Shown here: in pieces, positions 1 through 32,000 of the stretch
Layout of the letters: the number at the start of each line of letters is the position of its first letter
Position numbering within the stretch: position 1 is the stretch's first letter
Origin: Synechococcus sp. A15-24
GTDB taxonomy: Bacteria > Cyanobacteriota > Cyanobacteriia > PCC-6307 > Cyanobiaceae
Assembly: GCF_014280195.1 (NCBI RefSeq)
Contig: NZ_CP047960.1
Location: forward strand, 1,710,001-1,742,000
Direction of reading: 5' to 3'
DNA: 32,000 nucleotides
Notes under the pieces: generated by a model
What the model was told of the DNA's origin: nothing
The model's input: only the letters and a program-made list of their open reading frames with translations
Databases searched by the model: none
Position numbers and translations under genes: made by a program

Positions 1-101
1 TTCCAGACAAGACGCATGCCAAGCCCCTCGTAAAACGCCACGGCACGGGGCACATCCTGAACGCGGATAGCCACATGACCTAAACGATCAACCGTTGTCA
101 T
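1..101 (-). CDS. VOC/glyoxalase-family protein, N-terminal fragment (gene runs off the left edge)
   Basis: Manual reverse-complement translation from the ATG at 101..99 gives MTTVDRLGHVAIRVQDVPRAVAFYEGLGMRLVW. This resembles the first beta-alpha-beta unit of vicinal-oxygen-chelate proteins. It is absent from the ORF track because it is truncated. Confidence 0.5.
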   Translation of the reverse strand, partial: MTTVDRLGHVAIRVQDVPRAVAFYEGLGMRLVW

Positions 102-150
102 CTGCAGCCGACGTCGATGTGCATTCTGAAGTGTTGGGCTGTCAGACCGC

Positions 151-1152
151 TCAGCCTTGACGCAGCCATTCCGCGGCATCACAGGCGTGATACGTGAGGA
201 TCAGATCCGCACCGGCCCGCTTGAAGCTGAGCAGGGTTTCGAGAACCACGGCGCGCTCCTCGATCCAGCCGCGTTCGGCGGCGGCCTTCACCATCGAATA
301 CTCCCCACTGACGTTATATGCAGCAATGGGAAGCTCCGACTCATCGCGCAGTCGATGAATGATGTCCAGGTAGGCCAAACCCGGCTTCACCATCATGATG
401 TCGGCGCCTTCCTGTTCATCCAGCTGGGCTTCCGTGATGGCTTCCCGGGCATTGGCGGGGTCCATTTGATACGTGTCCTTGTTGGTTGGAATCGGCTTGC
501 TGCTGGCAGCACGGGGGGCCGAATCCAGGGCTTCACGGAATGGCCCGTAATAGGCCGAGGAGTACTTCGCGGTGTAACTGATGATTCCGACGTGCTCGAA
601 CCCTTCGTCGTCCAAGGCCTCACGAATGGCCCCGACACGCCCATCCATCATGTCGCTAGGGCCGATCAGATCAGCACCGGCTTCGGCTTGAACCACAGCC
701 TGTTTACAGAGCAATTCGATCGTCTCGTCGTTGAGGACGACCCCCTCTGCGCTGACGATGCCATCGTGACCATCGCAGGAATAGGGATCTAGTGCCACGT
801 CAGTCATGATCGCCATCCCCGGAACCTCCTGCTTGATCTGACGGATGGCTCTGGGAATCAGGCCATTGGCGTTGAAGCACTCAGCGCCGTCTTCTGTTTT
901 CAAGCCCTCGGAAACCTTGGGGAACAGAACGATGCAACGGACCCCCAGGTCCCAGGCGCGCTGAACTTCTCCGGTCAGGGCCGCCAGACTCCACCTACTC
1001 GCCCCTGGCATGGCACCGATGGGTTCGACGTCGGCGCCCTCATGCACAAACAGTGGATAGATGAAATCCGCTGCAGAAAGCTGATGTTCCCGCACCATGG
1101 CGCGCAGGGCCGGTGTGCGTCGTAAACGACGGGGGCGGTAGGTGAGCTCCAT
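151..1152 (-). CDS. hemB: porphobilinogen synthase (delta-aminolevulinic acid dehydratase)
   Basis: The 333-aa ORF starts MELTYRPRRLRRTPALRAMVRE. It shows full-length ALAD family resemblance, including the Asp-rich metal-site version DVALDPYSCDGHDG (the Mg-type seen in plants and cyanobacteria) and the SGEYSM / ILTYHA regions. Confidence 0.95.
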   Translation of the reverse strand: MELTYRPRRLRRTPALRAMVREHQLSAADFIYPLFVHEGADVEPIGAMPGASRWSLAALTGEVQRAWDLGVRCIVLFPKVSEGLKTEDGAECFNANGLIPRAIRQIKQEVPGMAIMTDVALDPYSCDGHDGIVSAEGVVLNDETIELLCKQAVVQAEAGADLIGPSDMMDGRVGAIREALDDEGFEHVGIISYTAKYSSAYYGPFREALDSAPRAASSKPIPTNKDTYQMDPANAREAITEAQLDEQEGADIMMVKPGLAYLDIIHRLRDESELPIAAYNVSGEYSMVKAAAERGWIEERAVVLETLLSFKRAGADLILTYHACDAAEWLRQG

Positions 1153-1191
1153 CGGGATCTATGTCCAGGCGGCGATCGTACGGCCGAAGCC

Positions 1192-2178
1192 TCAGAGGGC
1201 GGCGGAGCGCAACCAGTCGTGACGTGGATTCTCGGAGCGTTGCTCGCGCAACTTGTTCAGCAACTCCTGTTCGTCTGCAGTCCAGGACGACGGCATCTTC
1301 AAAGCCAGGGTCAACAGCAGATCGCCGCGACGTCCTTTCAGAGGCCAACCCTTTCCTTTCAAGCGCAAACTTCGACCGGGAGCCGTACCAGCTGGAATCG
1401 ACACCTGCGCTTCGCCATCAGGGGTCATCACTGTGACGGTGGCTCCAAGAGCCAACTCATCGAGGCTGACCGGGAGATCCGCCTGGAGCTGCTCTCCATC
1501 CAGCCTCCAGACCGAATGCTCCTTCACATTGAGGTTGAGGTAGAGATCCCCCCGGCGCCCAGTACCAGGCTGCAGATTGCCCTTCCCCTTGAGGCGCAGG
1601 CGCGAACCGTTCTTCACCCCGGCAGGGATGCGTACCTGAACCCGTTCGTTGTTCACCGACAGAGCACGCTCAGTGCCGCGAAAGGCTTCTGCGAATGAAA
1701 TGCTCACGGTTGCTTCTGCATCCAGATTCACTGGAGTGCGAGCTGCTGCATTCCCCCTAGGGAACCCTCCACCAGGAAAACCACCGCCTGGAAAACCACC
1801 ACCAGGGAAGCCGCTGCCCTGAAAGCCACCAGCTCCAGCTGGACCGCCGAACCGACCGAGAAGATCGTTGATGAAATCGTCGAAGTTGCCGTACCGACCG
1901 AAATCCACATCCATGCCCGGCCCCGCTCCACCCGAAGCACCGGCCTGATTCCAGTACTGGCCGAATTGTTCATAACGACGACGCTTGTCGGGGTCCGACA
2001 ACACCTCGTAAGCCTCGCTGATTTCCTTAAAGCGGGCTTCGGCACTGGCATCACCTGGGTTCACATCCGGGTGGTATTGACGGGCAAGTTTGCGGAAAGC
2101 GCGTTTGATCGCATCGGCATCGGCGCTGCGATCAACCCCCAGAACCTGGAAATAATCCTTGTAACCGCTGCCTGCCAT
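1192..2178 (-). CDS. DnaJ-class co-chaperone, type II (J domain, G/F region and C-terminal substrate-binding domains; no zinc finger)
   Basis: The J domain reads [37 protein letters not shown] and contains the HPD motif. It is followed by a Gly/Phe-rich [14 protein letters not shown] region. There are no CxxCxGxG repeats. I start at the ATG at 2178 (MAGSGYKDY), not at the longer ORF start at 2220. Confidence 0.85.
1760..1819 (-). repeat. coding tandem repeat of about 15 nt (GGFPG units of the DnaJ G/F linker)
   Basis: About four successive 15-nt units of the form ggaaaaccaccNccN are visible on the + strand. They translate to [18 protein letters not shown] on the - strand. Confidence 0.6.
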
Positions 2179-2296
2179 GGTTCCTAACCCGTTTCTGCAG
2201 TGTCTCAAGCCCTGGGACATGCGTGTGGGTTCCCCATGGAGGGAAGCCCGAACGCGATGCCACCACTAGCGTTTTTCAAAGAATGCTCGAAGAGTG

Positions 2297-2701
2297 ATGC
2301 GGTGGAGCCAAGCAGGATCAATCGCAGTGATCGCTCTGGGTCTTGGTGCTGTGAGCCCACCATTCCTCGCCCAGGAATGGACCGGCAACATCAAGCAGCC
2401 ACAACAGGCATCAACCGCCAAGGCGCTCAACCTTTCTGAGCACTTGAGCAAGATTGGTGCACGATTTTTCGGGGCATGGACCTGTCCTGCCTGCGTGCGC
2501 CAGATGGAGCTGTTCGGCAAGCAAGCAGCTGTTCTGGTTCCCTATGTGGAGTGCCGGATGCCGGAGCAACGCCCAAACGAAGCAGCTGCCTGCCGCGAGG
2601 CAGAGGTGCGGGCCTATCCCACCTGGCTGTTGCCAGACGGACAAAGAAAGGAGGGAGTTCAGTCGATCGACGAACTCAGCCGTTGGAGCGGTCTTGACTA
2701 A
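2297..2701 (+). CDS. exported thioredoxin-fold protein resembling the Trx-like domain of cyanobacterial VKOR
   Basis: The N-terminus is hydrophobic (SIAVIALGLGAVSPPFLAQE). It is followed by FGAWTCPACVRQMELFGKQA..VPYVECR...C.EA.V.AYPTWLL. This is the same motif order (WCPxC, ELFG, YVEC, YPTW) as the C-terminal Trx-like domain of Synechococcus VKOR, as I remember it. The ORF-track start at 2294 is GTG; the ATG is at 2297. Confidence 0.55.
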   Translation: MRWSQAGSIAVIALGLGAVSPPFLAQEWTGNIKQPQQASTAKALNLSEHLSKIGARFFGAWTCPACVRQMELFGKQAAVLVPYVECRMPEQRPNEAAACREAEVRAYPTWLLPDGQRKEGVQSIDELSRWSGLD

Positions 2702-2704
2702 GCG

Positions 2705-4384
2705 ATGTCATTGATTCATGGCTTGAACACCCGCAATCTGCGGGGTGACCTGCTTGGGGGGCTGACCGCAGCCGTGGTGGCTTTGCCTCTGGCTCTGGCT
2801 TTCGGCAATGCAGCCCTTGGTCCGGGTGGAGCGATTTACGGCCTTTACGGGGCCATCGTCACGGGATTTGTTGCAGCACTGCTCGGGGGGACCCCGTCCC
2901 AGGTGAGCGGGCCGACTGGGCCCATGAGCGTCACGGTGGCAGGAGTGGTCTCCAGCCTGGCTGCTGTCGGTGTGTCCACAGACCTCTCGGCTGGCGAGAT
3001 GTTGCCGTTGGTGATGGCTGCCGTTGCCATCGGCGGCGTCTTCGAAGCAATGCTCGGCGTACTTCGTCTGGGACGGTTCATCACCCTGGTGCCCTATTCC
3101 GTGGTCTCTGGGTTCATGTCGGGGATTGGCTTCATCATCTTGATCCTGCAACTGGGACCATTCGTTGGTGTGACCACAACGGGGGGAGTCGTCGGATCTC
3201 TGAGCACACTGGCCGAATTGCCGTTGCCGAATCCGGCAGCGATCAGCATCGGCGTGATGACCCTTGCAGTGGTCTTCCTCACACCAGCACGGATTCGCCA
3301 ATGGATGCCATCACCACTGTTGGCCCTGCTCATCGTGACGCCGTTGTCGATGTTGATGTTCAACGACGACCGATTGCAGTCGTTGGGGGTTGAACCGCTC
3401 AACCGCATCGGCGCCATTCCAGAGGGGGGGCTCCGTTTTGTCCTTCCAGACTTCAGTCAACATCTGCCGGAACTGCTCAAAGCAGGGATGGTCCTGGCTT
3501 TGCTTGGAGCGATCGATTCATTATTGACGTCTCTTGTGGCCGACAACATCACCCAGACGAGCCATGACTCCAACCGAGAGCTGATCGGTCAGGGCATCGC
3601 GAACACCGCCTCAGGACTGCTTTCAGGACTGCCTGGTGCTGGAGCCACGATGCGGACGGTGATCAACATCAAGTCGGGAGGAAAGACGCCGCTGTCAGGC
3701 ATGACCCACTCCGTGGTGCTGCTGCTTGTTCTTCTCGGGGCAGGATCCATGGCTGCGGAAATCCCGACAGCCTTACTGGCTGGAATCCTGATCAAGGTGG
3801 GGCTCGACATCATTGACTGGGGCTTCCTGCTCAGGGCCCATCGGCTTTCGGTCAAAACCGCTGCGTTGATGTACGCGGTGATGTTGATGACCGTGTTCTG
3901 GGATCTGATCTGGGGGGTGTTGGTTGGCATGTTCGTCGCCAATCTGCTGACGGTGGATGCCATCACCCAGACCCAGCTGCAGGGGATGGATGAGGACAAT
4001 CCAATCGATGGAGGTGTAGCCCTTGGGAGCGACCTCAGCATGGAAGAACAACGACTGATCCAGTCGTGTGGCAATCAATTGATGCTGTTCCGTCTGAAGG
4101 GGCCCATGAGTTTCGGTGCCGCCAAAGGGATCAGCTCACGCATAGGGCTAGTCAGCAACTGCAGAGTTCTAATCCTCGACATCAGCAACGTCCCCCGAAT
4201 GGGGGTGACCGCAGCACTCGCACTTGAACGCATGGTGGAGGAAGCTCAGGCCCTTGGCAGGTTGACCTTTGTCGCTGGCGCAAATCAGCGGTTACAGGAG
4301 CGGCTGAAAAAATTTGGAATTACTGCACTGATGACAACAAGGCAGGAAGCACTTGAGCGATCTTCAGAATACATCTCAAGGTGA
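2705..4384 (+). CDS. SulP-family inorganic anion transporter with C-terminal STAS domain (sulfate or bicarbonate class not resolvable)
   Basis: The 559-aa ORF is a polytopic membrane protein with an N-terminus typical of SulP (LRGDLLGGLTAAVVALPLALAFG). Its C-terminal soluble region (LMLFRLKGPMSFGAAKG...LILDISNVPRMGVTAALALE) matches the STAS fold pattern. Confidence 0.9.
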   Translation: MSLIHGLNTRNLRGDLLGGLTAAVVALPLALAFGNAALGPGGAIYGLYGAIVTGFVAALLGGTPSQVSGPTGPMSVTVAGVVSSLAAVGVSTDLSAGEMLPLVMAAVAIGGVFEAMLGVLRLGRFITLVPYSVVSGFMSGIGFIILILQLGPFVGVTTTGGVVGSLSTLAELPLPNPAAISIGVMTLAVVFLTPARIRQWMPSPLLALLIVTPLSMLMFNDDRLQSLGVEPLNRIGAIPEGGLRFVLPDFSQHLPELLKAGMVLALLGAIDSLLTSLVADNITQTSHDSNRELIGQGIANTASGLLSGLPGAGATMRTVINIKSGGKTPLSGMTHSVVLLLVLLGAGSMAAEIPTALLAGILIKVGLDIIDWGFLLRAHRLSVKTAALMYAVMLMTVFWDLIWGVLVGMFVANLLTVDAITQTQLQGMDEDNPIDGGVALGSDLSMEEQRLIQSCGNQLMLFRLKGPMSFGAAKGISSRIGLVSNCRVLILDISNVPRMGVTAALALERMVEEAQALGRLTFVAGANQRLQERLKKFGITALMTTRQEALERSSEYISR

Positions 4385-4560
4385 AAGCCAGGACGGAAGC
4401 GCCATTTGTCAAGCAACATCAGCAACTGCACACATCAAGCCCACCCATCACCGGAGCTGGCCAAATGCTGCTATCTAGAGATGGCTTAGTTCGGACGATC
4501 CGATCGAGCTTGGAAGGATGGGCAGTCATCTCCGGAACAAACCCTGCATCGATTTATCAA

Positions 4561-6726
4561 ATGACGATCAGCTCACCTCCTGCCCTCTCATCACTACAGG
4601 GCAATCCACTCGAGCCTCAGGGGACTCACTTTCGTCGATACATAGGCTCCCCTCATCCCTTTGGAAGCACTGTTGAGGCCGATGGGGTTAATTTTTCTCT
4701 TTACAGCAGCAGCGCAACAAGCGTTCAACTGCTTATTTTCTCCAAACCAGACGATCTGGAGCCAGTAAAAGTCATCGATCTGGATGGCAGAGATAATAGA
4801 AGCTTTAACGTATGGCATACCTTCATTGAAGGTGTTAAGCCTGGCATGGGCTATGCCTATCGTGTCGACGGCCCTCGGGAACCTTGGAACGGACAGCGCT
4901 TCGATCCAGAAAAGGTGTTGGTCGATCCATACTCCAAAGGCAATTGCTTAGCGCTATGGGACCGGGGAGCTGCCTGCATGCCAGGCGACAACCTGCACAA
5001 ATCCATGCGCAGTGTCGTCATCGACACCAGCAATTACGACTGGGAGGGTGACGCACCGCTGAAAAAACCAATGGCTGAGACCATTGTTTACGAAATGCAC
5101 GTCGGCGGCTTTACGAAAAGTCCAACAAGCGGTGTCAAGCACCCAGGCACGTATCTTGGACTAATCGAAAAAATACCCTATCTCAAGGAGTTAGGGATAA
5201 CGGCAGTCGAGCTACTACCCGTTTGCAGTTTCGACCATACCGATGTCACCAAAGTCCATGAAGGGCGCAAGCTGGTGAACTATTGGGGCTACAGCACAAT
5301 GGGTTACTTCGCCCCTCACCAAGGATATTGCGTCAGCTCAGATACAAGCCAACATCTCAACGAGTTCCGCGACATGGTAAAAGCCCTGCATCAAGCAGGC
5401 ATCGAAGTCATCCTTGACGTTGTCTACAACCACACTGATGAAGGCAATCATCAAGGGCCAACATTCAGCTTCAAAGGAATCGACAACTCAACATATTATT
5501 ACCTCACTGGTGCAGACGGATCTCGGGAGTTTTATTACGACTACACAGGTTGCGGTAACACCTTTAACTGTAACCACCCTGTTGGAGAAAAGCTGATCAT
5601 CGACTCGCTTCGATTCTGGGTCGAAGAAATGCATGTTGATGGATTCCGTTTTGACGAGGGGTCGGTGTTGAGCCGGGGAGAGGATGGAGCACCACTCGAG
5701 CATCCCCCAGTCGTATGGTCGATTGAACTCGACGACTTACTTGGTCAGTCCAAGGTCATCGCAGAGGCTTGGGACGCCGCAGGCCTTTACCAAATTGGCT
5801 CATTCCCTGGCGCACGCTGGGCCGAATGGAATGGGAAATATCGAGACTGCATTAGGAATTTCATCAAGGGAGAGCCTGGAATCATTGGGGAGGTTGCTGG
5901 AAGAATCACTGGCAGCGCTGATTTGTATCAAGGTCGCCATCACGAACCAACAAACAGCGTCAACTTCGTGACGGCTCACGACGGCTTCACCCTGTATGAC
6001 CTGACTGCTTACAACGAAAAGCACAACTGGGCCAACGGTGAAGGCAACAATGACGGAATCGATGACAACTGCAGCTGGAATTGTGGAGCTGAAGGGGAAA
6101 CAAGTGATCAGTGGATCAATGATTTACGAAAGCGCCAGGTCAAGAATTTTGCGACCATCCATATTTTGTCGATCGGTGTACCAATGATTGTCGCAGGCGA
6201 TGAATTCATGCGCAGTCAAGGTGGAAACAACAACACCTACTGCCACGACAATGAAATCAACTGGTTTGACTGGAATAAGATTCAACAATCAGAGAGCCAG
6301 GAAATGATTCGGTTCTGGTCAATGATCATGGACAAGAGAAAGAGTTACATTGACCATTTCAGGGGAAGATATTTCGAAGGGGGCAGCAACCGTTTTGGTC
6401 TTTACGACGTGTCCTGGCACGGCACAAAATTAAACAGTCCGGGATGGGACGATCCAAATGCATTGTGTCTGGGAATGACTCTTGGCGACACCGCCGAAGA
6501 CACTGATCAAACAAACAATATCCACGTCATGTTCAATATGTATTGGGACGGCGTTGAATTCGAGATACCTCAGGCTCCTGGCCTGAGGTGGTATCGAGCC
6601 ATCGATACCGCTCTTCCAACACCAAATGACATCCAAACTAGAGATCAACAAGTAGCCGTTGATGGCAGCACTTATCTCGTAACTGGAAGAAGCATTGTTG
6701 TTCTCGCTTCGCGAGAAACAAACTGA
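4561..6726 (+). CDS. glgX: glycogen debranching enzyme (isoamylase-type GH13)
   Basis: The four GH13 conserved regions are present: ILDVVYNHT, VDGFRFDEGS, IAEAWD and NFVTAHDGFTLYD. The N-terminal domain (GVNFSLYSSSATSVQLLIF) is like GlgX. I chose the ATG at 4561 (MTISSPP). The ORF track extends to a GTG at 4381. Confidence 0.85.
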   Translation: MTISSPPALSSLQGNPLEPQGTHFRRYIGSPHPFGSTVEADGVNFSLYSSSATSVQLLIFSKPDDLEPVKVIDLDGRDNRSFNVWHTFIEGVKPGMGYAYRVDGPREPWNGQRFDPEKVLVDPYSKGNCLALWDRGAACMPGDNLHKSMRSVVIDTSNYDWEGDAPLKKPMAETIVYEMHVGGFTKSPTSGVKHPGTYLGLIEKIPYLKELGITAVELLPVCSFDHTDVTKVHEGRKLVNYWGYSTMGYFAPHQGYCVSSDTSQHLNEFRDMVKALHQAGIEVILDVVYNHTDEGNHQGPTFSFKGIDNSTYYYLTGADGSREFYYDYTGCGNTFNCNHPVGEKLIIDSLRFWVEEMHVDGFRFDEGSVLSRGEDGAPLEHPPVVWSIELDDLLGQSKVIAEAWDAAGLYQIGSFPGARWAEWNGKYRDCIRNFIKGEPGIIGEVAGRITGSADLYQGRHHEPTNSVNFVTAHDGFTLYDLTAYNEKHNWANGEGNNDGIDDNCSWNCGAEGETSDQWINDLRKRQVKNFATIHILSIGVPMIVAGDEFMRSQGGNNNTYCHDNEINWFDWNKIQQSESQEMIRFWSMIMDKRKSYIDHFRGRYFEGGSNRFGLYDVSWHGTKLNSPGWDDPNALCLGMTLGDTAEDTDQTNNIHVMFNMYWDGVEFEIPQAPGLRWYRAIDTALPTPNDIQTRDQQVAVDGSTYLVTGRSIVVLASRETN

Positions 6727-6780
6727 ATTCTCAGTCAATTCCGCCTCAACAACAATTCCACCATTTCCACATTCCTAGCC

Positions 6781-8940
6781 ATGACATCCAAAAATCAACT
6801 GAACTTTCCCTTCTCAGATCTCGTCGCTGGTTACATTCGCAGCGTCTCCTATCCAGAGATCTTTGACTGCAAGGGGATGGTCGAAGTGGAAACATCCGAT
6901 GGGAGGATGTATACAGTAAAAATAACCGACGCATGTTATGCAGAACTAGTACGTAACTTGGGAGAACCCTTTCAAGTTGCTCCTGACATTAAACAGATCC
7001 TCGTCGAGGATCGCTTTGTGCACGTCTATGGCCTTTTCTACCCCGAAGCAGACAGTCTCAAGTTTGAGGCGAAGCACATGTTGCTCTTCGGACGTGGCAA
7101 AGAAGATCTGCGCTTTGAAGATCAAAACTGGTGGATTCATCAAATCCAACAACTACTGAACTTCTACCTGGAAGCACAGTTCAAGGTGGTTGAAGGTGAA
7201 GCGATTGACTTCAAAAAATTCCGCACCGACCTGAGTGCTGAAGGTAAGAAACAGGATGGTGTTCAGAATCTCGATACGATCTCACGTTTGGTGTACGGCT
7301 TTGCAACGGCCTACATGATCACGGGCGATGAACGTGCTCTGGAAGCTGCCACAAACGGCACTGAGTACATGCAGCGTCACTTCCGCCATCAAAACAAAAG
7401 TGAAGGGATCTGCTACTGGTACAGCCAGATCGACATCCAGGACGATGGCAGCGTTCGCAAGTACATGGGATCGACAGCCGGTGGTGATGAAGGCGGCAAT
7501 GCAATCCCTTGTTATGAGCAGATCTATGCACTGGCCGGGCCAACACAGACATGGCGACTGACGGGTGGAGAGTCCATCCGCCACGACATCGATGACACCA
7601 TTGCATTCCTGAATCGGTACTACAAAGATCACGGTCCCTACGGCGGCTATTACTCCCACGTTGACCCTGTCACCTTCGACGCCAAGGCCGAGTCACTGGG
7701 TGTGAACAAAGCCAAGAAGAACTGGAACTCCGTTGGAGACCATGCTCCGGCATACCTGATCAACCTGTACCTCGCTACGGGAGAAGAAAGCTACGCAAAA
7801 TTCCTGGAAGATACGTTCGACACGATCTGCGATCATTTCCCCGATTACGGCTACAGCCCCTTCATGAACGAGAAGTTCTTTGAAGACTGGACGCACGATC
7901 TGAAATGGGGAATTCACCAAGCACGCTGCGTTGTTGGCCACAACCTGAAAGTGGCGTGGAACCTCACGCGCATGCACAGCCTTAATCCCAAGGAGAGCTA
8001 CAAAACTTTTGCGCACCAGATCGCTGATGCCATTCCTCCGGCCGGTTGCGACAACCAGCGGGGCGGCTGGTACGACATGATGGAGCGGACCTTGAAAGAC
8101 GGGGAAGAGCACTACCGCCGTGTGTGGCACGACCGAAAAGCGTGGTGGCAACAGGAACAGGGCATCCTGGCCTACTACATCATGGCTGGCGTCTACAACG
8201 ACAAGCCCGAATATCTGCGCTTTGCCCGAGAAGGAACAGCTTTCTACAATGGCTGGTTCCTCGACTACGAGTCTGGCGGCATCTACTTCAACGTTCTAGC
8301 CAATGGACAGCCCTATTCCCTTGGTTCTGAACGTGGAAAGGGCAGCCACTCCATGGCTGGTTACCACTCGTTCGAGCTCTGCTTCTTGGCGGCGATCTAC
8401 TCGAACCTGCTAGTCACAAAACAGCCAATGGATTTCTTCTTCCGTCCTGATCCACAGGGTTGGCCTGATAACAAACTGAGGGTTGCACCTGATCTGCTCC
8501 CAGCTGGCAGCGTTGAACTGGCTGAAGTCTGGATCGATGACAAATCTTTCTACGACTTCGACAAGTCAGCCATGATCGTGAATCTTCCTGATTCCGACAA
8601 ACCACTTCGCGTGCGAGTTCGGATTGAACCTGCAGGTCTTGGATTCAGTGCAGATCTGATGAGTTACGAAAACGGTATCGGCCGCTTCGCGCTTGATGGT
8701 GATCTCACAAAATGCAAACTGCCGCTGTTCAAGAAAGAGCTGGAGAAACTAAGCGGTTTGGCAGGTGTCGTTCTTGACATGACCAACCTTAAGACAATTG
8801 ATGATACTGGATGGAACTATCTGTTGTTCACCAAACAACAACGCGGTGCCTCATTCAGCCTTCAATTAACAGGTCTCAACAGTGAAATCAACCAATTACT
8901 GAAAGATGCTGAATTGGACGAAGAGTTCCAAGTAATTTGA
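6781..8940 (+). CDS. AGE-superfamily (N-acylglucosamine 2-epimerase-like, alpha/alpha-6 barrel) protein with an unassigned N-terminal domain and a C-terminal STAS domain
   Basis: Central region motifs are typical of the AGE/cellobiose-epimerase/YihS-type fold: ISRLVYGFATAYMITGDERALEAA..GTEYMQRHF, NQRGGWYDMM....RKAWWQQEQGILAY and ESGGIYFNVL....KGSHSMAGYHSFE. The last roughly 100 aa (GRFALDGDLT...GVVLDMTNLKTIDDTGWNYLL...LQLTGLNSEINQLLK) look like a SpoIIAA/STAS domain. Confidence 0.65.
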   Translation: MTSKNQLNFPFSDLVAGYIRSVSYPEIFDCKGMVEVETSDGRMYTVKITDACYAELVRNLGEPFQVAPDIKQILVEDRFVHVYGLFYPEADSLKFEAKHMLLFGRGKEDLRFEDQNWWIHQIQQLLNFYLEAQFKVVEGEAIDFKKFRTDLSAEGKKQDGVQNLDTISRLVYGFATAYMITGDERALEAATNGTEYMQRHFRHQNKSEGICYWYSQIDIQDDGSVRKYMGSTAGGDEGGNAIPCYEQIYALAGPTQTWRLTGGESIRHDIDDTIAFLNRYYKDHGPYGGYYSHVDPVTFDAKAESLGVNKAKKNWNSVGDHAPAYLINLYLATGEESYAKFLEDTFDTICDHFPDYGYSPFMNEKFFEDWTHDLKWGIHQARCVVGHNLKVAWNLTRMHSLNPKESYKTFAHQIADAIPPAGCDNQRGGWYDMMERTLKDGEEHYRRVWHDRKAWWQQEQGILAYYIMAGVYNDKPEYLRFAREGTAFYNGWFLDYESGGIYFNVLANGQPYSLGSERGKGSHSMAGYHSFELCFLAAIYSNLLVTKQPMDFFFRPDPQGWPDNKLRVAPDLLPAGSVELAEVWIDDKSFYDFDKSAMIVNLPDSDKPLRVRVRIEPAGLGFSADLMSYENGIGRFALDGDLTKCKLPLFKKELEKLSGLAGVVLDMTNLKTIDDTGWNYLLFTKQQRGASFSLQLTGLNSEINQLLKDAELDEEFQVI

Positions 8941-8969
8941 TAGCCATTTTAAATCCACTTAAAAACAAT

Positions 8970-9000
8970 GTGCTGAGTCGAGAGGCTCAGCACTTTTTTT
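8970..9000 (+). terminator. rho-independent terminator
   Basis: The stem is gtgctgag (8970-8977) paired with ctcagcac (8986-8993). It is followed by a run of seven T (8994-9000), 30 nt after the stop at 8940. Confidence 0.7.
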
Positions 9001-9010
9001 AGCCAAAAAC

Positions 9011-10381
9011 ATGATGAATAAAAATAGCCTAGGTGTGAAAGCAGCTCAAGCGGGGGATTTGGCGAAGGCAGAATTTTTATTTAAACAGGCCTACGAGGAA
9101 GATCGATCCAATCAAGGAATATTTCAAAACATAATACGCGTCATGCAAATGAGGGGAGACATAGACGGACTAATTGACTACTACGAACAAAAGCATAGAA
9201 GTTACAGCCGGGACAATGCAACCATGAATATTGTGATGCAAATCTCGGAGATAGCACTACGAACAGGGCGGCAAAAAAGAGCAAGGAAGATCCTTACAGA
9301 TCGCGCCAATCAAGGAGACTACAGCGCGGCAATCATCGTACCCTTAAGCGAACTACTATTTGAAAACAACGAACTCGAGCAAGCGAAAATTATACTTATC
9401 AAAGCGATAGAAATAAACAGGGAAGACCCTTCACTTTTAACAAATCTCGCGGTCATCGAGACAGAACTAGGCAATTACCAAATAGCAGATAAACTCTACA
9501 GAAAAGTGACCCAAAAAAGACCAAATGAATTTCTAGGCTATTACAACTATAGTAAGTTCAAGCTAGCCATAGGCAACCCAGACGAAGCCAATATTTTACT
9601 AAAAAAAGCAAATTGCATCGTACAAGACACAGAGGAATCAAAAGAATTACAGAAGCTGATCAATGAATACAAAGGCAATCTTGAGTCAGAACTAGCAGAA
9701 GTGTACGCGTATATCGAAAGCAAATCGTGGGAAGCAGCATACAAAAAACTCGAAGCATGTGGAGAAATGAAGTACACAAAGAAATGGTTGGCGGCAGCGT
9801 GTGAATTGCCAGAAAACCGCCAAAGAATGCTTCAAGTGAACAACATATGCGATCCAGAGGTCGTCGTAAAATGCCATCAACTGCTGCAAGCAAATGAAAT
9901 ATTGATACAGGATCTGATTGCAGCCATCAGAGAGGAATCATCCCTGGCCTGGAATCGCGCAGACAAGCCAACAACGGGCGGGTATCAAACATACGAACTT
10001 CTAAAGGACTCAAAGAAAAAGTCAATCATCCAATTAAAGAAAGAAATAGTAAAAGTTATTGCTGAATCAGGAAATGAGGTGATTCACCAACAACTGGAGA
10101 ACAGCCTAAGTGGGTGGGGTGTCATTCTTAAGCGTGGAGGCTATCAGAAAAAACATACGCACACTGACGCCGAACTCAGCGGGGTTATTTATCTTCAAAC
10201 AACGGAAGAATCCAACGGAGAGGGATGCCTCATGTTCTCAGGGCATAAAAAGAAGATCGTTAAACCACAACCAGGAATGTTGGTTGTTTTCCCAAGCCAT
10301 TTGCCGCACGAAACGATCCCTTATAACGAAGACTATGAAAGAATTTGCATCGCGTTCAACGCAACGGGCAAGCTCTCATAA
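9011..10381 (+). CDS. TPR-repeat protein fused to a 2OG-Fe(II) oxygenase-like domain (TIGR02466 / 2OG-FeII_Oxy_5-like)
   Basis: The N-terminal roughly 230 aa is helical-repeat sequence (AGDLAKAEFLFKQAYEEDRSNQG..., NLAVIETELGNYQIADKLYRKV). The C-terminus reads GGYQKKHTHTDAELSGVIYLQ....GMLVVFPSHLPHETIPY.....RICIAFNA. That gives the H-x-H/D...H facial-triad layout and the FPS.L.H / R.S..FN signature of that family. Confidence 0.65.
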   Translation: MMNKNSLGVKAAQAGDLAKAEFLFKQAYEEDRSNQGIFQNIIRVMQMRGDIDGLIDYYEQKHRSYSRDNATMNIVMQISEIALRTGRQKRARKILTDRANQGDYSAAIIVPLSELLFENNELEQAKIILIKAIEINREDPSLLTNLAVIETELGNYQIADKLYRKVTQKRPNEFLGYYNYSKFKLAIGNPDEANILLKKANCIVQDTEESKELQKLINEYKGNLESELAEVYAYIESKSWEAAYKKLEACGEMKYTKKWLAAACELPENRQRMLQVNNICDPEVVVKCHQLLQANEILIQDLIAAIREESSLAWNRADKPTTGGYQTYELLKDSKKKSIIQLKKEIVKVIAESGNEVIHQQLENSLSGWGVILKRGGYQKKHTHTDAELSGVIYLQTTEESNGEGCLMFSGHKKKIVKPQPGMLVVFPSHLPHETIPYNEDYERICIAFNATGKLS

Positions 10382-10408
10382 AGAAACTTGCCCGATGTAG
10401 AGCGTAAA

Positions 10409-11302
10409 TCAGAGTTTGTTGAACAGCATCAAATCATTGATATCGTCACGAATTTGATTGAGAGCTCCAAGACCAGTAATCAATTGAGATACAGAGGAGC
10501 CGCGAGCACCTGCAAGAGTCATTTTGTGATCAGCCACAAACGTAGCAGTAAACCGCTCTTCAGAAGGCTTAATCATATCTATCAAATCAGATCCACTGGT
10601 TAGGGCTGCCAAGAAACCAGGATCCGAAAAAACAGTCTCTCGATCGAGTGCCGTTGCAAAAGCAATTTCAAAGCAGGCATGGTAGTCCTTGCCAGGCTTT
10701 TCGACATGCTCTACACCTTGAGCGTCAGGGCGGGAAAGATCAATTTCGTCAAATAAATGATAACGCAACTTAGAAACCTCCTTCAAAGAGGAAAGCGAGG
10801 CCATCAATTGATCTGAAATGTAGGTACGGAATTGATCTACAGATGCAGAATCAGCCTTGCGAACCATAACGTGGTAACGAAGCTCTGAGATCGAACCATT
10901 CGGATACGGCTCCGAAAGATTATCAATCAAGGTAACCGTATTACCCAATGATGTCGTGTAACCAATTGCTTTGCTGAAAATATTATGCTCATCGTCCATT
11001 AATATCGTGGAGGCTTGGAACCAAGTCGCACGATCTTCTACTGAGGAGAATGTCAGTTCAGCAACCCCCATAAATTGATCTTCATAGAGTGTGTTGACAG
11101 GGCAACCATCGACGACAGGAAACAGCCCACCCTCATATGGTGAGAGGTGGAATTGCCAATATTCCATTTGGCCAGGCAACCGAGCGCAGACCGGCCCATG
11201 AACATCACGCCAATAGTCGTCAAACTGAGCAAGGGTAATGCCGTCACGCTTCCAAAGCGGAACATAAAAAACGACCTCGGGCGAACGCGGCGTGGATGGC
11301 AT
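10409..11302 (-). CDS. tandem EthD-domain protein (dimeric alpha/beta-barrel superfamily)
   Basis: There are two EthD-like halves. The first is VVFYVPLWKRDGITLAQFDDYWRDVHGPVCARLPG....GVAELTFSSVEDRATWF. The second is LRYHVMVRKADSASVDQFRTYISDQL......ACFEIAFATALDRETVF. The ORF-track start at 11308 is TTG; I use the ATG at 11302. Confidence 0.55.
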   Translation of the reverse strand: MPSTPRSPEVVFYVPLWKRDGITLAQFDDYWRDVHGPVCARLPGQMEYWQFHLSPYEGGLFPVVDGCPVNTLYEDQFMGVAELTFSSVEDRATWFQASTILMDDEHNIFSKAIGYTTSLGNTVTLIDNLSEPYPNGSISELRYHVMVRKADSASVDQFRTYISDQLMASLSSLKEVSKLRYHLFDEIDLSRPDAQGVEHVEKPGKDYHACFEIAFATALDRETVFSDPGFLAALTSGSDLIDMIKPSEERFTATFVADHKMTLAGARGSSVSQLITGLGALNQIRDDINDLMLFNKL

Positions 11303-11512
11303 GTGCAAGAAGAATCTTCTGAAAGTTTAGCTGCAACACACTAGGCAGGCAAAAAGTGGTGCAGGATCAATACAGAAGAATGATGCATCTACGTAGTCAA
11401 CAGATAACGACACACCAAGGCCGTCTAGGGTGTAAAGAGAAGCTGACAAAAGGATTAAGCAGTTGCCACGCAAAACGGTCAGAACTAGGATTGGTGGAGC
11501 ATCTAACTTAAA

Positions 11513-12247
11513 ATGCAGTTTTACAGTGTTGATAAGGAAGAATCACCATCTGCCCTAGGCCATTACCTGCAAGGCATTCAACATTTTGGAATAACCACTC
11601 CCGACCTCAAAAAGTCTCTGACCTTTTATATCGATATCCTTGGAGGACGATTGGCGGTCGGAGGTGATGGATTTTATGGTGTTGAATTACATAATCTACT
11701 ATTTCAACAGGATGAATTAAAGGCAATACAAAATGACGTTAGCGCTGAGGATTGCGGAATCCCGGACCTAAGAGATGGGAACAAAGACGCTCTGGATGTG
11801 CGCTTTATACAGTTCGGCAACACAACCCTAGAGCTTTTGCATTTCAGGCAAGCCCAACAAGATCAGTGGGCGCCAAACGTATACAAAGCAATATCTACAA
11901 GTGTAGGATTTGCGAATGTATCTCACCTATCGTTTTTCCTGAGATCCGATGTTGATGTAAATGAATTTGCGTTGAAGCTCGAGGCGGAATCGCACAAAAG
12001 AGGGCTGACCGAGGTCAAAGTTCATCGCAAACAACAAGAGACGTCGGGTGAAGCCGGCTCTAAGGAATTTGCGATTGACAAATTTCCTGATTCATTCGAT
12101 GGCTGGTGCTTGATCTATGTGAAAGGACCGAATGGCGAGCAGCTTGAGTTTAACCAAGTGAGATCGATCTGCAAAGACAACTTCAAGGAAGCCCAGCAAC
12201 AGTACAATCGCCTCAACGGTACAGATTACTCGTGGCCGCAGGGATAA
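11513..12247 (+). CDS. VOC-family protein (glyoxalase/bleomycin-resistance/extradiol-dioxygenase fold)
   Basis: The sequence IQHFGITTPDLKKSLTFYIDILGGRL is the canonical VOC first module. A second module lies around FANVSHLSFFLRSDVDVNEFALKLE. Confidence 0.6.
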   Translation: MQFYSVDKEESPSALGHYLQGIQHFGITTPDLKKSLTFYIDILGGRLAVGGDGFYGVELHNLLFQQDELKAIQNDVSAEDCGIPDLRDGNKDALDVRFIQFGNTTLELLHFRQAQQDQWAPNVYKAISTSVGFANVSHLSFFLRSDVDVNEFALKLEAESHKRGLTEVKVHRKQQETSGEAGSKEFAIDKFPDSFDGWCLIYVKGPNGEQLEFNQVRSICKDNFKEAQQQYNRLNGTDYSWPQG

Positions 12248-12284
12248 ATAAAAGCCAAAGCGCTCTATAGGAAATAACAAATTT

Positions 12285-12338
12285 TTATTATAATCAATGT
12301 GGTCGCATTGTTAGGGCATGGCTAGTGTTGATTAGATG
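12285..12338 (+). promoter_or_regulatory. putative promoter and 5' leader element of MCO paralog 1 (duplicated upstream of paralog 2)
   Basis: A TATAAT lies at 12289-12294, within ttattataat. A 19-nt block, ggctagtgttgattagatg, lies at 12320-12338, exactly 30 nt before the start codon. The same layout recurs before paralog 2. Confidence 0.3.
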
Positions 12339-12349
12339 CAACTGATTTC

Positions 12350-15300
12350 ATGAATCTAGCGAATGCCTACATTATTGGTTCGGAAAATCACTCGTCATGG
12401 AGTCAAAATTTCGATCCGGAAGCTTACCTTAAAGTCCTCCCGCAGCACGACAAAAAGCTTGTTTACACAAGCCCCTGGCTTGAATGGCAACAAGGGAACA
12501 AAAACTACAGAGACGGCATCTATTCAGAAGAAGGGCCCAACGGAAGTTATTACTCGAGCTGGGGACCAGAGTCAGACGTCCTGGATGTCGAACTTACGCT
12601 GTCAGACCTCAACGAAATCACGATTCCAGGATTAGGAGTACTAACGCGTAGTACTGCAGACAATGGCACAGCCTACGACGATGGCTTTCAAGCTTACAAC
12701 GGACTCATCCCTGGTCCACTGCTTGTAGTAGATCCGGGAGACACGCTCAAAATTAGGCTTGTCAATGACTTAGAGAACAGAAGCGGGCTTGAACTTGCCG
12801 CTGACACCAATTTGCATACACACGGATTGCATGTAAGTCCACAAGGAGCTGGGGATAACGTTCTAGTTTCACTGTCACCTGGTGAGTCCTGGGAAACTGA
12901 AATCAAAATCCCTGAAAGTCACTTTGTTGGCCCCCAGTGGTACCACCCACATCTTCACGGCGCAACCAATTTACAAGTTTCAAATGGCTTGGCGGGGACC
13001 TTACTTGTCCTGGCATCTGAGGAAGAGGCTGAAGATCTGGACAAATTCAGCCCAGTGGATAATTCCTTCTACTGGATGGCAGTCCAAACTCAATCACTGC
13101 TTCAAGAGGAACGGCCTGCATCGGATACAGATCCTCTTAATCAGGATCCAAATGGGGGAGCCTACAGAATTGGAACGCCACCTATCTATACAGAAATAAA
13201 TGGAATCAAATATTACACCAAATCAGATGCAGCCTACATTGGATATAACTTCAAACCTGATTACTATTCCCCGATAACACCAGGAGGGGATCCATCGGGT
13301 ACTCCATTTGCCTACGGTGGAGGGCTTGCAGGAACCCCAACAGAAAATGTCATTCACACTGTTAATGGACAATACAATCCAACCCTCGATGTTGAGACAG
13401 GGGCCTGGAATGTATTTGGATTTTTAAATGAATCAGTCAATTCCCACTATGTCATTCAATTAATCCGAGAACATCAAGGTGAGTTGTCCCTAGAGGACTT
13501 CCAAGTGATTGCGGTTGACGGTGATGCTGCCGGAGTCGTATCTCAGAGACTGCAATTCGTCACTGAAACCCCTGTAATGGCACCAGGTAATCGAATGACT
13601 GTTCAACAGGCATTCACCGAACCTGGAACCTACTACTTTCTAGCTAACGGTACTGAAGAAATCCTGGGTGATCTCGCACCTGAAGTTGCCAACACGAGCC
13701 TGACCAATGCGTTTGGTGCACCAACACAATTCCAGGGGATCCATGATGGCCATCTGATCTGGGGAGCTCAAGTACTGGCTACGGTAGAGGTATCTGGTGA
13801 TCTATTTGAAGAAAGACCACCAGCGCCGGAGCCAATCGACTATTTACTGGAGGAGGCACAAGAAATTGATACCTGGGTAGCGGAAACCAAAGATGCAATC
13901 GAGCAGGGATCAATTAAGCAGAGAGAATTTGAATGGAATGCAAATTATTCAAGGGTTGCGGGGCCAGGAATAGATGACAACGACCCGTCAACATTTGAAA
14001 ACATGTATTGGATCAATGGCCGATGGTTCGGCCATTCTCCAAGTGAGCAACCTGTGGTTGCCATGCCAATGCTGGGGACCACAGAAGAATGGACTCTTGA
14101 GAACAGCTCACTTGGTTATGGTGCTGTTTGGGGTGAATGGCATCCATTCCACATTCATCAGAACGACTTTGTAGTCACTGAAATCAATGGCATCGATGTC
14201 GAAGATATACCATCATACCCAGCAAACCAACTGGTAGATACAGTTACACTCGCCGGCGCATATATACCTGGTTCAGCCACGGAAACAAATCCATACGGCA
14301 CGCCAGCATATTTCAACCCGATAACAAACAGCACCAATGATATACCACTCAACTTTCAAACAAAGATATTCATGAAATTCGAAGATTATCCCGGAGCCTA
14401 TGTTAATCACTGCCATATTCTATTTCATGAAGATGCAGGAATGATGCAAGCAGTAAAAATCATATTAAACACCGATTCGAATTACATCGGATCAGAAAGA
14501 CAAGATTCAAATCCATCATTCAGGATTGGAACGTCGATGATGGATGATTTTTCCATTCAAGCGTTCGGACCCAGAATCAAAAAGGCAAATATTGCCATCG
14601 GTGATATCAACTATGGCAAGTACTTCAAAAGGGAAAAGCTCGCCGAAACATTTGCAGGGGGGACTGAGGGAGAATCCGACAACATTGCAGACATAGCCAT
14701 CGTCAGCAATCGTGTACAAAGAAATAAAGCAGGATTTGATATCAAGCTATACGACGGAGACTCAGTCAATCAAGCTGTAACGGGATCCTATAAATTAAAG
14801 AAGGATCAAGGTAAATCGGCGGAAACCACACTTGCTGGAGACGAAAACCTACTCACAACAATCAAGGCCTTTGCTAAGAAGAAGTCGAGAACACTGAGGT
14901 CATCGGTTGCAATTGGTGATATCAACGGTGATGGACATGGTGACATCATCATTGGAATTGGAGGTAAGGATACGGAGCCATTGATCGAAATCTACAGCGG
15001 AAAAGATTATGAAAAGCTCGCCAAAATCAAGCCGTTTAGAAAAAACAACTCTAAAACAACGGTTAACATTGCAGCAGGTGATATTAATTCTGACAATTTT
15101 GTAGACATATTGGTCGGCCAAGGGGCAGGTGGAATGGGCATGGTCGAAGTTTACGATGGACGAGCTATAACATCAGTTGTCAAAAATAATGATGGCAGCA
15201 ATATCGATGCAGCAAAGACTCAAGATGTAAATCCATACAAAGGCAAAAAAGTCGCAAAGGTGACGGAGGCATACGCAGATATGTTCCATCCCTATGAAGG

Positions 15301-15769
15301 ATACACAGGTGAAGTTGATGTAGCCGCAGGCTATATTCTGCCAAGACCGAATGCATCAGAAGATAAAGGTCAGATTGTCCAGACAAGCTATGCAAACTTC
15401 ACAACACTTGCAGTTGATATGAAATCAAGCGAGGAAAACCCCTCGATCAGAAGCTTCTTCTATACCGGAGGAAGTGCACACGCCAATAACAGCAACTCCG
15501 CAGACGAAAGTACTGATGACAGTGGTGGATCACTGCCTTCACTCGCTGTATCCCTGAATATTGAGAAAAAAATTAATAGTATTAACAGTACTTACTTCGA
15601 TCTCTCGAACGCCCATGATGATCGAGGGATGAGCGGTCTTATCATCACAACCAAAAAGGGTGAGGAGTTTCTTCACTACATTGAGCCAACAACCGTGCAA
15701 CAAGGAGAGTTCTCCATCATGGACACTGTGGCAATTAATATCACACCAAACCAATCCTTCATAATATAA
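12350..15769 (+). CDS. multicopper oxidase (three cupredoxin-type regions, all four Cu-ligand motifs) fused to a C-terminal FG-GAP/VCBS-like repeat region, paralog 1
   Basis: The copper motifs are HTHGLH (12815-12832), HPHLH (12944-12958), HPFHIH (14141-14158) and HCHILFHEDAGMM (14408-14446). FG-GAP-like blades lie at about 14580-15345 (IAIGDINGDGHGDIIIGIGG, AAGDINSDNFVDILVGQGAGG). There is no N-terminal signal peptide. Confidence 0.85.
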   Translation: MNLANAYIIGSENHSSWSQNFDPEAYLKVLPQHDKKLVYTSPWLEWQQGNKNYRDGIYSEEGPNGSYYSSWGPESDVLDVELTLSDLNEITIPGLGVLTRSTADNGTAYDDGFQAYNGLIPGPLLVVDPGDTLKIRLVNDLENRSGLELAADTNLHTHGLHVSPQGAGDNVLVSLSPGESWETEIKIPESHFVGPQWYHPHLHGATNLQVSNGLAGTLLVLASEEEAEDLDKFSPVDNSFYWMAVQTQSLLQEERPASDTDPLNQDPNGGAYRIGTPPIYTEINGIKYYTKSDAAYIGYNFKPDYYSPITPGGDPSGTPFAYGGGLAGTPTENVIHTVNGQYNPTLDVETGAWNVFGFLNESVNSHYVIQLIREHQGELSLEDFQVIAVDGDAAGVVSQRLQFVTETPVMAPGNRMTVQQAFTEPGTYYFLANGTEEILGDLAPEVANTSLTNAFGAPTQFQGIHDGHLIWGAQVLATVEVSGDLFEERPPAPEPIDYLLEEAQEIDTWVAETKDAIEQGSIKQREFEWNANYSRVAGPGIDDNDPSTFENMYWINGRWFGHSPSEQPVVAMPMLGTTEEWTLENSSLGYGAVWGEWHPFHIHQNDFVVTEINGIDVEDIPSYPANQLVDTVTLAGAYIPGSATETNPYGTPAYFNPITNSTNDIPLNFQTKIFMKFEDYPGAYVNHCHILFHEDAGMMQAVKIILNTDSNYIGSERQDSNPSFRIGTSMMDDFSIQAFGPRIKKANIAIGDINYGKYFKREKLAETFAGGTEGESDNIADIAIVSNRVQRNKAGFDIKLYDGDSVNQAVTGSYKLKKDQGKSAETTLAGDENLLTTIKAFAKKKSRTLRSSVAIGDINGDGHGDIIIGIGGKDTEPLIEIYSGKDYEKLAKIKPFRKNNSKTTVNIAAGDINSDNFVDILVGQGAGGMGMVEVYDGRAITSVVKNNDGSNIDAAKTQDVNPYKGKKVAKVTEAYADMFHPYEGYTGEVDVAAGYILPRPNASEDKGQIVQTSYANFTTLAVDMKSSEENPSIRSFFYTGGSAHANNSNSADESTDDSGGSLPSLAVSLNIEKKINSINSTYFDLSNAHDDRGMSGLIITTKKGEEFLHYIEPTTVQQGEFSIMDTVAINITPNQSFII

Positions 15770-15844
15770 GTTAGAAAATGTCTGGCCAAGTAAAGGAATA
15801 GAATAAAATAAACCTTATTACCCGCAAAGACAAGCTTCAGGTTA

Positions 15845-15898
15845 TTATTATAAATATCTGCAATACATTCTCAAGACTTGGCTAGTGTTAATTAGATG
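15845..15898 (+). promoter_or_regulatory. putative promoter and 5' leader element of MCO paralog 2
   Basis: A TATAAA lies at 15849-15854, within ttattataaa. The block ggctagtgttaattagatg lies at 15880-15898, again 30 nt before the start. It has one mismatch to the paralog-1 copy. Confidence 0.3.
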
Positions 15899-15909
15899 AG
15901 GCTTGCCCC

Positions 15910-18900
15910 GTGACTCTTAATGATGCATACATCATTGGTTCGGAAAATCACTCGTCATGGAGTCAAAATTTCGATCCGAAAGCATACCTTAAAGTCCTCC
16001 CACAACATAACCAAAAGCTTGCCTACACAAGCCCATGGCTTGAATGGCAACAAGGGAACAAAAACTACAGAGACGGCATCTATTCAGAAGAAGGGCCCAA
16101 CGGAAGTTATTACTCGAGCTGGGGACCAGAGTCAGACGTCCTGGATGTCGAACTTACGCTGTCAGAGCTCAACGAAATCACGATTCCAGGATTAGGAGTA
16201 CTAACGCGTAGTACTGAAGACAATGGCACAGCCTATGACGATGGCTTTCAAGCGTACAACGGACTCATCCCTGGCCCACTGCTTGTAGTAGATCCGGGAG
16301 ACACGCTCAAAATTAGGCTTGTCAATGACTTAGAGAACAGAAGCGGGCTTGAACTTGCCGCTGACACCAATTTCCATACACACGGATTGCATGTAAGTCC
16401 ACTAGGTGCAGGCGATAACGTTCTATTTTCGCTATCACCTGGGGATGCATGGGAAACTGAAATAAAAATCCCAGATAACCACTTTGTTGGACCTCAATGG
16501 TATCACCCCCACCTTCACGGAGCAACAAATCTCCAAGTATCAAACGGGCTCGCAGGAACACTTCTAGTATTAGCTTCAGAAGAAGAAGCCGATGATATAG
16601 ACAAATTTAGTCCAGTGGATAATTCTTTCTACTGGATGGCAATTCAAACACAATCTCTGCTTCAGCAAGAGCGACCAGCATCTTCGAATGACCCACTCAA
16701 TCAAGATCCAAACGGTCTCTCATACAGGATAGGAACACCACCTGTATTTACTGAAGTTGACGGCACAAAAGTATTTACAAAATCGGACGCAGCGTACATA
16801 GGTTACAACTTTAAGCCCGATTATTACGACCCTACTCAGCCAACAGGCGACCCATCAGGTACCCCATTTGCGTATGGAGCAGGGATAGCTGGAACACCAA
16901 CAGAAAATATAATTCATACAGTTAATGGCCAGTACAATCCAACCATTGACGTAGAAACTGGTCAATGGAATGTTTTTGGATTCCTAAATCAGTCCGTTAA
17001 CTCTCACTTTGTCATCCAACTTGTACGTGAATACAAAGGTGAGTTATCGCTTGAGGAATTTCAAGTGATCGCCGTTGATGGAGATGCAGCAGGAGTAGTT
17101 TCGCAGGCACTGCAATTTGTTACCGAAACACCAGTGATGGCTCCCGGCAATCGAATGACAGTTCAGCAAGCTTTTACAAAACCAGGTAAATATTATTTTC
17201 TTGCAAACGGAACAGAAGAAATCCTTGGAGAGTTGGCCCCAGAAGTGGCAAATATAGCCCCTATGAATTTATATGAAACTCCGAGTATTGAGTTCAATCC
17301 GGATTTTGTGCCGAGCGATGTTCAAGGTGCTCTCTACGCAGGAGCAGAAACATGGAACGAACTTAGAAGAGAGGTCTTTGAGGGACCTCTTGATCTATCT
17401 GGAATGCATTTCCCTCCAACATGGGATCTACGAGGATACGATCTGACAAATGTAGATCTAGATGACTCCTTCATGGGTTTGGTGAATTTGACTGATGTTG
17501 ACCTAAGAGGATCAAGTCTGAATAATGTCAACCTAATTGGTGCCAACGTAACCAATACAAATCTTTTCGATGTTGATCTAAGCGGCGCTCTTTTACCGGG
17601 TGGCATTGATCAAGCTTCTAACGCTAAATACGATCAAGACACATATCCATACCAAGGAATTCATGATGGCCACCTAATCTGGGGCGCACAAGTTCTCGCA
17701 ACAGTAGAGGTAACTGGTGAATCAATATCAAGCAGACCTGCCCCACCAGAACCAATTCAATACTTGCTTGAAGAATCAGAAAAGATTGACACTTGGGTAA
17801 GTGATACAAAAAATGCAATTGCCAATGATAATATAAAAAGGAGAAACTTTATTTGGGATGCAAACTATAGTCGGCTCCAAGAAGAAAATAGAATTATAGA
17901 TGACAATGATCCGTCAACATTTGAAGACATGTATTGGATTAACGGAAGGTGGTTTGGGCATTCGCCAAGTGAGCAACCTGTAGTTGCGATGCCAATGCTG
18001 GGGACCACTGAAGAATGGACTCTTCAGAATAGTTCCATAGGCTTTGGTGCAGGTGCTGTAGGAGAATGGCACCCATTTCACATTCACCAAAACGATTTTG
18101 TTGTCACAGAAATCAATGGCATAAATGTAGAGGATATACCATCATATCCAGCCAACCAACTTGTCGACACAGTTACACTAGCTAGTTCTTATGTTCAAGA
18201 TTCAGCTACTGCAAATAATCCCTATGGCAGCCCAGCATATTTCAATCCGATCACTGATAGCATAAATGGGATACCTCAGAATTTCGAAACCAAATTATTC
18301 ATGAAGTTCGAAGATTACACTGGAGCATATGTTAATCATTGTCATATTCTCTTTCACGAAGATGCAGGCATGATGCAGGCAGTGAAAGTAATCCTCAACA
18401 CTGACTCGAACTATATTGGCGCTGAAAAGCAAACCGGTAAGCCCACACTCAGGCTAGGATCATCAATGGTGGATACTTTTTCAATCGATAACAGCGATAA
18501 CTTTAGCAAAAAACTAAACATCGCAATTGGCGATATCAATTTTGGCAAGTTCTTTAGCATGGACAAACTCAGTGACACCTTTAAAGGTGGTACCAAGGGG
18601 GAATCTGATAATATCGCAGACATCGCAATTACCGGAGAAAAGATTGCGAGAAATGAAAGTGGTTTTCAAATAAATGTATATGATGGAGACTCAGTAAGTC
18701 AATCGGCGACAGGCTCATATAAATTAAAGAGAGATCAACAAAAGCAGTCCGAAATAGAATTGTCAGGTGAAGATCATCTTCTAGCAACAATCAATTCCTT
18801 TAGCAAAAAGAAGTCCAAATCAATATCCTCGTCACTGGCAGTCGGAGATATAAATGGTGACGGACACGGGGACATAATTATTGGGATTGGTGGGCCCAAA

Positions 18901-19704
18901 ACAGACCCTATGATTGAAATCTATAGCGGTAATAATTTCGAGAGAATGGCAAAGATAAAGCCATTTTGGCGTTATGGCATGAAAACAAGCATTAATATCG
19001 CCTCTGGAGACATTAATTCAGATAATTTTGTTGATATTCTTGTTGGCCAAGGTTCTGGAGGCATGGGGATGGTGGAAGTATTTGATGGGCGCGCCTTAAC
19101 ATCAGTCATTAAGAATAAACAGGGTAACAACATTGATGATGAGGAAACAGCAGGGATCAAACCATTCAAAGGGAAAAAAGTTGCGCAAGCGACAGAAGCA
19201 TATGACACTATGTTTCATCCATTCCCTGGATATACAGGTGAAGTAGATGTAGCAAGTGGTTATATTTTGCCACGCCCAAGCTACGATCTCGATGATGAAA
19301 TTTCAGAACAAAAAAAAGATCAAATCGTGCAGACAAGCTATGCGAATTTTACAACACTCGCAGTTGATAAGAGATCAAGCGAAGAAGACCCCTCAATCAA
19401 AAGCTTCTTCTATACAGGTGGAAGTTCGCATGCGAATCACAGCGATACCGAACAATCACGTGCTGATCACAGTGAAGGATTATTGCCATCTCTCGCAGTA
19501 TCTCTAAATATTGACAAAAAAATCACTAGCATTAACAATGCATTCTTCGATTTGTCGGACGCGCTTGATGATCGAGGAATGAATGGTCTAGTCATCACCA
19601 CTAGAAAGGGTGAAGAGTACCTTCACTATATAGAGCCAACAACAGTCCAAGAAGGTGAGTTTTCTATCATGGATACTGTAGCAATTAACATCACACCCAG
19701 CTAG
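15910..19704 (+). CDS. multicopper oxidase / FG-GAP fusion, paralog 2, with an inserted pentapeptide-repeat module
   Basis: It has the same four Cu motifs and the same FG-GAP region as paralog 1. Until the insertion it is collinear with paralog 1 at a constant offset of 3560 nt. The GTG start at 15910 aligns exactly with the ATG of paralog 1 (MTLNDAYIIGSENHSS versus MNLANAYIIGSENHSS). Confidence 0.85.
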   Translation: MTLNDAYIIGSENHSSWSQNFDPKAYLKVLPQHNQKLAYTSPWLEWQQGNKNYRDGIYSEEGPNGSYYSSWGPESDVLDVELTLSELNEITIPGLGVLTRSTEDNGTAYDDGFQAYNGLIPGPLLVVDPGDTLKIRLVNDLENRSGLELAADTNFHTHGLHVSPLGAGDNVLFSLSPGDAWETEIKIPDNHFVGPQWYHPHLHGATNLQVSNGLAGTLLVLASEEEADDIDKFSPVDNSFYWMAIQTQSLLQQERPASSNDPLNQDPNGLSYRIGTPPVFTEVDGTKVFTKSDAAYIGYNFKPDYYDPTQPTGDPSGTPFAYGAGIAGTPTENIIHTVNGQYNPTIDVETGQWNVFGFLNQSVNSHFVIQLVREYKGELSLEEFQVIAVDGDAAGVVSQALQFVTETPVMAPGNRMTVQQAFTKPGKYYFLANGTEEILGELAPEVANIAPMNLYETPSIEFNPDFVPSDVQGALYAGAETWNELRREVFEGPLDLSGMHFPPTWDLRGYDLTNVDLDDSFMGLVNLTDVDLRGSSLNNVNLIGANVTNTNLFDVDLSGALLPGGIDQASNAKYDQDTYPYQGIHDGHLIWGAQVLATVEVTGESISSRPAPPEPIQYLLEESEKIDTWVSDTKNAIANDNIKRRNFIWDANYSRLQEENRIIDDNDPSTFEDMYWINGRWFGHSPSEQPVVAMPMLGTTEEWTLQNSSIGFGAGAVGEWHPFHIHQNDFVVTEINGINVEDIPSYPANQLVDTVTLASSYVQDSATANNPYGSPAYFNPITDSINGIPQNFETKLFMKFEDYTGAYVNHCHILFHEDAGMMQAVKVILNTDSNYIGAEKQTGKPTLRLGSSMVDTFSIDNSDNFSKKLNIAIGDINFGKFFSMDKLSDTFKGGTKGESDNIADIAITGEKIARNESGFQINVYDGDSVSQSATGSYKLKRDQQKQSEIELSGEDHLLATINSFSKKKSKSISSSLAVGDINGDGHGDIIIGIGGPKTDPMIEIYSGNNFERMAKIKPFWRYGMKTSINIASGDINSDNFVDILVGQGSGGMGMVEVFDGRALTSVIKNKQGNNIDDEETAGIKPFKGKKVAQATEAYDTMFHPFPGYTGEVDVASGYILPRPSYDLDDEISEQKKDQIVQTSYANFTTLAVDKRSSEEDPSIKSFFYTGGSSHANHSDTEQSRADHSEGLLPSLAVSLNIDKKITSINNAFFDLSDALDDRGMNGLVITTRKGEEYLHYIEPTTVQEGEFSIMDTVAINITPS
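17254..17652 (+). other. 133-codon variable linker in MCO paralog 2 (13 codons in paralog 1 at 13694-13732) containing a pentapeptide-repeat module
   Basis: The flanks are conserved in both paralogs (LAPEVAN before, QGIHDGHLIWGAQVLATVEV after). The insert reads DLRGYDLTNVDLDDSFMGLVNLTDVDLRGSSLNNVNLIGANVTNTNLFDVDLSGALL, which has A(D/N)LXX-type repeats. Confidence 0.7.
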
Positions 19705-19753
19705 CCCAATTTAGGCCAAAACACTGTTGATAGAGGACGCAATCATAAATCAT

Positions 19754-19793
19754 TAAAAAAATCCAAGCCAAAAGTGTTGGCTTGGACTTTTTT
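19754..19793. terminator. bidirectional rho-independent terminator between convergent genes
   Basis: An A-run (19754-19761) precedes the stem tccaagcca (19762-19770) paired with tggcttgga (19778-19786). A T-run follows at 19788-19793. Confidence 0.65.
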
Positions 19794-19817
19794 GATCAAG
19801 TCATACTCGGATTCGAA

Positions 19818-20381
19818 TTATACGGTTACGAGCTTCAGAAGCTCTTGTGAAGCAAAGACATCACGAACGAAGGTCAGCTGCTCACTCTTGTAGTAGCAGC
19901 CGCCACGATGACCACGACGAACCCAACAAACACTACCTTTCGCGATTTGCTCATGGGTTGCATCATCCAGACAGATCCACTCAAAATGGGTGAACTCACC
20001 CCAGAACTGCACGATGGGCCAACACATCGTTACGCCAGGCTGAGCAATAATTGCCCACCAGTGCTTTTCCCGCTGCTGCTGCTCAGTGATGCCATGATAT
20101 GGACCATCCTGACAGTGATAGACGAGATCCGGACGATACTCCTTGGTTAACAAATCGCCCCGACCCTGACGGAGAGCTTCACAATGTGTCGGCCAAAATT
20201 CACGATTTTCAGCTTCAATCTGTTCAAGGGTGTAATCCGGACCGATGGCAGGTAATGAGACCTCCTGCATATTGCCAATTTCGTCTGAACGCTTGATCAG
20301 ACTGGCCTTCATTTCATCGCTGACAAGACCGACTCGTGAATAGTCGGCAGTCAGGCCTTCGTAGTAGTTGCGGCGCGTCAT
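19818..20381 (-). CDS. hypothetical protein, possibly with an NTF2/SnoaL-like fold
   Basis: The 187-aa ORF has an ATG start. Its C-terminal half (LLTKEYRPDLVYHCQDGPYHGI......WGEFTHFEWICLDD....IAKGSVCWVRRG) loosely follows the SnoaL-like pattern. The resemblance is weak. Confidence 0.35.
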   Translation of the reverse strand: MTRRNYYEGLTADYSRVGLVSDEMKASLIKRSDEIGNMQEVSLPAIGPDYTLEQIEAENREFWPTHCEALRQGRGDLLTKEYRPDLVYHCQDGPYHGITEQQQREKHWWAIIAQPGVTMCWPIVQFWGEFTHFEWICLDDATHEQIAKGSVCWVRRGHRGGCYYKSEQLTFVRDVFASQELLKLVTV

Positions 20382-20658
20382 GGAATTGTTTAATCAATTT
20401 TAATCAGCTCCAACCAATGGCTGAAGCTAACACTTGAAATATAGCCTTCGCAAAGAGGGCGCGCAGCAAGAAAATCAGACCTGTGGCACGTGACACATAA
20501 ACGATCGAATCGAGAACGAGCAAGAAAAATATTGGTGGCGCTTAGACAAGATCCATGCTTCATACAATATATACGAGGAATCCAAGACATTAATTACCCA
20601 AGGTTCTAATGGTCTCGTAAAAATATGCTCTGTTCCAAGAGGGAAAGCTATAGTGAAA

Positions 20659-21324
20659 ATGGGGGAGTCAGGTGTTCCTGCCGACTCCGCAAAACAATTT
20701 AAGTTTACAATCATGTTACTCAGCTCACATGGTCCAGCGAAAGGAAGAGTAGGGGTCTTCATCGAAGATCACTTCGATATGACGGAATATCGAATCTTCA
20801 ATCGCCGTTTTCCTGCTGCAGGATATGAATTAGAGTACATCTCAAATCTTTGGGGCAATCCAACACTTCAGTTTGGCTCTAACCCAGATAACGGATGGGT
20901 TGAGGAGCACATAACAGTCGCTAAAGATGTTGCAGATATCAATCCTACTGACTACAAGGGTTTTCTCCTCATTGGAGCGTACGCCACGGATCGCCTGAGG
21001 TATTCAGTTAAGCCTGAAAAAGGAAAACCGAATGATGCACCCGCCGTTGAACTTTTAAGGAAGATCAATAAAGCGGATGGTGTCAAGATTGGTACAATTT
21101 GCCACTCACTTTGGTTGCTTTGCGCTGACCGTACTCTACTTGAAGGCAAAAAAGTAACGTGCGCCCACAATATCCTATGCGATGTTGAAAACGCAGGCGC
21201 AGAAGTTCAATACGGGGATGACGGAACTGCTGGCAGCTGTGTTGACGGCGACTTAATATCAGCCAAGCACCCTGCATTTACAGATGAATTGATTGATTTG
21301 TTCCTCAAAGAAATTGAAACTTGA
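20659..21324 (+). CDS. DJ-1/PfpI-family protein (class I glutamine amidotransferase-like fold)
   Basis: The nucleophile-elbow motif is KIGTICHSLWLL. It is followed by LLEGKKVTCAHNILCDVENAGAEV. The first strand is RVGVFIEDHFD. The start is uncertain: GTG at 20653, ATG at 20659 or ATG at 20713. Confidence 0.75.
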   Translation: MGESGVPADSAKQFKFTIMLLSSHGPAKGRVGVFIEDHFDMTEYRIFNRRFPAAGYELEYISNLWGNPTLQFGSNPDNGWVEEHITVAKDVADINPTDYKGFLLIGAYATDRLRYSVKPEKGKPNDAPAVELLRKINKADGVKIGTICHSLWLLCADRTLLEGKKVTCAHNILCDVENAGAEVQYGDDGTAGSCVDGDLISAKHPAFTDELIDLFLKEIET

Positions 21325-21381
21325 AACATTTGGGCAGGGGCAAGCTTTAAACTAATTGCCCCTCGCAAAGTCAGGAGTCAA

Positions 21382-21735
21382 TCACGATCCGTATTTCTCT
21401 TTTAGCTCGTTAAGGCGTCCAAATCCACCGGCAGCTTTATTAAAGCCGCAGTAGACGCAGGCAAACAGAAGAATTTCCTCGATTTCCTCAAATGTAATCC
21501 CTTGCTTTAGGGCCATAGTCACGTGGGCTTCAAAAGGAATACCTGGGCCACTGTACGATTGATTTGCGACGTCTAGCAGAATCGTAAACATCGCTTTGGT
21601 CTTTTGATCAATCAAGGAATGACCCCAGGCCTCTCCAGCAACACGTACACAAAAGTCCCCAAATTTGGGATTGACTCCGTTCAGCGCTTCTTGGAGTTGA
21701 GCATCACCAAGGACGGCATTTTCCTTGAGATCCAT
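21382..21735 (-). CDS. carboxymuconolactone decarboxylase (CMD/AhpD-like) family protein
   Basis: The sequence AGEAWGHSLIDQKTKAMFTILLDVAN....FEAHVTMALKQGITFEEIEEILLFACVYCGFNKAAGGF follows the CMD family pattern. I use the ATG at 21735; the ORF-track start at 21756 is GTG. Confidence 0.75.
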   Translation of the reverse strand: MDLKENAVLGDAQLQEALNGVNPKFGDFCVRVAGEAWGHSLIDQKTKAMFTILLDVANQSYSGPGIPFEAHVTMALKQGITFEEIEEILLFACVYCGFNKAAGGFGRLNELKEKYGS

Positions 21736-22139
21736 AATAATGACAGGCGACAACACATTTTAGCACTCGTGTCGAGTAGTTGCACTGATTCGTCAACGGC
21801 TGAAGATCTGATTTAATTCTGCGTACTTGTGAGCTGAGATTAATGAAAGGAGCCTCGGCGAAAGGGGAGCCGCCTGATAAGCCAAACTAACTACAGATTA
21901 CAGCTAGAAAGCAAAAAATTAAAACCCAATTAGAGCTGGCAATCTAAAGATACCGTCGGCAATTCTAATTTCAGACTGAAACGGTAATCCATATTACCGA
22001 TTGGCATCTCCATGGACGTGCATTAACACATCGTGAAGCGAAGAGACCACTGCCTCGGCAATGGCTAAGGTTTAGATGGTTAGCAATCAACATAGCCTAA
22101 TCCGGCGACCTTCACAAGCTCACAAACTAAAGGTATTTC

Positions 22140-22571
22140 ATGACCGACGCAACCTATCAATGGGAATGGCCGCACACCCTGAAGTGGCCAAAGTTCAACA
22201 ATATGGGGGAAAATGTAGACACTCTCAAAAAACTTTTTCTCGCCGGAGAAGCGCTAAATGTCAACAACTTTATCAAGTTTTTTGCGGACGAATGCTACTA
22301 CCAATTTGGTAACTTTCCTCCTGCGAGGACGCCTCAAGAGATCAAAGCTGCATCACAAGGGTTCATTGAGTCATGCGAAGGACTACACCATCGCATCCTA
22401 AACATCTCCATTCCAAGCGAAGATACATTGCTTGTTGAAATGGTTGTGACCTACATCTCGCATAGTGGCAAGATTGTCACGCTTCCATGTTTTGATATCG
22501 TCAAGTACGAAGGAGCATTGATCAAGGAGCTAAAAATATTTATGGACATCAATCCTCTTTTCCAGGATTAA
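22140..22571 (+). CDS. NTF2-like (SnoaL / limonene-epoxide-hydrolase-like) small protein, array member 1
   Basis: It shares FIKFFADECYYQFGNFPPARTPQEI and VTLPCFDIVKYEGALIKELKIFMDINPLF with the next three ORFs. An alternative start is the ATG at 22203 (MGENVDTLKKLF). Confidence 0.6.
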   Translation: MTDATYQWEWPHTLKWPKFNNMGENVDTLKKLFLAGEALNVNNFIKFFADECYYQFGNFPPARTPQEIKAASQGFIESCEGLHHRILNISIPSEDTLLVEMVVTYISHSGKIVTLPCFDIVKYEGALIKELKIFMDINPLFQD

Positions 22572-22614
22572 TTTTCAATTTCTCGAAACACACTCCCATC
22601 CAATTTCACTATCA

Positions 22615-22983
22615 ATGATGTCAAACTCTGACACAGTACGCAGTCTTTTGAAGATGTTTGAATCCTTCAATGTGGAGGGATTTTTAGAACTTCTCACTGA
22701 AGATGCCGAGTATCGATTCGGTAATTATCCTGCAGCCGTTGGGCAAGAGAATATTGCCGCAACAATCAAGGCTAGTCACCTTGATGCAATTTCGGGGATT
22801 TCTTTTGAAATCAAATCCCTATACGAACTTGAAGATACTGTAGTAACGGAATTGATTTGTAACTATTCCCTCAAAAAAGGTGGAAATTTACCGCTTCCAT
22901 GCCTTGATATATTTAAGTTTCAAGGCGGGAAGGTTTCTGCTATGTTAGTTTTTATGGATGCAACTCCGCTGTTCACAGCATAA
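22615..22983 (+). CDS. NTF2-like small protein, array member 2
   Basis: It carries FLELLTEDAEYRFGNYPAAVGQENI and LPLPCLDIFKFQGGKVSAMLVFMDATPLF. Confidence 0.6.
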   Translation: MMSNSDTVRSLLKMFESFNVEGFLELLTEDAEYRFGNYPAAVGQENIAATIKASHLDAISGISFEIKSLYELEDTVVTELICNYSLKKGGNLPLPCLDIFKFQGGKVSAMLVFMDATPLFTA

Positions 22984-23025
22984 AGAATTTAATTCTAAAT
23001 CAATCCTATTATCACCCAATTAGCT

Positions 23026-23391
23026 ATGAATTCCGCACTTGTAACTTCTGTCAAAGAGGCTTATGCAGCCGTTGAATCGAACGACATCTCAGCGTATGTT
23101 CAATTCTTTACTGATGATGCTATCTACAAAGTAGCAAATTTCGACCCCGTCGTTGGGCCTGATGGCATACGTGCCTTGGCAGAACCACTTGTCGACATGT
23201 TTGAGTCCGTGACTCATGACATCACGACGATTTGGGAGGTCGAAAACACAGTAATTTGTGAAATGAATGTAACGTACAACCGCAAAGATGGCAAATCAGT
23301 TACGGTTCCATGCGTCGATGTCATCCACTTCAGCGACGGGAAAGTCAATGAATTGAAGGCATATATCGATACTTCACCAGCCTTTTCCTGA
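23026..23391 (+). CDS. NTF2-like small protein, array member 3
   Basis: It carries YVQFFTDDAIYKVANFDPVVGPDGI and VTVPCVDVIHFSDGKVNELKAYIDTSPAF. Confidence 0.6.
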   Translation: MNSALVTSVKEAYAAVESNDISAYVQFFTDDAIYKVANFDPVVGPDGIRALAEPLVDMFESVTHDITTIWEVENTVICEMNVTYNRKDGKSVTVPCVDVIHFSDGKVNELKAYIDTSPAFS

Positions 23392-23410
23392 ACAACCTGC
23401 ATTGAACAAA

Positions 23411-23770
23411 ATGGCATCTCTAACACTACAGCATGCAACAACGTTTCTTGGCGGTGCGGCGAATTTAGATGAATATCTAAATTTTTTCGCAAATGATTGT
23501 ACTTATCAAGTGGGAAACAATCCCGTGATCGTTGGGAAAGAAGCTCTCGGGCAAAGCTACGGTCGATTTAAAGGTATGGTTGAACGAGTTGAACATGAAA
23601 TCCTATCGTCGTACGAAAGCGAGAATATTGTGGTGATAGAGCTTAATGCCACATACCACAAGAAAGACGGTAAAACCGTAACCATTACATGCTTGGACTT
23701 GTTCACTATAATTGACCAAAAAATTAAGTCTCTACAGGTATTTGCAGACCTCAGTCCTCTTTTTAAATAA
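23411..23770 (+). CDS. NTF2-like small protein, array member 4
   Basis: It carries YLNFFANDCTYQVGNNPVIVGKEAL and VTITCLDLFTIIDQKIKSLQVFADLSPLF. I use the ATG at 23411; the ORF-track start at 23402 is TTG. Confidence 0.6.
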   Translation: MASLTLQHATTFLGGAANLDEYLNFFANDCTYQVGNNPVIVGKEALGQSYGRFKGMVERVEHEILSSYESENIVVIELNATYHKKDGKTVTITCLDLFTIIDQKIKSLQVFADLSPLFK

Positions 23771-23809
23771 ATCATTGCCTTTAATCATCAATCTGCATCT
23801 TTTAAATCC

Positions 23810-24829
23810 ATGATTTCTCAACTTCGGAAGCTCTCCAATCAAATTTCTGCATTTGTTTTATCACTTGTTCTTTTCTGCTTCTCATTCCCTCCAAATGTTC
23901 ACGCAGCTACATCGACAAGGGTGGTTCAGGGAGATAAAATGAATATGGGTAAGGGCGAAGTTTGGACGTGGACAGAAGTCGAAAAGGGTACCGGCACACC
24001 GAGACGGTTGGGGATCACCCTGACCAAATCCGCTCTGGACGGACTTCCCGCTGATGATGAGAAGCCCGAGAAAGGGACTCTGAAGCTAAAACTCATCGAC
24101 GGAAGTCCGTGGCACAATTTTGAATATGAGATGCTTTTTCCTAAAGAGGCTGATCGTACCGCCTACAACCACATGGGGTTGAATTGGAACCCTGAAGGGC
24201 ATGGACCCCTAGAGGATGTCTTCTTTGAACCTCATTTAGACGTGCACTTCTATATGGCGACCACGGATTATCGTCATTCAATTACAAACGACAGCATGGT
24301 CGATCCCGACACTGAAGATCTGCTGGTACAAAACATTGAACCACCTAGAGATTTTCTTCCTGAAGGTTATTATCGTGCCCCAAATACCTCTGAGCCGAGG
24401 ATGGGGACCCACTATGCAGACATGAGCTCAGATCAACTCAAGCCACACAATTTTTCTAATATATTCCTGTTCGGGGGGCACAACGGCAACATCGTATTTT
24501 GGGAGCCTATGCTGACCAGAAAATATCTGCTCTCTAAGCCCGACTTCTCCGCCAAAATTCCCCAGCCTAAGGCTTATCCAGTGAGCGGTTATTATCCTCT
24601 TTCGTATAGCGTCAAATACGATACGAAGCGCGATCTCATCAATGTATCTCTTGATGAGCTCACGTTGAGAGCTGCATCTTATCCAGGTAATGTATATGGA
24701 GTTGACTCTTGCTTAGACTCCAAGATGGTCGACATAATTTTTACTCACAAAGAAGCCAAGCCAAAGGATTTGCAAATTCCAGCAAAATGTCAGCCTCTTG
24801 TCCCGATGATTAAACGAGCACTGAGCTGA
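23810..24829 (+). CDS. Sec-exported protein of unassigned family (shares a domain of about 290 aa with the N-terminus of the 26791..29250 product)
   Basis: The signal peptide is ISAFVLSLVLFCFSFPPNVHA/AT. The conserved motifs NPEGHGP, HLDVHFY, EPMLTRKYLLSK and IPQPKAYPVSGYYPLSY each have a counterpart in the 819-aa protein. Confidence 0.6.
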   Translation: MISQLRKLSNQISAFVLSLVLFCFSFPPNVHAATSTRVVQGDKMNMGKGEVWTWTEVEKGTGTPRRLGITLTKSALDGLPADDEKPEKGTLKLKLIDGSPWHNFEYEMLFPKEADRTAYNHMGLNWNPEGHGPLEDVFFEPHLDVHFYMATTDYRHSITNDSMVDPDTEDLLVQNIEPPRDFLPEGYYRAPNTSEPRMGTHYADMSSDQLKPHNFSNIFLFGGHNGNIVFWEPMLTRKYLLSKPDFSAKIPQPKAYPVSGYYPLSYSVKYDTKRDLINVSLDELTLRAASYPGNVYGVDSCLDSKMVDIIFTHKEAKPKDLQIPAKCQPLVPMIKRALS

Positions 24830-24847
24830 GGATTGGCACTTTTTAAT

Positions 24848-24891
24848 ATTGTGCAGCCCATTGCTTTACATAAAGCAATGGGCTGCACAAT
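24848..24891. repeat. perfect 20-bp inverted repeat (hairpin with 4-nt loop) without a downstream U-tract
   Basis: The arm attgtgcagcccattgcttt (24848-24867) is followed by the loop acat and then aaagcaatgggctgcacaat (24872-24891). It starts 19 nt after the stop at 24829. A T5 run lies upstream of the stem, not downstream. Confidence 0.7.
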
Positions 24892-25049
24892 GCCATATAC
24901 ATAATTCGCTATAAATGGGGGTTACAGGGTTTCTAATTTCACTCGTCGATTAAAAACCTTAAGGAAAACCGTCTTCGATTCGTGACATATTCATACATGT
25001 CGTGTCAAGTCAGTGTCTATCTCTACAATAAATAAGATTGAAACCGCAA

Positions 25050-26720
25050 ATGCGCAACCTTTTCATAAGCTCGACTCTTCTAGGTACCTGCTCAGCATTG
25101 CTCATCTCCAACGCCAATGCCGATCAAGTGCATCCTGCAGACTATGCATACCAAGATCTAGATGCCTATATTGAGCCCACGGCTGATCAACTTGACCAAG
25201 TCACTTCTGTAGATCAGTTTTCTGATGTTCAACCTACAGATTGGGCATACCAAGCAATAATAAATCTTGCCGAAATATATGGGTGCGTCGCAGGCTATCC
25301 AGATCAATCACTACGGGGGGATCAAGCGATCACACGTTACGAAGCAGCTGCACTCTTGAACAACTGTTTAGATTCTATATCTGAGGTTACGGATGAAATC
25401 AGGAAGCTAATTTACCTTTTTGAAACAGAGCTTGCATTAATTCGGGGCAGAGTTGATGGATTAGAGGCCAGAGTAGGAGAATTGAAGGCAATGCAGTTTT
25501 CTCCGGTCTCGAAACTCAAGGGAGAAGCTAGTTTCATGATGGGTTCCATCAAACATGGCGGAGACGTTAGCGACAATATTGCTGGCCAATTGTATTCAAC
25601 TAGGCAGGATGCTTTCCATATGATACAAAGTTTGAGGTTGGGTTTTAAGGCAAGTTTCACCGGAAAGGATTATTTCCTTGCCCAGCTTCGTACAGGTAAT
25701 GCTTCCAATTCTGCATTTAATACCTTCAACCCTGCCACTCCTTTCTACAAGTCCACGGTGCCTCTTGCAGCTCTGGACCGCGCTTTCACTCCCGTCGGAG
25801 GGGACAATGTCTTTAATCTGGAGCGGATGTACTATAAATTTCCTCTAGGCAATGACTTCACAATAACTCTGGCTCCGAAGATTATGAATATGGGGTTGTG
25901 GGCGAGCTATCCGTCTGCCTATGGCGTGCGTGGAGATTACATCTTAGACTATTTCAGTAGTTTCGGTACTCCTGGGGTTTATAACAAAGCAGTAGGTGCT
26001 GGCGGAGCTGTTACTTGGAGAAGCAAAGCAGGAAATCCATTCATGACTTCTCATTGGCTTGCCACTGTCAATTATCTGGCCATCTCGGGTGAAGTATCTG
26101 GGGAGTCGGGAGGCTTCATGAGAGACCAATCTCGCGGGAACATCGCAGCTCAATTTGGTTATCAATCACCTCTATACGGGTTGGTTCTTGGTTACCGGTA
26201 TGGTCAGAACGGTACAGATTTCCTACAAGGCACAAAAACAACCACAAGGCACCAATCATGGTTGGAGTACGGCACAACATCTGATTCTCACAGCTTTGCC
26301 GTCAACGCTTGGTGGAGGCCACAGGAAACAGGCTGGATACCATCACTCAGCGTGGGATGGGGGGTCAACACGCTGAACAATGATGACGTGAGTGATCCTA
26401 CATACAATGAATACGACCGAGGCGTCCGAAAAGTGAGCGAATCACAAAGCTGGATGGTTGGCCTTCAATGGGATGACGTTACAGGCATTAGAGATTCCCT
26501 GTCCTTCGCCGTTGGTCAACCAACATTTGCGACAGCCTTGGCTGACGGCTCCACTCCTGATGATGGAAATTACATCATGGAACTTTGGTATCGCTATCCC
26601 TTTTCCAACCACATTTCAATCATGCCAGGCCTGTTCTACCTAAGCAGACCATATGGACAACTAACGCAGGGACGAATGGATACCTTTGGCGGAGTGGTTC
26701 AAGTGAATTTCACATTCTGA
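25050..26720 (+). CDS. cyanobacterial outer-membrane porin (N-terminal SLH domain, coiled-coil linker and OprB-type beta-barrel)
   Basis: The signal peptide is MRNLFISSTLLGTCSALLISNANA/DQ. The SLH motif is FSDVQPTDWAYQAIINLAEIYGCVAGYPD..LRGDQAITRYEAAALL. A coiled coil follows (LALIRGRVDGLEARVGELKA). The body alternates beta-strand-like segments and ends in the OMP-type VQVNFTF. I use the ATG at 25050; the ORF-track start at 25038 is TTG. Confidence 0.85.
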   Translation: MRNLFISSTLLGTCSALLISNANADQVHPADYAYQDLDAYIEPTADQLDQVTSVDQFSDVQPTDWAYQAIINLAEIYGCVAGYPDQSLRGDQAITRYEAAALLNNCLDSISEVTDEIRKLIYLFETELALIRGRVDGLEARVGELKAMQFSPVSKLKGEASFMMGSIKHGGDVSDNIAGQLYSTRQDAFHMIQSLRLGFKASFTGKDYFLAQLRTGNASNSAFNTFNPATPFYKSTVPLAALDRAFTPVGGDNVFNLERMYYKFPLGNDFTITLAPKIMNMGLWASYPSAYGVRGDYILDYFSSFGTPGVYNKAVGAGGAVTWRSKAGNPFMTSHWLATVNYLAISGEVSGESGGFMRDQSRGNIAAQFGYQSPLYGLVLGYRYGQNGTDFLQGTKTTTRHQSWLEYGTTSDSHSFAVNAWWRPQETGWIPSLSVGWGVNTLNNDDVSDPTYNEYDRGVRKVSESQSWMVGLQWDDVTGIRDSLSFAVGQPTFATALADGSTPDDGNYIMELWYRYPFSNHISIMPGLFYLSRPYGQLTQGRMDTFGGVVQVNFTF

Positions 26721-26790
26721 AGCTTAAATCCCAACGACTTTAATCTGATTCACAACCCACCTTCCAACCATTTCTTCAATTCCTTCTCCG

Positions 26791-29250
26791 ATGTCTGATT
26801 TCACCCCTGTTCATGTTCCCCTTGATGGAGACGACTTTATCGTTTATGGTCCGACAGTAAAGCTCAACAAGCGAGCTGGATTCGAAGAATCAAAAGGTAG
26901 AATTCGATCATTTATGGTTTTCGATGGAGATCTTGACACTCCATTGGACATCGGAATGGAGTTCAACAAGGCAGCTCTGAAAAATTTGCCTGGATCCCTT
27001 GAGAATCGTCAAGACCGGGGTGATTATCTTGCGGGCGAATTTGAGATCGAGCTTGCGTATCCAGAGAACAGTACTGTTTTCAATCTACTGACGTGGACGT
27101 GGGTTGCTGGTCCTAATGGAACTCAAACTGACGGCCATGGACCCGACGGAGTTTACGACGTCGATCATTTCGATTTTCACTTTTACTTAAATTCTCAAGA
27201 AGTTAGAGATACCATTAATGTTTTCTATTCGCCAGATGAATACGCGAAGGCGCAGATTGCTCCCCCTGTTGATTTCTGGCCAGAGGACTACAAGCGTCCG
27301 GTCGACGCCTTCATGAATGGAATCGGAGTAGCTCCAGGCGATGGAAGTCACTGGAATAATGTACTTTATCCCGAATTTGAGCAGGTTGACAACGACGAGA
27401 TCTACCAGTTCTTTGAGTCCAGTGGCGTTCCCTTTGGTCCTGATCAAAGGACTGTTCAGTATGGCGCCTATGACGGGCACATGACGCTTCTCGAGCCGAT
27501 GACAACCCGAGACTATCTGCTCTCCAAAAAAAGTTCGTCAGACTCGATTCAGCAACCCGATAAATATTTTAAATCTGGATATTTTCCTAAAAGCTACGAA
27601 ATTGATTTTGTTAAAGGAGATGATTTTCCATATAAGGTCTATTTGAGTGATCTTGAATATCACGAGGCCTCGACACCACCGGAGAGGCGCAATGAACCTC
27701 CAACTGAAATCCTAATCGATAATAAAAAAATATATAATAATGTTGAATACCTTAATTTGGTCGGTGTTCTTGAGACCGTTGATGAGCATGGTCCATTTCG
27801 GAAAAAAGACGATCACGTTTATGCGCTTCCATTTGGAATTCCTCCGGTCCTGGTGGACGATGCTGAGGGCCGATTCATTGTTAACGGCAACCAAATTCTT
27901 ATCAATGATGATCCTGAGCTTGAAGCCGGTGAAACATATACAATCAAAGTTAGAAGCGTTGACTCAGGCGGTTTAAGTGTCGTGGAAGAAATTGAAATAG
28001 AGGTTGATGATCTAGGAGGACCCTCTAGCCCAACTCCTTCGAAGCAGCAAAGGAAGTTACTGGATGGATCTGATACTTGGAACATTTATAGGCTTTCAAA
28101 TCCAGACAAAAAAGTTAAACTTAAGAACACTGATCTACCTGGCATCGTATCTAGCATGGCAGGTCCAACATCGTTTGACCTGAGTAAAGCATTGTTGGAT
28201 GATGCAAATCTAAAAGGCAGCATTCTAGAGAGTGTGAACCTTCGCAAGGCTCAGCTTCGTAATGCCAATTTATACGGTGCGTACGCTTTTGCAGTTAATC
28301 TCTCGAAAACAGATCTGCGTAACGCAGACCTGCGCGGAGCAGACCTGAGTGCAGCAAATCTCAGGGGTGCTGATCTCAGAGGCGCTGATCTCAGAGGTGC
28401 CTTCCTTACAGCTGGCGCAGACTTAACGAATGCCAATCTTGAGGGTGCGAATCTCAACGGTGCCGACCTAATTACAGCCAATCTGACGGGCGCAAATTTC
28501 ACTGATGCGACAACAAAGAATGCATCTTTGAGGTTTACGACTGTGGACGATGCTGTGTTTGATAATGTTGATCTCTCAACCGTCAATGCATTTGGAGTTG
28601 ATTTTGATACAGCTGCCAGTATTGAAGACACGATCCTTCCCGAGGGAAGCACCTACACAGATCTCCAAGGTGCCTTGTTTGCTGGAGCAGACACTTGGAA
28701 TGAACTGCGTCGCGAAGTCTTTGAAGGTCCCCTTGATCTCAGTGGGATGGACTTTCCACCGATTGGTTTTGATCTGCAAGGCTACGATCTGACAAACGTC
28801 ACACTTGACGATTCCTACATGGAATTTGTCGACCTGACAGGAGTTGACCTGAGTGGATCCAGTCTTCGAGGAGCAAATATGTTTGGCGCGACGCTGTCTG
28901 AAGCAAACCTTGAAGATGCTGATCTAACTGGTGCATTTCTACCCGGCTCGATTCACGTTGAAACCAATTACAAAGATGCAATACTTGACAAGACAGTGTT
29001 TTCGGGAGCTGAAGTTAATGGAACTGATTTTACTAACGCAAGCTTTAAAGATGCTGATATTCGATTTGTGAACCAAGCAATTTCCAGAGAGATTGCTATG
29101 GGAGATTTTGAACCAGCCAACTTTACCGGTGCTGATTTAAGTGGATCCAGATTTAGGGCCTCAATTTTCAGAGGATCAACTTTTACTGGGGTTGATTTTT
29201 CTGAGCTTGAAGACGTTACTGCTACGGACTTCTCCGAGATCACGATTTAG
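26791..29250 (+). CDS. multidomain protein: unassigned His-motif domain (paralogous to 23810..24829), cadherin-like domain and pentapeptide-repeat blocks; no signal peptide
   Basis: The N-terminal domain carries TDGHGPDG, HFDFHFY, EPMTTRDYLLSKK and IQQPDKYFKSGYFPKSY. The cadherin-like segment is at about 27690-28005 (RFIVNGNQILINDDPELEAGETYTIKVRSVDSGGLSVVEEIEIEVDD). The A(D/N)LXX repeats include ADLRGADLSAANLRGADLRGADLRGAFL and run to the C-terminus. Confidence 0.7.
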   Translation: MSDFTPVHVPLDGDDFIVYGPTVKLNKRAGFEESKGRIRSFMVFDGDLDTPLDIGMEFNKAALKNLPGSLENRQDRGDYLAGEFEIELAYPENSTVFNLLTWTWVAGPNGTQTDGHGPDGVYDVDHFDFHFYLNSQEVRDTINVFYSPDEYAKAQIAPPVDFWPEDYKRPVDAFMNGIGVAPGDGSHWNNVLYPEFEQVDNDEIYQFFESSGVPFGPDQRTVQYGAYDGHMTLLEPMTTRDYLLSKKSSSDSIQQPDKYFKSGYFPKSYEIDFVKGDDFPYKVYLSDLEYHEASTPPERRNEPPTEILIDNKKIYNNVEYLNLVGVLETVDEHGPFRKKDDHVYALPFGIPPVLVDDAEGRFIVNGNQILINDDPELEAGETYTIKVRSVDSGGLSVVEEIEIEVDDLGGPSSPTPSKQQRKLLDGSDTWNIYRLSNPDKKVKLKNTDLPGIVSSMAGPTSFDLSKALLDDANLKGSILESVNLRKAQLRNANLYGAYAFAVNLSKTDLRNADLRGADLSAANLRGADLRGADLRGAFLTAGADLTNANLEGANLNGADLITANLTGANFTDATTKNASLRFTTVDDAVFDNVDLSTVNAFGVDFDTAASIEDTILPEGSTYTDLQGALFAGADTWNELRREVFEGPLDLSGMDFPPIGFDLQGYDLTNVTLDDSYMEFVDLTGVDLSGSSLRGANMFGATLSEANLEDADLTGAFLPGSIHVETNYKDAILDKTVFSGAEVNGTDFTNASFKDADIRFVNQAISREIAMGDFEPANFTGADLSGSRFRASIFRGSTFTGVDFSELEDVTATDFSEITI
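28180..29230 (+). repeat. coding pentapeptide-repeat region (includes 15-nt tandem units around 28330-28395)
   Basis: Nucleotide units such as ggtgctgatctcaga / ggcgctgatctcaga translate to GADLR GADLR. The repeat periodicity continues, with interruptions, to the end of the gene. Confidence 0.6.
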
Positions 29251-29288
29251 ACCAGTTATTACCTGATCAACCCAGTCTTCGACTTTCC

Positions 29289-29310
29289 TTCTTGCCTCCC
29301 TTGGCAAGAA
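29289..29310. terminator. weak hairpin between convergent genes (possible terminator)
   Basis: The stem is ttcttgcc (29289-29296) paired with ggcaagaa (29303-29310), with a 6-nt loop. The downstream T-tract is poor (agatttg). Confidence 0.3.
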
Positions 29311-29339
29311 AGATTTGAAATGTTATTCAAAACAAAATA

Positions 29340-30035
29340 CTAACTCAAGCGTGCCATCTCCAAAGGGATCAATTCATCATATTCCAAGTCTCCCTTCACT
29401 TTTAGTAGGATATCTCCTGCATCGATTCCATCGTAAAAATCCGGAGTGTTTGCTGACAAGATCCCTTTGGTTCGCTTCTTATTGATTTTGAATATCAAAT
29501 CAGCATCGGAAATTCGCAAGGCCTTAAATTCTTTTTTTGATCTAGATACACCTAGGCGTATTCCCTTCAACCTAGCTGTTGCCGAGGCGAGAATGATGCT
29601 TTCGCCTTTTTCGAAGCTTAGATCTTTAATCTTATCCAAACGGCGATCACTCAATGTGGCCATATCTAAATCGAGGACAAATACATCTTTTCCGGCTTTT
29701 CCTCTAGCCTCTTGACCTTTTCCAGACAAGGTAATGATATCTGCGTCAGAAGTTCCGATTAGCTTGCTCCCAAGTGTCGGCGATGATATAGCCCCATCGG
29801 TTGGGGGCATTTTTGACTTGGCCAATGCAAATAACTCCATGGCATCATTATCACCATTATTTTGATTGACAACTGGATGATCATGAGCGCTGGAGGAGTT
29901 GTTTAGCCCTGCATTGATCCATCCATTTCCTTGCCCGATTGACGACCATGAACCCGAACTTGGCACCCCTGTTATGTGGAAGAGCGGACCACGGTTTTGG
30001 TCTTGCCAACCACCTTTTTGTTTCAGCGGCCTCAT
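29340..30035 (-). CDS. hypothetical protein with an N/G/S-rich N-terminus and a degenerate RTX (hemolysin-type Ca-binding)-like segment
   Basis: LIGTSDADIITLSGKGQEARGKAGKDVFVLD followed by DKIKDLSFEKGESIIL resembles the tail of RTX-type repeat proteins (G.D.L.G..G.D.F.. then D.I.DF..GD.I.L). It lacks clean GGxGxD nonamers. I use the ATG at 30035; the ORF-track start at 30059 is TTG. Confidence 0.4.
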   Translation of the reverse strand: MRPLKQKGGWQDQNRGPLFHITGVPSSGSWSSIGQGNGWINAGLNNSSSAHDHPVVNQNNGDNDAMELFALAKSKMPPTDGAISSPTLGSKLIGTSDADIITLSGKGQEARGKAGKDVFVLDLDMATLSDRRLDKIKDLSFEKGESIILASATARLKGIRLGVSRSKKEFKALRISDADLIFKINKKRTKGILSANTPDFYDGIDAGDILLKVKGDLEYDELIPLEMARLS

Positions 30036-30189
30036 GCTTTGAAGGTGGATCAGGGGCAATTTATTTTAATACCGAAATCAATCACAGAACGCAATCGAAC
30101 AGAGGTGTGACCGAATAAGAAAGACATTCCCAGCCTGGCTGCGATCGCAAATCAGTAGAGTGCGCTTCAACTCGGCCTTCGAGCATTGA

Positions 30190-30828
30190 TCACGTCTCAA
30201 ACTGGATACCAACCGAATGCATCCTCACATCGTTCGGGGCGCCAAGTTGCCCTTGAAGAGCCTGCGATTCATATATGGCCAGTTCCGCCAAACGTTGGGT
30301 GACCACCTCTCGCGGCCAACGGGATTCTGCAAGCGTCCAATAAAGGCCGAAATGACGTGCCTCGCTCAACAACAAACCGCCATAGAGCTCACGTAGATCT
30401 GGATCAGAGCTGTGCTCAGCAAGCAGGGCCATCCGCTCGTGTGAGCGCGCTTCGATTAATCCCGCCACGAGAAACGAATCCAGCATGCGCAATGGCTCCA
30501 CCTTCCGGATGTGTTTTGCAAGTTCTGCTCCATAACCAGGGGAGGGCAGCGGCTCCAGATAGCGACCACGGGCCTTGATCAGAGCCAGAACCTGCTCAAA
30601 GTGATCGAGCTCTTCACGGGCCAGAGGACTCAGCACTTCTCCGAGACCAGGCTCACAGAGGTAGCGAAACATCATCTGTACAGCTGATCCAGCCGCTTTT
30701 CGCTCGCAATGGGCGTGATCGATCAGCACCTCCATCGGACGGGCATTGGCCTGTTCGACCCAGCTCCAGCTGGTGGGGGCGTTCAACCAGCGGATGGACG
30801 CAATGCTTTTCTGCGGTGTGCTGATCAT
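30190..30828 (-). CDS. miaE: tRNA-(ms2io6A)-hydroxylase (non-heme diiron MiaE family)
   Basis: The sequences LIDHAHCERKAAGSAV, LAREELDHFEQV, LIEARSHERM and LLSEARHF give the paired E...ExxH diiron motifs characteristic of MiaE. I use the ATG at 30828 (MISTPQKS), 2 nt downstream of the aroQ stop. Confidence 0.8.
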   Translation of the reverse strand: MISTPQKSIASIRWLNAPTSWSWVEQANARPMEVLIDHAHCERKAAGSAVQMMFRYLCEPGLGEVLSPLAREELDHFEQVLALIKARGRYLEPLPSPGYGAELAKHIRKVEPLRMLDSFLVAGLIEARSHERMALLAEHSSDPDLRELYGGLLLSEARHFGLYWTLAESRWPREVVTQRLAELAIYESQALQGQLGAPNDVRMHSVGIQFET

Positions 30829-30830
30829 TA

Positions 30831-31268
30831 TCAGCCCTCTCGCAAGTGTTGGATCAAGCCCTGAAGGGCCAGGGAATAGCTCATGGGACCGAAGCCGCAA
30901 ACCACGCCAACAGCGCGATCAGCCAGGTAAGAACGATGCCGAAAACTTTCACGGGCGTGGGTGTTGCTGAGGTGCAGCTCCACGTAGGGAATCGCTGCCC
31001 CCAGCAGAGCATCCCTGAGCGCAATGGAGGTGTGGGTATAAGCGCCGGCATTGATCAGAATCCCCTGGCTGGATCCCACCGCCTGATGAATGCGCTCCAC
31101 CAGTGCCCCTTCAAAATTGCTTTGGAAGCACTCCAGCTCTGCCCCAGCAGCGGTGGCCTCCTGCCTCAGTCGATCTTCAATTGATGAAAGCGTTCCGCTG
31201 CCGTAGATCCCTGGCTCACGCTGGCCCAGCAGATTGAGGTTGGGTCCGTTCAGCAGCAGCAGGTGCAT
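30831..31268 (-). CDS. aroQ: type II 3-dehydroquinate dehydratase
   Basis: The product is [23 protein letters not shown]....[17 protein letters not shown]....[18 protein letters not shown]. This is a full-length canonical AroQ signature. Confidence 0.93.
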
Positions 31269-31353
31269 GGCCGCAGGCCCGTATCACATGGGTCGATCGT
31301 ATCGATTCGGTCATGAGCGTCACACCTGCTGGTAGGTTCTTCGAGTGTGGTTC

Positions 31354-31435
31354 GGGTCGGTGCCCGAGTGGTTAATGGGGGCGGACTGTAAATCCGCTGG
31401 CTCTGCCTACGTTGGTTCAAATCCAACCCGGCCCA
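31354..31435 (+). tRNA. tRNA-Tyr (anticodon GTA), long variable arm, CCA not encoded
   Basis: I folded it by hand. The acceptor stem is GGGTCGG/CCGGCCC. The D arm is CCCG..GGGG. The anticodon stem-loop is GCGGA-CTGTAAA-TCCGC. A long variable arm and the T arm GTTGG-TTCAAAT-CCAAC follow, with discriminator A. The layout parallels E. coli tRNA-Tyr. Confidence 0.9.
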
Positions 31436-31445
31436 TCCTCCACAT

Positions 31446-31517
<72 letters not shown>

Positions 31518-31518
31518 T

Positions 31519-32000
31519 TCATCCCTGCAGATCCACCACCGCCGACTGTGGTGCCAGGAAACGCCCATCACACGTTCCACTCGTCCAGATCGTGGAGGTC
31601 CCTGGCTGTATTTCCAGGCTTTGGGAGGTGCTGCGGTTAACCCAAATGCTTAATCCACTTGACGTTCTTCCCAGCAGTCCGTCGCGTCCAGTCGGCTGCC
31701 ACTGCAGATCGCCGCGAATGAGATTGGGGTGGTTTCGCCGGAGATCAGCCAGGCCAGCAATGGTTGACCTCAGATCCGCAGGCCAGGGTTCACCCCAGGG
31801 AAAGGCTTCACGGCAGGCGGGTTCCGGGCCCCCCGACTGCTCCGCATCTGGACCACCGGCCAGAGCCGCTTCGGTGCCGTAGTACACGCATGGGGCCCCC
31901 TGCTGCAGGAAGAGCAGCAGCAGGGCTAGTTTCAGAGCCTTCACGTCCCCATTGAGGCTGTGGAGTGCCCGAGGAACATCGTGGCTATCGAGCAGGTTCA
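31519..32000 (-). CDS. GH13 alpha-amylase-family glycoside hydrolase, C-terminal part (gene continues past the right edge)
   Basis: The frame stays open to the window edge. Reverse translation of 31970-32000 gives NLLDSHDVPR (GH13 conserved region IV). This is followed by LFLQQGAPCVYYGTE and a C-terminal beta-domain-like tail. Confidence 0.7.
   Translation of the reverse strand, partial: NLLDSHDVPRALHSLNGDVKALKLALLLLFLQQGAPCVYYGTEAALAGGPDAEQSGGPEPACREAFPWGEPWPADLRSTIAGLADLRRNHPNLIRGDLQWQPTGRDGLLGRTSSGLSIWVNRSTSQSLEIQPGTSTIWTSGTCDGRFLAPQSAVVDLQG

What the first reader, a model, noticed from the sequence alone, without database searches (positions are those of the whole stretch)
9011..30059. 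Candidate uncharacterised neighbourhood: extracellular oxidation plus small-enzyme clean-up
Within about 21 kb of lower-GC DNA the coding content is thematically narrow. There are two MCOs, which are one-electron oxidants of phenolics or metals. There is a 2OG-Fe(II) oxygenase, a tandem EthD protein and a VOC protein (ring-cleavage dioxygenase or glyoxalase fold). There is a DJ-1/PfpI protein (glyoxalase III, deglycase or protease fold) and a CMD/AhpD-like protein (beta-ketoadipate-type decarboxylase or peroxidase fold). There are also five NTF2/SnoaL-like proteins, an exported unknown protein, a porin and a large repeat protein. One reading is an accessory system that oxidises an external substrate at the cell surface, imports products through the porin, and processes or detoxifies quinone-, epoxide- or dicarbonyl-type products in the cell. 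The external substrate could be phenolic or aromatic dissolved organic matter. If it is Fe(II) or Mn(II), the system would be a metal-acquisition route. No core biosynthetic enzyme (PKS, NRPS or RiPP precursor) and no regulator are visible. The clustering could also be coincidental island cargo.
Basis: inference. Interest (0 to 1): 0.7.

Follow-up and report, generated by a model that had tools for sequence, protein, structure and literature searches.

The report
Conserved glycogen-linked enzyme and oxidase cluster
The low-GC block in this marine Synechococcus window is not random island cargo: it is an enlarged version, without regulator genes, of an old gene cluster found across cyanobacteria and some other phyla, which joins glycogen-debranching and sugar-converting enzymes to a set of small enzymes of unknown function and, in some genomes, to giant copper oxidases and a porin.

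Summary
The clustering is not chance. The same families sit together, in changed order, in other Synechococcus clades, Nostocales, Chroococcales, Pseudanabaenaceae, a Nitrospirota genome and a gammaproteobacterium. In filamentous cyanobacteria several are fused into single proteins: EthD-EthD+NTF2-like, and CMD+EthD-EthD+VOC+SnoaL+SnoaL.

The conserved core is not the oxidases. It is an extremely conserved NTF2-like protein (19818-20381), DJ-1/PfpI and CMD, together with GlgX (4381-6726) and an AGE-fold sugar epimerase/isomerase carrying a STAS domain (6781-8940). By gene order and published annotation, this core matches slr1852-slr1857 of the Synechocystis icfG operon, whose enzymes have never been characterised. 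The oxidases, porin, SnoaL genes and TTHB210-like gene are optional modules.

Related loci repeatedly add glucose 1-dehydrogenase, aldose 1-epimerase, GMC oxidoreductase, gluconolactonase or glucosidase. I therefore favour a multi-step pathway acting on an oxidised sugar, lactone or dicarbonyl derived from alpha-glucan, with an optional cell-envelope oxidase arm. The biochemistry is inferred, not shown.

The parts
4381..6726 (+). GlgX-type glycogen debranching enzyme (GH13, CBM48 N-terminus). The true start is probably 60-80 codons downstream of the GTG at 4381.
   Evidence: Pfam Alpha-amylase, CBM_48 and Isoamylase_C. The GH13 motifs GFRFD, EAWD and AHD can be read in the translation. It is adjacent to the AGE-STAS, NTF2-like and DJ-1 genes in L012, L096, L034, L062, L087 and plasmids. 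Homologues align from residue ~60-80.
6781..8940 (+). 719-aa protein with an N-terminal beta domain, an AGE-fold (alpha/alpha)6 sugar 2-epimerase/isomerase domain and a C-terminal SpoIIAA-like STAS domain. It is a core member. The position equivalent to the SpoIIAA phosphoserine is Asp (I-D-D-T-G-W, nt 8797-8814).
   Evidence: AF2 model pLDDT 78. Foldseek matches cellobiose 2-epimerase, glucose 2-epimerase, mannose isomerase and YihS (E 3e-11, target TM 0.65-0.72). A profile of the family hits SpoIIAA in the PDB. More than 4500 homologues at 53-70% identity across phyla. Motif analysis.
8970..8993 (.). Hairpin resembling a bidirectional intrinsic terminator, lying between the AGE-STAS gene and the TPR-2OG gene.
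   Evidence: Stem of 10 pairs (6 GC) followed by a T run. This is a consensus match only.
9011..10381 (+). TPR repeats plus a C-terminal 2OG-Fe(II) oxygenase (PF13759). It is specific to picocyanobacterial versions of the cluster and evolves fast.
   Evidence: Pfam. HxD...H can be read in the translation. It follows the AGE-STAS gene in 19 of 55 dereplicated loci. Identity to SAG orthologues is only 61%, against >90% for neighbouring genes.
10409..11308 (-). Tandem EthD protein (two dimeric alpha/beta-barrel domains).
   Evidence: Pfam EthD, two stretches. 48-55% identical orthologues in Anabaena, Gloeothece and Magnetoovum. Fused to the NTF2-like protein, and to CMD+VOC+SnoaL, in L009 and L074.
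11513..12247 (+). VOC (glyoxalase / extradiol dioxygenase fold) protein. It immediately precedes the oxidase gene, as it does in other lineages.
   Evidence: Pfam Glyoxalase. Conserved residues include His in GIQHF and HLSF and Glu in GEQLEF across 18 homologues; I read these as candidate metal ligands. VOC-oxidase adjacency in L007, L008 and L094.
12350..15769 (+). Giant multicopper oxidase 1, with cupredoxin domains followed by FG-GAP repeats and a C-terminal region of unknown function. It has no N-terminal signal peptide.
   Evidence: Pfam Cu-oxidase_3, Cu-oxidase_2 and FG-GAP. Motifs HTHG, WYHPH, HPFHIH and HCHILFHEDAGM. The family is found across cyanobacteria, and homologues often carry RTX or DUF4114 C-termini.
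15910..19704 (+). Giant multicopper oxidase 2, a tandem paralogue of oxidase 1 (87% identity in the N-terminal 459 aa, 71% in the C-terminal part). It carries an insert of about 120-130 aa of pentapeptide repeats (nt ~17314-17703).
   Evidence: Pfam, including Pentapeptide. The insert is 58% identical to residues 623-745 of the protein at 26791-29250. The same architecture is seen in P0003 and P0004. Some relatives have only one oxidase (L006, L016).
19818..20381 (-). Extremely conserved NTF2/SnoaL-fold protein. By gene order it is the Slr1852 type. It is the anchor of the conserved core.
   Evidence: No Pfam, NCBIfam or PDB sequence hit. 832 homologues at about 70% identity across cyanobacterial orders, Nitrospirota, Poribacteria and Proteobacteria, with about 80 invariant columns. 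Only about five full-length representatives among 1.84 billion 50%-identity clusters. AF2 plus Foldseek match SnoaL2/AclR.
20653..21324 (+). DJ-1/PfpI protein of the Cys-His class. It is the tightest partner of the NTF2-like gene. The true start is probably about 28 codons downstream.
   Evidence: Pfam. T-I-C-H-S is invariant in 51 homologues. It is next to the NTF2-like gene in 16 of 17 loci that have at least 4 kb on both sides.
21382..21756 (-). CMD (AhpD-like fold) protein.
   Evidence: Pfam CMD. 63-72% identical orthologues in Anabaena, Gloeothece and Magnetoovum. Far below the PcaC cut-off. The second Cys of the apparent CxxC is not conserved.
22140..23770 (+). Four consecutive SnoaL_2 genes (22140-22571, 22615-22983, 23026-23391, 23402-23770). 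They are old paralogues, 28-37% identical to one another.
   Evidence: Pfam. Pairwise identities. One-to-one orthologues at 74, 68, 68 and 52% in L066 and L067. SnoaL domains are fused to CMD+EthD+VOC in L009 and L074.
23810..24829 (+). Exported TTHB210-like protein with a Sec-type signal peptide.
   Evidence: Pfam PF18197. Hydrophobic N-terminus ending VHA/A. It follows the four SnoaL genes in L015, L016 and L065-L067 as well.
25038..26720 (+). SLH-OprB outer-membrane porin.
   Evidence: Pfam SLH and OprB, with a signal peptide. A porin of this type lies next to the oxidase or the cluster in L009, L010, L094, L066 and L074.
26791..29250 (+). 819-aa protein with an N-terminal 300 aa related to the TTHB210-like protein, followed by long pentapeptide repeats. 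It has no signal peptide. Seen only in close relatives.
   Evidence: Pfam Pentapeptide. 28% identity to the 23810-24829 protein over 277 aa. Present in L005 and L016 only.
29340..30059 (-). ORF with no recognisable domain. Its membership in the unit is doubtful.
   Evidence: No Pfam hit. Found only in L016, at 67% identity.

Best explanation
SHOWN. The block is the accessory-rich version, without regulator genes, of an old conserved gene cluster. The core has five members:
- GlgX debranching enzyme.
- An AGE-fold sugar 2-epimerase/isomerase with a STAS domain.
- An extremely conserved NTF2-like protein.
- DJ-1/PfpI.
- CMD.

By gene order and published annotation, this core corresponds to slr1852-slr1857, the enzyme half of the Synechocystis icfG operon. 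In marine picocyanobacteria the core sits at one fixed chromosomal site, between hemB-dnaJ-SulP and miaE-aroQ. At that site it gains or loses modules: {CMD}, {EthD-EthD}, {EthD-EthD, VOC, oxidase}, and {four SnoaL genes, TTHB210-like gene, porin}. This window carries nearly all of them, plus a duplicated oxidase.

INFERRED. The small cofactor-independent enzymes (NTF2-like, CMD, tandem EthD, VOC, SnoaL x4, DJ-1) act as consecutive steps on one small-metabolite family, because they are fused into single polypeptides elsewhere. That metabolite is most likely an oxidised sugar, sugar lactone or dicarbonyl/enediol derived from alpha-glucan breakdown: GlgX releases oligosaccharide, the AGE-fold enzyme works at the reducing end, an oxidation step follows, and the small enzymes carry out proton-transfer, decarboxylation and ring chemistry. 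The two giant oxidases, the porin and the exported TTHB210-like protein form an optional envelope arm that oxidises or exchanges the same or a related compound outside the cytoplasm. This version has no kinase or phosphatase, and the STAS phosphosite is Asp, so it is probably not under partner-switching control.
For: Conserved neighbourhood with shuffled order in independent lineages:
- Synechococcus PROS-U-1 and BS307.
- Anabaena sphaerica and Gloeothece PCC 7822.
- Pseudanabaenaceae.
- Candidatus Magnetoovum, with the operon DJ-1, NTF2-like, EthD, CMD, Pirin, GlgX, AGE-STAS.
- A gammaproteobacterium, with GlgX, NTF2-like, GMC oxidoreductase, DJ-1, AGE-STAS.
- A Gloeocapsopsis plasmid, with GlgX, AGE, NTF2-like, CMD, DJ-1, SDR between IS elements.

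Anchored statistics. In 17 dereplicated metagenome loci with at least 4 kb on both sides of the NTF2-like gene, the counts are DJ-1 16, AGE-STAS 12, GlgX 12, CMD 9, oxidase 6, EthD 6, SnoaL 6, porin 6, VOC 5 and TTHB 4.

Fusions. A 518-aa EthD-EthD+NTF2-like protein, and 1054- and 1117-aa CMD+EthD-EthD+VOC+SnoaL+SnoaL proteins, are single ORFs in L009 and L074.

Sugar theme.
- Aldose 1-epimerase and glucose 1-dehydrogenase lie inside the cluster on a Nostoc plasmid.
- A GMC oxidoreductase lies next to the NTF2-like gene in at least 15 loci.
- Glucose 1-dehydrogenase, gluconolactonase and a glucosidase lie next to a 54% paralogue.
- An alpha-amylase-family gene lies near the oxidase in L007, L008 and L094.
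- The AGE fold is confirmed.

Link to icfG. L087 has the order NTF2-like, CMD, DJ-1, AGE, STAS, GlgX, STAS, PP2C, kinase. This matches published annotations: slr1852 unknown, slr1853 CMD, slr1854 GSP18, slr1855 AGE, slr1856 STAS, slr1857 GlgX1, slr1860 IcfG, slr1861 kinase. These genes are described as one operon, slr1852-1862 (10.1101/2021.07.28.454097, PMC3564720, PMC3726282, PMC12329169).

Modularity at one site is shown by L034, L021, L053, L023, L016 and L015.

Catalytic residues are conserved: DJ-1 Cys-His, conserved His/His/Glu in the VOC protein (read as metal ligands), and the oxidase copper motifs.
Against: - No enzyme of the cluster has a demonstrated substrate, so the sugar-derived substrate rests on guilt by association.
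- GlgX may simply be the housekeeping debranching enzyme of picocyanobacteria (PMC7393227), kept nearby for regulatory rather than pathway reasons.
- The metagenome scan kept the 80 hits closest to the query out of 444, so the counts are biased towards picocyanobacteria.
- The mapping to slr numbers rests on gene order and published product names. I could not align the Synechocystis sequences here.
- One oxidase homologue (L095) and one paralogue (L011) have no cluster genes within 10 kb.
- Secretion of the oxidases is inferred only. They have no signal peptide and no transporter gene in the window.
- The VOC, CMD and EthD folds would equally fit aromatic ring-cleavage chemistry.
Confidence: 0.5

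Rival explanations
1. General-stress gene set. The genes are independent detoxification and repair enzymes (DJ-1 deglycase/glyoxalase III, VOC, CMD, NTF2-like and others). They are kept together only because they share one regulatory input, the partner-switching/SigC-type system of the icfG cluster. This would resemble the Bacillus sigma-B regulon, which includes the DJ-1 family protein GSP18. There would be no shared substrate or pathway.
For: - Many related loci carry STAS, HATPase_c_2 kinase and PP2C/SpoIIE genes.
- Slr1854 is annotated as general stress protein 18 and is induced by solvents (PMC3726282, PMC3564720).
- The Synechocystis operon responds to salt, nitrogen and CO2 status.
- Module content varies freely between strains.
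Against: - Five catalytic domains fused in a fixed order in one polypeptide, and a separate EthD+NTF2-like fusion, are hard to explain without physical or metabolic cooperation.
- About 70% identity of the NTF2-like protein across phyla suggests one specific, constrained substrate or partner.
- The cluster persists where no regulator genes are present: this window, Magnetoovum, the gammaproteobacterium and Gloeocapsopsis.
Confidence: 0.2
2. Surface multicopper oxidases oxidise external phenolic or aromatic dissolved organic matter. The products enter through the porin. The small enzymes cleave or detoxify the resulting quinone, epoxide or dicarbonyl products in the cell.
For: - The oxidase, VOC, SnoaL and porin genes co-localise in several cyanobacterial orders.
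- VOC, CMD and EthD (a muconolactone-isomerase-like fold; my own knowledge) recall aromatic ring-cleavage pathways.
- Pirin occurs in two related loci.
- FG-GAP, RTX and DUF4114 modules in the oxidase family suggest a cell-surface location.
Against: - The small enzymes occur widely without an oxidase or porin.
- Their constant partners are sugar enzymes.
- CMD scores far below PcaC (37.6 against a cut-off of 155.7).
- No ring-hydroxylating enzyme, intradiol dioxygenase, enol-lactonase or aromatic transporter is present.
- No signal peptide or secretion genes for the oxidases.
Confidence: 0.12
3. Metal redox or acquisition system. The oxidases act as ferroxidase, cuprous oxidase or Mn(II) oxidase at the cell envelope, with the porin as the metal entry route. 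The small enzymes would be unrelated or would deal with oxidative side-products.
For: - The homologous porin in Gloeothece is named 'iron uptake porin' by NCBI.
- A cation-efflux (CDF) gene lies between the EthD and VOC genes in L008 and L029.
- CDGSH iron-sulfur genes lie in L010 and L073.
- Weak partial matches to CueO and CopA models.
Against: - There is no permease partner (FTR1/EfeU type), no metallochaperone and no metal regulator in the window.
- Scores against CueO and CopA are far below the cut-offs (75 against 525; 47 against 479).
- This reading does not explain the fused small enzymes or the sugar enzymes.
- The porin name is an automated annotation.
Confidence: 0.08
4. Coincidental cargo of a variable genomic island, with no functional link among the genes.
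For: Low GC, strain-to-strain variation in content, and a position near tRNA genes.
Against: The same families cluster in at least six distant lineages in different orders, and also as fusion proteins.
Confidence: 0.02

Closest known systems
Synechocystis sp. PCC 6803 icfG gene cluster, the slr1852-slr1862 operon (Beuf 1994 and Shi 1999, as cited in 10.1101/2021.07.28.454097 and PMC12329169)
   Same: The same families are found in one cluster: an unknown protein (Slr1852 position = the NTF2-like protein here), CMD (Slr1853), a DJ-1/PfpI-type GSP18 (Slr1854), an AGE-family protein (Slr1855) and the isoamylase GlgX1 (Slr1857). Metagenomic locus L087 reproduces the full published order.
   Different: The window lacks the stand-alone STAS proteins (Slr1856, Slr1859), the PP2C phosphatase IcfG and the kinase/anti-SigC factor Slr1861. 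Its STAS domain is fused to the AGE-fold protein and has Asp at the phosphosite. It adds tandem EthD, VOC, two giant multicopper oxidases, four SnoaL genes, a TTHB210-like gene, a porin and a TPR-2OG oxygenase. The enzyme functions of Slr1852-1855 are themselves unknown.
Bacillus subtilis sigma-B general stress system (RsbV/RsbW/RsbU partner switching; GSP18/YfkM)
   Same: Related loci contain a STAS antagonist, an anti-sigma kinase and a PP2C phosphatase next to a DJ-1/PfpI family stress protein.
   Different: The window has no sigma factor, kinase or phosphatase. The cluster is tied to GlgX and AGE-fold sugar enzymes and to fused small enzymes, which the sigma-B system is not.
Three-domain bacterial multicopper oxidases (CueO, CotA laccase, PhsA) and plant/fungal ascorbate oxidase
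   Same: All four canonical copper-ligand motifs are present, with N- and C-terminal cupredoxin domains.
   Different: The proteins are 1139-1264 aa, with FG-GAP repeats and a long C-terminal region. They have no Sec or Tat signal. Scores are far below every curated model cut-off. One copy carries a pentapeptide-repeat insert. The substrate is unknown.
Tailoring enzymes of aromatic polyketide pathways (SnoaL/SnoaL2/AclR, ActVA-Orf6-type alpha/beta barrels, VOC proteins)
   Same: The same small cofactor-independent folds, used in series on one scaffold. The best structural match of the NTF2-like protein is SnoaL2.
   Different: There is no polyketide synthase or other scaffold-forming enzyme nearby. 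The partners are sugar enzymes. Sequence identity to the characterised enzymes is 12-17%.
Beta-ketoadipate pathway lactone steps (PcaC carboxymuconolactone decarboxylase, CatC muconolactone isomerase)
   Same: A CMD-fold protein together with a ferredoxin-like alpha/beta-barrel protein. This suggests lactone or enol chemistry.
   Different: CMD is far below the PcaC cut-off. No PcaB, PcaD, PcaHG or Cat genes are present. The link is fold-level only.

Membership tests
icfG-type cluster (Synechocystis slr1852-slr1862) | Clustered genes for the Slr1852-type unknown protein, CMD (Slr1853) and a DJ-1/PfpI-type protein (Slr1854) | tested here: met
   Window 19818-21756. The order in L087 matches the published numbering and product names. 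A direct alignment to the Synechocystis proteins was not possible with these tools.
icfG-type cluster (Synechocystis slr1852-slr1862) | AGE-family protein and GlgX isoamylase in the same cluster | tested here: met
   Window 4381-8940. Published: Slr1855 AGE and GlgX1.
icfG-type cluster (Synechocystis slr1852-slr1862) | Partner-switching proteins: stand-alone STAS antagonists, PP2C phosphatase IcfG, anti-sigma kinase Slr1861 | tested here: not met
   tblastn with STAS, HATPase_c_2 and SpoIIE queries finds nothing in the window. Only the STAS domain fused to the AGE-fold protein is present, with Asp at the phosphosite.
Multicopper oxidase | Four copper-ligand motifs (HxHG, HxH, HxxHxH, HCHxxxHxxxxM) | tested here: met
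   Both proteins: HTHG, WYHPH, HPFHIH, HCHILFHEDAGM.
Multicopper oxidase (CueO, CopA, laccase, ascorbate oxidase, PhsA equivalogs) | Score at or above the curated NCBIfam cut-off | tested here: not met
   CueO 75.1 against 525; PhsA 53.5 against 950; CopA 47.4 against 479; laccase 19.8 against 559; ascorbate oxidase 20.9 against 615.
Exported periplasmic or extracellular oxidase | N-terminal Sec or Tat signal, or a demonstrable type I secretion signal or partner genes | tested here: inconclusive
   No hydrophobic N-terminus and a conserved N-terminal sequence. Homologues carry RTX repeats, but the window proteins show none by Pfam. No transporter genes are present in the window.
DJ-1/PfpI, Cys-His class | Nucleophile-elbow Cys followed by His | tested here: met
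   T-I-C-H-S is invariant in 51 homologues.
4-carboxymuconolactone decarboxylase PcaC | Equivalog score, and the presence of Pca pathway neighbours | tested here: not met
   TIGR02425 scores 37.6 against a cut-off of 155.7. No PcaB, PcaD or PcaHG in the window.
AhpD-type alkylhydroperoxidase | Conserved CxxC redox pair | tested here: not met
   The window protein has C-V-Y-C, but the second Cys is below 90% conservation among 41 homologues.
VOC metalloenzyme | Conserved His/His/Glu-type metal ligands | tested here: met
   His in GIQHF, His in HLSF and Glu in GEQLEF are conserved in 18 homologues. Ligand roles are assigned by analogy, not from a structure.
AGE superfamily (N-acylglucosamine, cellobiose or glucose 2-epimerase; mannose or sulfoquinovose isomerase) | (alpha/alpha)6 barrel fold matching solved members | tested here: met
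   Foldseek E 3e-11 to 1e-9, target TM 0.62-0.72. Sequence-level matches are marginal. Catalytic His residues were not mapped.
Secondary-metabolite gene cluster (PKS, NRPS, RiPP) | A scaffold-forming core enzyme or precursor peptide | tested here: not met
   No such domain in any ORF of at least 110 aa. No dedicated cluster-mining tool was available.
Fet3/Ftr1-type ferroxidase-permease iron uptake | A permease partner next to the oxidase | tested here: not met
   No FTR1- or EfeU-type gene in the window or in related loci.

The most novel reading that the evidence does not exclude
The cluster encodes an undescribed pathway spanning several phyla. It converts glycogen-derived glucose, through oxidation and lactone/enediol chemistry by a chain of cofactor-free enzymes, into a redox-active small molecule, for example an ascorbate- or erythorbate-like reductone or another sugar-derived enediol. 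The chain includes the extremely conserved NTF2-like protein. In cyanobacteria that carry the optional module, a giant surface multicopper oxidase and a porin use this compound as an extracellular redox couple for oxygen, reactive oxygen species or metal control.
Probability: 0.1. Interest if true: 0.85.

Novelty: new variant of a known kind. Interest (0 to 1): 0.62.

Why it matters
Picocyanobacteria carry out a large share of ocean photosynthesis, and how they use stored glycogen under stress is only partly understood. The icfG operon has been known for thirty years as a carbon-regulation locus, yet four of its enzymes have no known activity.

This work shows three things:
- These enzymes form an extremely conserved, multi-phylum unit with GlgX and an AGE-fold sugar enzyme.
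- They are fused to EthD, VOC and SnoaL domains in filamentous cyanobacteria.
- Marine Synechococcus strains add or drop modules, including giant copper oxidases, at one chromosomal site.

Together this turns a vague island into a defined problem. It can now be tested in tractable models: Synechocystis slr1852-1855, and the Anabaena or Nostoc fusion genes. It also gives a candidate explanation for strain-level niche differences.

Tried and rejected
Searches that returned nothing useful:
- The exact-sequence look-up of oxidase 1 and of the Rhodovastum homologue found nothing.
Distant contexts had to come from protein hits, one metagenome scan and the plasmid collection.
- phmmer against PDB sequences gave no hit for the NTF2-like, EthD, AGE-STAS or TTHB210-like proteins.
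- No protein reached an NCBIfam cut-off.
- The literature search found nothing on multicopper oxidase + EthD in cyanobacteria or multicopper oxidase + FG-GAP, and nothing relevant on marine Synechococcus multicopper oxidases.

Regulatory signals:
- The NtcA motif GTAN8TAC occurs twice in the window, against 2.2 expected. One copy (21984-21997) lies in the divergent region between the CMD gene and the first SnoaL gene and is conserved in one relative. This is a lead only.
- Promoter-like sites are not enriched: 31 found against 33 expected.
- Rfam finds only the two tRNAs.

Readings considered and rejected:
- CMD as an AhpD-like CxxC peroxidase: the second Cys is not conserved.
- CMD as PcaC: the score is far below the cut-off.
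- A biosynthetic gene cluster: there is no core enzyme.
- Coincidental island cargo: contradicted by the comparative data.
- The oxidases as the centre of the system: they are present in only about a third of loci.

Full report
1. What is in the window.

The flanks are ordinary high-GC marine Synechococcus genes. On the left are hemB, dnaJ and a SulP transporter. On the right are miaE, aroQ, tRNA-Tyr and tRNA-Thr. GC is 0.58-0.60 in the flanks, about 0.50 for glgX (4381-6726), the AGE-STAS gene (6781-8940) and the ORF at 19818-20381, and 0.39-0.47 for the rest of 9.0-30.1 kb.

Both multicopper oxidases carry the four canonical copper motifs and FG-GAP repeats, but no N-terminal signal peptide. 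Only the TTHB210-like protein and the porin have signal peptides.

The ORF at 19818-20381 has no Pfam, NCBIfam or PDB sequence match. Its AlphaFold model (pLDDT 83.5) matches SnoaL2, AclR and other NTF2 folds.

2. Is the clustering more than chance?

Yes. Two single-cell Synechococcus genomes are syntenic with the window, one of them with a single oxidase. That alone says little, so I looked at distant homologues of the oxidase and read their contexts.

- Synechococcus PROS-U-1 (oxidase 53% identical): CMD, NTF2-like..., EthD-EthD, a 518-aa unknown, VOC, oxidase. A GlgX paralogue and STAS, kinase and PP2C genes are also present.
- A Black Sea Synechococcus: TPR-2OG, a SnoaL-SnoaL fusion, EthD-EthD, an unknown, CDF, VOC, oxidase, NTF2-like, DJ-1, CMD, miaE.
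- Anabaena sphaerica (43%): oxidase, SLH-OprB porin, CMD, a 518-aa protein, a 1054-aa protein, and a Nif11+SnoaL+SnoaL protein.
- Gloeothece PCC 7822 (39%): GlgX, DJ-1..., oxidase, CMD, NTF2-like, CDGSH, EthD, CDGSH..., porin.
- A Pseudanabaenaceae genome (40%): porin, SnoaL, two unknowns, VOC, oxidase, an unknown, SnoaL, an alpha-amylase-family gene.

Two of the seven oxidase contexts show no cluster genes within 10 kb.

tblastn shows what the Anabaena proteins are. The 518-aa protein is EthD-EthD fused to the NTF2-like protein. The 1054-aa protein is CMD+EthD-EthD+VOC+SnoaL+SnoaL. Both are uninterrupted ORFs, and the same two fusions recur in an unrelated metagenomic contig. Fusion of five catalytic domains in a fixed order is strong evidence that these proteins work together.

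3. The real core.

The NTF2-like protein is extraordinarily conserved. It has 832 homologues at about 70% identity across cyanobacterial orders and in Nitrospirota, Poribacteria and Alphaproteobacteria. About 80 alignment columns are invariant, including His, Cys, Trp, Glu and Arg. Against 1.84 billion 50%-identity cluster representatives it finds only about five full-length proteins. The family is one tight, isolated sequence cluster.

Its context outside cyanobacteria was decisive.

- Candidatus Magnetoovum has one operon: DJ-1, NTF2-like, EthD-EthD, CMD, Pirin, GlgX, AGE-STAS. It has no oxidase or porin.
- A gammaproteobacterium has GlgX, NTF2-like, GMC oxidoreductase, DJ-1, AGE-STAS.
- A Gloeocapsopsis plasmid has GlgX, AGE, NTF2-like, CMD, DJ-1, SDR, bounded by IS elements.

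A metagenome scan anchored on the NTF2-like protein gave 80 loci, which I mapped by tblastn. After dereplication, 17 loci had at least 4 kb on both sides of the anchor. Their neighbours were DJ-1 in 16, AGE-STAS in 12, GlgX in 12, CMD in 9, oxidase in 6, EthD in 6, SnoaL in 6, porin in 6, VOC in 5 and TTHB210-like in 4. The scan keeps the hits closest to the query, so these counts are weighted towards picocyanobacteria.

4. The AGE-STAS protein.

It has more than 4500 homologues of about 715 aa, at 53-70% identity across Cyanobacteria, Verrucomicrobia, Desulfobulbaceae, Planctomycetes and Gammaproteobacteria. The AlphaFold model (pLDDT 78) matches cellobiose 2-epimerase, glucose 2-epimerase, mannose isomerase and sulfoquinovose isomerase. 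The C-terminus is a SpoIIAA-like STAS domain.

In the window, and in every picocyanobacterial orthologue examined, the residue aligned with the SpoIIAA phosphoserine is not Ser: it is Asp in most (D-D-[TI]-G-W) and Asn in a few. Many members of the other subfamily keep Ser at that position, and loci of that type also carry stand-alone STAS and kinase genes. The window has no kinase or phosphatase.

5. Link to known biology.

Locus L087 has the order NTF2-like, CMD, DJ-1, AGE, STAS, GlgX, STAS, PP2C, kinase. This is the published layout of the Synechocystis slr1852-slr1862 operon, the icfG cluster:

- slr1852, 'unknown protein' (PMC5714215).
- slr1853, CMD, and slr1854, 'general stress protein 18', a name used for a DJ-1/PfpI family protein (my own knowledge) (PMC3564720, PMC3726282).
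- Slr1855 AGE, Slr1856 antagonist, GlgX1 and IcfG, described as one salt-repressed operon (10.1101/2021.07.28.454097).
- Slr1861, a kinase and anti-SigC factor (PMC12329169).

The regulatory half of that operon has been studied. The enzymes Slr1852-1855 have not. I could not align the Synechocystis sequences directly, so this correspondence rests on gene order and product names.

6. Modularity in marine picocyanobacteria.

Different contigs carry different versions at the same site, between hemB-dnaJ-SulP and miaE-aroQ.

- A minimal set: GlgX, AGE-STAS, TPR-2OG, NTF2-like, DJ-1 (L034, L035).
- The minimal set plus CMD (L053).
- The minimal set plus CMD and EthD (L021, L030).
- The minimal set plus EthD, an unknown, VOC, oxidase and CMD (L023).
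- The full set, with the four SnoaL genes, TTHB210-like gene and porin (this window, L015, L016).

Contigs of 31-37% GC, probably Prochlorococcus though not verified, carry the minimal set, several with a GMC oxidoreductase. Two related freshwater-type contigs (L066, L067) have nearly all the genes on one strand, with one-to-one orthologues of each of the four SnoaL paralogues at 74, 68, 68 and 52% identity. The four SnoaL genes are therefore old and individually maintained.

7. What it probably does.

Nothing here is biochemically proven. The recurrent extra neighbours are sugar enzymes.

- Aldose 1-epimerase and glucose 1-dehydrogenase lie in the middle of the cluster on a Nostoc plasmid.
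- A GMC oxidoreductase lies next to the NTF2-like gene in at least 15 loci.
- Glucose 1-dehydrogenase, an SMP-30 gluconolactonase and a glucosidase lie next to a 54% paralogue of the NTF2-like protein.
- Alpha-amylase-family genes lie beside the oxidase block.

Taken with GlgX and the AGE fold, this points to a substrate derived from alpha-glucan that is isomerised and oxidised. A chain of cofactor-free enzymes would then process it: NTF2-like/SnoaL, EthD barrels, CMD, a VOC metalloenzyme and a Cys-His DJ-1. These folds typically catalyse enolisation, tautomerisation, decarboxylation, ring opening and dicarbonyl conversion (established fold knowledge; inference). Conserved residues are retained, including the DJ-1 Cys-His pair.

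The oxidases, the porin and the exported TTHB210-like protein form an optional envelope arm. A surface location for the oxidases is inferred from their FG-GAP repeats and from the RTX or DUF4114 tails of homologues. It has not been shown.

8. Rivals.

- A co-regulated set of independent stress enzymes fits the partner-switching genes and the stress-responsive expression in Synechocystis. It does not explain the fusions.
It fails to explain the oxidase-free core and the sugar enzymes.
- A metal-oxidase reading has only weak support: an automated 'iron uptake porin' name, and CDF and CDGSH neighbours in some loci.
- Coincidence is excluded.

9. Novelty and verdict.

The regulatory part of the related Synechocystis operon is known. 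In the searchable literature I found no description of four things: the conserved enzyme core, its multi-phylum spread, the fusions, or the attachment of giant multicopper oxidases and SnoaL/TTHB210-like/porin modules at one island site in marine Synechococcus.

I file the block as a new variant of a known kind. Interest is moderate to high, because the question can now be tested directly in model strains.

Noticed in passing
window 17314-17703 (within oxidase 2) and 28657-29025 (within 26791-29250): Oxidase 2 carries an insert of about 120-130 aa of pentapeptide repeats that oxidase 1 lacks. The insert is 58% identical to residues 623-745 of the pentapeptide protein 7 kb downstream, so this is a domain-shuffling event inside the island. 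The same architecture occurs in other database proteins (P0003, P0004), so it is not an assembly artefact.
   Followed up: partly
window 8797-8814 (residues 673-678 of the AGE-STAS protein): The residue aligned with the SpoIIAA phosphoserine is Asp in the window and in most picocyanobacterial orthologues (D-D-[TI]-G-W), and Asn in a few; none of them keeps Ser. Many members of the other AGE-STAS subfamily, whose loci carry a kinase and a PP2C phosphatase, keep Ser. This may be a phosphomimetic replacement that accompanied loss of the partner-switching genes.
   Followed up: partly
window 21984-21997 and 22010-22075: A GTA-N8-TAC (NtcA-type) site lies in the divergent intergenic region between the CMD gene and the first SnoaL gene. 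It is conserved in L015 and has one mismatch in L014. A strongly conserved block of about 40 nt follows it (TGCATTAACACATCGTGAAGCGAAGAG...). The motif count in the whole window is at chance level.
   Followed up: partly
window 8970-8993 and 19755-19793: Two strong hairpins followed by T runs on both strands. The first lies between the AGE-STAS and TPR-2OG genes. The second lies between the convergent oxidase 2 and NTF2-like genes. They probably mark transcription-unit boundaries.
   Followed up: no
window 9011-10381 compared with L005, L006 and L016: The TPR-2OG oxygenase is only 61-62% identical to its orthologues in genomes where the flanking genes are 91-93% identical. In the minimal islands it is only 30-46% identical. 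It is either evolving fast or has been replaced by recombination.
   Followed up: no
related loci L036, L042, L043, L048-L051, L054-L056, L061-L063, L079, L083, L096: A GMC-family oxidoreductase (42-49% identical to the gammaproteobacterial one) lies directly beside the NTF2-like gene in many loci but is absent from this window. In L043, L039 and L079, weak oxidase matches (24-38% identity) that may belong to a second multicopper-oxidase subfamily, the one seen in L011, lie near the NTF2-like, DJ-1 and GMC genes.
   Followed up: partly
window 20475-20762 (-) and 20653-21324 (+): The 95-aa minus-strand ORF overlaps the 5' end of the DJ-1 ORF and has no family hit, so it is probably spurious. 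Homologues of DJ-1 align from about residue 28, so the annotated GTG start is probably too far upstream.
   Followed up: partly
window 4381-4620: The glgX ORF starts at a GTG that overlaps the SulP stop codon. Homologues align only from residue ~60-80, so the real start is probably an internal Met.
   Followed up: no
L097-L101 (cyanobacterial plasmids) and L010: On several large cyanobacterial plasmids the cluster, or a 54% paralogue of the NTF2-like gene, lies near NB-ARC/WD40 STAND-type proteins and IS elements. The paralogue is paired with a small AraC-family regulator in two Nostoc plasmids.
   Followed up: no
L007 7497-9053, L008 4249-5835, L017, L019, L023, L029: A protein of about 520 aa with no Pfam domain sits between the EthD and VOC genes in other Synechococcus versions of the oxidase module. 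It is missing from this window, where the EthD and VOC genes are only 204 bp apart.
   Followed up: no
window 2294-2701: A small exported thioredoxin-like protein with a C-P-A-C motif lies between dnaJ and SulP. It is conserved in position in related genomes and appears unrelated to the cluster.
   Followed up: no

Follow-up and report, generated by a model that had tools for sequence, protein, structure and literature searches.

A tandem pair of putative laccase-type multicopper oxidases fused to integrin-like propellers in Synechococcus sp. A15-24

The Thermus thermophilus enzyme Tth-MCO (PDB ID: 2xu9), CotA of Bacillus and CueO of E. coli are multicopper oxidases (MCOs) with a core of 430-510 residues. 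Two adjacent genes of Synechococcus sp. A15-24, here termed A and B, encode proteins that share with them the four copper motifs, the order of these motifs and the three-cupredoxin fold. The core of A and B is, however, longer, at about 600 residues, and contains a helical linker and large domain-2 insertions; it is flanked by an additional N-terminal domain of some 110 residues and a 435-residue C-terminal propeller. Both proteins lack a Tat or Sec signal and a Met-rich region, and their sequence identity to the three enzymes is only 16-20%. The manganese-oxidising bacterial enzymes MnxG, MofA, MoxA and McoA are large MCOs as well, with a site of action outside the cytoplasm. MnxG is a six-domain MCO with the accessory subunits MnxE and MnxF, whereas A and B have three cupredoxin domains; the comparison with MofA, MoxA and McoA is one of general description. 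In the literature, no paper on the A/B family was found. The reading that best accounts for the whole, to which we assign a probability of roughly 0.4, is that A and B are active extracytoplasmic laccase-type MCOs joined to a propeller, exported without a signal peptide and acting on a small organic substrate.

The window analysed is a 32-kb stretch of the A15-24 genome, and its features are collected in Table 1. Two adjacent collinear genes for proteins of 1139 and 1264 residues had been predicted and agree with the reading frames, except that the start proposed for the region, 12285, is intergenic. Both products are annotated in A15-24 merely as "multicopper oxidase domain-containing protein". 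In a pairwise alignment they are 87% identical over the N-terminal 459 residues and 71% over the C-terminal 684. A stop codon lies in frame seven codons 5' of each start (TGA at 12329-12331 for A, TAA at 15889-15891 for B), so that a longer N-terminus is impossible for either protein. Both copies of the upstream motif are preceded by a TTATTATAA box common to A and B; no exact copy of TGGCTAGTGTTRATTAGATG was found in other loci. A consensus scan gave no plus-strand terminator-like site between A and B. On the evidence of sequence, the pair is part of an uncharacterised, cyanobacteria-wide family of MCO/propeller fusions and is not an oddity of picocyanobacteria.

Table 1. Features of the A/B locus, numbered from the first letter of the window
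Feature	Position	Strand	Remarks
glgX-like debranching enzyme	4381-6726	+	Member of wider conserved cluster
GlcNAc-2-epimerase-like protein with STAS domain, 719 aa	6781-8940	+	Member of wider conserved cluster
Double-EthD protein	10409-11308	-	Pfam; within 10 kb of MCO in 31 loci
VOC/glyoxalase-fold protein	11513-12247	+	Pfam; within 10 kb of MCO in 20 loci
Shared upstream motif TGGCTAGTGTTRATTAGATG	12319-12338; second copy 15879-15898	+	Ends 11 nt before each start
MCO A, 1139 aa	12350-15769	+	ATG ORF; QNJ29810.1 / WP_186497443.1 of Synechococcus sp. A15-24 (exact sequence identity)
Family-specific N-terminal domain of A, ~110 aa	12350-12679	+	AYIIGxxNxxxWSxxFDxxxYLKVLP...YYSSWGP; conserved in 33-sequence alignment; pLDDT ~90
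Copper motifs 1 and 2 of A	12815-12958	+	HTHGLH 12815-12832, HPHLH 12944-12958; invariant H156, H158, H199, H201
Copper motifs 3 and 4 of A	14141-14446	+	HPFHIH 14141-14158; HCHILFHEDAGMM 14408-14446, with predicted T1 Cys688, axial Met698, Glu694
Predicted integrin-alpha-like beta-propeller unit of A, aa 705-1139	14462-15766	+	AF2 pLDDT 84.7, pTM 0.88
Two FG-GAP calcium-loop blades of A	14915-15124	+	GDINGDGHGDIIIG 14915-14956, GDINSDNFVDILVGQG 15077-15124
MCO B, 1264 aa	15910-19704	+	GTG ORF; QNJ29811.1; paralogue of A
Equivalent N-terminal domain of B	15910-16239	+	
Copper motifs 1 and 2 of B	16375-16392 and 16504-16518	+	HTHGLH, HPHLH
Pentapeptide-repeat insertion in B only, aa 469-573	17314-17628	+	PF00805; gap in A/B alignment
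Copper motifs 3 and 4 of B	18070-18087 and 18337-18375	+	HPFHIH, HCHILFHEDAGMM
Equivalent propeller unit of B	about 18391-19701	+	
Two FG-GAP blades of B	18844-18885 and 19006-19053	+	
Terminator-like hairpin, bidirectional	19755-19793	.	Between convergent ends of MCO B and 187-aa gene; consensus scan only
NTF2-like protein, 187 aa	19818-20381	-	No Pfam hit; co-occurs in 31 loci
DJ-1/PfpI	20653-21324	+	Pfam; co-occurs in 16 loci
CMD	21382-21756	-	Pfam; co-occurs in 33 loci
Four tandem SnoaL-like genes	22140-23770	+	Pfam; co-occur in 14 loci
Segment matching B insertion, aa 623-728 of 819-aa pentapeptide-repeat protein	28657-28974	+	Gene 26791-29250

Every copper motif quoted in the original prediction is present in both proteins: HTHGLH at residue 156 and HPHLH at residue 199 in each, HPFHIH at residue 598 in A and 721 in B, and HCHILFHEDAGMM at residue 687 in A and 810 in B. 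These satisfy the ligand pattern HxH, HxH, HxxHxH and HCHxxxHxxxxM, and 12 of 12 ligand positions are invariant in an alignment of 33 family members with 35-79% identity. The Pfam search proposed as a check returned Cu-oxidase_3 (50.9 bits for A and 45.6 for B; gathering cut-off 21), Cu-oxidase_2 (55 and 48.8; cut-off 20.4) and FG-GAP (34.8 and 33.6; cut-off 22.1); the middle cupredoxin domain, PF00394, was not detected by the Pfam sequence search of A and B. An AF2 model of A was obtained with pLDDT 82.6 and pTM 0.84. Foldseek matched its core best to the Thermus laccase 2xu9 (E 6e-31, TMt 0.77); over the set of 2xu9, CotA, CueO and bilirubin oxidase, E ran from 6e-31 to 1e-25 and TMt from 0.64 to 0.79, and for the first three enzymes E was about 1e-31 to 1e-26. 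By this modelling, the core has a three-domain (three-cupredoxin) laccase fold superposable on solved laccases. Structure prediction, also proposed earlier, thus returned the fold and a propeller unit, but the HCH loop (residues 685-697) has a pLDDT below 50. In the alignment, HCHILFHEDAGMM matches the Thermus laccase motif HCHIVEHEDRGMM, also at the Glu and the axial Met; the HCHxxxHEDxxMM signature is common to A, B, the Thermus enzyme and CotA.

The N-terminal domain of about 110 residues occupies the place of a signal peptide in A and B. Non-cyanobacterial relatives lack it, their matches starting near residue 115, and the nearest of them, which form the outgroup, carry Sec/Tat-like signal peptides instead. 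In the C-terminal region the proposed FG-GAP blades were recovered with both quoted strings, and residues D857, G860, D861, D911, D915 and D919 of their DxDxDG loops are invariant in the 33-member alignment. Foldseek related the propeller unit to the integrin alpha-V and alpha-5 propellers, a fucose lectin and YesW (E 2e-6 to 1e-4, TMq 0.35-0.44), with about 420-440 columns aligning to integrin alpha propellers. A separate "unassigned tail" of about 130 residues did not hold up: because residues 705-1139 model as one compact unit that the Foldseek alignment spans, the former tail probably belongs to the propeller. The 27 strands of the model would correspond to about seven blades. The likeness to integrin alpha FG-GAP propellers lies in two Pfam FG-GAP blades with DxDxDG loops and in a unit alignable as a whole, but the sequence motif is kept in 2 of about 7 blades and the TM-scores are modest. 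Unlike integrin alpha propellers, the propeller of A and B is found only as a fusion to its own MCO family, and its full-length sequence matches nowhere outside that family.

Neither reading frame is disrupted, and both are conserved across further genomes and metagenomes (90%-identity clusters of 42 and 6 member sequences); dN/dS is 0.10-0.15 for both copies, which are under purifying selection. With ligands invariant throughout the family and a laccase fold modelled, A and B look like catalytically competent MCOs, as originally proposed. The integrin-like propeller could also point to adhesins or structural surface proteins in which the propeller attaches and the oxidase is vestigial, or the genes could be decaying cargo of the low-GC flexible genomic island in which they lie and whose composition suggests horizontal acquisition; the tandem duplication is indeed variable, AG-679-D13 having the A copy only. 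However, the invariant copper ligands, the low dN/dS and the intact, conserved frames make such a role highly improbable.

Around the MCO, genes for EthD, NTF2-like, CMD, VOC, DJ-1 and SnoaL proteins are linked in about 30 loci, with gene order and orientation reshuffled among picocyanobacteria, Nostocales, Trichodesmium, Crocosphaera and Gloeothece. On a scaffold from a marine metagenome, an MCO with RTX repeats is surrounded by the same downstream arrangement as in A15-24. Some MCO loci additionally contain a quinone-reductase-like flavodoxin_2 gene, or HpaB, O-methyltransferase and halogenase genes. The functional link is not obligatory, since the neighbour cluster occurs without any MCO in one Nitrospirota genome and several MCO loci are without the cluster. 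The original prediction was silent on both the conserved cluster and the low-GC island.

No characterised class accommodates the pair, as had been suspected. None of the NCBIfam equivalog cut-offs was reached by A or B, the best model being CueO with 75 bits against 525; CopA (copper_res_A) scored 47 against 479. A CueO/CopA-type cuprous oxidase was rejected on these scores and because A and B have no Met-rich region, with at most 3 Met in any 30 residues, and no twin-arginine N-terminus. An MnxG-type Mn oxidase was rejected because of the three cupredoxin domains and the absence of mnx accessory genes from the window; accessory mof genes were likewise not found in these 32 kb. An alternative, although an unlikely one, is that A and B are cell-surface metal oxidases, exported in the same way, whose substrate would be Mn(II), Fe(II) or Cu(I) and whose role would be metal detoxification, metal acquisition or mineral coating; the neighbouring enzymes would then be co-regulated stress genes rather than partners in a pathway. 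The closest solved sequence relatives are the metallo-oxidase-type Thermus MCO, Campylobacter McoC and CueO, and the A/B family has an axial Met ligand, which is typical of lower-potential bacterial MCOs. Partner-switching regulators (STAS, RsbW-like, SpoIIE) at several MCO loci suggest a stress regulon, and at one syntenic marine locus a CDF cation-efflux gene, two genes upstream of the MCO, hints at a metal substrate. On the other hand, the CDF gene was seen in that one lineage only, no copper or manganese homeostasis gene occurs within the window, and the lack of a Met-rich segment and the CueO and CopA scores far below their cut-offs also argue against a metal oxidase.

No hydrophobic segment and no twin arginine was found at the N-termini of A and B, in line with the predicted absence of a Sec or Tat signal, and no ORF of the window contains an ABC-exporter, HlyD or TolC domain, as expected from the claim that type I secretion genes are missing there. 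The conserved neighbours are also devoid of signal peptides, which would fit a cytoplasmic pathway. Versions of the oxidase without RTX repeats or signal peptide might be retained in the cytoplasm, where they would work alongside the neighbouring cytosolic enzymes on an aromatic or quinone metabolite of the cell interior, and the persistence of the linkage across cyanobacteria is consistent with this. Yet A and B each contain a single cysteine, the presumed T1 ligand, in 1139 and 1264 residues (family median, 1) and have pI values of 4.52 and 4.44, which is atypical beside neighbouring soluble enzymes with 1-3.2% Cys. The cytoplasm is a poor setting for calcium-loop propellers and for copper loading, and we know of no cytoplasmic bacterial MCO. 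Together with the relatives described below, this makes retention in the cytoplasm quite improbable.

The relatives partly answer the export puzzle posed by A and B, which show no recognisable export signal at either end. C-terminal RTX nonapeptide repeats occur in 40 of 117 full-length relatives, among them positional orthologues, and Tat- or Sec-like signal peptides in 3; in 52 of the 117, signal peptide, RTX repeats and DUF4114 are all missing. In PROS-U-1, as on a marine picocyanobacterial scaffold, the syntenic position is taken by an MCO with RTX repeats. RTX type I exoproteins, including secreted RTX oxidoreductases, resemble A and B in being acidic, nearly Cys-free, large and modular without an N-terminal signal, and a third of the A/B family shares their C-terminal nonapeptides. 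In contrast to these exoproteins, A and B have no GGxGxDxUx repeat and no ABC, MFP or TolC gene nearby. Exporter genes were not found beside RTX-bearing relatives in the five loci inspected either. A and B end about 8 residues past the point at which the RTX modules of relatives begin, so that they would lack a type I signal if it resides in that module. The termini of RTX-bearing relatives often finish with an acidic residue followed by hydrophobic residues; C-terminal type I secretion signals have no usable consensus. The single cysteine and the pI near 4.5 point to export of A and B that is independent of a signal peptide. Marine Synechococcus exoproteomes contain abundant secreted proteins without signal peptides (PMC4949707).

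In the preferred reading of A and B as extracytoplasmic laccase-type oxidases, single electrons would be taken from the substrate at a Met-ligated type-1 copper (Cys688, His598, His693 and Met698), and the trinuclear cluster, coordinated by the other eight histidines, would reduce O2 to water. In this reading the oxidase is permanently fused to the cyanobacteria-specific N-terminal domain and to a calcium-binding, integrin-alpha-like propeller, which would serve as a docking or substrate-presenting module. That the proteins work on the cell surface or in the surrounding medium is suggested by the RTX-bearing and signal-peptide-bearing relatives, the outgroup, the low cysteine content and pI, the invariant calcium loops and the signal-less exoproteome proteins. 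Export would be post-translational, most likely through a type-I-like (ABC/MFP/TolC) system with its genes at another site in the genome, and copper and calcium would be acquired afterwards. The most likely class of substrate would be a small phenolic, aminophenolic or quinol-type organic compound tied to the neighbouring EthD, NTF2-like, CMD, VOC, DJ-1 and SnoaL enzymes; the persistent linkage to these genes, the additional genes at some loci and the lack of a Met-rich Cu(I) site argue for an organic substrate. A further proposal, doubtful at present, is that the family is a cyanobacterial invention, an extracellular oxidase which lost its signal peptide, gained the N-terminal domain and the propeller, is exported by an unrecognised signal-less route even without RTX repeats, and forms the outer arm of a conserved, uncharacterised two-compartment system. 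If so, the conserved neighbours, plus glgX and the epimerase-STAS protein, would be the cytosolic arm, and together the two arms might serve to produce a redox-active aromatic compound, or to detoxify one, on the surface of phototrophs that are abundant in the sea.

The main difference between A and B is an insert of about 122 residues in B, spanning approximately residues 460-580, which the original prediction did not mention, nor its origin. In the A model, the insertion point falls within a surface loop predicted with low confidence, where pLDDT dips to 64 at residues 451-460. The 819-residue pentapeptide-repeat protein encoded downstream has no signal peptide, 0 Cys and a pI of 4.28, and its matching segment is 66% identical to the B insert over 106 residues (E 2e-43).

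The tandem multicopper oxidase (MCO) genes A and B, each fused to an FG-GAP propeller, belong to an uncharacterised family of MCO-propeller fusions that is spread across cyanobacteria. Their products most likely act as laccase-type oxidases that are exported and stabilised by calcium. The original prediction of two adjacent genes was confirmed: A and B each contain the four copper motifs and the two FG-GAP strings quoted, and Pfam models for Cu-oxidase_3, Cu-oxidase_2 and FG-GAP scored above their gathering cut-offs. The predicted start at 12285 falls in an intergenic region. Because in-frame stop codons are located 7 codons upstream of both called starts, a longer N-terminus of either protein is impossible, and a signal peptide hidden in such an extension was ruled out. 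An exact-sequence look-up identified A as QNJ29810.1 and B as QNJ29811.1 of Synechococcus sp. A15-24, both annotated simply as "multicopper oxidase domain-containing protein". A and B share 87% identity across the first 459 residues and 71% across the last 684, the main difference being an insert of ~122 residues in B that Pfam assigns to pentapeptide repeats. A 20-nt motif precedes both genes, with a TTATTATAA box upstream of each copy. No exact copy of the motif was found in other loci, and an Rfam scan returned two tRNAs only, with no match at the motif; a regulatory RNA upstream of A and B was ruled out on these grounds. A consensus scan found no terminator-like site on the + strand between the genes.

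Features of the window and of related loci
Feature	Position	Strand	Remarks
20-nt motif TGGCTAGTGTTRATTAGATG before A	12319-12338	+	copy common to both MCO genes
A	12350..15769	+	ATG start, 1139 aa, ORF call
20-nt motif TGGCTAGTGTTRATTAGATG before B	15879-15898	+	copy common to both MCO genes
B	15910..19704	+	GTG start, 1264 aa, ORF call
Pentapeptide-repeat insert of B	17314-17628	+	residues 469-573 of B
Bidirectional hairpin 3' of B	19755-19793	.	consensus match only
187-aa gene	19818-20381	-	conserved cluster member
Four tandem SnoaL-like (NTF2-fold) paralogues	22140-23770	+	121-143 aa; Pfam
TTHB210-like protein	23810-24829		clear signal peptide
819-aa pentapeptide-repeat gene	26791-29250	+	7 kb downstream of B
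Segment of 819-aa protein matching B insert	28657-28974	+	residues 623-728
Cluster genes travelling together across cyanobacteria	4381-8940; 10409-23770		also in related loci L001, L007, L013, L017, L030, L048, L080, L082, L085
CDF gene and 498-518-aa protein of related loci	L085 8152-9084; L001 7497-9053; L085 6592-8088		no Pfam match for the 498-518-aa protein
Tandem MCO pairs of second picocyanobacterial subfamily	L042 9974-17405; L043 6226-13510		gene neighbourhoods

MCOs drive the extracellular redox chemistry of phenols, manganese, iron and copper. Across 33 aligned family members with 35-79% identity to A, all twelve copper ligands are invariant: ten histidines, one cysteine (T1) and one axial methionine (H156, H158, H199, H201, H598, H601, H603, H687, C688, H689, H693 and M698 in A). 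The AlphaFold2 model of A (mean pLDDT 82.6, pTM 0.84) matches the solved three-domain MCOs 2xu9, CotA, CueO and bilirubin oxidase, with E 6e-31 and target TM 0.77 for the Thermus thermophilus laccase 2xu9. In a HMMER alignment, HCHILFHEDAGMM pairs with the HCHIVEHEDRGMM motif of the Thermus laccase. The HCH loop, residues 685-697 of A (14402-14440), has the lowest confidence in the model (pLDDT below 50) within a confidently modelled surrounding fold, a possible result of the shallow alignment (33 sequences) or of the missing metals. Purifying selection acts on both copies: dN/dS is 0.146 between B and its orthologue and 0.096 between A and B. The ligand invariance, the modelled laccase fold and the purifying selection together indicate that A and B are very probably competent MCOs, as originally proposed. 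None of the curated equivalog models came near its cut-off (CueO 75 vs 525 bits, PhsA 54 vs 950), and no 30-residue stretch of A or B contains more than 3 methionines; a CueO/CopA-type cuprous oxidase was therefore ruled out.

The N-terminal ~110 residues (AYIIGxxNxxxWSxxFDxxxYLKVLP...YYSSWGP) are conserved throughout the 33-sequence alignment and form a domain modelled with a pLDDT of ~90 in A. The nearest non-cyanobacterial relatives carry N-terminal signal peptides in place of this domain, and their matches start at about residue 115. A double-glycine (C39-type) leader at the N-terminus was considered and rejected, since AYIIG misfits the leader spacing, is modelled as folded, and is kept after the signal peptide in two relatives (P0102 and P0104). 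At the other end, residues 705-1139 of A, modelled separately, gave a compact fold (pLDDT 84.7, pTM 0.88) that aligns over ~420-440 columns to the propellers of integrin alpha-V and alpha-5 (Foldseek; E 2e-6 to 1e-4 and TM 0.35-0.44 with other propellers included). The tail originally set apart as unassigned thus most likely forms the final blade or blades of a single propeller, and the 27 strands of the model suggest a blade count of about seven. When 1.84 billion representative proteins were scanned with phmmer, the C-terminal unit gave full-length matches in the MCO family only (25 representatives at E ≤ 1e-30), all other matches being confined to its residues 147-235, the two canonical FG-GAP blades.

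The absence of an export signal, raised from the sequences of A and B, proved to be a real puzzle and one shared across the family. Of 117 full-length top matches, 40 carry RTX nonapeptide repeats at the C-terminal end, 22 a DUF4114-type module and 55 neither, and N-terminal signal peptides were found in only three (two KRRKL Tat-like, one Sec-like). The family therefore poses a clear secretion question, nearly half of its members having no known export signal. Signal peptides are used by the outgroup as well as by the three members. On a TARA picocyanobacterial scaffold, a 1522-aa RTX-bearing MCO lies in the gene order of the window (glgX, epimerase-STAS, TPR-2OG, SnoaL, EthD, VOC, MCO, 187-aa gene, DJ-1, CMD), and strain PROS-U-1 has a similar arrangement. 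A and B are acidic (pI 4.52 and 4.44), and the T1 ligand is the only cysteine in each (1139 and 1264 residues, respectively); the neighbouring soluble enzymes contain 1.0-3.2% cysteine. The family median is likewise one cysteine, with exactly one in 80 of the 117 proteins. Marine Synechococcus exoproteomes contain abundant secreted proteins without signal peptides (PMC4949707). The RTX-bearing orthologues, the signal peptides of relatives, the composition and the exoproteome precedent favour an extracytoplasmic location of A and B, with a probability of roughly 0.65-0.7. A and B themselves have no RTX repeats and stop ~8 residues past the point where the RTX modules of relatives begin. As originally stated for type I secretion, no exporter gene was found in the window, nor in five neighbourhoods of RTX-bearing relatives and of one relative with a signal peptide, and all conserved neighbours of A and B are without signal peptides. 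A simple type I route is disfavoured on these three counts. Export without a signal, or the link with the conserved cytosolic cluster, may represent a new system.

Homologues with the MCO plus FG-GAP architecture occur throughout cyanobacteria: in marine and freshwater picocyanobacteria, Snowella, Geminocystis, Crocosphaera, Gloeothece, Pleurocapsales, Pseudanabaenaceae, many Oscillatoriales, Trichodesmium erythraeum IMS101 and many Nostocales. Outside cyanobacteria only proteins of 25-28% identity were found. The family, whose gene pair was suggested for profiling among picocyanobacteria, is not confined to them. No paper on this family or the neighbouring gene cluster was found in a full-text literature search; cyanobacterial FG-GAP exoproteins are mentioned in some papers, none of which links them to MCOs. 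The only characterised cyanobacterial MCO in the literature searched is a ~66-kDa Spirulina laccase. The original interpretation is partly supported and considerably extended. Given its span from marine Synechococcus to Trichodesmium and Nostocales and its place in picocyanobacterial flexible islands, the family could influence the chemistry of trace metals or dissolved organic matter around the surfaces of highly abundant cells.

In all picocyanobacteria examined, the MCO loci lie in low-GC islands, with 41-45% GC in genomes of ~60% and 52% in one genome of 67-77%, whereas the GC of the Nostocales and Trichodesmium genes equals the local value. The island in the window runs from ~4.4-9 kb to ~30.1 kb, has a GC content of 0.40-0.47 vs 0.58-0.61 in the flanks, and adjoins miaE, aroQ and tRNA-Tyr/tRNA-Thr (tRNAs at 31354-31517). 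A and B were probably acquired on this island, and they are duplicated in tandem. The tandem arrangement varies: the pair is found in single-cell genome AG-676-F02, and in single-cell genome AG-679-D13 A stands alone, with the 187-aa gene directly behind it. Over the N-terminal 440 residues, A is 88.9% identical to B and 85-86% identical to its own orthologues; in the C-terminal part A is closer to its orthologues than to B. The dS is 1.0 in the first 440 codons vs 2.2 in the remainder. This N-terminal likeness and low dS suggest partial gene conversion between A and B. A second picocyanobacterial subfamily, with 33-35% identity to A and proteins often ending in ...ADYFSWA, also forms tandem pairs, without a nearby EthD/CMD cluster.

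The insert of B (residues 469-573) is 66% identical over 106 residues (E 2e-43) to part of the 819-aa pentapeptide-repeat protein encoded downstream. Its position corresponds to a low-confidence surface loop in the model of A. This similarity indicates a common origin of the insert and the 819-aa gene within the island. The 819-aa protein has no cysteine, a pI of 4.28 and no signal peptide, and from its composition it may also be exported without one. More speculatively, the pentapeptide module could give B and the 819-aa protein a common partner or fate.

The family also draws attention to a highly conserved neighbouring gene cluster, itself uncharacterised. A tblastn search of 78 loci with the neighbour proteins of the window showed recurrent linkage of the MCO to a group of small genes lying no more than 10 kb away, which encode a CMD-family protein (33 loci), a double-EthD protein and a 187-aa protein without Pfam match (31 each), a VOC/glyoxalase-fold protein and an OprB porin (20 each), DJ-1/PfpI (16), SnoaL-like proteins (14), and glgX and a GlcNAc-2-epimerase-like/STAS protein (12 each). 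Relative to the MCO, the cluster is divergent in Trichodesmium, downstream in Anabaena and upstream in Snowella, and such lineage-specific order and orientation argues for selection on the linkage rather than for synteny that was simply inherited. The association is not obligatory, as the cluster is absent at several Oscillatoriales MCO loci and at the second picocyanobacterial subfamily, and Ca. Magnetoovum (Nitrospirota) has DJ-1, the 187-aa gene, EthD, CMD, Pirin, glgX and epimerase-STAS but lacks an MCO. Some MCO loci add quinone-reductase-like, HpaB, O-methyltransferase and halogenase genes, which together with the enzyme families of the cluster give a loose indication of aromatic or quinone chemistry. 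At one syntenic locus, a CDF cation-efflux gene points to metals instead.

Where the cluster genes travel together, they comprise DJ-1, the 187-aa NTF2-like protein, double-EthD and CMD, often VOC and SnoaL, plus glgX and GlcNAc-2-epimerase-like/STAS; some loci add STAS, RsbW-like and SpoIIE regulators. In syntenic marine loci, the stretch between EthD and VOC, immediately upstream of the MCO, contains the CDF gene and the gene of a conserved 498-518-aa protein, both of which are absent from the window. The 187-aa protein is cysteine-rich (6 residues, 3.2%) and gave no Pfam, NCBIfam or PDB match (solved structures searched to E 10), and a homologue is named NTF2-family protein in one source. 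Its search returned 855 matches, with 64-72% identity among picocyanobacteria, Nostocales, Trichodesmium and non-cyanobacterial genomes; for picocyanobacteria, Nostocales and a Nitrospirota genome the identity is about 65-70%. The SnoaL-like genes, four in the window, occur in other lineages as one, two or a fused double copy. Behind the TTHB210-like gene come an OprB/SLH porin gene and the 819-aa gene, in this order, and in tblastn searches the 819-aa and TTHB210-like proteins match the same region in the Calothrix and Tolypothrix loci L022 and L026.

Follow-up and report, generated by a model that had tools for sequence, protein, structure and literature searches.

By fold, the closest described counterparts of the multicopper oxidase examined here, which we call MCO2, are the Thermus thermophilus laccase (2xu9/6wcn), E. 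coli CueO, and Bacillus CotA, with Foldseek E-values of about 1e-28. Two of these enzymes contain lineage-specific inserts, the Met-rich segment of CueO and the beta-hairpin of the Thermus laccase, and MCO2 too has one. By sequence, MCO2 belongs with cyanobacterial MCO-FG-GAP proteins (Synechococcus PROS-U-1, Nostoc, Anabaena), which are homologous to its core and FG-GAP region at 37–60% identity and are annotated as 'multicopper oxidase domain-containing protein' or 'DUF4114 domain-containing protein'. The insert of MCO2 shares A(D/N)LXX-type repeats with Np275/Np276, Rfr23, Alr1298, HetL, and MfpA/Qnr (12 contiguous repeats, passing the PF00805 cut-off). To our knowledge, the functions of pentapeptide-repeat proteins are mostly still unknown. 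The MCO2 module fits the family definition given in a review of these proteins (PMC8145042), which also describes the luminal domain of SV2, a pentapeptide beta-helix of 4.5–5 coils nested in a loop of a 12-TM transporter, and reports that this domain is a platform for protein binding, whose C-terminal coil lacks a cap and offers an exposed strand edge for contact (PMC8145042). Literature searches on multicopper oxidases in combination with pentapeptide repeats, FG-GAP, or marine Synechococcus islands returned no account of MCO2.

We analysed a 32,000-nucleotide stretch of the Synechococcus sp. A15-24 genome (the window), in which the gene for MCO2 and that for an 819-aa pentapeptide protein lie 9 kb apart, both inside one 26-kb island. 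We consider it highly probable, taking all parts of the explanation together, that MCO2 is a laccase-like oxidase with a copy of about 120 codons, derived from the front half of the second pentapeptide module (m2) of the 819-aa protein, in the linker between its domains 2 and 3.

The host oxidase and its insert

The module was received by MCO2 (15910..19704, + strand, 1264 aa), a laccase-like multicopper oxidase of three domains with a C-terminal FG-GAP-repeat region. Its Pfam families are Cu-oxidase_3, Cu-oxidase_2, FG-GAP, and Pentapeptide, while NCBIfam returned only generic matches below threshold for both MCO2 and the 819-aa protein. An AlphaFold2 (AF2) model of residues 1-860 reached a pTM of 0.81, with core pLDDT >85. 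When it was searched against the PDB with Foldseek, the best match was the Thermus laccase (E 1.9e-28, target-normalised TM-score 0.76), followed by CueO, CotA, and bilirubin oxidase. AF2, Foldseek, and Pfam together support a laccase-type arrangement of three cupredoxin domains. All four copper-binding motifs of the type-1 and trinuclear sites (HxH, HxH, HxxHxH, and HCHxxxHxxxxM) were found. In an alignment of 56 sequences referenced to MCO2, the ligands H156/H158, H199/H201, H721/H724/H726, H810-C811-H812, H816, and M821 occupy invariant or near-invariant columns. Because all copper ligands are retained, MCO2 is predicted most likely to be still a working oxidase with an extra appended surface. 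Both MCO2 and the 819-aa protein are probably extracytoplasmic; RTX repeats occur in relatives of the oxidase, and either RTX repeats or N-termini resembling signal peptides in relatives of the 819-aa protein.

The insert is located in the linker joining cupredoxin domains 2 and 3. MCO1, the tandem paralogue without the insert (12350..15769, + strand, 1139 aa), has an ancestral-length linker of 13 codons at 13694-13732, directly behind a LAPEVAN motif ending at 13693, while MCO2 has 133 codons (17254-17652) in the same place, just as the preliminary description of this DNA had reported. The net gain is 120 codons rather than 133, with the first 11–14 codons after LAPEVAN and the final (P)Y matching the ancestral linker. 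In BLASTP and MAFFT alignments, the retained domain 2-domain 3 linker of MCO2, IAPMNLYETPSIEF (17254..17295, + strand), is the counterpart of TSLTNAFGAPTQF in MCO1, and it is disordered in the model. The inserted segment follows at 17296..17652 (+ strand; boundaries known to within about 3 codons). A repeat finder gave the same size, as the register between the two paralogues moves at the insert from 3560 to 3920 nt, or exactly 360 nt. On both sides, the host sequence is continuous, aligning gap-free to MCO1 and to 117 other homologues.

Four parts can be distinguished within the inserted segment, all on the + strand. An N-terminal tether (17296-17316) leads into a leader, DVQGALYAGAETWNELRREVFEGPLDLSGMHFPP (17317..17418), which forms two alpha-helices capping the N-terminal end of the beta-helix. 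It is followed by 12 pentapeptides (17422..17601; PF00805 at 28.4 bits against a cut-off of 20.2), contiguous and in register, which read WDLRG, YDLTN, VDLDD, SFMGL, VNLTD, VDLRG, SSLNN, VNLIG, ANVTN, TNLFD, VDLSG, and ALLPG, and by a C-terminal tether (17602-17652). In the AF2 model, the insert lies 12 residues ahead of the first strand of domain 3, and a long, family-specific helix (residues 617-638) comes after that strand. No Rfam match was found in the module region. A 90-aa antisense ORF at 17334-17606 was taken as spurious, lying inside a + strand frame under purifying selection.

Origin of the insert

The 819-aa protein (26791..29250, + strand) combines a TTHB210-like N-terminal domain and a cadherin-like region with two modules, each a leader plus pentapeptides, that match Pfam pentapeptide families; m1 spans about aa 415-615, and m2 about aa 621-819. 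Its N-terminal domain resembles the island's 339-aa protein (28% identity, E 3e-20). The segment corresponding to the insert is the first half of m2 (aa 623-728; 28657..28974, + strand), with the leader at 28660-28761 and the first 12 pentapeptides at 28768-28947.

When the 133 aa were compared with the 819-aa protein by BLASTP, MCO2 469-573 aligned with residues 623-728 at 70/106 identical positions (66%, E 2e-43). The 34-aa non-repeat leader by itself is identical to residues 624-657 at 30 of 34 positions (E 2e-20). These values bear out the preliminary description, which had estimated about 60% identity by hand count and a nearly identical stretch of 34 residues at the start, and had allowed that the likeness might be confined to the generic repeat; because the leader matches so closely on its own, it extends beyond the repeat. 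The sequences quoted there for the two modules were also correct, but not their ends at 17640 and 28977, which overran LSGALLPG (to 17601) and LTGAFLPG (to 28947) by 10–13 codons, into an NAK/NYK stretch that is still alignable. At the DNA level, insert and donor are 64–74% identical over the module, and the repeat finder independently paired 17425-17519 with 28771-28865 at 74%.

Among 1.84 billion representative proteins searched with HMMER, the only other full-length match to the module (query 20-124) was P0122, itself a member of the 819 family, and no third source was found to be closer to the insert than m2 of the 819-aa protein. The insert is 64–67% identical to the m2 of the window lineage, 47–50% to that of P0122, about 35% to those of P0123-P0125, and about 31–35% to m1. 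That the similarity is generic pentapeptide low complexity or convergence, not specific common descent, is vanishingly improbable, as pentapeptide repeats are indeed abundant in cyanobacteria (19,973 library proteins match the insert at E<=0.001) and the leader motif G...WN.WR is found widely as a cap in these domains (5/149 top matches), but the remaining HMMER matches are generic proteins of 30–45% identity that do not span the leader, even m1 is no closer than stated above, and the TWNELRREVFEGPLDLSGM variant of the well-matched leader occurs in no other representative match.

The insert was found in only 2 of 120 homologous oxidases, the MCO2 orthologues P0001 and P0002, judged by PF00805 and a long span. 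The span measures 171 residues in MCO2 compared with 39–55 in the 117 other homologues and MCO1. The known carriers of the segment are MCO2, these two orthologues, and the loci L003 and L083, the latter being the one further locus returned by a metagenome scan with the module. MCO1-type and MCO2-type genes form sister clades relative to outgroups of about 60% identity, none of which has the insert. Because so few homologous oxidases carry it, we conclude that the insert was gained by MCO2 rather than lost from MCO1. The survey of orthologues proposed in the preliminary description accordingly gives the state without the insert as ancestral, and the deletion in MCO1 that it had offered as an alternative does not hold, given that the 117 other homologues and every MCO1-type sequence have short linkers.

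An insert ancestral to both paralogues and precisely deleted from MCO1 is, in our judgement, extremely improbable. The two genes are tandem paralogues, and on the contigs L002 and L083 the insert-bearing oxidase is the only oxidase present, which could be read as an original single-copy state. Against this, the linker of MCO1 has the length and motif of the outgroups, the insert is missing from all 117 other cyanobacterial homologues, and a gain followed by an exact loss would be required. Moreover, beyond the first ~150 codons, the synonymous sites of the two genes are saturated with differences, and each gene has its own orthologues.

The direction of transfer rests on two observations. In P0122-P0125, which are 52–65% identical overall to the 819-aa protein of the window, there are likewise two modules, and m2 stands at the same position. 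In a tree of modules, the insert grouped with the m2 of the window lineage to the exclusion of that of P0122 (99.6% bootstrap), a nesting signal that would be inflated if P0122 m2 is a fast-evolving branch. This tree is distance-based only (neighbour-joining, 17 modules, 102 ungapped columns, 500 bootstraps). Because the position of m2 is kept in relatives at 52–65% identity and the insert nests with the window lineage's m2 while a relative at 65% identity stays outside, the direction runs from the 819 gene to MCO2. In the coil region alone, the m2 of the window is closer to that of P0122 (68%) than to the insert (62%).

A transfer in the opposite direction, out of MCO2 into the 819 gene, appears very improbable, as does acquisition by both genes from an unsampled third donor. 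Close relatives are thinly sampled, a homology search with a 70-aa query (leader plus first coil) gave one candidate and no scoring match, and the metagenome scan added a single locus, all of which would leave room for these scenarios. However, m2 is native to the 819 family, and the insert has the derived leader of the window lineage, not the ancestral AWNQFR..NP consensus of the P0122-P0125 m2 leaders; HMMER offered no closer third source. We rejected the MCO2-to-819 direction specifically, as it is contradicted by both the position of m2 in P0122-P0125 and the module tree. At the level of sequence, the comparisons demonstrate a single gain by transfer from the 819 gene to MCO2. The preliminary description had suggested that a module moved between two genes of the island, and this movement can now be given a direction.

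We propose that about 120 codons of the 819 gene were copied in frame into MCO2, at the surface linker that joins its domains 2 and 3, the copied piece being the front half of m2, namely its two-helix N-terminal cap and 12 pentapeptides in three coils. This would have been a single event, on the stem leading to the clade of MCO2 paralogues, in a lineage where the oxidase cluster and the segment containing the 819 gene were already neighbours. Three long loci, namely the window, L001, and L003, have both MCO2 and the 819 gene, while the island variant L084 has the 819 gene with an insert-less MCO1 type only and no MCO2. In Synechococcus BS307-5m-G38, the oxidase cluster adjoins miaE/aroQ, and both the 819 segment and the insert are absent. 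P0005, the closest MCO-FG-GAP relative, has the same gene neighbourhood (2OG-oxygenase, EthD, glyoxalase, a 187-aa gene, DJ-1, and CMD). Known carriers comprise a few single-cell genomes and metagenome contigs. We regard this as a clear, narrowly distributed case of domain shuffling that gives a new domain-architecture variant of known families.

Age, selection, and predicted fold

Insert and donor differ at a proportion of 0.69–0.85 of their synonymous sites (pS), with 0.69 in the coils and a saturated 0.85 in the leader. Because synonymous sites are saturated, the copy must be old. Ongoing gene conversion between the insert and its donor was considered and rejected on these pS values and on the equal identity within and between genomes (64% in both). 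MCO2 and P0002 have exactly the same leader (100% identity), and despite the saturation it still matches that of the donor at 88%. Across four orthologous inserts, dN/dS was 0.14–0.22 overall and 0.03–0.04 in the leader, compared with 0.06–0.12 in the oxidase domains, an estimate that rests on few independent comparisons because about five insert-bearing sequences are known and those of L001 and L003 are nearly identical. The insert is intact across lineages with flanking dS up to 0.5–0.9, and no deletion variant was observed among MCO2-type genes. As judged from these substitution patterns, the insert has been kept by purifying selection.

When the 133-aa segment was modelled alone with AF2, the coils had a pLDDT of ~90 with one strand per five residues, cap helices were placed at residues 22-29 and 31-40 (pLDDT 78–87), and both ends were disordered. 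The tethers joining the module to the oxidase core are about 15–20 residues each in the model. The best Foldseek matches of the isolated module in the PDB were Np275, Rfr23, Alr1298, HetL, and MfpA (probability 1.00), and SV2 structures (9fyq, 8jlg, and 7uia) were also among its fold matches. From these models, the MCO2 module is predicted to be a helix-capped, three-coil pentapeptide beta-helix on disordered tethers, in line with the preliminary description, which had placed a beta-helix inside the oxidase. Its proposed AlphaFold check came out in part: a separate beta-helix is obtained for the module alone, but within the 860-residue model the insert has a pLDDT of only 33–54. The module would be an autonomous, short, capped beta-helix, tethered to the oxidase core by two disordered linkers.

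Possible roles and comparison with known systems

It is improbable that the module tunes catalysis by gating the type-1 copper site or docking an electron donor, as the Met-rich insert of CueO or the Thermus beta-hairpin might suggest. Bacterial oxidases of this fold do carry lineage-specific inserts over the type-1 site, the Foldseek matches include hairpin and Met-rich deletion mutants (9cpm, 8r4h, and 2yxw), and the insert lies close ahead of the first strand of domain 3 and the family-specific helix. Yet the gating inserts described so far are short and lie inside domains 2 or 3, unlike an autonomous domain in the linker; the 860-residue model gives the insert no confident position (pLDDT 33–54), and the long disordered tethers favour a loosely attached domain.

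A tolerated passenger with no function of its own, selected only for foldability and for a solubility that spares the oxidase, is somewhat better placed but still unlikely. The site is a surface linker between domains with flexible tethers, inward-facing coil positions are better conserved between insert and donor than outward-facing ones (75% versus 53% identical), and there are island variants with the insert-less MCO1 type only. Such a passenger sits poorly with an insert that has remained intact under the constraint described above, with a leader so strongly conserved, and with the retention of the insert-bearing gene as the sole oxidase present in L002 and L083.

We tentatively see the module as a protein-binding or localisation element, although this too is far from secure. 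Contact could be made by the conserved cap and first coil, or by the newly exposed edge of the uncapped C-terminal coil, as in the SV2 luminal domain. A more specific and rather doubtful version, suggested by sequence conservation, is that the cap and first coils act as a portable address tag, through which MCO2 and the 819-aa protein would reach the same envelope or extracellular partner or associate with each other. The case for a functional link of the two proteins through a shared docking partner, which had been raised in the preliminary description, is circumstantial. Their genes co-occur in the three long loci, and their leaders are still 88% identical although synonymous sites are saturated. 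Speaking against a shared binding surface, outward-facing coil positions are only 53% identical, and MCO2 is absent from L084, which keeps the 819 gene. The cap may be conserved for the needs of folding alone.

The locus provides a well-resolved natural domain insertion, in which donor, recipient, direction, approximate boundaries, and pre-insertion state can all be identified. It shows that the linker between two domains of a multicopper oxidase can accept a short pentapeptide beta-helix with its cap and that selection can afterwards preserve the graft, and it identifies a permissive insertion site for laccase engineering. If the module docks, this would give a cyanobacterial pentapeptide domain a concrete, testable function and link two uncharacterised proteins of a marine Synechococcus island. 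If the address tag is real, a secreted laccase-like oxidase would have been recruited to the 819-aa protein's site of action, a natural case of enzyme re-targeting by a beta-helix docking domain grafted from a neighbour gene of the same island. The immediate impact is modest because the distribution is narrow and both proteins are uncharacterised.

Compared with the MCO-FG-GAP proteins, MCO2 is set apart by the insert, as all 117 relatives lack both a pentapeptide domain and a long linker at the corresponding place; many of these relatives carry RTX or DUF4114 C-terminal modules, which MCO2 lacks. Unlike Np275, HetL, and MfpA-type Rfr proteins, the MCO2 module has three coils only and no C-terminal cap, and it is nested inside an enzyme chain rather than forming a stand-alone Rfr protein or a terminal fusion. 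It shows no sign of DNA mimicry. The SV2 luminal domain is similar in being a short pentapeptide beta-helix within the chain of an unrelated host, although SV2 is a eukaryotic membrane transporter and MCO2 a soluble bacterial oxidase whose module may bind protein; there is no sequence relationship between the two beyond the repeat. With the solved structures of Thermus laccase, CueO, and CotA, MCO2 shares only 12–16% sequence identity. Its core is longer (about 830 residues including the insert versus 440–510), it continues into an FG-GAP region of ~430 C-terminal residues beyond the extent of these enzymes, and it has no N-terminal signal peptide. Finally, where CueO and the Thermus laccase carry a short loop within a cupredoxin domain, the insert of MCO2 is a complete foreign domain in the linker.

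A pentapeptide-repeat segment inside one oxidase

The tandem multicopper oxidase paralogues MCO1 and MCO2 differ between the conserved motifs LAPEVAN and QGIHDGH, where MCO1 has 13 codons (13694-13732) and MCO2 has 133 (17254-17652). In the output of a repeat finder, the register between the two genes shifts from 3560 to 3920 nt exactly at the insert, a net gain of 120 codons. Since the ancestral linker can be aligned with the first 11-14 residues past LAPEVAN and with the terminal (P)Y, the foreign segment would span about 17296-17652, with a boundary uncertainty of ~3 codons. By BLASTP, the 133-aa segment matches the 819-aa pentapeptide-repeat protein of the same island (the 819 protein) with 70/106 identities (66%, E 2e-43), residues 469-573 of MCO2 aligning with residues 623-728, and the repeat finder recovered this pair independently. 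The preliminary description had proposed a module shared by the two genes, and the similarity is specific, beyond the generic repeat: the 34-residue non-repeat leader ahead of the coils alone is identical at 30/34 positions (E 2e-20). An exhaustive HMMER search of the insert against 1.84 billion representative proteins returned 19,973 pentapeptide proteins at E<=0.001; the only other full-length module match was P0122, an 819-family member, and the remaining matches were generic, at 30-45% identity. Opposite the module lies an antisense, ATG-initiated 90-aa ORF (17334-17606, - strand), probably an artefact of repeat composition.

Gain, source and age of the insert

Among the 120 best MCO2 homologues, the pentapeptide Pfam domain was found only in two oxidases, P0001 (93% identical) and P0002 (87%), and in 0 of the 117 others. 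The span of MCO2 residues 430-600 holds 171 residues in MCO2, P0001, and P0002, and 39-55 in MCO1 and the other 117. Identity matrices define an MCO2-type clade (MCO2, P0001, P0002) and an MCO1-type clade (MCO1, the MCO1 of locus L001, and the homologues P0003 and P0004), which are sisters relative to outgroups of ~60% identity, and the MCO1-type linker has the length and pattern seen in the outgroups. Because the clades are sisters and the linker is short in the outgroups, MCO1, and the other 117, the insert-less state appears ancestral, and a single gain on the MCO2 stem is the reading that explains all of the data. The alternative raised earlier, a deletion in MCO1, is rejected: it would require a gain and then an exact excision, and the outgroups and MCO1 share the short linker.

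The 819 family is small, with identities to the window protein (W819) of 96% (P0121), 65% (P0122), 52-54% (P0123-P0125), and 38% (P0126). Down to 52% identity, its members are built alike: a TTHB210-like N-terminal domain and a cadherin-like region are followed by two modules, m1 and m2, each made of a leader plus pentapeptides, whose positions do not vary. Distant members have the leader consensus LLQG..AWNQFR..NP...DLSG.DLPP, a variant of a cap motif found in other pentapeptide proteins, while window-lineage members carry the derived leader TWNELRREVFEGPLDLSGM.FPP, the same version that is found in the MCO2 insert. The insert is 64-67% identical to window-lineage m2, 47-50% to P0122 m2, ~35% to P0123-P0125 m2, and ~31% to m1; in neighbour-joining, it groups with window-lineage m2, leaving P0122 m2 outside, in 99.6% of 500 bootstraps. 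These comparisons argue for transfer from the 819 gene to MCO2, in keeping with the earlier suggestion that a module had moved between two genes of one island. The piece copied is the first half of m2 only. When only the coils are compared, W819 m2 is 68% identical to P0122 m2 versus 62% to the insert, so the nesting signal comes mostly from the leader, and the insert coils evolved faster after the transfer.

The 819 protein is itself internally duplicated (28033-29247), with m1 and m2 35% identical in the window and more alike (49-63%) in distant family members. Its N-terminal domain (aa 35-296; 26791-27680), undetected by Pfam, is a paralogue of the 339-aa TTHB210-like protein of the island (28%, E 3e-20), and such domains at ~30% identity are spread over many bacterial phyla.

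The proportion of differing synonymous sites (pS) for the insert against its donor is at saturation throughout: 0.76 for the whole module, 0.85 for the leader, and 0.69 for the coils. The identity of insert and donor is 64% both within and across genomes, which rules out recent gene conversion between them. Separately, a gene-conversion tract was observed between the 5' ends of MCO1 and MCO2 (12306-12800 / 15866-16360), where the first ~150 codons and ~44 nt upstream have a pS of 0.05-0.22, versus 0.6-0.85 elsewhere in the genes. The tract is not present in L001 and ends well before the insert. This conversion is recent, and it ran from MCO2 to MCO1, since the 5' end of the window MCO1 resembles MCO2-type sequence.

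A probable mosaic island

The window flanks have ~60% G+C and carry housekeeping genes, with hemB, dnaJ, and a SulP permease on the left and miaE, aroQ, tRNA-Tyr, and tRNA-Thr (tRNAs at 31354-31517) on the right. Between the SulP permease and miaE/aroQ sits an island of 42-50% G+C (4400-30100, ~4.4-30.1 kb). It encodes an isoamylase-like GH13 enzyme, a 719-aa protein, a TPR/2OG-Fe(II) oxygenase, EthD, a glyoxalase-fold protein, the large oxidases MCO1 (12350-15769) and MCO2 (15910-19704), a 187-aa protein, DJ-1/PfpI, a CMD-family protein, four tandem SnoaL-like proteins of 121-143 aa (22140-23770), the TTHB210-like protein (23810-24829), an SLH-OprB porin of cyanobacterial type, and the 819 protein (26791-29250). 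The SnoaL-like quartet adjoins the DJ-1/PfpI, CMD, EthD, glyoxalase-fold, and 2OG-oxygenase genes, and genes of these kinds around the oxidases may serve to tailor oxidatively, or to detoxify, a small compound of aromatic or quinone type.

The nearest genomes, the marine Synechococcus single-cell assemblies GCA_003283165.1 (L001) and AG-676-F02 (L003), are collinear with the window, and both carry MCO1 and MCO2. Oxidase content varies elsewhere: in loci L002 and L083 the sole oxidase, which follows the glyoxalase gene, is of the MCO2 type with the insert, while L084 has an oxidase of MCO1 type only, plus the 819 gene. In L083, a metagenome contig, the insert-bearing oxidase is called as 1202 aa because its final ~60 codons lie in another frame (8100-8400 of the contig); the gene is a pseudogene, or the assembly contains a frameshift. 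Between the window and L001, the MCO1 copies are saturated at synonymous sites (pS ~0.8), whereas the MCO2 copies have a dS of 0.2-0.27; taken with the oxidase polymorphism, these values suggest that the island is a mosaic undergoing recombination. Synechococcus BS307-5m-G38 (L085) has one insert-less MCO, in an oxidase cluster that directly adjoins miaE/aroQ; the segment of four SnoaL genes, TTHB210-like gene, porin, and 819 gene is absent there. This arrangement at the same site suggests that the island grew stepwise, and that the 819 gene and MCO2 became neighbours only in the lineage holding the copy.

Structure and possible role of the module

The AF2 model of MCO2 residues 1-860 (56 homologues) has a pTM of 0.81 and a confident core. 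Its best PDB fold match is the Thermus thermophilus laccase (E 1.9e-28, TM-score normalised to target 0.76), with further matches to CueO, CotA, and bilirubin oxidase. Every copper ligand falls in an invariant column, and by both sequence and fold MCO2 is a three-domain multicopper oxidase; the copper-binding loops 809-827 were modelled with pLDDT <50. A long helix after the first strand of domain 3 (aa 617-638; 17740-17830) is a feature of the oxidase family in the model. We take its position to be roughly that of the methionine-rich helix of CueO, and the helix may therefore lie over the type-1 copper.

The insert follows the end of domain 2, and 12 residues separate it from the opening strand of domain 3 (594-602). 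The separate beta-helix proposed earlier was obtained when the module was modelled alone, but the residues 1-860 model gave the insert a pLDDT of 33-54, too low to place it. Alone (14 module sequences), the coils reach pLDDT ~90 with a strand every five residues, the leader forms two cap helices, and residues 1-19 and ~120-133 of 133 are disordered. Foldseek matched the module to the cyanobacterial pentapeptide structures Np275, Rfr23, Alr1298, and HetL, to MfpA, and to the SV2 luminal domain. With 12 contiguous repeats, it is a pentapeptide-repeat domain, which is defined by eight (PMC8145042). Derived from the first half of m2, the grafted helix is predicted to be short, with three coils and an uncapped last coil.

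Taken together, a copy of ~360 nt from a gene at a distance of 9 kb would have been inserted in frame, by an illegitimate event, into the linker between domains 2 and 3 of a laccase-like oxidase that is otherwise intact, adding to MCO2 an autonomous capped beta-helix on flexible tethers. We consider the evolutionary and structural parts of this account highly probable.

The four orthologous inserts (window, L001, L002, L003) give a dN/dS of 0.14-0.22 over the insert and 0.03-0.04 over its leader, compared with 0.06-0.12 in the adjoining oxidase domains and 0.13-0.20 in the C-terminal tail. Leader identity is 100% for MCO2 against P0002 and 88% for copy against donor, but only 56% for W819 against P0122; the leader is therefore not intrinsically invariant in the 819 family, yet it is frozen in both proteins of the window lineage. 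Within the coils, copy and donor agree at 75% of inward-facing positions (i-2, i) and at 53% of outward-facing ones.

The oxidase and the 819 protein both have relatives with RTX repeats or signal-peptide-like N-termini, which suggests that the two proteins are extracytoplasmic. Known pentapeptide domains serve as protein-binding surfaces, such as the DNA mimics MfpA and Qnr, and botulinum toxin binds the SV2 luminal domain where the final coil, which has no cap, leaves an edge exposed (PMC8145042). Given this role and location, the most likely function of the module, tentatively and by analogy, is as a docking or localisation element. The preliminary description had linked the two proteins through a shared binding partner, a candidate with some support in the frozen leader; against it, the coil surface has diverged between copy and donor, and island variants such as L084 separate the genes. 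It is rather unlikely that the insert is a tolerated passenger, and that it gates the copper site directly is more doubtful still.

Our literature search did not find a description of an oxidase with a pentapeptide domain, or of the cyanobacterial MCO-FG-GAP family to which MCO2 belongs. Multicopper oxidases and pentapeptide repeats are known families; their combination would be new. It would represent a traceable domain-shuffling event, from donor gene to recipient oxidase, in a narrowly distributed island. In architecture, the closest parallel to the MCO2 insert is offered by the luminal domain of SV2, which sits inside a transporter.

Follow-up and report, generated by a model that had tools for sequence, protein, structure and literature searches.

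An exported DUF5602 protein beside an SLH-OprB porin belongs to a hitherto undescribed cluster of enzyme genes in Synechococcus sp. A15-24

In the 32,000-nt stretch of Synechococcus sp. A15-24 analysed here (contig NZ_CP047960.1, positions 1,710,001 to 1,742,000; the window), a gene encoding an SLH-OprB porin is flanked by two genes encoding DUF5602-domain proteins of 339 and 819 aa, which raises the question of whether the three genes form an uptake or surface module in their own right, as a preliminary description had proposed, or belong to a larger system. All three open reading frames were recovered on the plus strand as had been described, with the following features (coordinates within the window):

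23810-24829, plus: 339-aa DUF5602/TTHB210-like protein (PF18197, homologues, AF2 model, dN/dS)
23810-23905, plus: Sec-type signal peptide of the 339-aa protein, residues 1-32, predicted cleavage between VHA and A
24170-24517, plus: conserved core of the 339-aa protein, residues 121-236, putative metal centre
24849-24890, plus: perfect hairpin of ~20 bp without a U-tract, directly 3' of the 339-aa gene
25038-26720, plus: SLH-OprB outer-membrane porin, Som type (PF00395, PF04966, NF033921)
26721-26790, plus: 70-nt porin/819-aa spacer, C/U-rich and unstructured (MFE -0.6 kcal/mol, z=+1.98)
26791-29250, plus: 819-aa protein (open reading frame)
26791-27675, plus: N-terminal DUF5602-like domain of the 819-aa protein, residues 1-295 (BLASTP, kept motifs)
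27676-28020, plus: cadherin-like repeat, residues ~296-410 (three alignments to P0112 repeats)
28141-28605, plus: pentapeptide-repeat block 1, residues ~451-605 (PF00805, PF13599, NCBIfam stretches)
28732-29205, plus: pentapeptide-repeat block 2, residues ~648-805 (NCBIfam stretches)

Regarding the domain shared by the flanking proteins, which had previously been left unassigned, a Pfam match and annotated homologues identify it as PF18197 (DUF5602/TTHB210-like), a known but uncharacterised family whose prototype is TTHB210 of Thermus thermophilus (PDB 3VG8). The 339-aa protein scored 47.2 bits (E=3.5e-12) against this model, above the gathering threshold of 26.6 (37.3 bits in the genome scan), and several of its 104 homologues carry the DUF5602 annotation; the Pfam model itself spans only 50 residues (62-126 in the 339-aa protein) and does not include the histidine-bearing core. 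The family comprises about 1,960 clusters at 50% identity, distributed across many bacterial phyla and some archaea, and its members are mostly exported, single-domain proteins of 250-300 aa, the 339-aa protein being a long form whose C-terminal tail contains Cys. Fusions of the domain to secreted modules (RTX, CHRD, cupin, DUF4114, cadherin-like and pentapeptide) are also found. No recurrent neighbours of the DUF5602 gene were found in other phyla, where the gene stands alone. A lone DUF5602 copy is also present in the genome of Synechococcus sp. A15-24.

Within this family the 339-aa protein belongs to the members exported by the Sec route. Inspection of residues 1-33, together with the AF2 model and the homologues, bore out the signal peptide described earlier: a basic n-region (R6 and K7), a hydrophobic core (residues 12-26) and an AxA-type cleavage site (VHA followed by A, residues 30-33) are all present, the model has a helix at residues 2-24 followed by a low-pLDDT linker (26-32), and homologues have equivalent N-termini or lipoboxes. 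Signal peptides or lipoboxes are common across DUF5602 members, in agreement with an exported, envelope-type family. The conserved core consists of G130-H131-x-P133, H142-x-D144-x-H146-F-Y, M198-G-x-H201 and E232-P-M234, which lie on adjacent beta-strands in the AF2 model (pLDDT 83.6). Among 77 DUF5602 sequences H131, H142 and H146 are present in 100% and H201 in 99%, D144 and E232 are invariant or nearly so (99-100%) and M234 is kept in 99%; the GHxP / HxDxHFY / GxH / EPM core as a whole is conserved at 99-100% both in these members and in 55 diverse representatives, and it is carried by both DUF5602 copies of the window. The earlier suggestion that the clustered histidines constitute a metal or ligand site is consistent with their family-wide invariance and with an independent 2026 preprint predicting (bi)metal sites in other members, while 3VG8, the sole solved structure in the family, was reported metal-free. 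Profile searches with the domain retrieved no PDB chains at E<=1 (19 sequences) or E<=10 (55 sequences), and Foldseek gave no match at E<=0.001, 3VG8 not being among the 50 matches listed.

Homology of the N-terminal domain of the 819-aa protein to the 339-aa protein, as proposed in the preliminary description, is far beyond chance (BLASTP, 28% identity over 277 aa, E=6e-20), and the blocks GHGP, HxDxHFY, EPMxTRxYLLSK and QPxxYxxSGYxPxSY align between them. PF18197 did not match this domain even at E<=10, and its assignment rests on the BLASTP alignment and on the invariant motifs it keeps (GHGP, HFDFHFY, GSH and EPM). It falls in a separate clade with other pentapeptide fusions; the 819-aa protein is from a different, older DUF5602 subfamily and was added only in this island lineage. 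Local duplication as the origin of the two domains was considered and ruled out, the copies belonging to different, old subfamilies. Absence of a signal peptide from the 819-aa protein was confirmed, an in-frame TGA at 26746-26748 excluding a longer N-terminus. RTX nonapeptide repeats (PF00353, type I secretion) were not detected in this protein, and its fusion relatives bear Sec or RTX export signals (RTX in the case of P0107).

Of the other modules ascribed to the 819-aa protein, the cadherin-like one stands as a label: residues ~296-410 give three alignments to P0112 repeats classed as Cadherin by Pfam (E=4e-15), whereas Cadherin (PF00028) itself gave no match to residues 293-450 at E<=10, so that 'cadherin-like' is acceptable and membership of the Cadherin family is unproven on such transitive similarity. 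The pentapeptide modules were verified, PF00805 scoring 177.3 bits over seven stretches, above threshold, with additional matches to PF13599 and PF13576. As in the PF00805 proteins HetL, Alr5209 and Qnr/MfpA, two long blocks of the right-handed beta-helix type occur in the C-terminal half, but unlike those proteins the 819-aa protein combines them with a cadherin-like repeat and a DUF5602 domain, and it lies far under the equivalog cut-offs for HetL, Qnr and MfpA. Of 5.8 billion protein clusters, just six were found to have this architecture of DUF5602, cadherin-like and pentapeptide modules.

An array of four SnoaL-like genes, not the porin gene, almost always accompanies the 339-aa gene, and the exported DUF5602 protein is part of a previously undescribed cyanobacterial enzyme gene cluster. 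The cluster consists of genes encoding VOC, four SnoaL, DUF5602, EthD, 187-aa, DJ-1/PfpI and CMD proteins, often includes FG-GAP oxidases and a glycogen-type hydrolase, and is conserved between eight lineages of cyanobacteria and a MAG from the Acidobacteriota; Calothrix brevissima NIES-22 is one of the genomes that bear it. The window contains these further members, assigned by Pfam:

10409-11308, minus: EthD gene
11513-12247, plus: VOC/glyoxalase-fold gene
19818-21756: genes for a 187-aa protein (minus), DJ-1/PfpI (plus) and CMD (minus)
22140-23770, plus: four SnoaL/NTF2-like genes (PF12680), which usually accompany the 339-aa gene on its upstream side

A run in the order VOC, four SnoaL and DUF5602 ends with the 339-aa gene. 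Each of the four SnoaL genes has a one-to-one orthologue in L090, L093, L095, L010, L012 and G183, where their order is the same, EthD and VOC orthologues adjoin the SnoaL-DUF5602 run in other lineages, and orthologues of the 187-aa, DJ-1/PfpI and CMD proteins (57-77% identical) occur in the cluster elsewhere, including in the Acidobacteriota. In G170 the cluster is split into two loci, with its members still co-occurring. Cluster-type DUF5602 proteins form one clade (SH-aLRT 96). The island that holds the cluster in the window was present in two of the 36 congeners searched, and compared with G009 the 339-aa, porin and 819-aa genes are all under purifying selection (dN/dS 0.015-0.05 with dS saturated; 0.015 for the 339-aa gene and 0.048 for the porin gene).

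Regarding the porin, matches to the SLH (31.6 bits), OprB (54.7 bits) and NF033921 (por_somb; 211 bits, cut-off 100) models assign it to the 'iron uptake porin' family of the Synechocystis Slr1841/Slr1908 type, in which the iron-uptake wording is a family label only and with which it shares the N-terminal SLH anchor, the C-terminal OprB barrel and a signal peptide of its own. Its true start is probably the ATG at 25050, which coincides with the G009 start in the alignment. It is an additional paralog carried by the island, with 40-46% identity to the other copies in the genome, about six in number; its nearest relative is the porin of the cluster in L095, another picocyanobacterial contig (54% identity, 579 bits), paralogs from its own genome reaching at most 353 bits. 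An OprB porin lies within the cluster in five of the eight cyanobacterial versions, directly beside the DUF5602 gene in three of them, and is missing from the other three; its position and strand vary, and the porins associated with the cluster represent two distinct lineages, in each of which the cluster porins are nearer to one another than to paralogs from their genomes. The SLH-OprB porin has joined the cluster repeatedly. Cyanobacterial SLH/OprB porins pass inorganic ions and porin loss alters copper tolerance (PMC12292863, which also summarises the Synechocystis and Anabaena porin literature).

These results give about an even chance that the three genes are functional without being a self-contained porin operon, with a periplasmic DUF5602 metalloprotein operating together with a recruited porin and cytoplasmic enzymes. 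The 339-aa protein is most likely a periplasmic metalloprotein and the porin its recruited channel. The four histidines, the Asp, the Glu and the 99% conserved Met would, judging from conservation and strand positions in the model, form a mono- or binuclear transition-metal centre, and the 339-aa protein, presumably the only soluble periplasmic component of the set, may bind or chemically convert a small solute or metal ion entering via the porin. The remaining redox or ring-type steps would be performed in the cytoplasm by the VOC, SnoaL, EthD, DJ-1 and CMD proteins, and the 819-aa protein could be a scaffold version of this site, secreted or located in the envelope, that is exported without a Sec signal.

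A more specific and rather doubtful version would make DUF5602 a new-fold binuclear metalloenzyme, periplasmic or extracellular, that carries out the envelope step of an undescribed pathway oxidising an exogenous phenolic or aromatic compound or a redox metal, with entry via a dedicated OprB porin and the 819-aa protein as a surface-displayed version using non-classical export; such a pathway would involve VOC, four distinct SnoaL-like proteins, EthD, DJ-1, CMD and the giant FG-GAP copper oxidases.

The self-contained uptake or surface module of the preliminary description, in which the 339-aa protein is a periplasmic binder, the porin a channel and the 819-aa protein a surface repeat protein, all independent of the upstream genes, is unlikely. 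Its exported domain and the recurrent pairing with a porin have held up, while the third gene, the cluster context and the lack of an inner-membrane transporter speak against it. In its favour, the same-strand triad is kept in G009 and the porin/819-aa gap is tight and, as had been noted, free of hairpins; no terminator-like site was found in it and the two genes are probably co-transcribed. Moreover, an analogous same-strand order of DUF5602, porin and RTX protein exists in G183, the RTX module of which occurs in G084 joined to a DUF5602 domain (50% identity, E=6e-75; PF00353 is present in both proteins), and in L012 about 70 nt separate a porin gene from the DUF5602 gene downstream of it. 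However, G009 carries the same island and is not independent evidence, and the order of exported domain, porin and 819-aa type protein was found nowhere else: it is the DUF5602-porin pair that recurs, the full triad being confined to this island lineage. The 819-aa gene is absent from all other versions of the cluster and its relatives are located elsewhere, without a porin; what usually precedes the 339-aa gene is the SnoaL array, the two DUF5602 copies represent different old subfamilies, and neither cluster nor triad includes an inner-membrane permease.

A role in copper or iron handling, with the porin admitting Cu or Fe and DUF5602 acting as a periplasmic metallochaperone or redox partner for the giant multicopper oxidases of the island, also appears improbable. 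Several observations are in line with it: the invariant four His, Met, Asp and Glu are of the kind that typically binds Cu or Fe in the periplasm, FG-GAP oxidases of the multicopper or cupin type occur in the cluster of the window, L093 and L095 and beside the G084 fusion, a cupin-CHRD-cupin-DUF5602 fusion is present in G183, and the start of pentapeptide block 2 is common to the 819-aa protein and an insert in the second oxidase (multicopper oxidase gene 15910-19704; 58% identity, 131 aa). The porin, in addition, matches the 'iron uptake porin' model, and Anabaena OprB porin mutants are copper-resistant (PMC12292863). Against this, L090, L010, L012 and L011 showed no oxidase within the range covered, and lone family members across phyla do not have metal-homeostasis neighbours. 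P19/FetP-type periplasmic Cu/Fe proteins work with ferroxidase or permease systems. The 339-aa protein would resemble them if it is a periplasmic, beta-rich protein with His/Met and carboxylate ligands, near copper oxidases and an ion-permeable porin, but this is an analogy of mode of action and not of membership, as sequence or fold similarity was not detectable, Foldseek did not retrieve P19/FetP-type proteins, and an Ftr1/EfeU-type permease is absent from the cluster.

It is very unlikely that the arrangement arose by chance, through a porin and 819-aa cassette landing beside a SnoaL-DUF5602 operon in a mosaic island. The island is indeed a low-GC mosaic, about six other porin paralogs exist in the genome and the DUF5602 copies are from different subfamilies. 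The 339-aa and porin genes are separated by the hairpin at 24849-24890 (-38.4 kcal/mol, z=-8.05), which is unique in the genome and not conserved in G009, and by a conserved -10-like, promoter-like box, so that these two genes may be transcribed apart. With roughly seven genes in 2.3 Mb, however, only ~0.06 porins are expected per 20-kb stretch, compared with porins in five of eight cluster versions, and the cluster porins come from two lineages and occupy different positions; the DUF5602-RTX fusion link likewise argues against chance.

Finally, an envelope arm of an oxidative, carbonyl or electrophile stress regulon, in which the exported protein would serve envelope protection or repair instead of uptake, would suit the DJ-1/PfpI, CMD/AhpD-like and glyoxalase-fold partners, the partner-switching regulators (STAS, HATPase_c_2, GAF-SpoIIE) in L093 and L095 and the control of TTHB210 by a sigmaE/anti-sigmaE pair in Thermus, but is hard to credit as it provides no role for the porin or for the invariant metal-type site and the regulator genes are absent from the version in the window.

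DUF5602 is a family of about 2,000 clusters, one member of which the window places in a conserved gene cluster with repeated recruitment of an outer-membrane porin. Defined partner genes, a candidate metal site of six or seven named residues and the cluster-bearing genomes provide handles on its function, and in marine Synechococcus a horizontally acquired island may alter the way in which metals or dissolved organic compounds are dealt with at the cell envelope.

The three genes of the preliminary description are present as same-strand ORFs at the positions it named, with the porin gene bracketed by the other two, and are followed by a further ORF at the island edge:

23810-24829, plus strand: gene for the 339-aa protein
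25038-26720, plus strand: porin gene
26791-29250, plus strand: gene for the 819-aa protein
29340-30059, minus strand: 239-aa island-edge ORF, conserved in the congener G009 at 66% identity

All three genes lie inside a low-GC block (the island, ~4.4 to 30.1 kb, GC 0.42-0.47, against ~0.60 in the surrounding DNA), and tRNA-Tyr and tRNA-Thr are located just past its right edge. The paralogy claimed for the 339-aa and 819-aa proteins was recovered by BLASTP (28% identity over 277 aa, E=6e-20), with the four motif blocks aligned. The 339-aa protein has, as described, a clear Sec-type signal peptide (R6 and K7, a hydrophobic core at residues 12-26, and VHA/A), and in its structure model an N-terminal helix is followed by a disordered linker. 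The 819-aa protein lacks a signal peptide, again as described, and a longer N-terminus is ruled out because of an in-frame TGA at 26746-26748. Strong purifying selection acts on the three genes and on each of the three parts of the 819-aa gene (dN/dS 0.015-0.05 versus G009, with saturated dS). A Pfam search gave no match for the 239-aa ORF, and an RTX-like nature lacks support since its similarity to an RTX protein of genome G183 was not significant (E=0.087).

Regarding the shared domain, which had been regarded as unassigned, the 339-aa protein belongs, according to Pfam, to PF18197 (TTHB210-like), whose model spans only 50 residues on the N-terminal side of the histidine core, and homologues are annotated as DUF5602; the domain is thus a known but uncharacterised family. 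At least 589 loci of this family were detected among species-representative genomes of many bacterial phyla and Methanosarcina, and an exhaustive search gave ~1,960 clusters at 50% identity, mostly single-domain proteins of 250-300 aa; most members begin with a signal peptide or lipobox. At permissive settings, too, no further Pfam family was matched on the domain. The residues G130, H131, P133, H142, D144, and H146 are invariant in 77 sequences from many phyla, H201, E232, and M234 are conserved in 99% and M198 in 91% of them, and 55 representatives show the same pattern. In an AF2 model of the 339-aa protein (pLDDT 83.6, pTM 0.80) the conserved residues occupy adjacent beta-strands, one of which presents H142, D144, and H146 on a single face, and would therefore cluster in space. 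No solved relative was found by PDB sequence searches with single proteins, a 19-sequence profile or a 55-sequence profile, and a Foldseek comparison of this model with the PDB, as proposed for identifying the domain, returned nothing but spurious beta-barrel or propeller matches (TM ~0.16). The one publication found on the family, a 2026 preprint, predicts metal sites with a catalytic role, perhaps binuclear, for two further TTHB210-like proteins and gives 3VG8, which is without metal, as the only solved TTHB210-like member (10.64898/2026.10.18.759936). The earlier suggestion of a metal or ligand site from the clustered histidines is well supported by the invariance in 77 sequences and agrees with this prediction, with metal binding itself remaining putative.

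The genome has three DUF5602 copies, two in the window and one as a lone single-gene low-GC insertion. This third copy (G000:C1:1023901-1024866, minus strand; L007:9874-10884) encodes 336 aa with 65% identity to the 339-aa protein, has a GC of ~0.50 against 0.61 around it, and lies in a neighbourhood of core genes (glgC, gnd, pgl, and ilvD) that lacks porin and SnoaL genes. The family was detected in 2 of 36 congeners searched: G009 has the entire island with its gene order unchanged, and G023 has the lone copy. It was present in only 12 of 400 further genomes of the class. At 80 loci spread over many phyla, neither BLAST clustering nor a Pfam scan of 124 flanking ORFs revealed a recurrent neighbour.

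Among close relatives (45-70% identity), by contrast with this wider survey, the run of VOC, four SnoaL, and DUF5602 genes is kept, the four SnoaL genes being one-to-one orthologous, and is accompanied by genes for EthD, a 187-aa protein, DJ-1/PfpI, and CMD. Besides the island, the cluster was found in the following, several of which are metagenome sequences of uncertain completeness:

L090, a Synechococcus MAG
L093/94 and L095, two metagenomic picocyanobacterial contigs
L010, Calothrix brevissima NIES-22
L012, a Leptolyngbyaceae MAG
G183, a cyanobacterial genome
L011, an Acidobacteriota MAG
G170, a genome with the cluster split between two loci

Frequent additions to the cluster are genes for a 719-aa STAS-tailed protein, for GlgX or an amylase, and for FG-GAP oxidases of the copper or cupin kind. 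The distant loci of G170 (G170:C5, 1013552-1016305 and 3955473-3961007) carry VOC with four SnoaL genes and EthD-CMD-CMD-187-aa-DJ-1-DUF5602, respectively, and the gene sets therefore co-occur there without linkage. The 187-aa protein (window 19818-20381, minus strand) is the most conserved cluster member, with 66-77% identity in Calothrix, Leptolyngbyaceae, the picocyanobacterial contigs, and the Acidobacteriota MAG, and has no Pfam or PDB match; structure-database searches found no informative solved relatives of the 187-aa, STAS-tailed, and VOC proteins. Some cluster versions (L093/L094 and L095) also contain the partner-switching regulators STAS, a HATPase_c_2 anti-sigma-type kinase, and a GAF-SpoIIE phosphatase, together with a fifth SnoaL gene, and in L093 the copper oxidase is present as two genes, the second with DUF4114. 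The Acidobacteriota locus L011 (CAWFGB010000008.1, listed with L013, Bryobacteraceae) contains SnoaL genes, DUF5602, EthD, the 187-aa protein, DJ-1, and the STAS-tailed protein. In a quick-search tree with SH-aLRT support only, the cluster-type DUF5602 proteins form one clade (SH-aLRT 96) within which the Acidobacteriota sequences are nested, which suggests that the cluster has moved between phyla.

The N-domain of the 819-aa protein falls into a separate, long-branched clade together with its fusion relatives; the two copies in the window thus represent separate subfamilies of old origin that have come together, and a recent local duplication is contradicted by the tree. The architecture is rare (six clusters among 5.8 billion proteins). 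The C-terminal half has two pentapeptide-repeat blocks, the second with 58% identity to the insert of oxidase gene 2. Residues ~296-410 gave three alignments (E=4e-15) to Thermoleptolyngbya repeats that Pfam calls Cadherin and no direct Pfam match, so that "cadherin-like," as first proposed, is a fair description and membership falls short of proof. An AF2 model of residues 1-440 from a 7-sequence alignment had a pLDDT of 44, too low for a fold search. Export signals vary among the relatives, with a Sec signal peptide in P0108 and P0109, and a CHRD domain at the N-terminus plus RTX repeats at the C-terminus in P0107; the window copy lacks both the Sec signal and CHRD/RTX. In G183, an 878-aa protein with the order cupin, CHRD, cupin, DUF5602 (L130, G183:C1, 9353-11989, minus strand) is a further fusion of the domain, here with modules of metal and secreted type, and has no obvious signal peptide.

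The porin has SLH and OprB domains (NCBIfam NF033921, 211 bits versus a cut-off of 100). An OprB porin is present inside the cluster in five of eight cyanobacterial versions (window lineage, L093/94, L095, L012, and G183) and directly adjoins the DUF5602 gene in three (window, L012, and G183); both its place in the cluster and its strand differ between versions. Two types are involved: a picocyanobacterial one (window, G009, and L095; 546-579 bits mutually versus at most 353 bits to the genome's own paralogs) and a second one (L012, L094, and G183; 634-739 bits mutually versus at most 328 bits to most other porins of G183 and G170). The layout originally proposed, an exported domain, a channel, and a large repeat protein, recurs in part in G183, where DUF5602, porin, and a 538-aa RTX protein follow on one strand, with a different third gene. 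Residues 2-261 of this RTX protein (L128, 4779-6395, minus strand) match the C-terminal part, from residue 524, of a DUF5602-DUF4114-RTX fusion in genome G084 (50% identity, E=6e-75). The window order is kept in the G009 island; elsewhere, the 819-aa relative P0110 is found without a porin among BolA, glutaredoxin, and glyoxalase genes, and no porin fragment was detected upstream of other 819-aa relatives on short contigs. A self-contained uptake module of the three genes, as originally envisaged, is thus unlikely.

Cyanobacterial SLH/OprB porins are reported to conduct inorganic ions, with a change in copper tolerance when they are lost (PMC12292863). Handling of copper or iron together with the oxidases, which are frequent in the cluster and not constant members, is about as unlikely. 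The G084 fusion (L131, G084:C497, 1898-4279, plus strand) adjoins a homologue of the island's copper oxidase. Chance juxtaposition is still less probable: ~7 porin genes in 2.3 Mb give ~0.06 expected per 20 kb, and with a porin in five of eight versions, which are not fully independent of each other, the association is unlikely to be due to chance. An envelope stress function is as improbable as chance juxtaposition. A defence-system reading was dismissed after PADLOC gave no matches.

Regarding the spacers, the 70-nt porin/819-aa gap was computed to be unstructured, in agreement with the hairpin-free gap described before. The 208-nt spacer between the 339-aa gene and the porin has, directly after the 339-aa gene, a perfect ~20-bp hairpin without a U-tract (24849-24890, -38.4 kcal/mol, z=-8). 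It occurs only once in the genome and is absent from the orthologous G009 spacer; it is therefore a strain-specific, insertion-like feature and was rejected as a conserved regulatory element. Upstream of the porin (24980-25037) there is little conservation against G009 outside two elements, which are candidate promoter or operator elements:

~24981-24987, 5' of the porin: CGTGACA
~25019-25032, just 5' of the porin start: -10-like TCTCTAnAATAAAT

The porin start is probably ATG 25050, not TTG 25038.

Thus, the observations of the preliminary description are confirmed and its interpretation is supported in part. New are the conserved cluster, on whose gene combination no literature was found, the porin that recurs in it, and the fusions of the domain to secreted modules. 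The analysis establishes the paralogy, the family assignment, the residue conservation, the export signals, the cluster, the recurrence of the porin, and the selection on the genes. The likeliest reading, to which we give about an even chance, would make the 339-aa protein a metalloprotein of the periplasm and the envelope component of this cluster, where it may bind a metal, act on a substrate, and be coupled to the cytoplasmic enzymes. The porin would then have been recruited by the cluster as its channel through the outer membrane, passing a small solute or metal ion; the 819-aa protein may be a lineage-specific scaffolded version of the putative site of the 339-aa protein.
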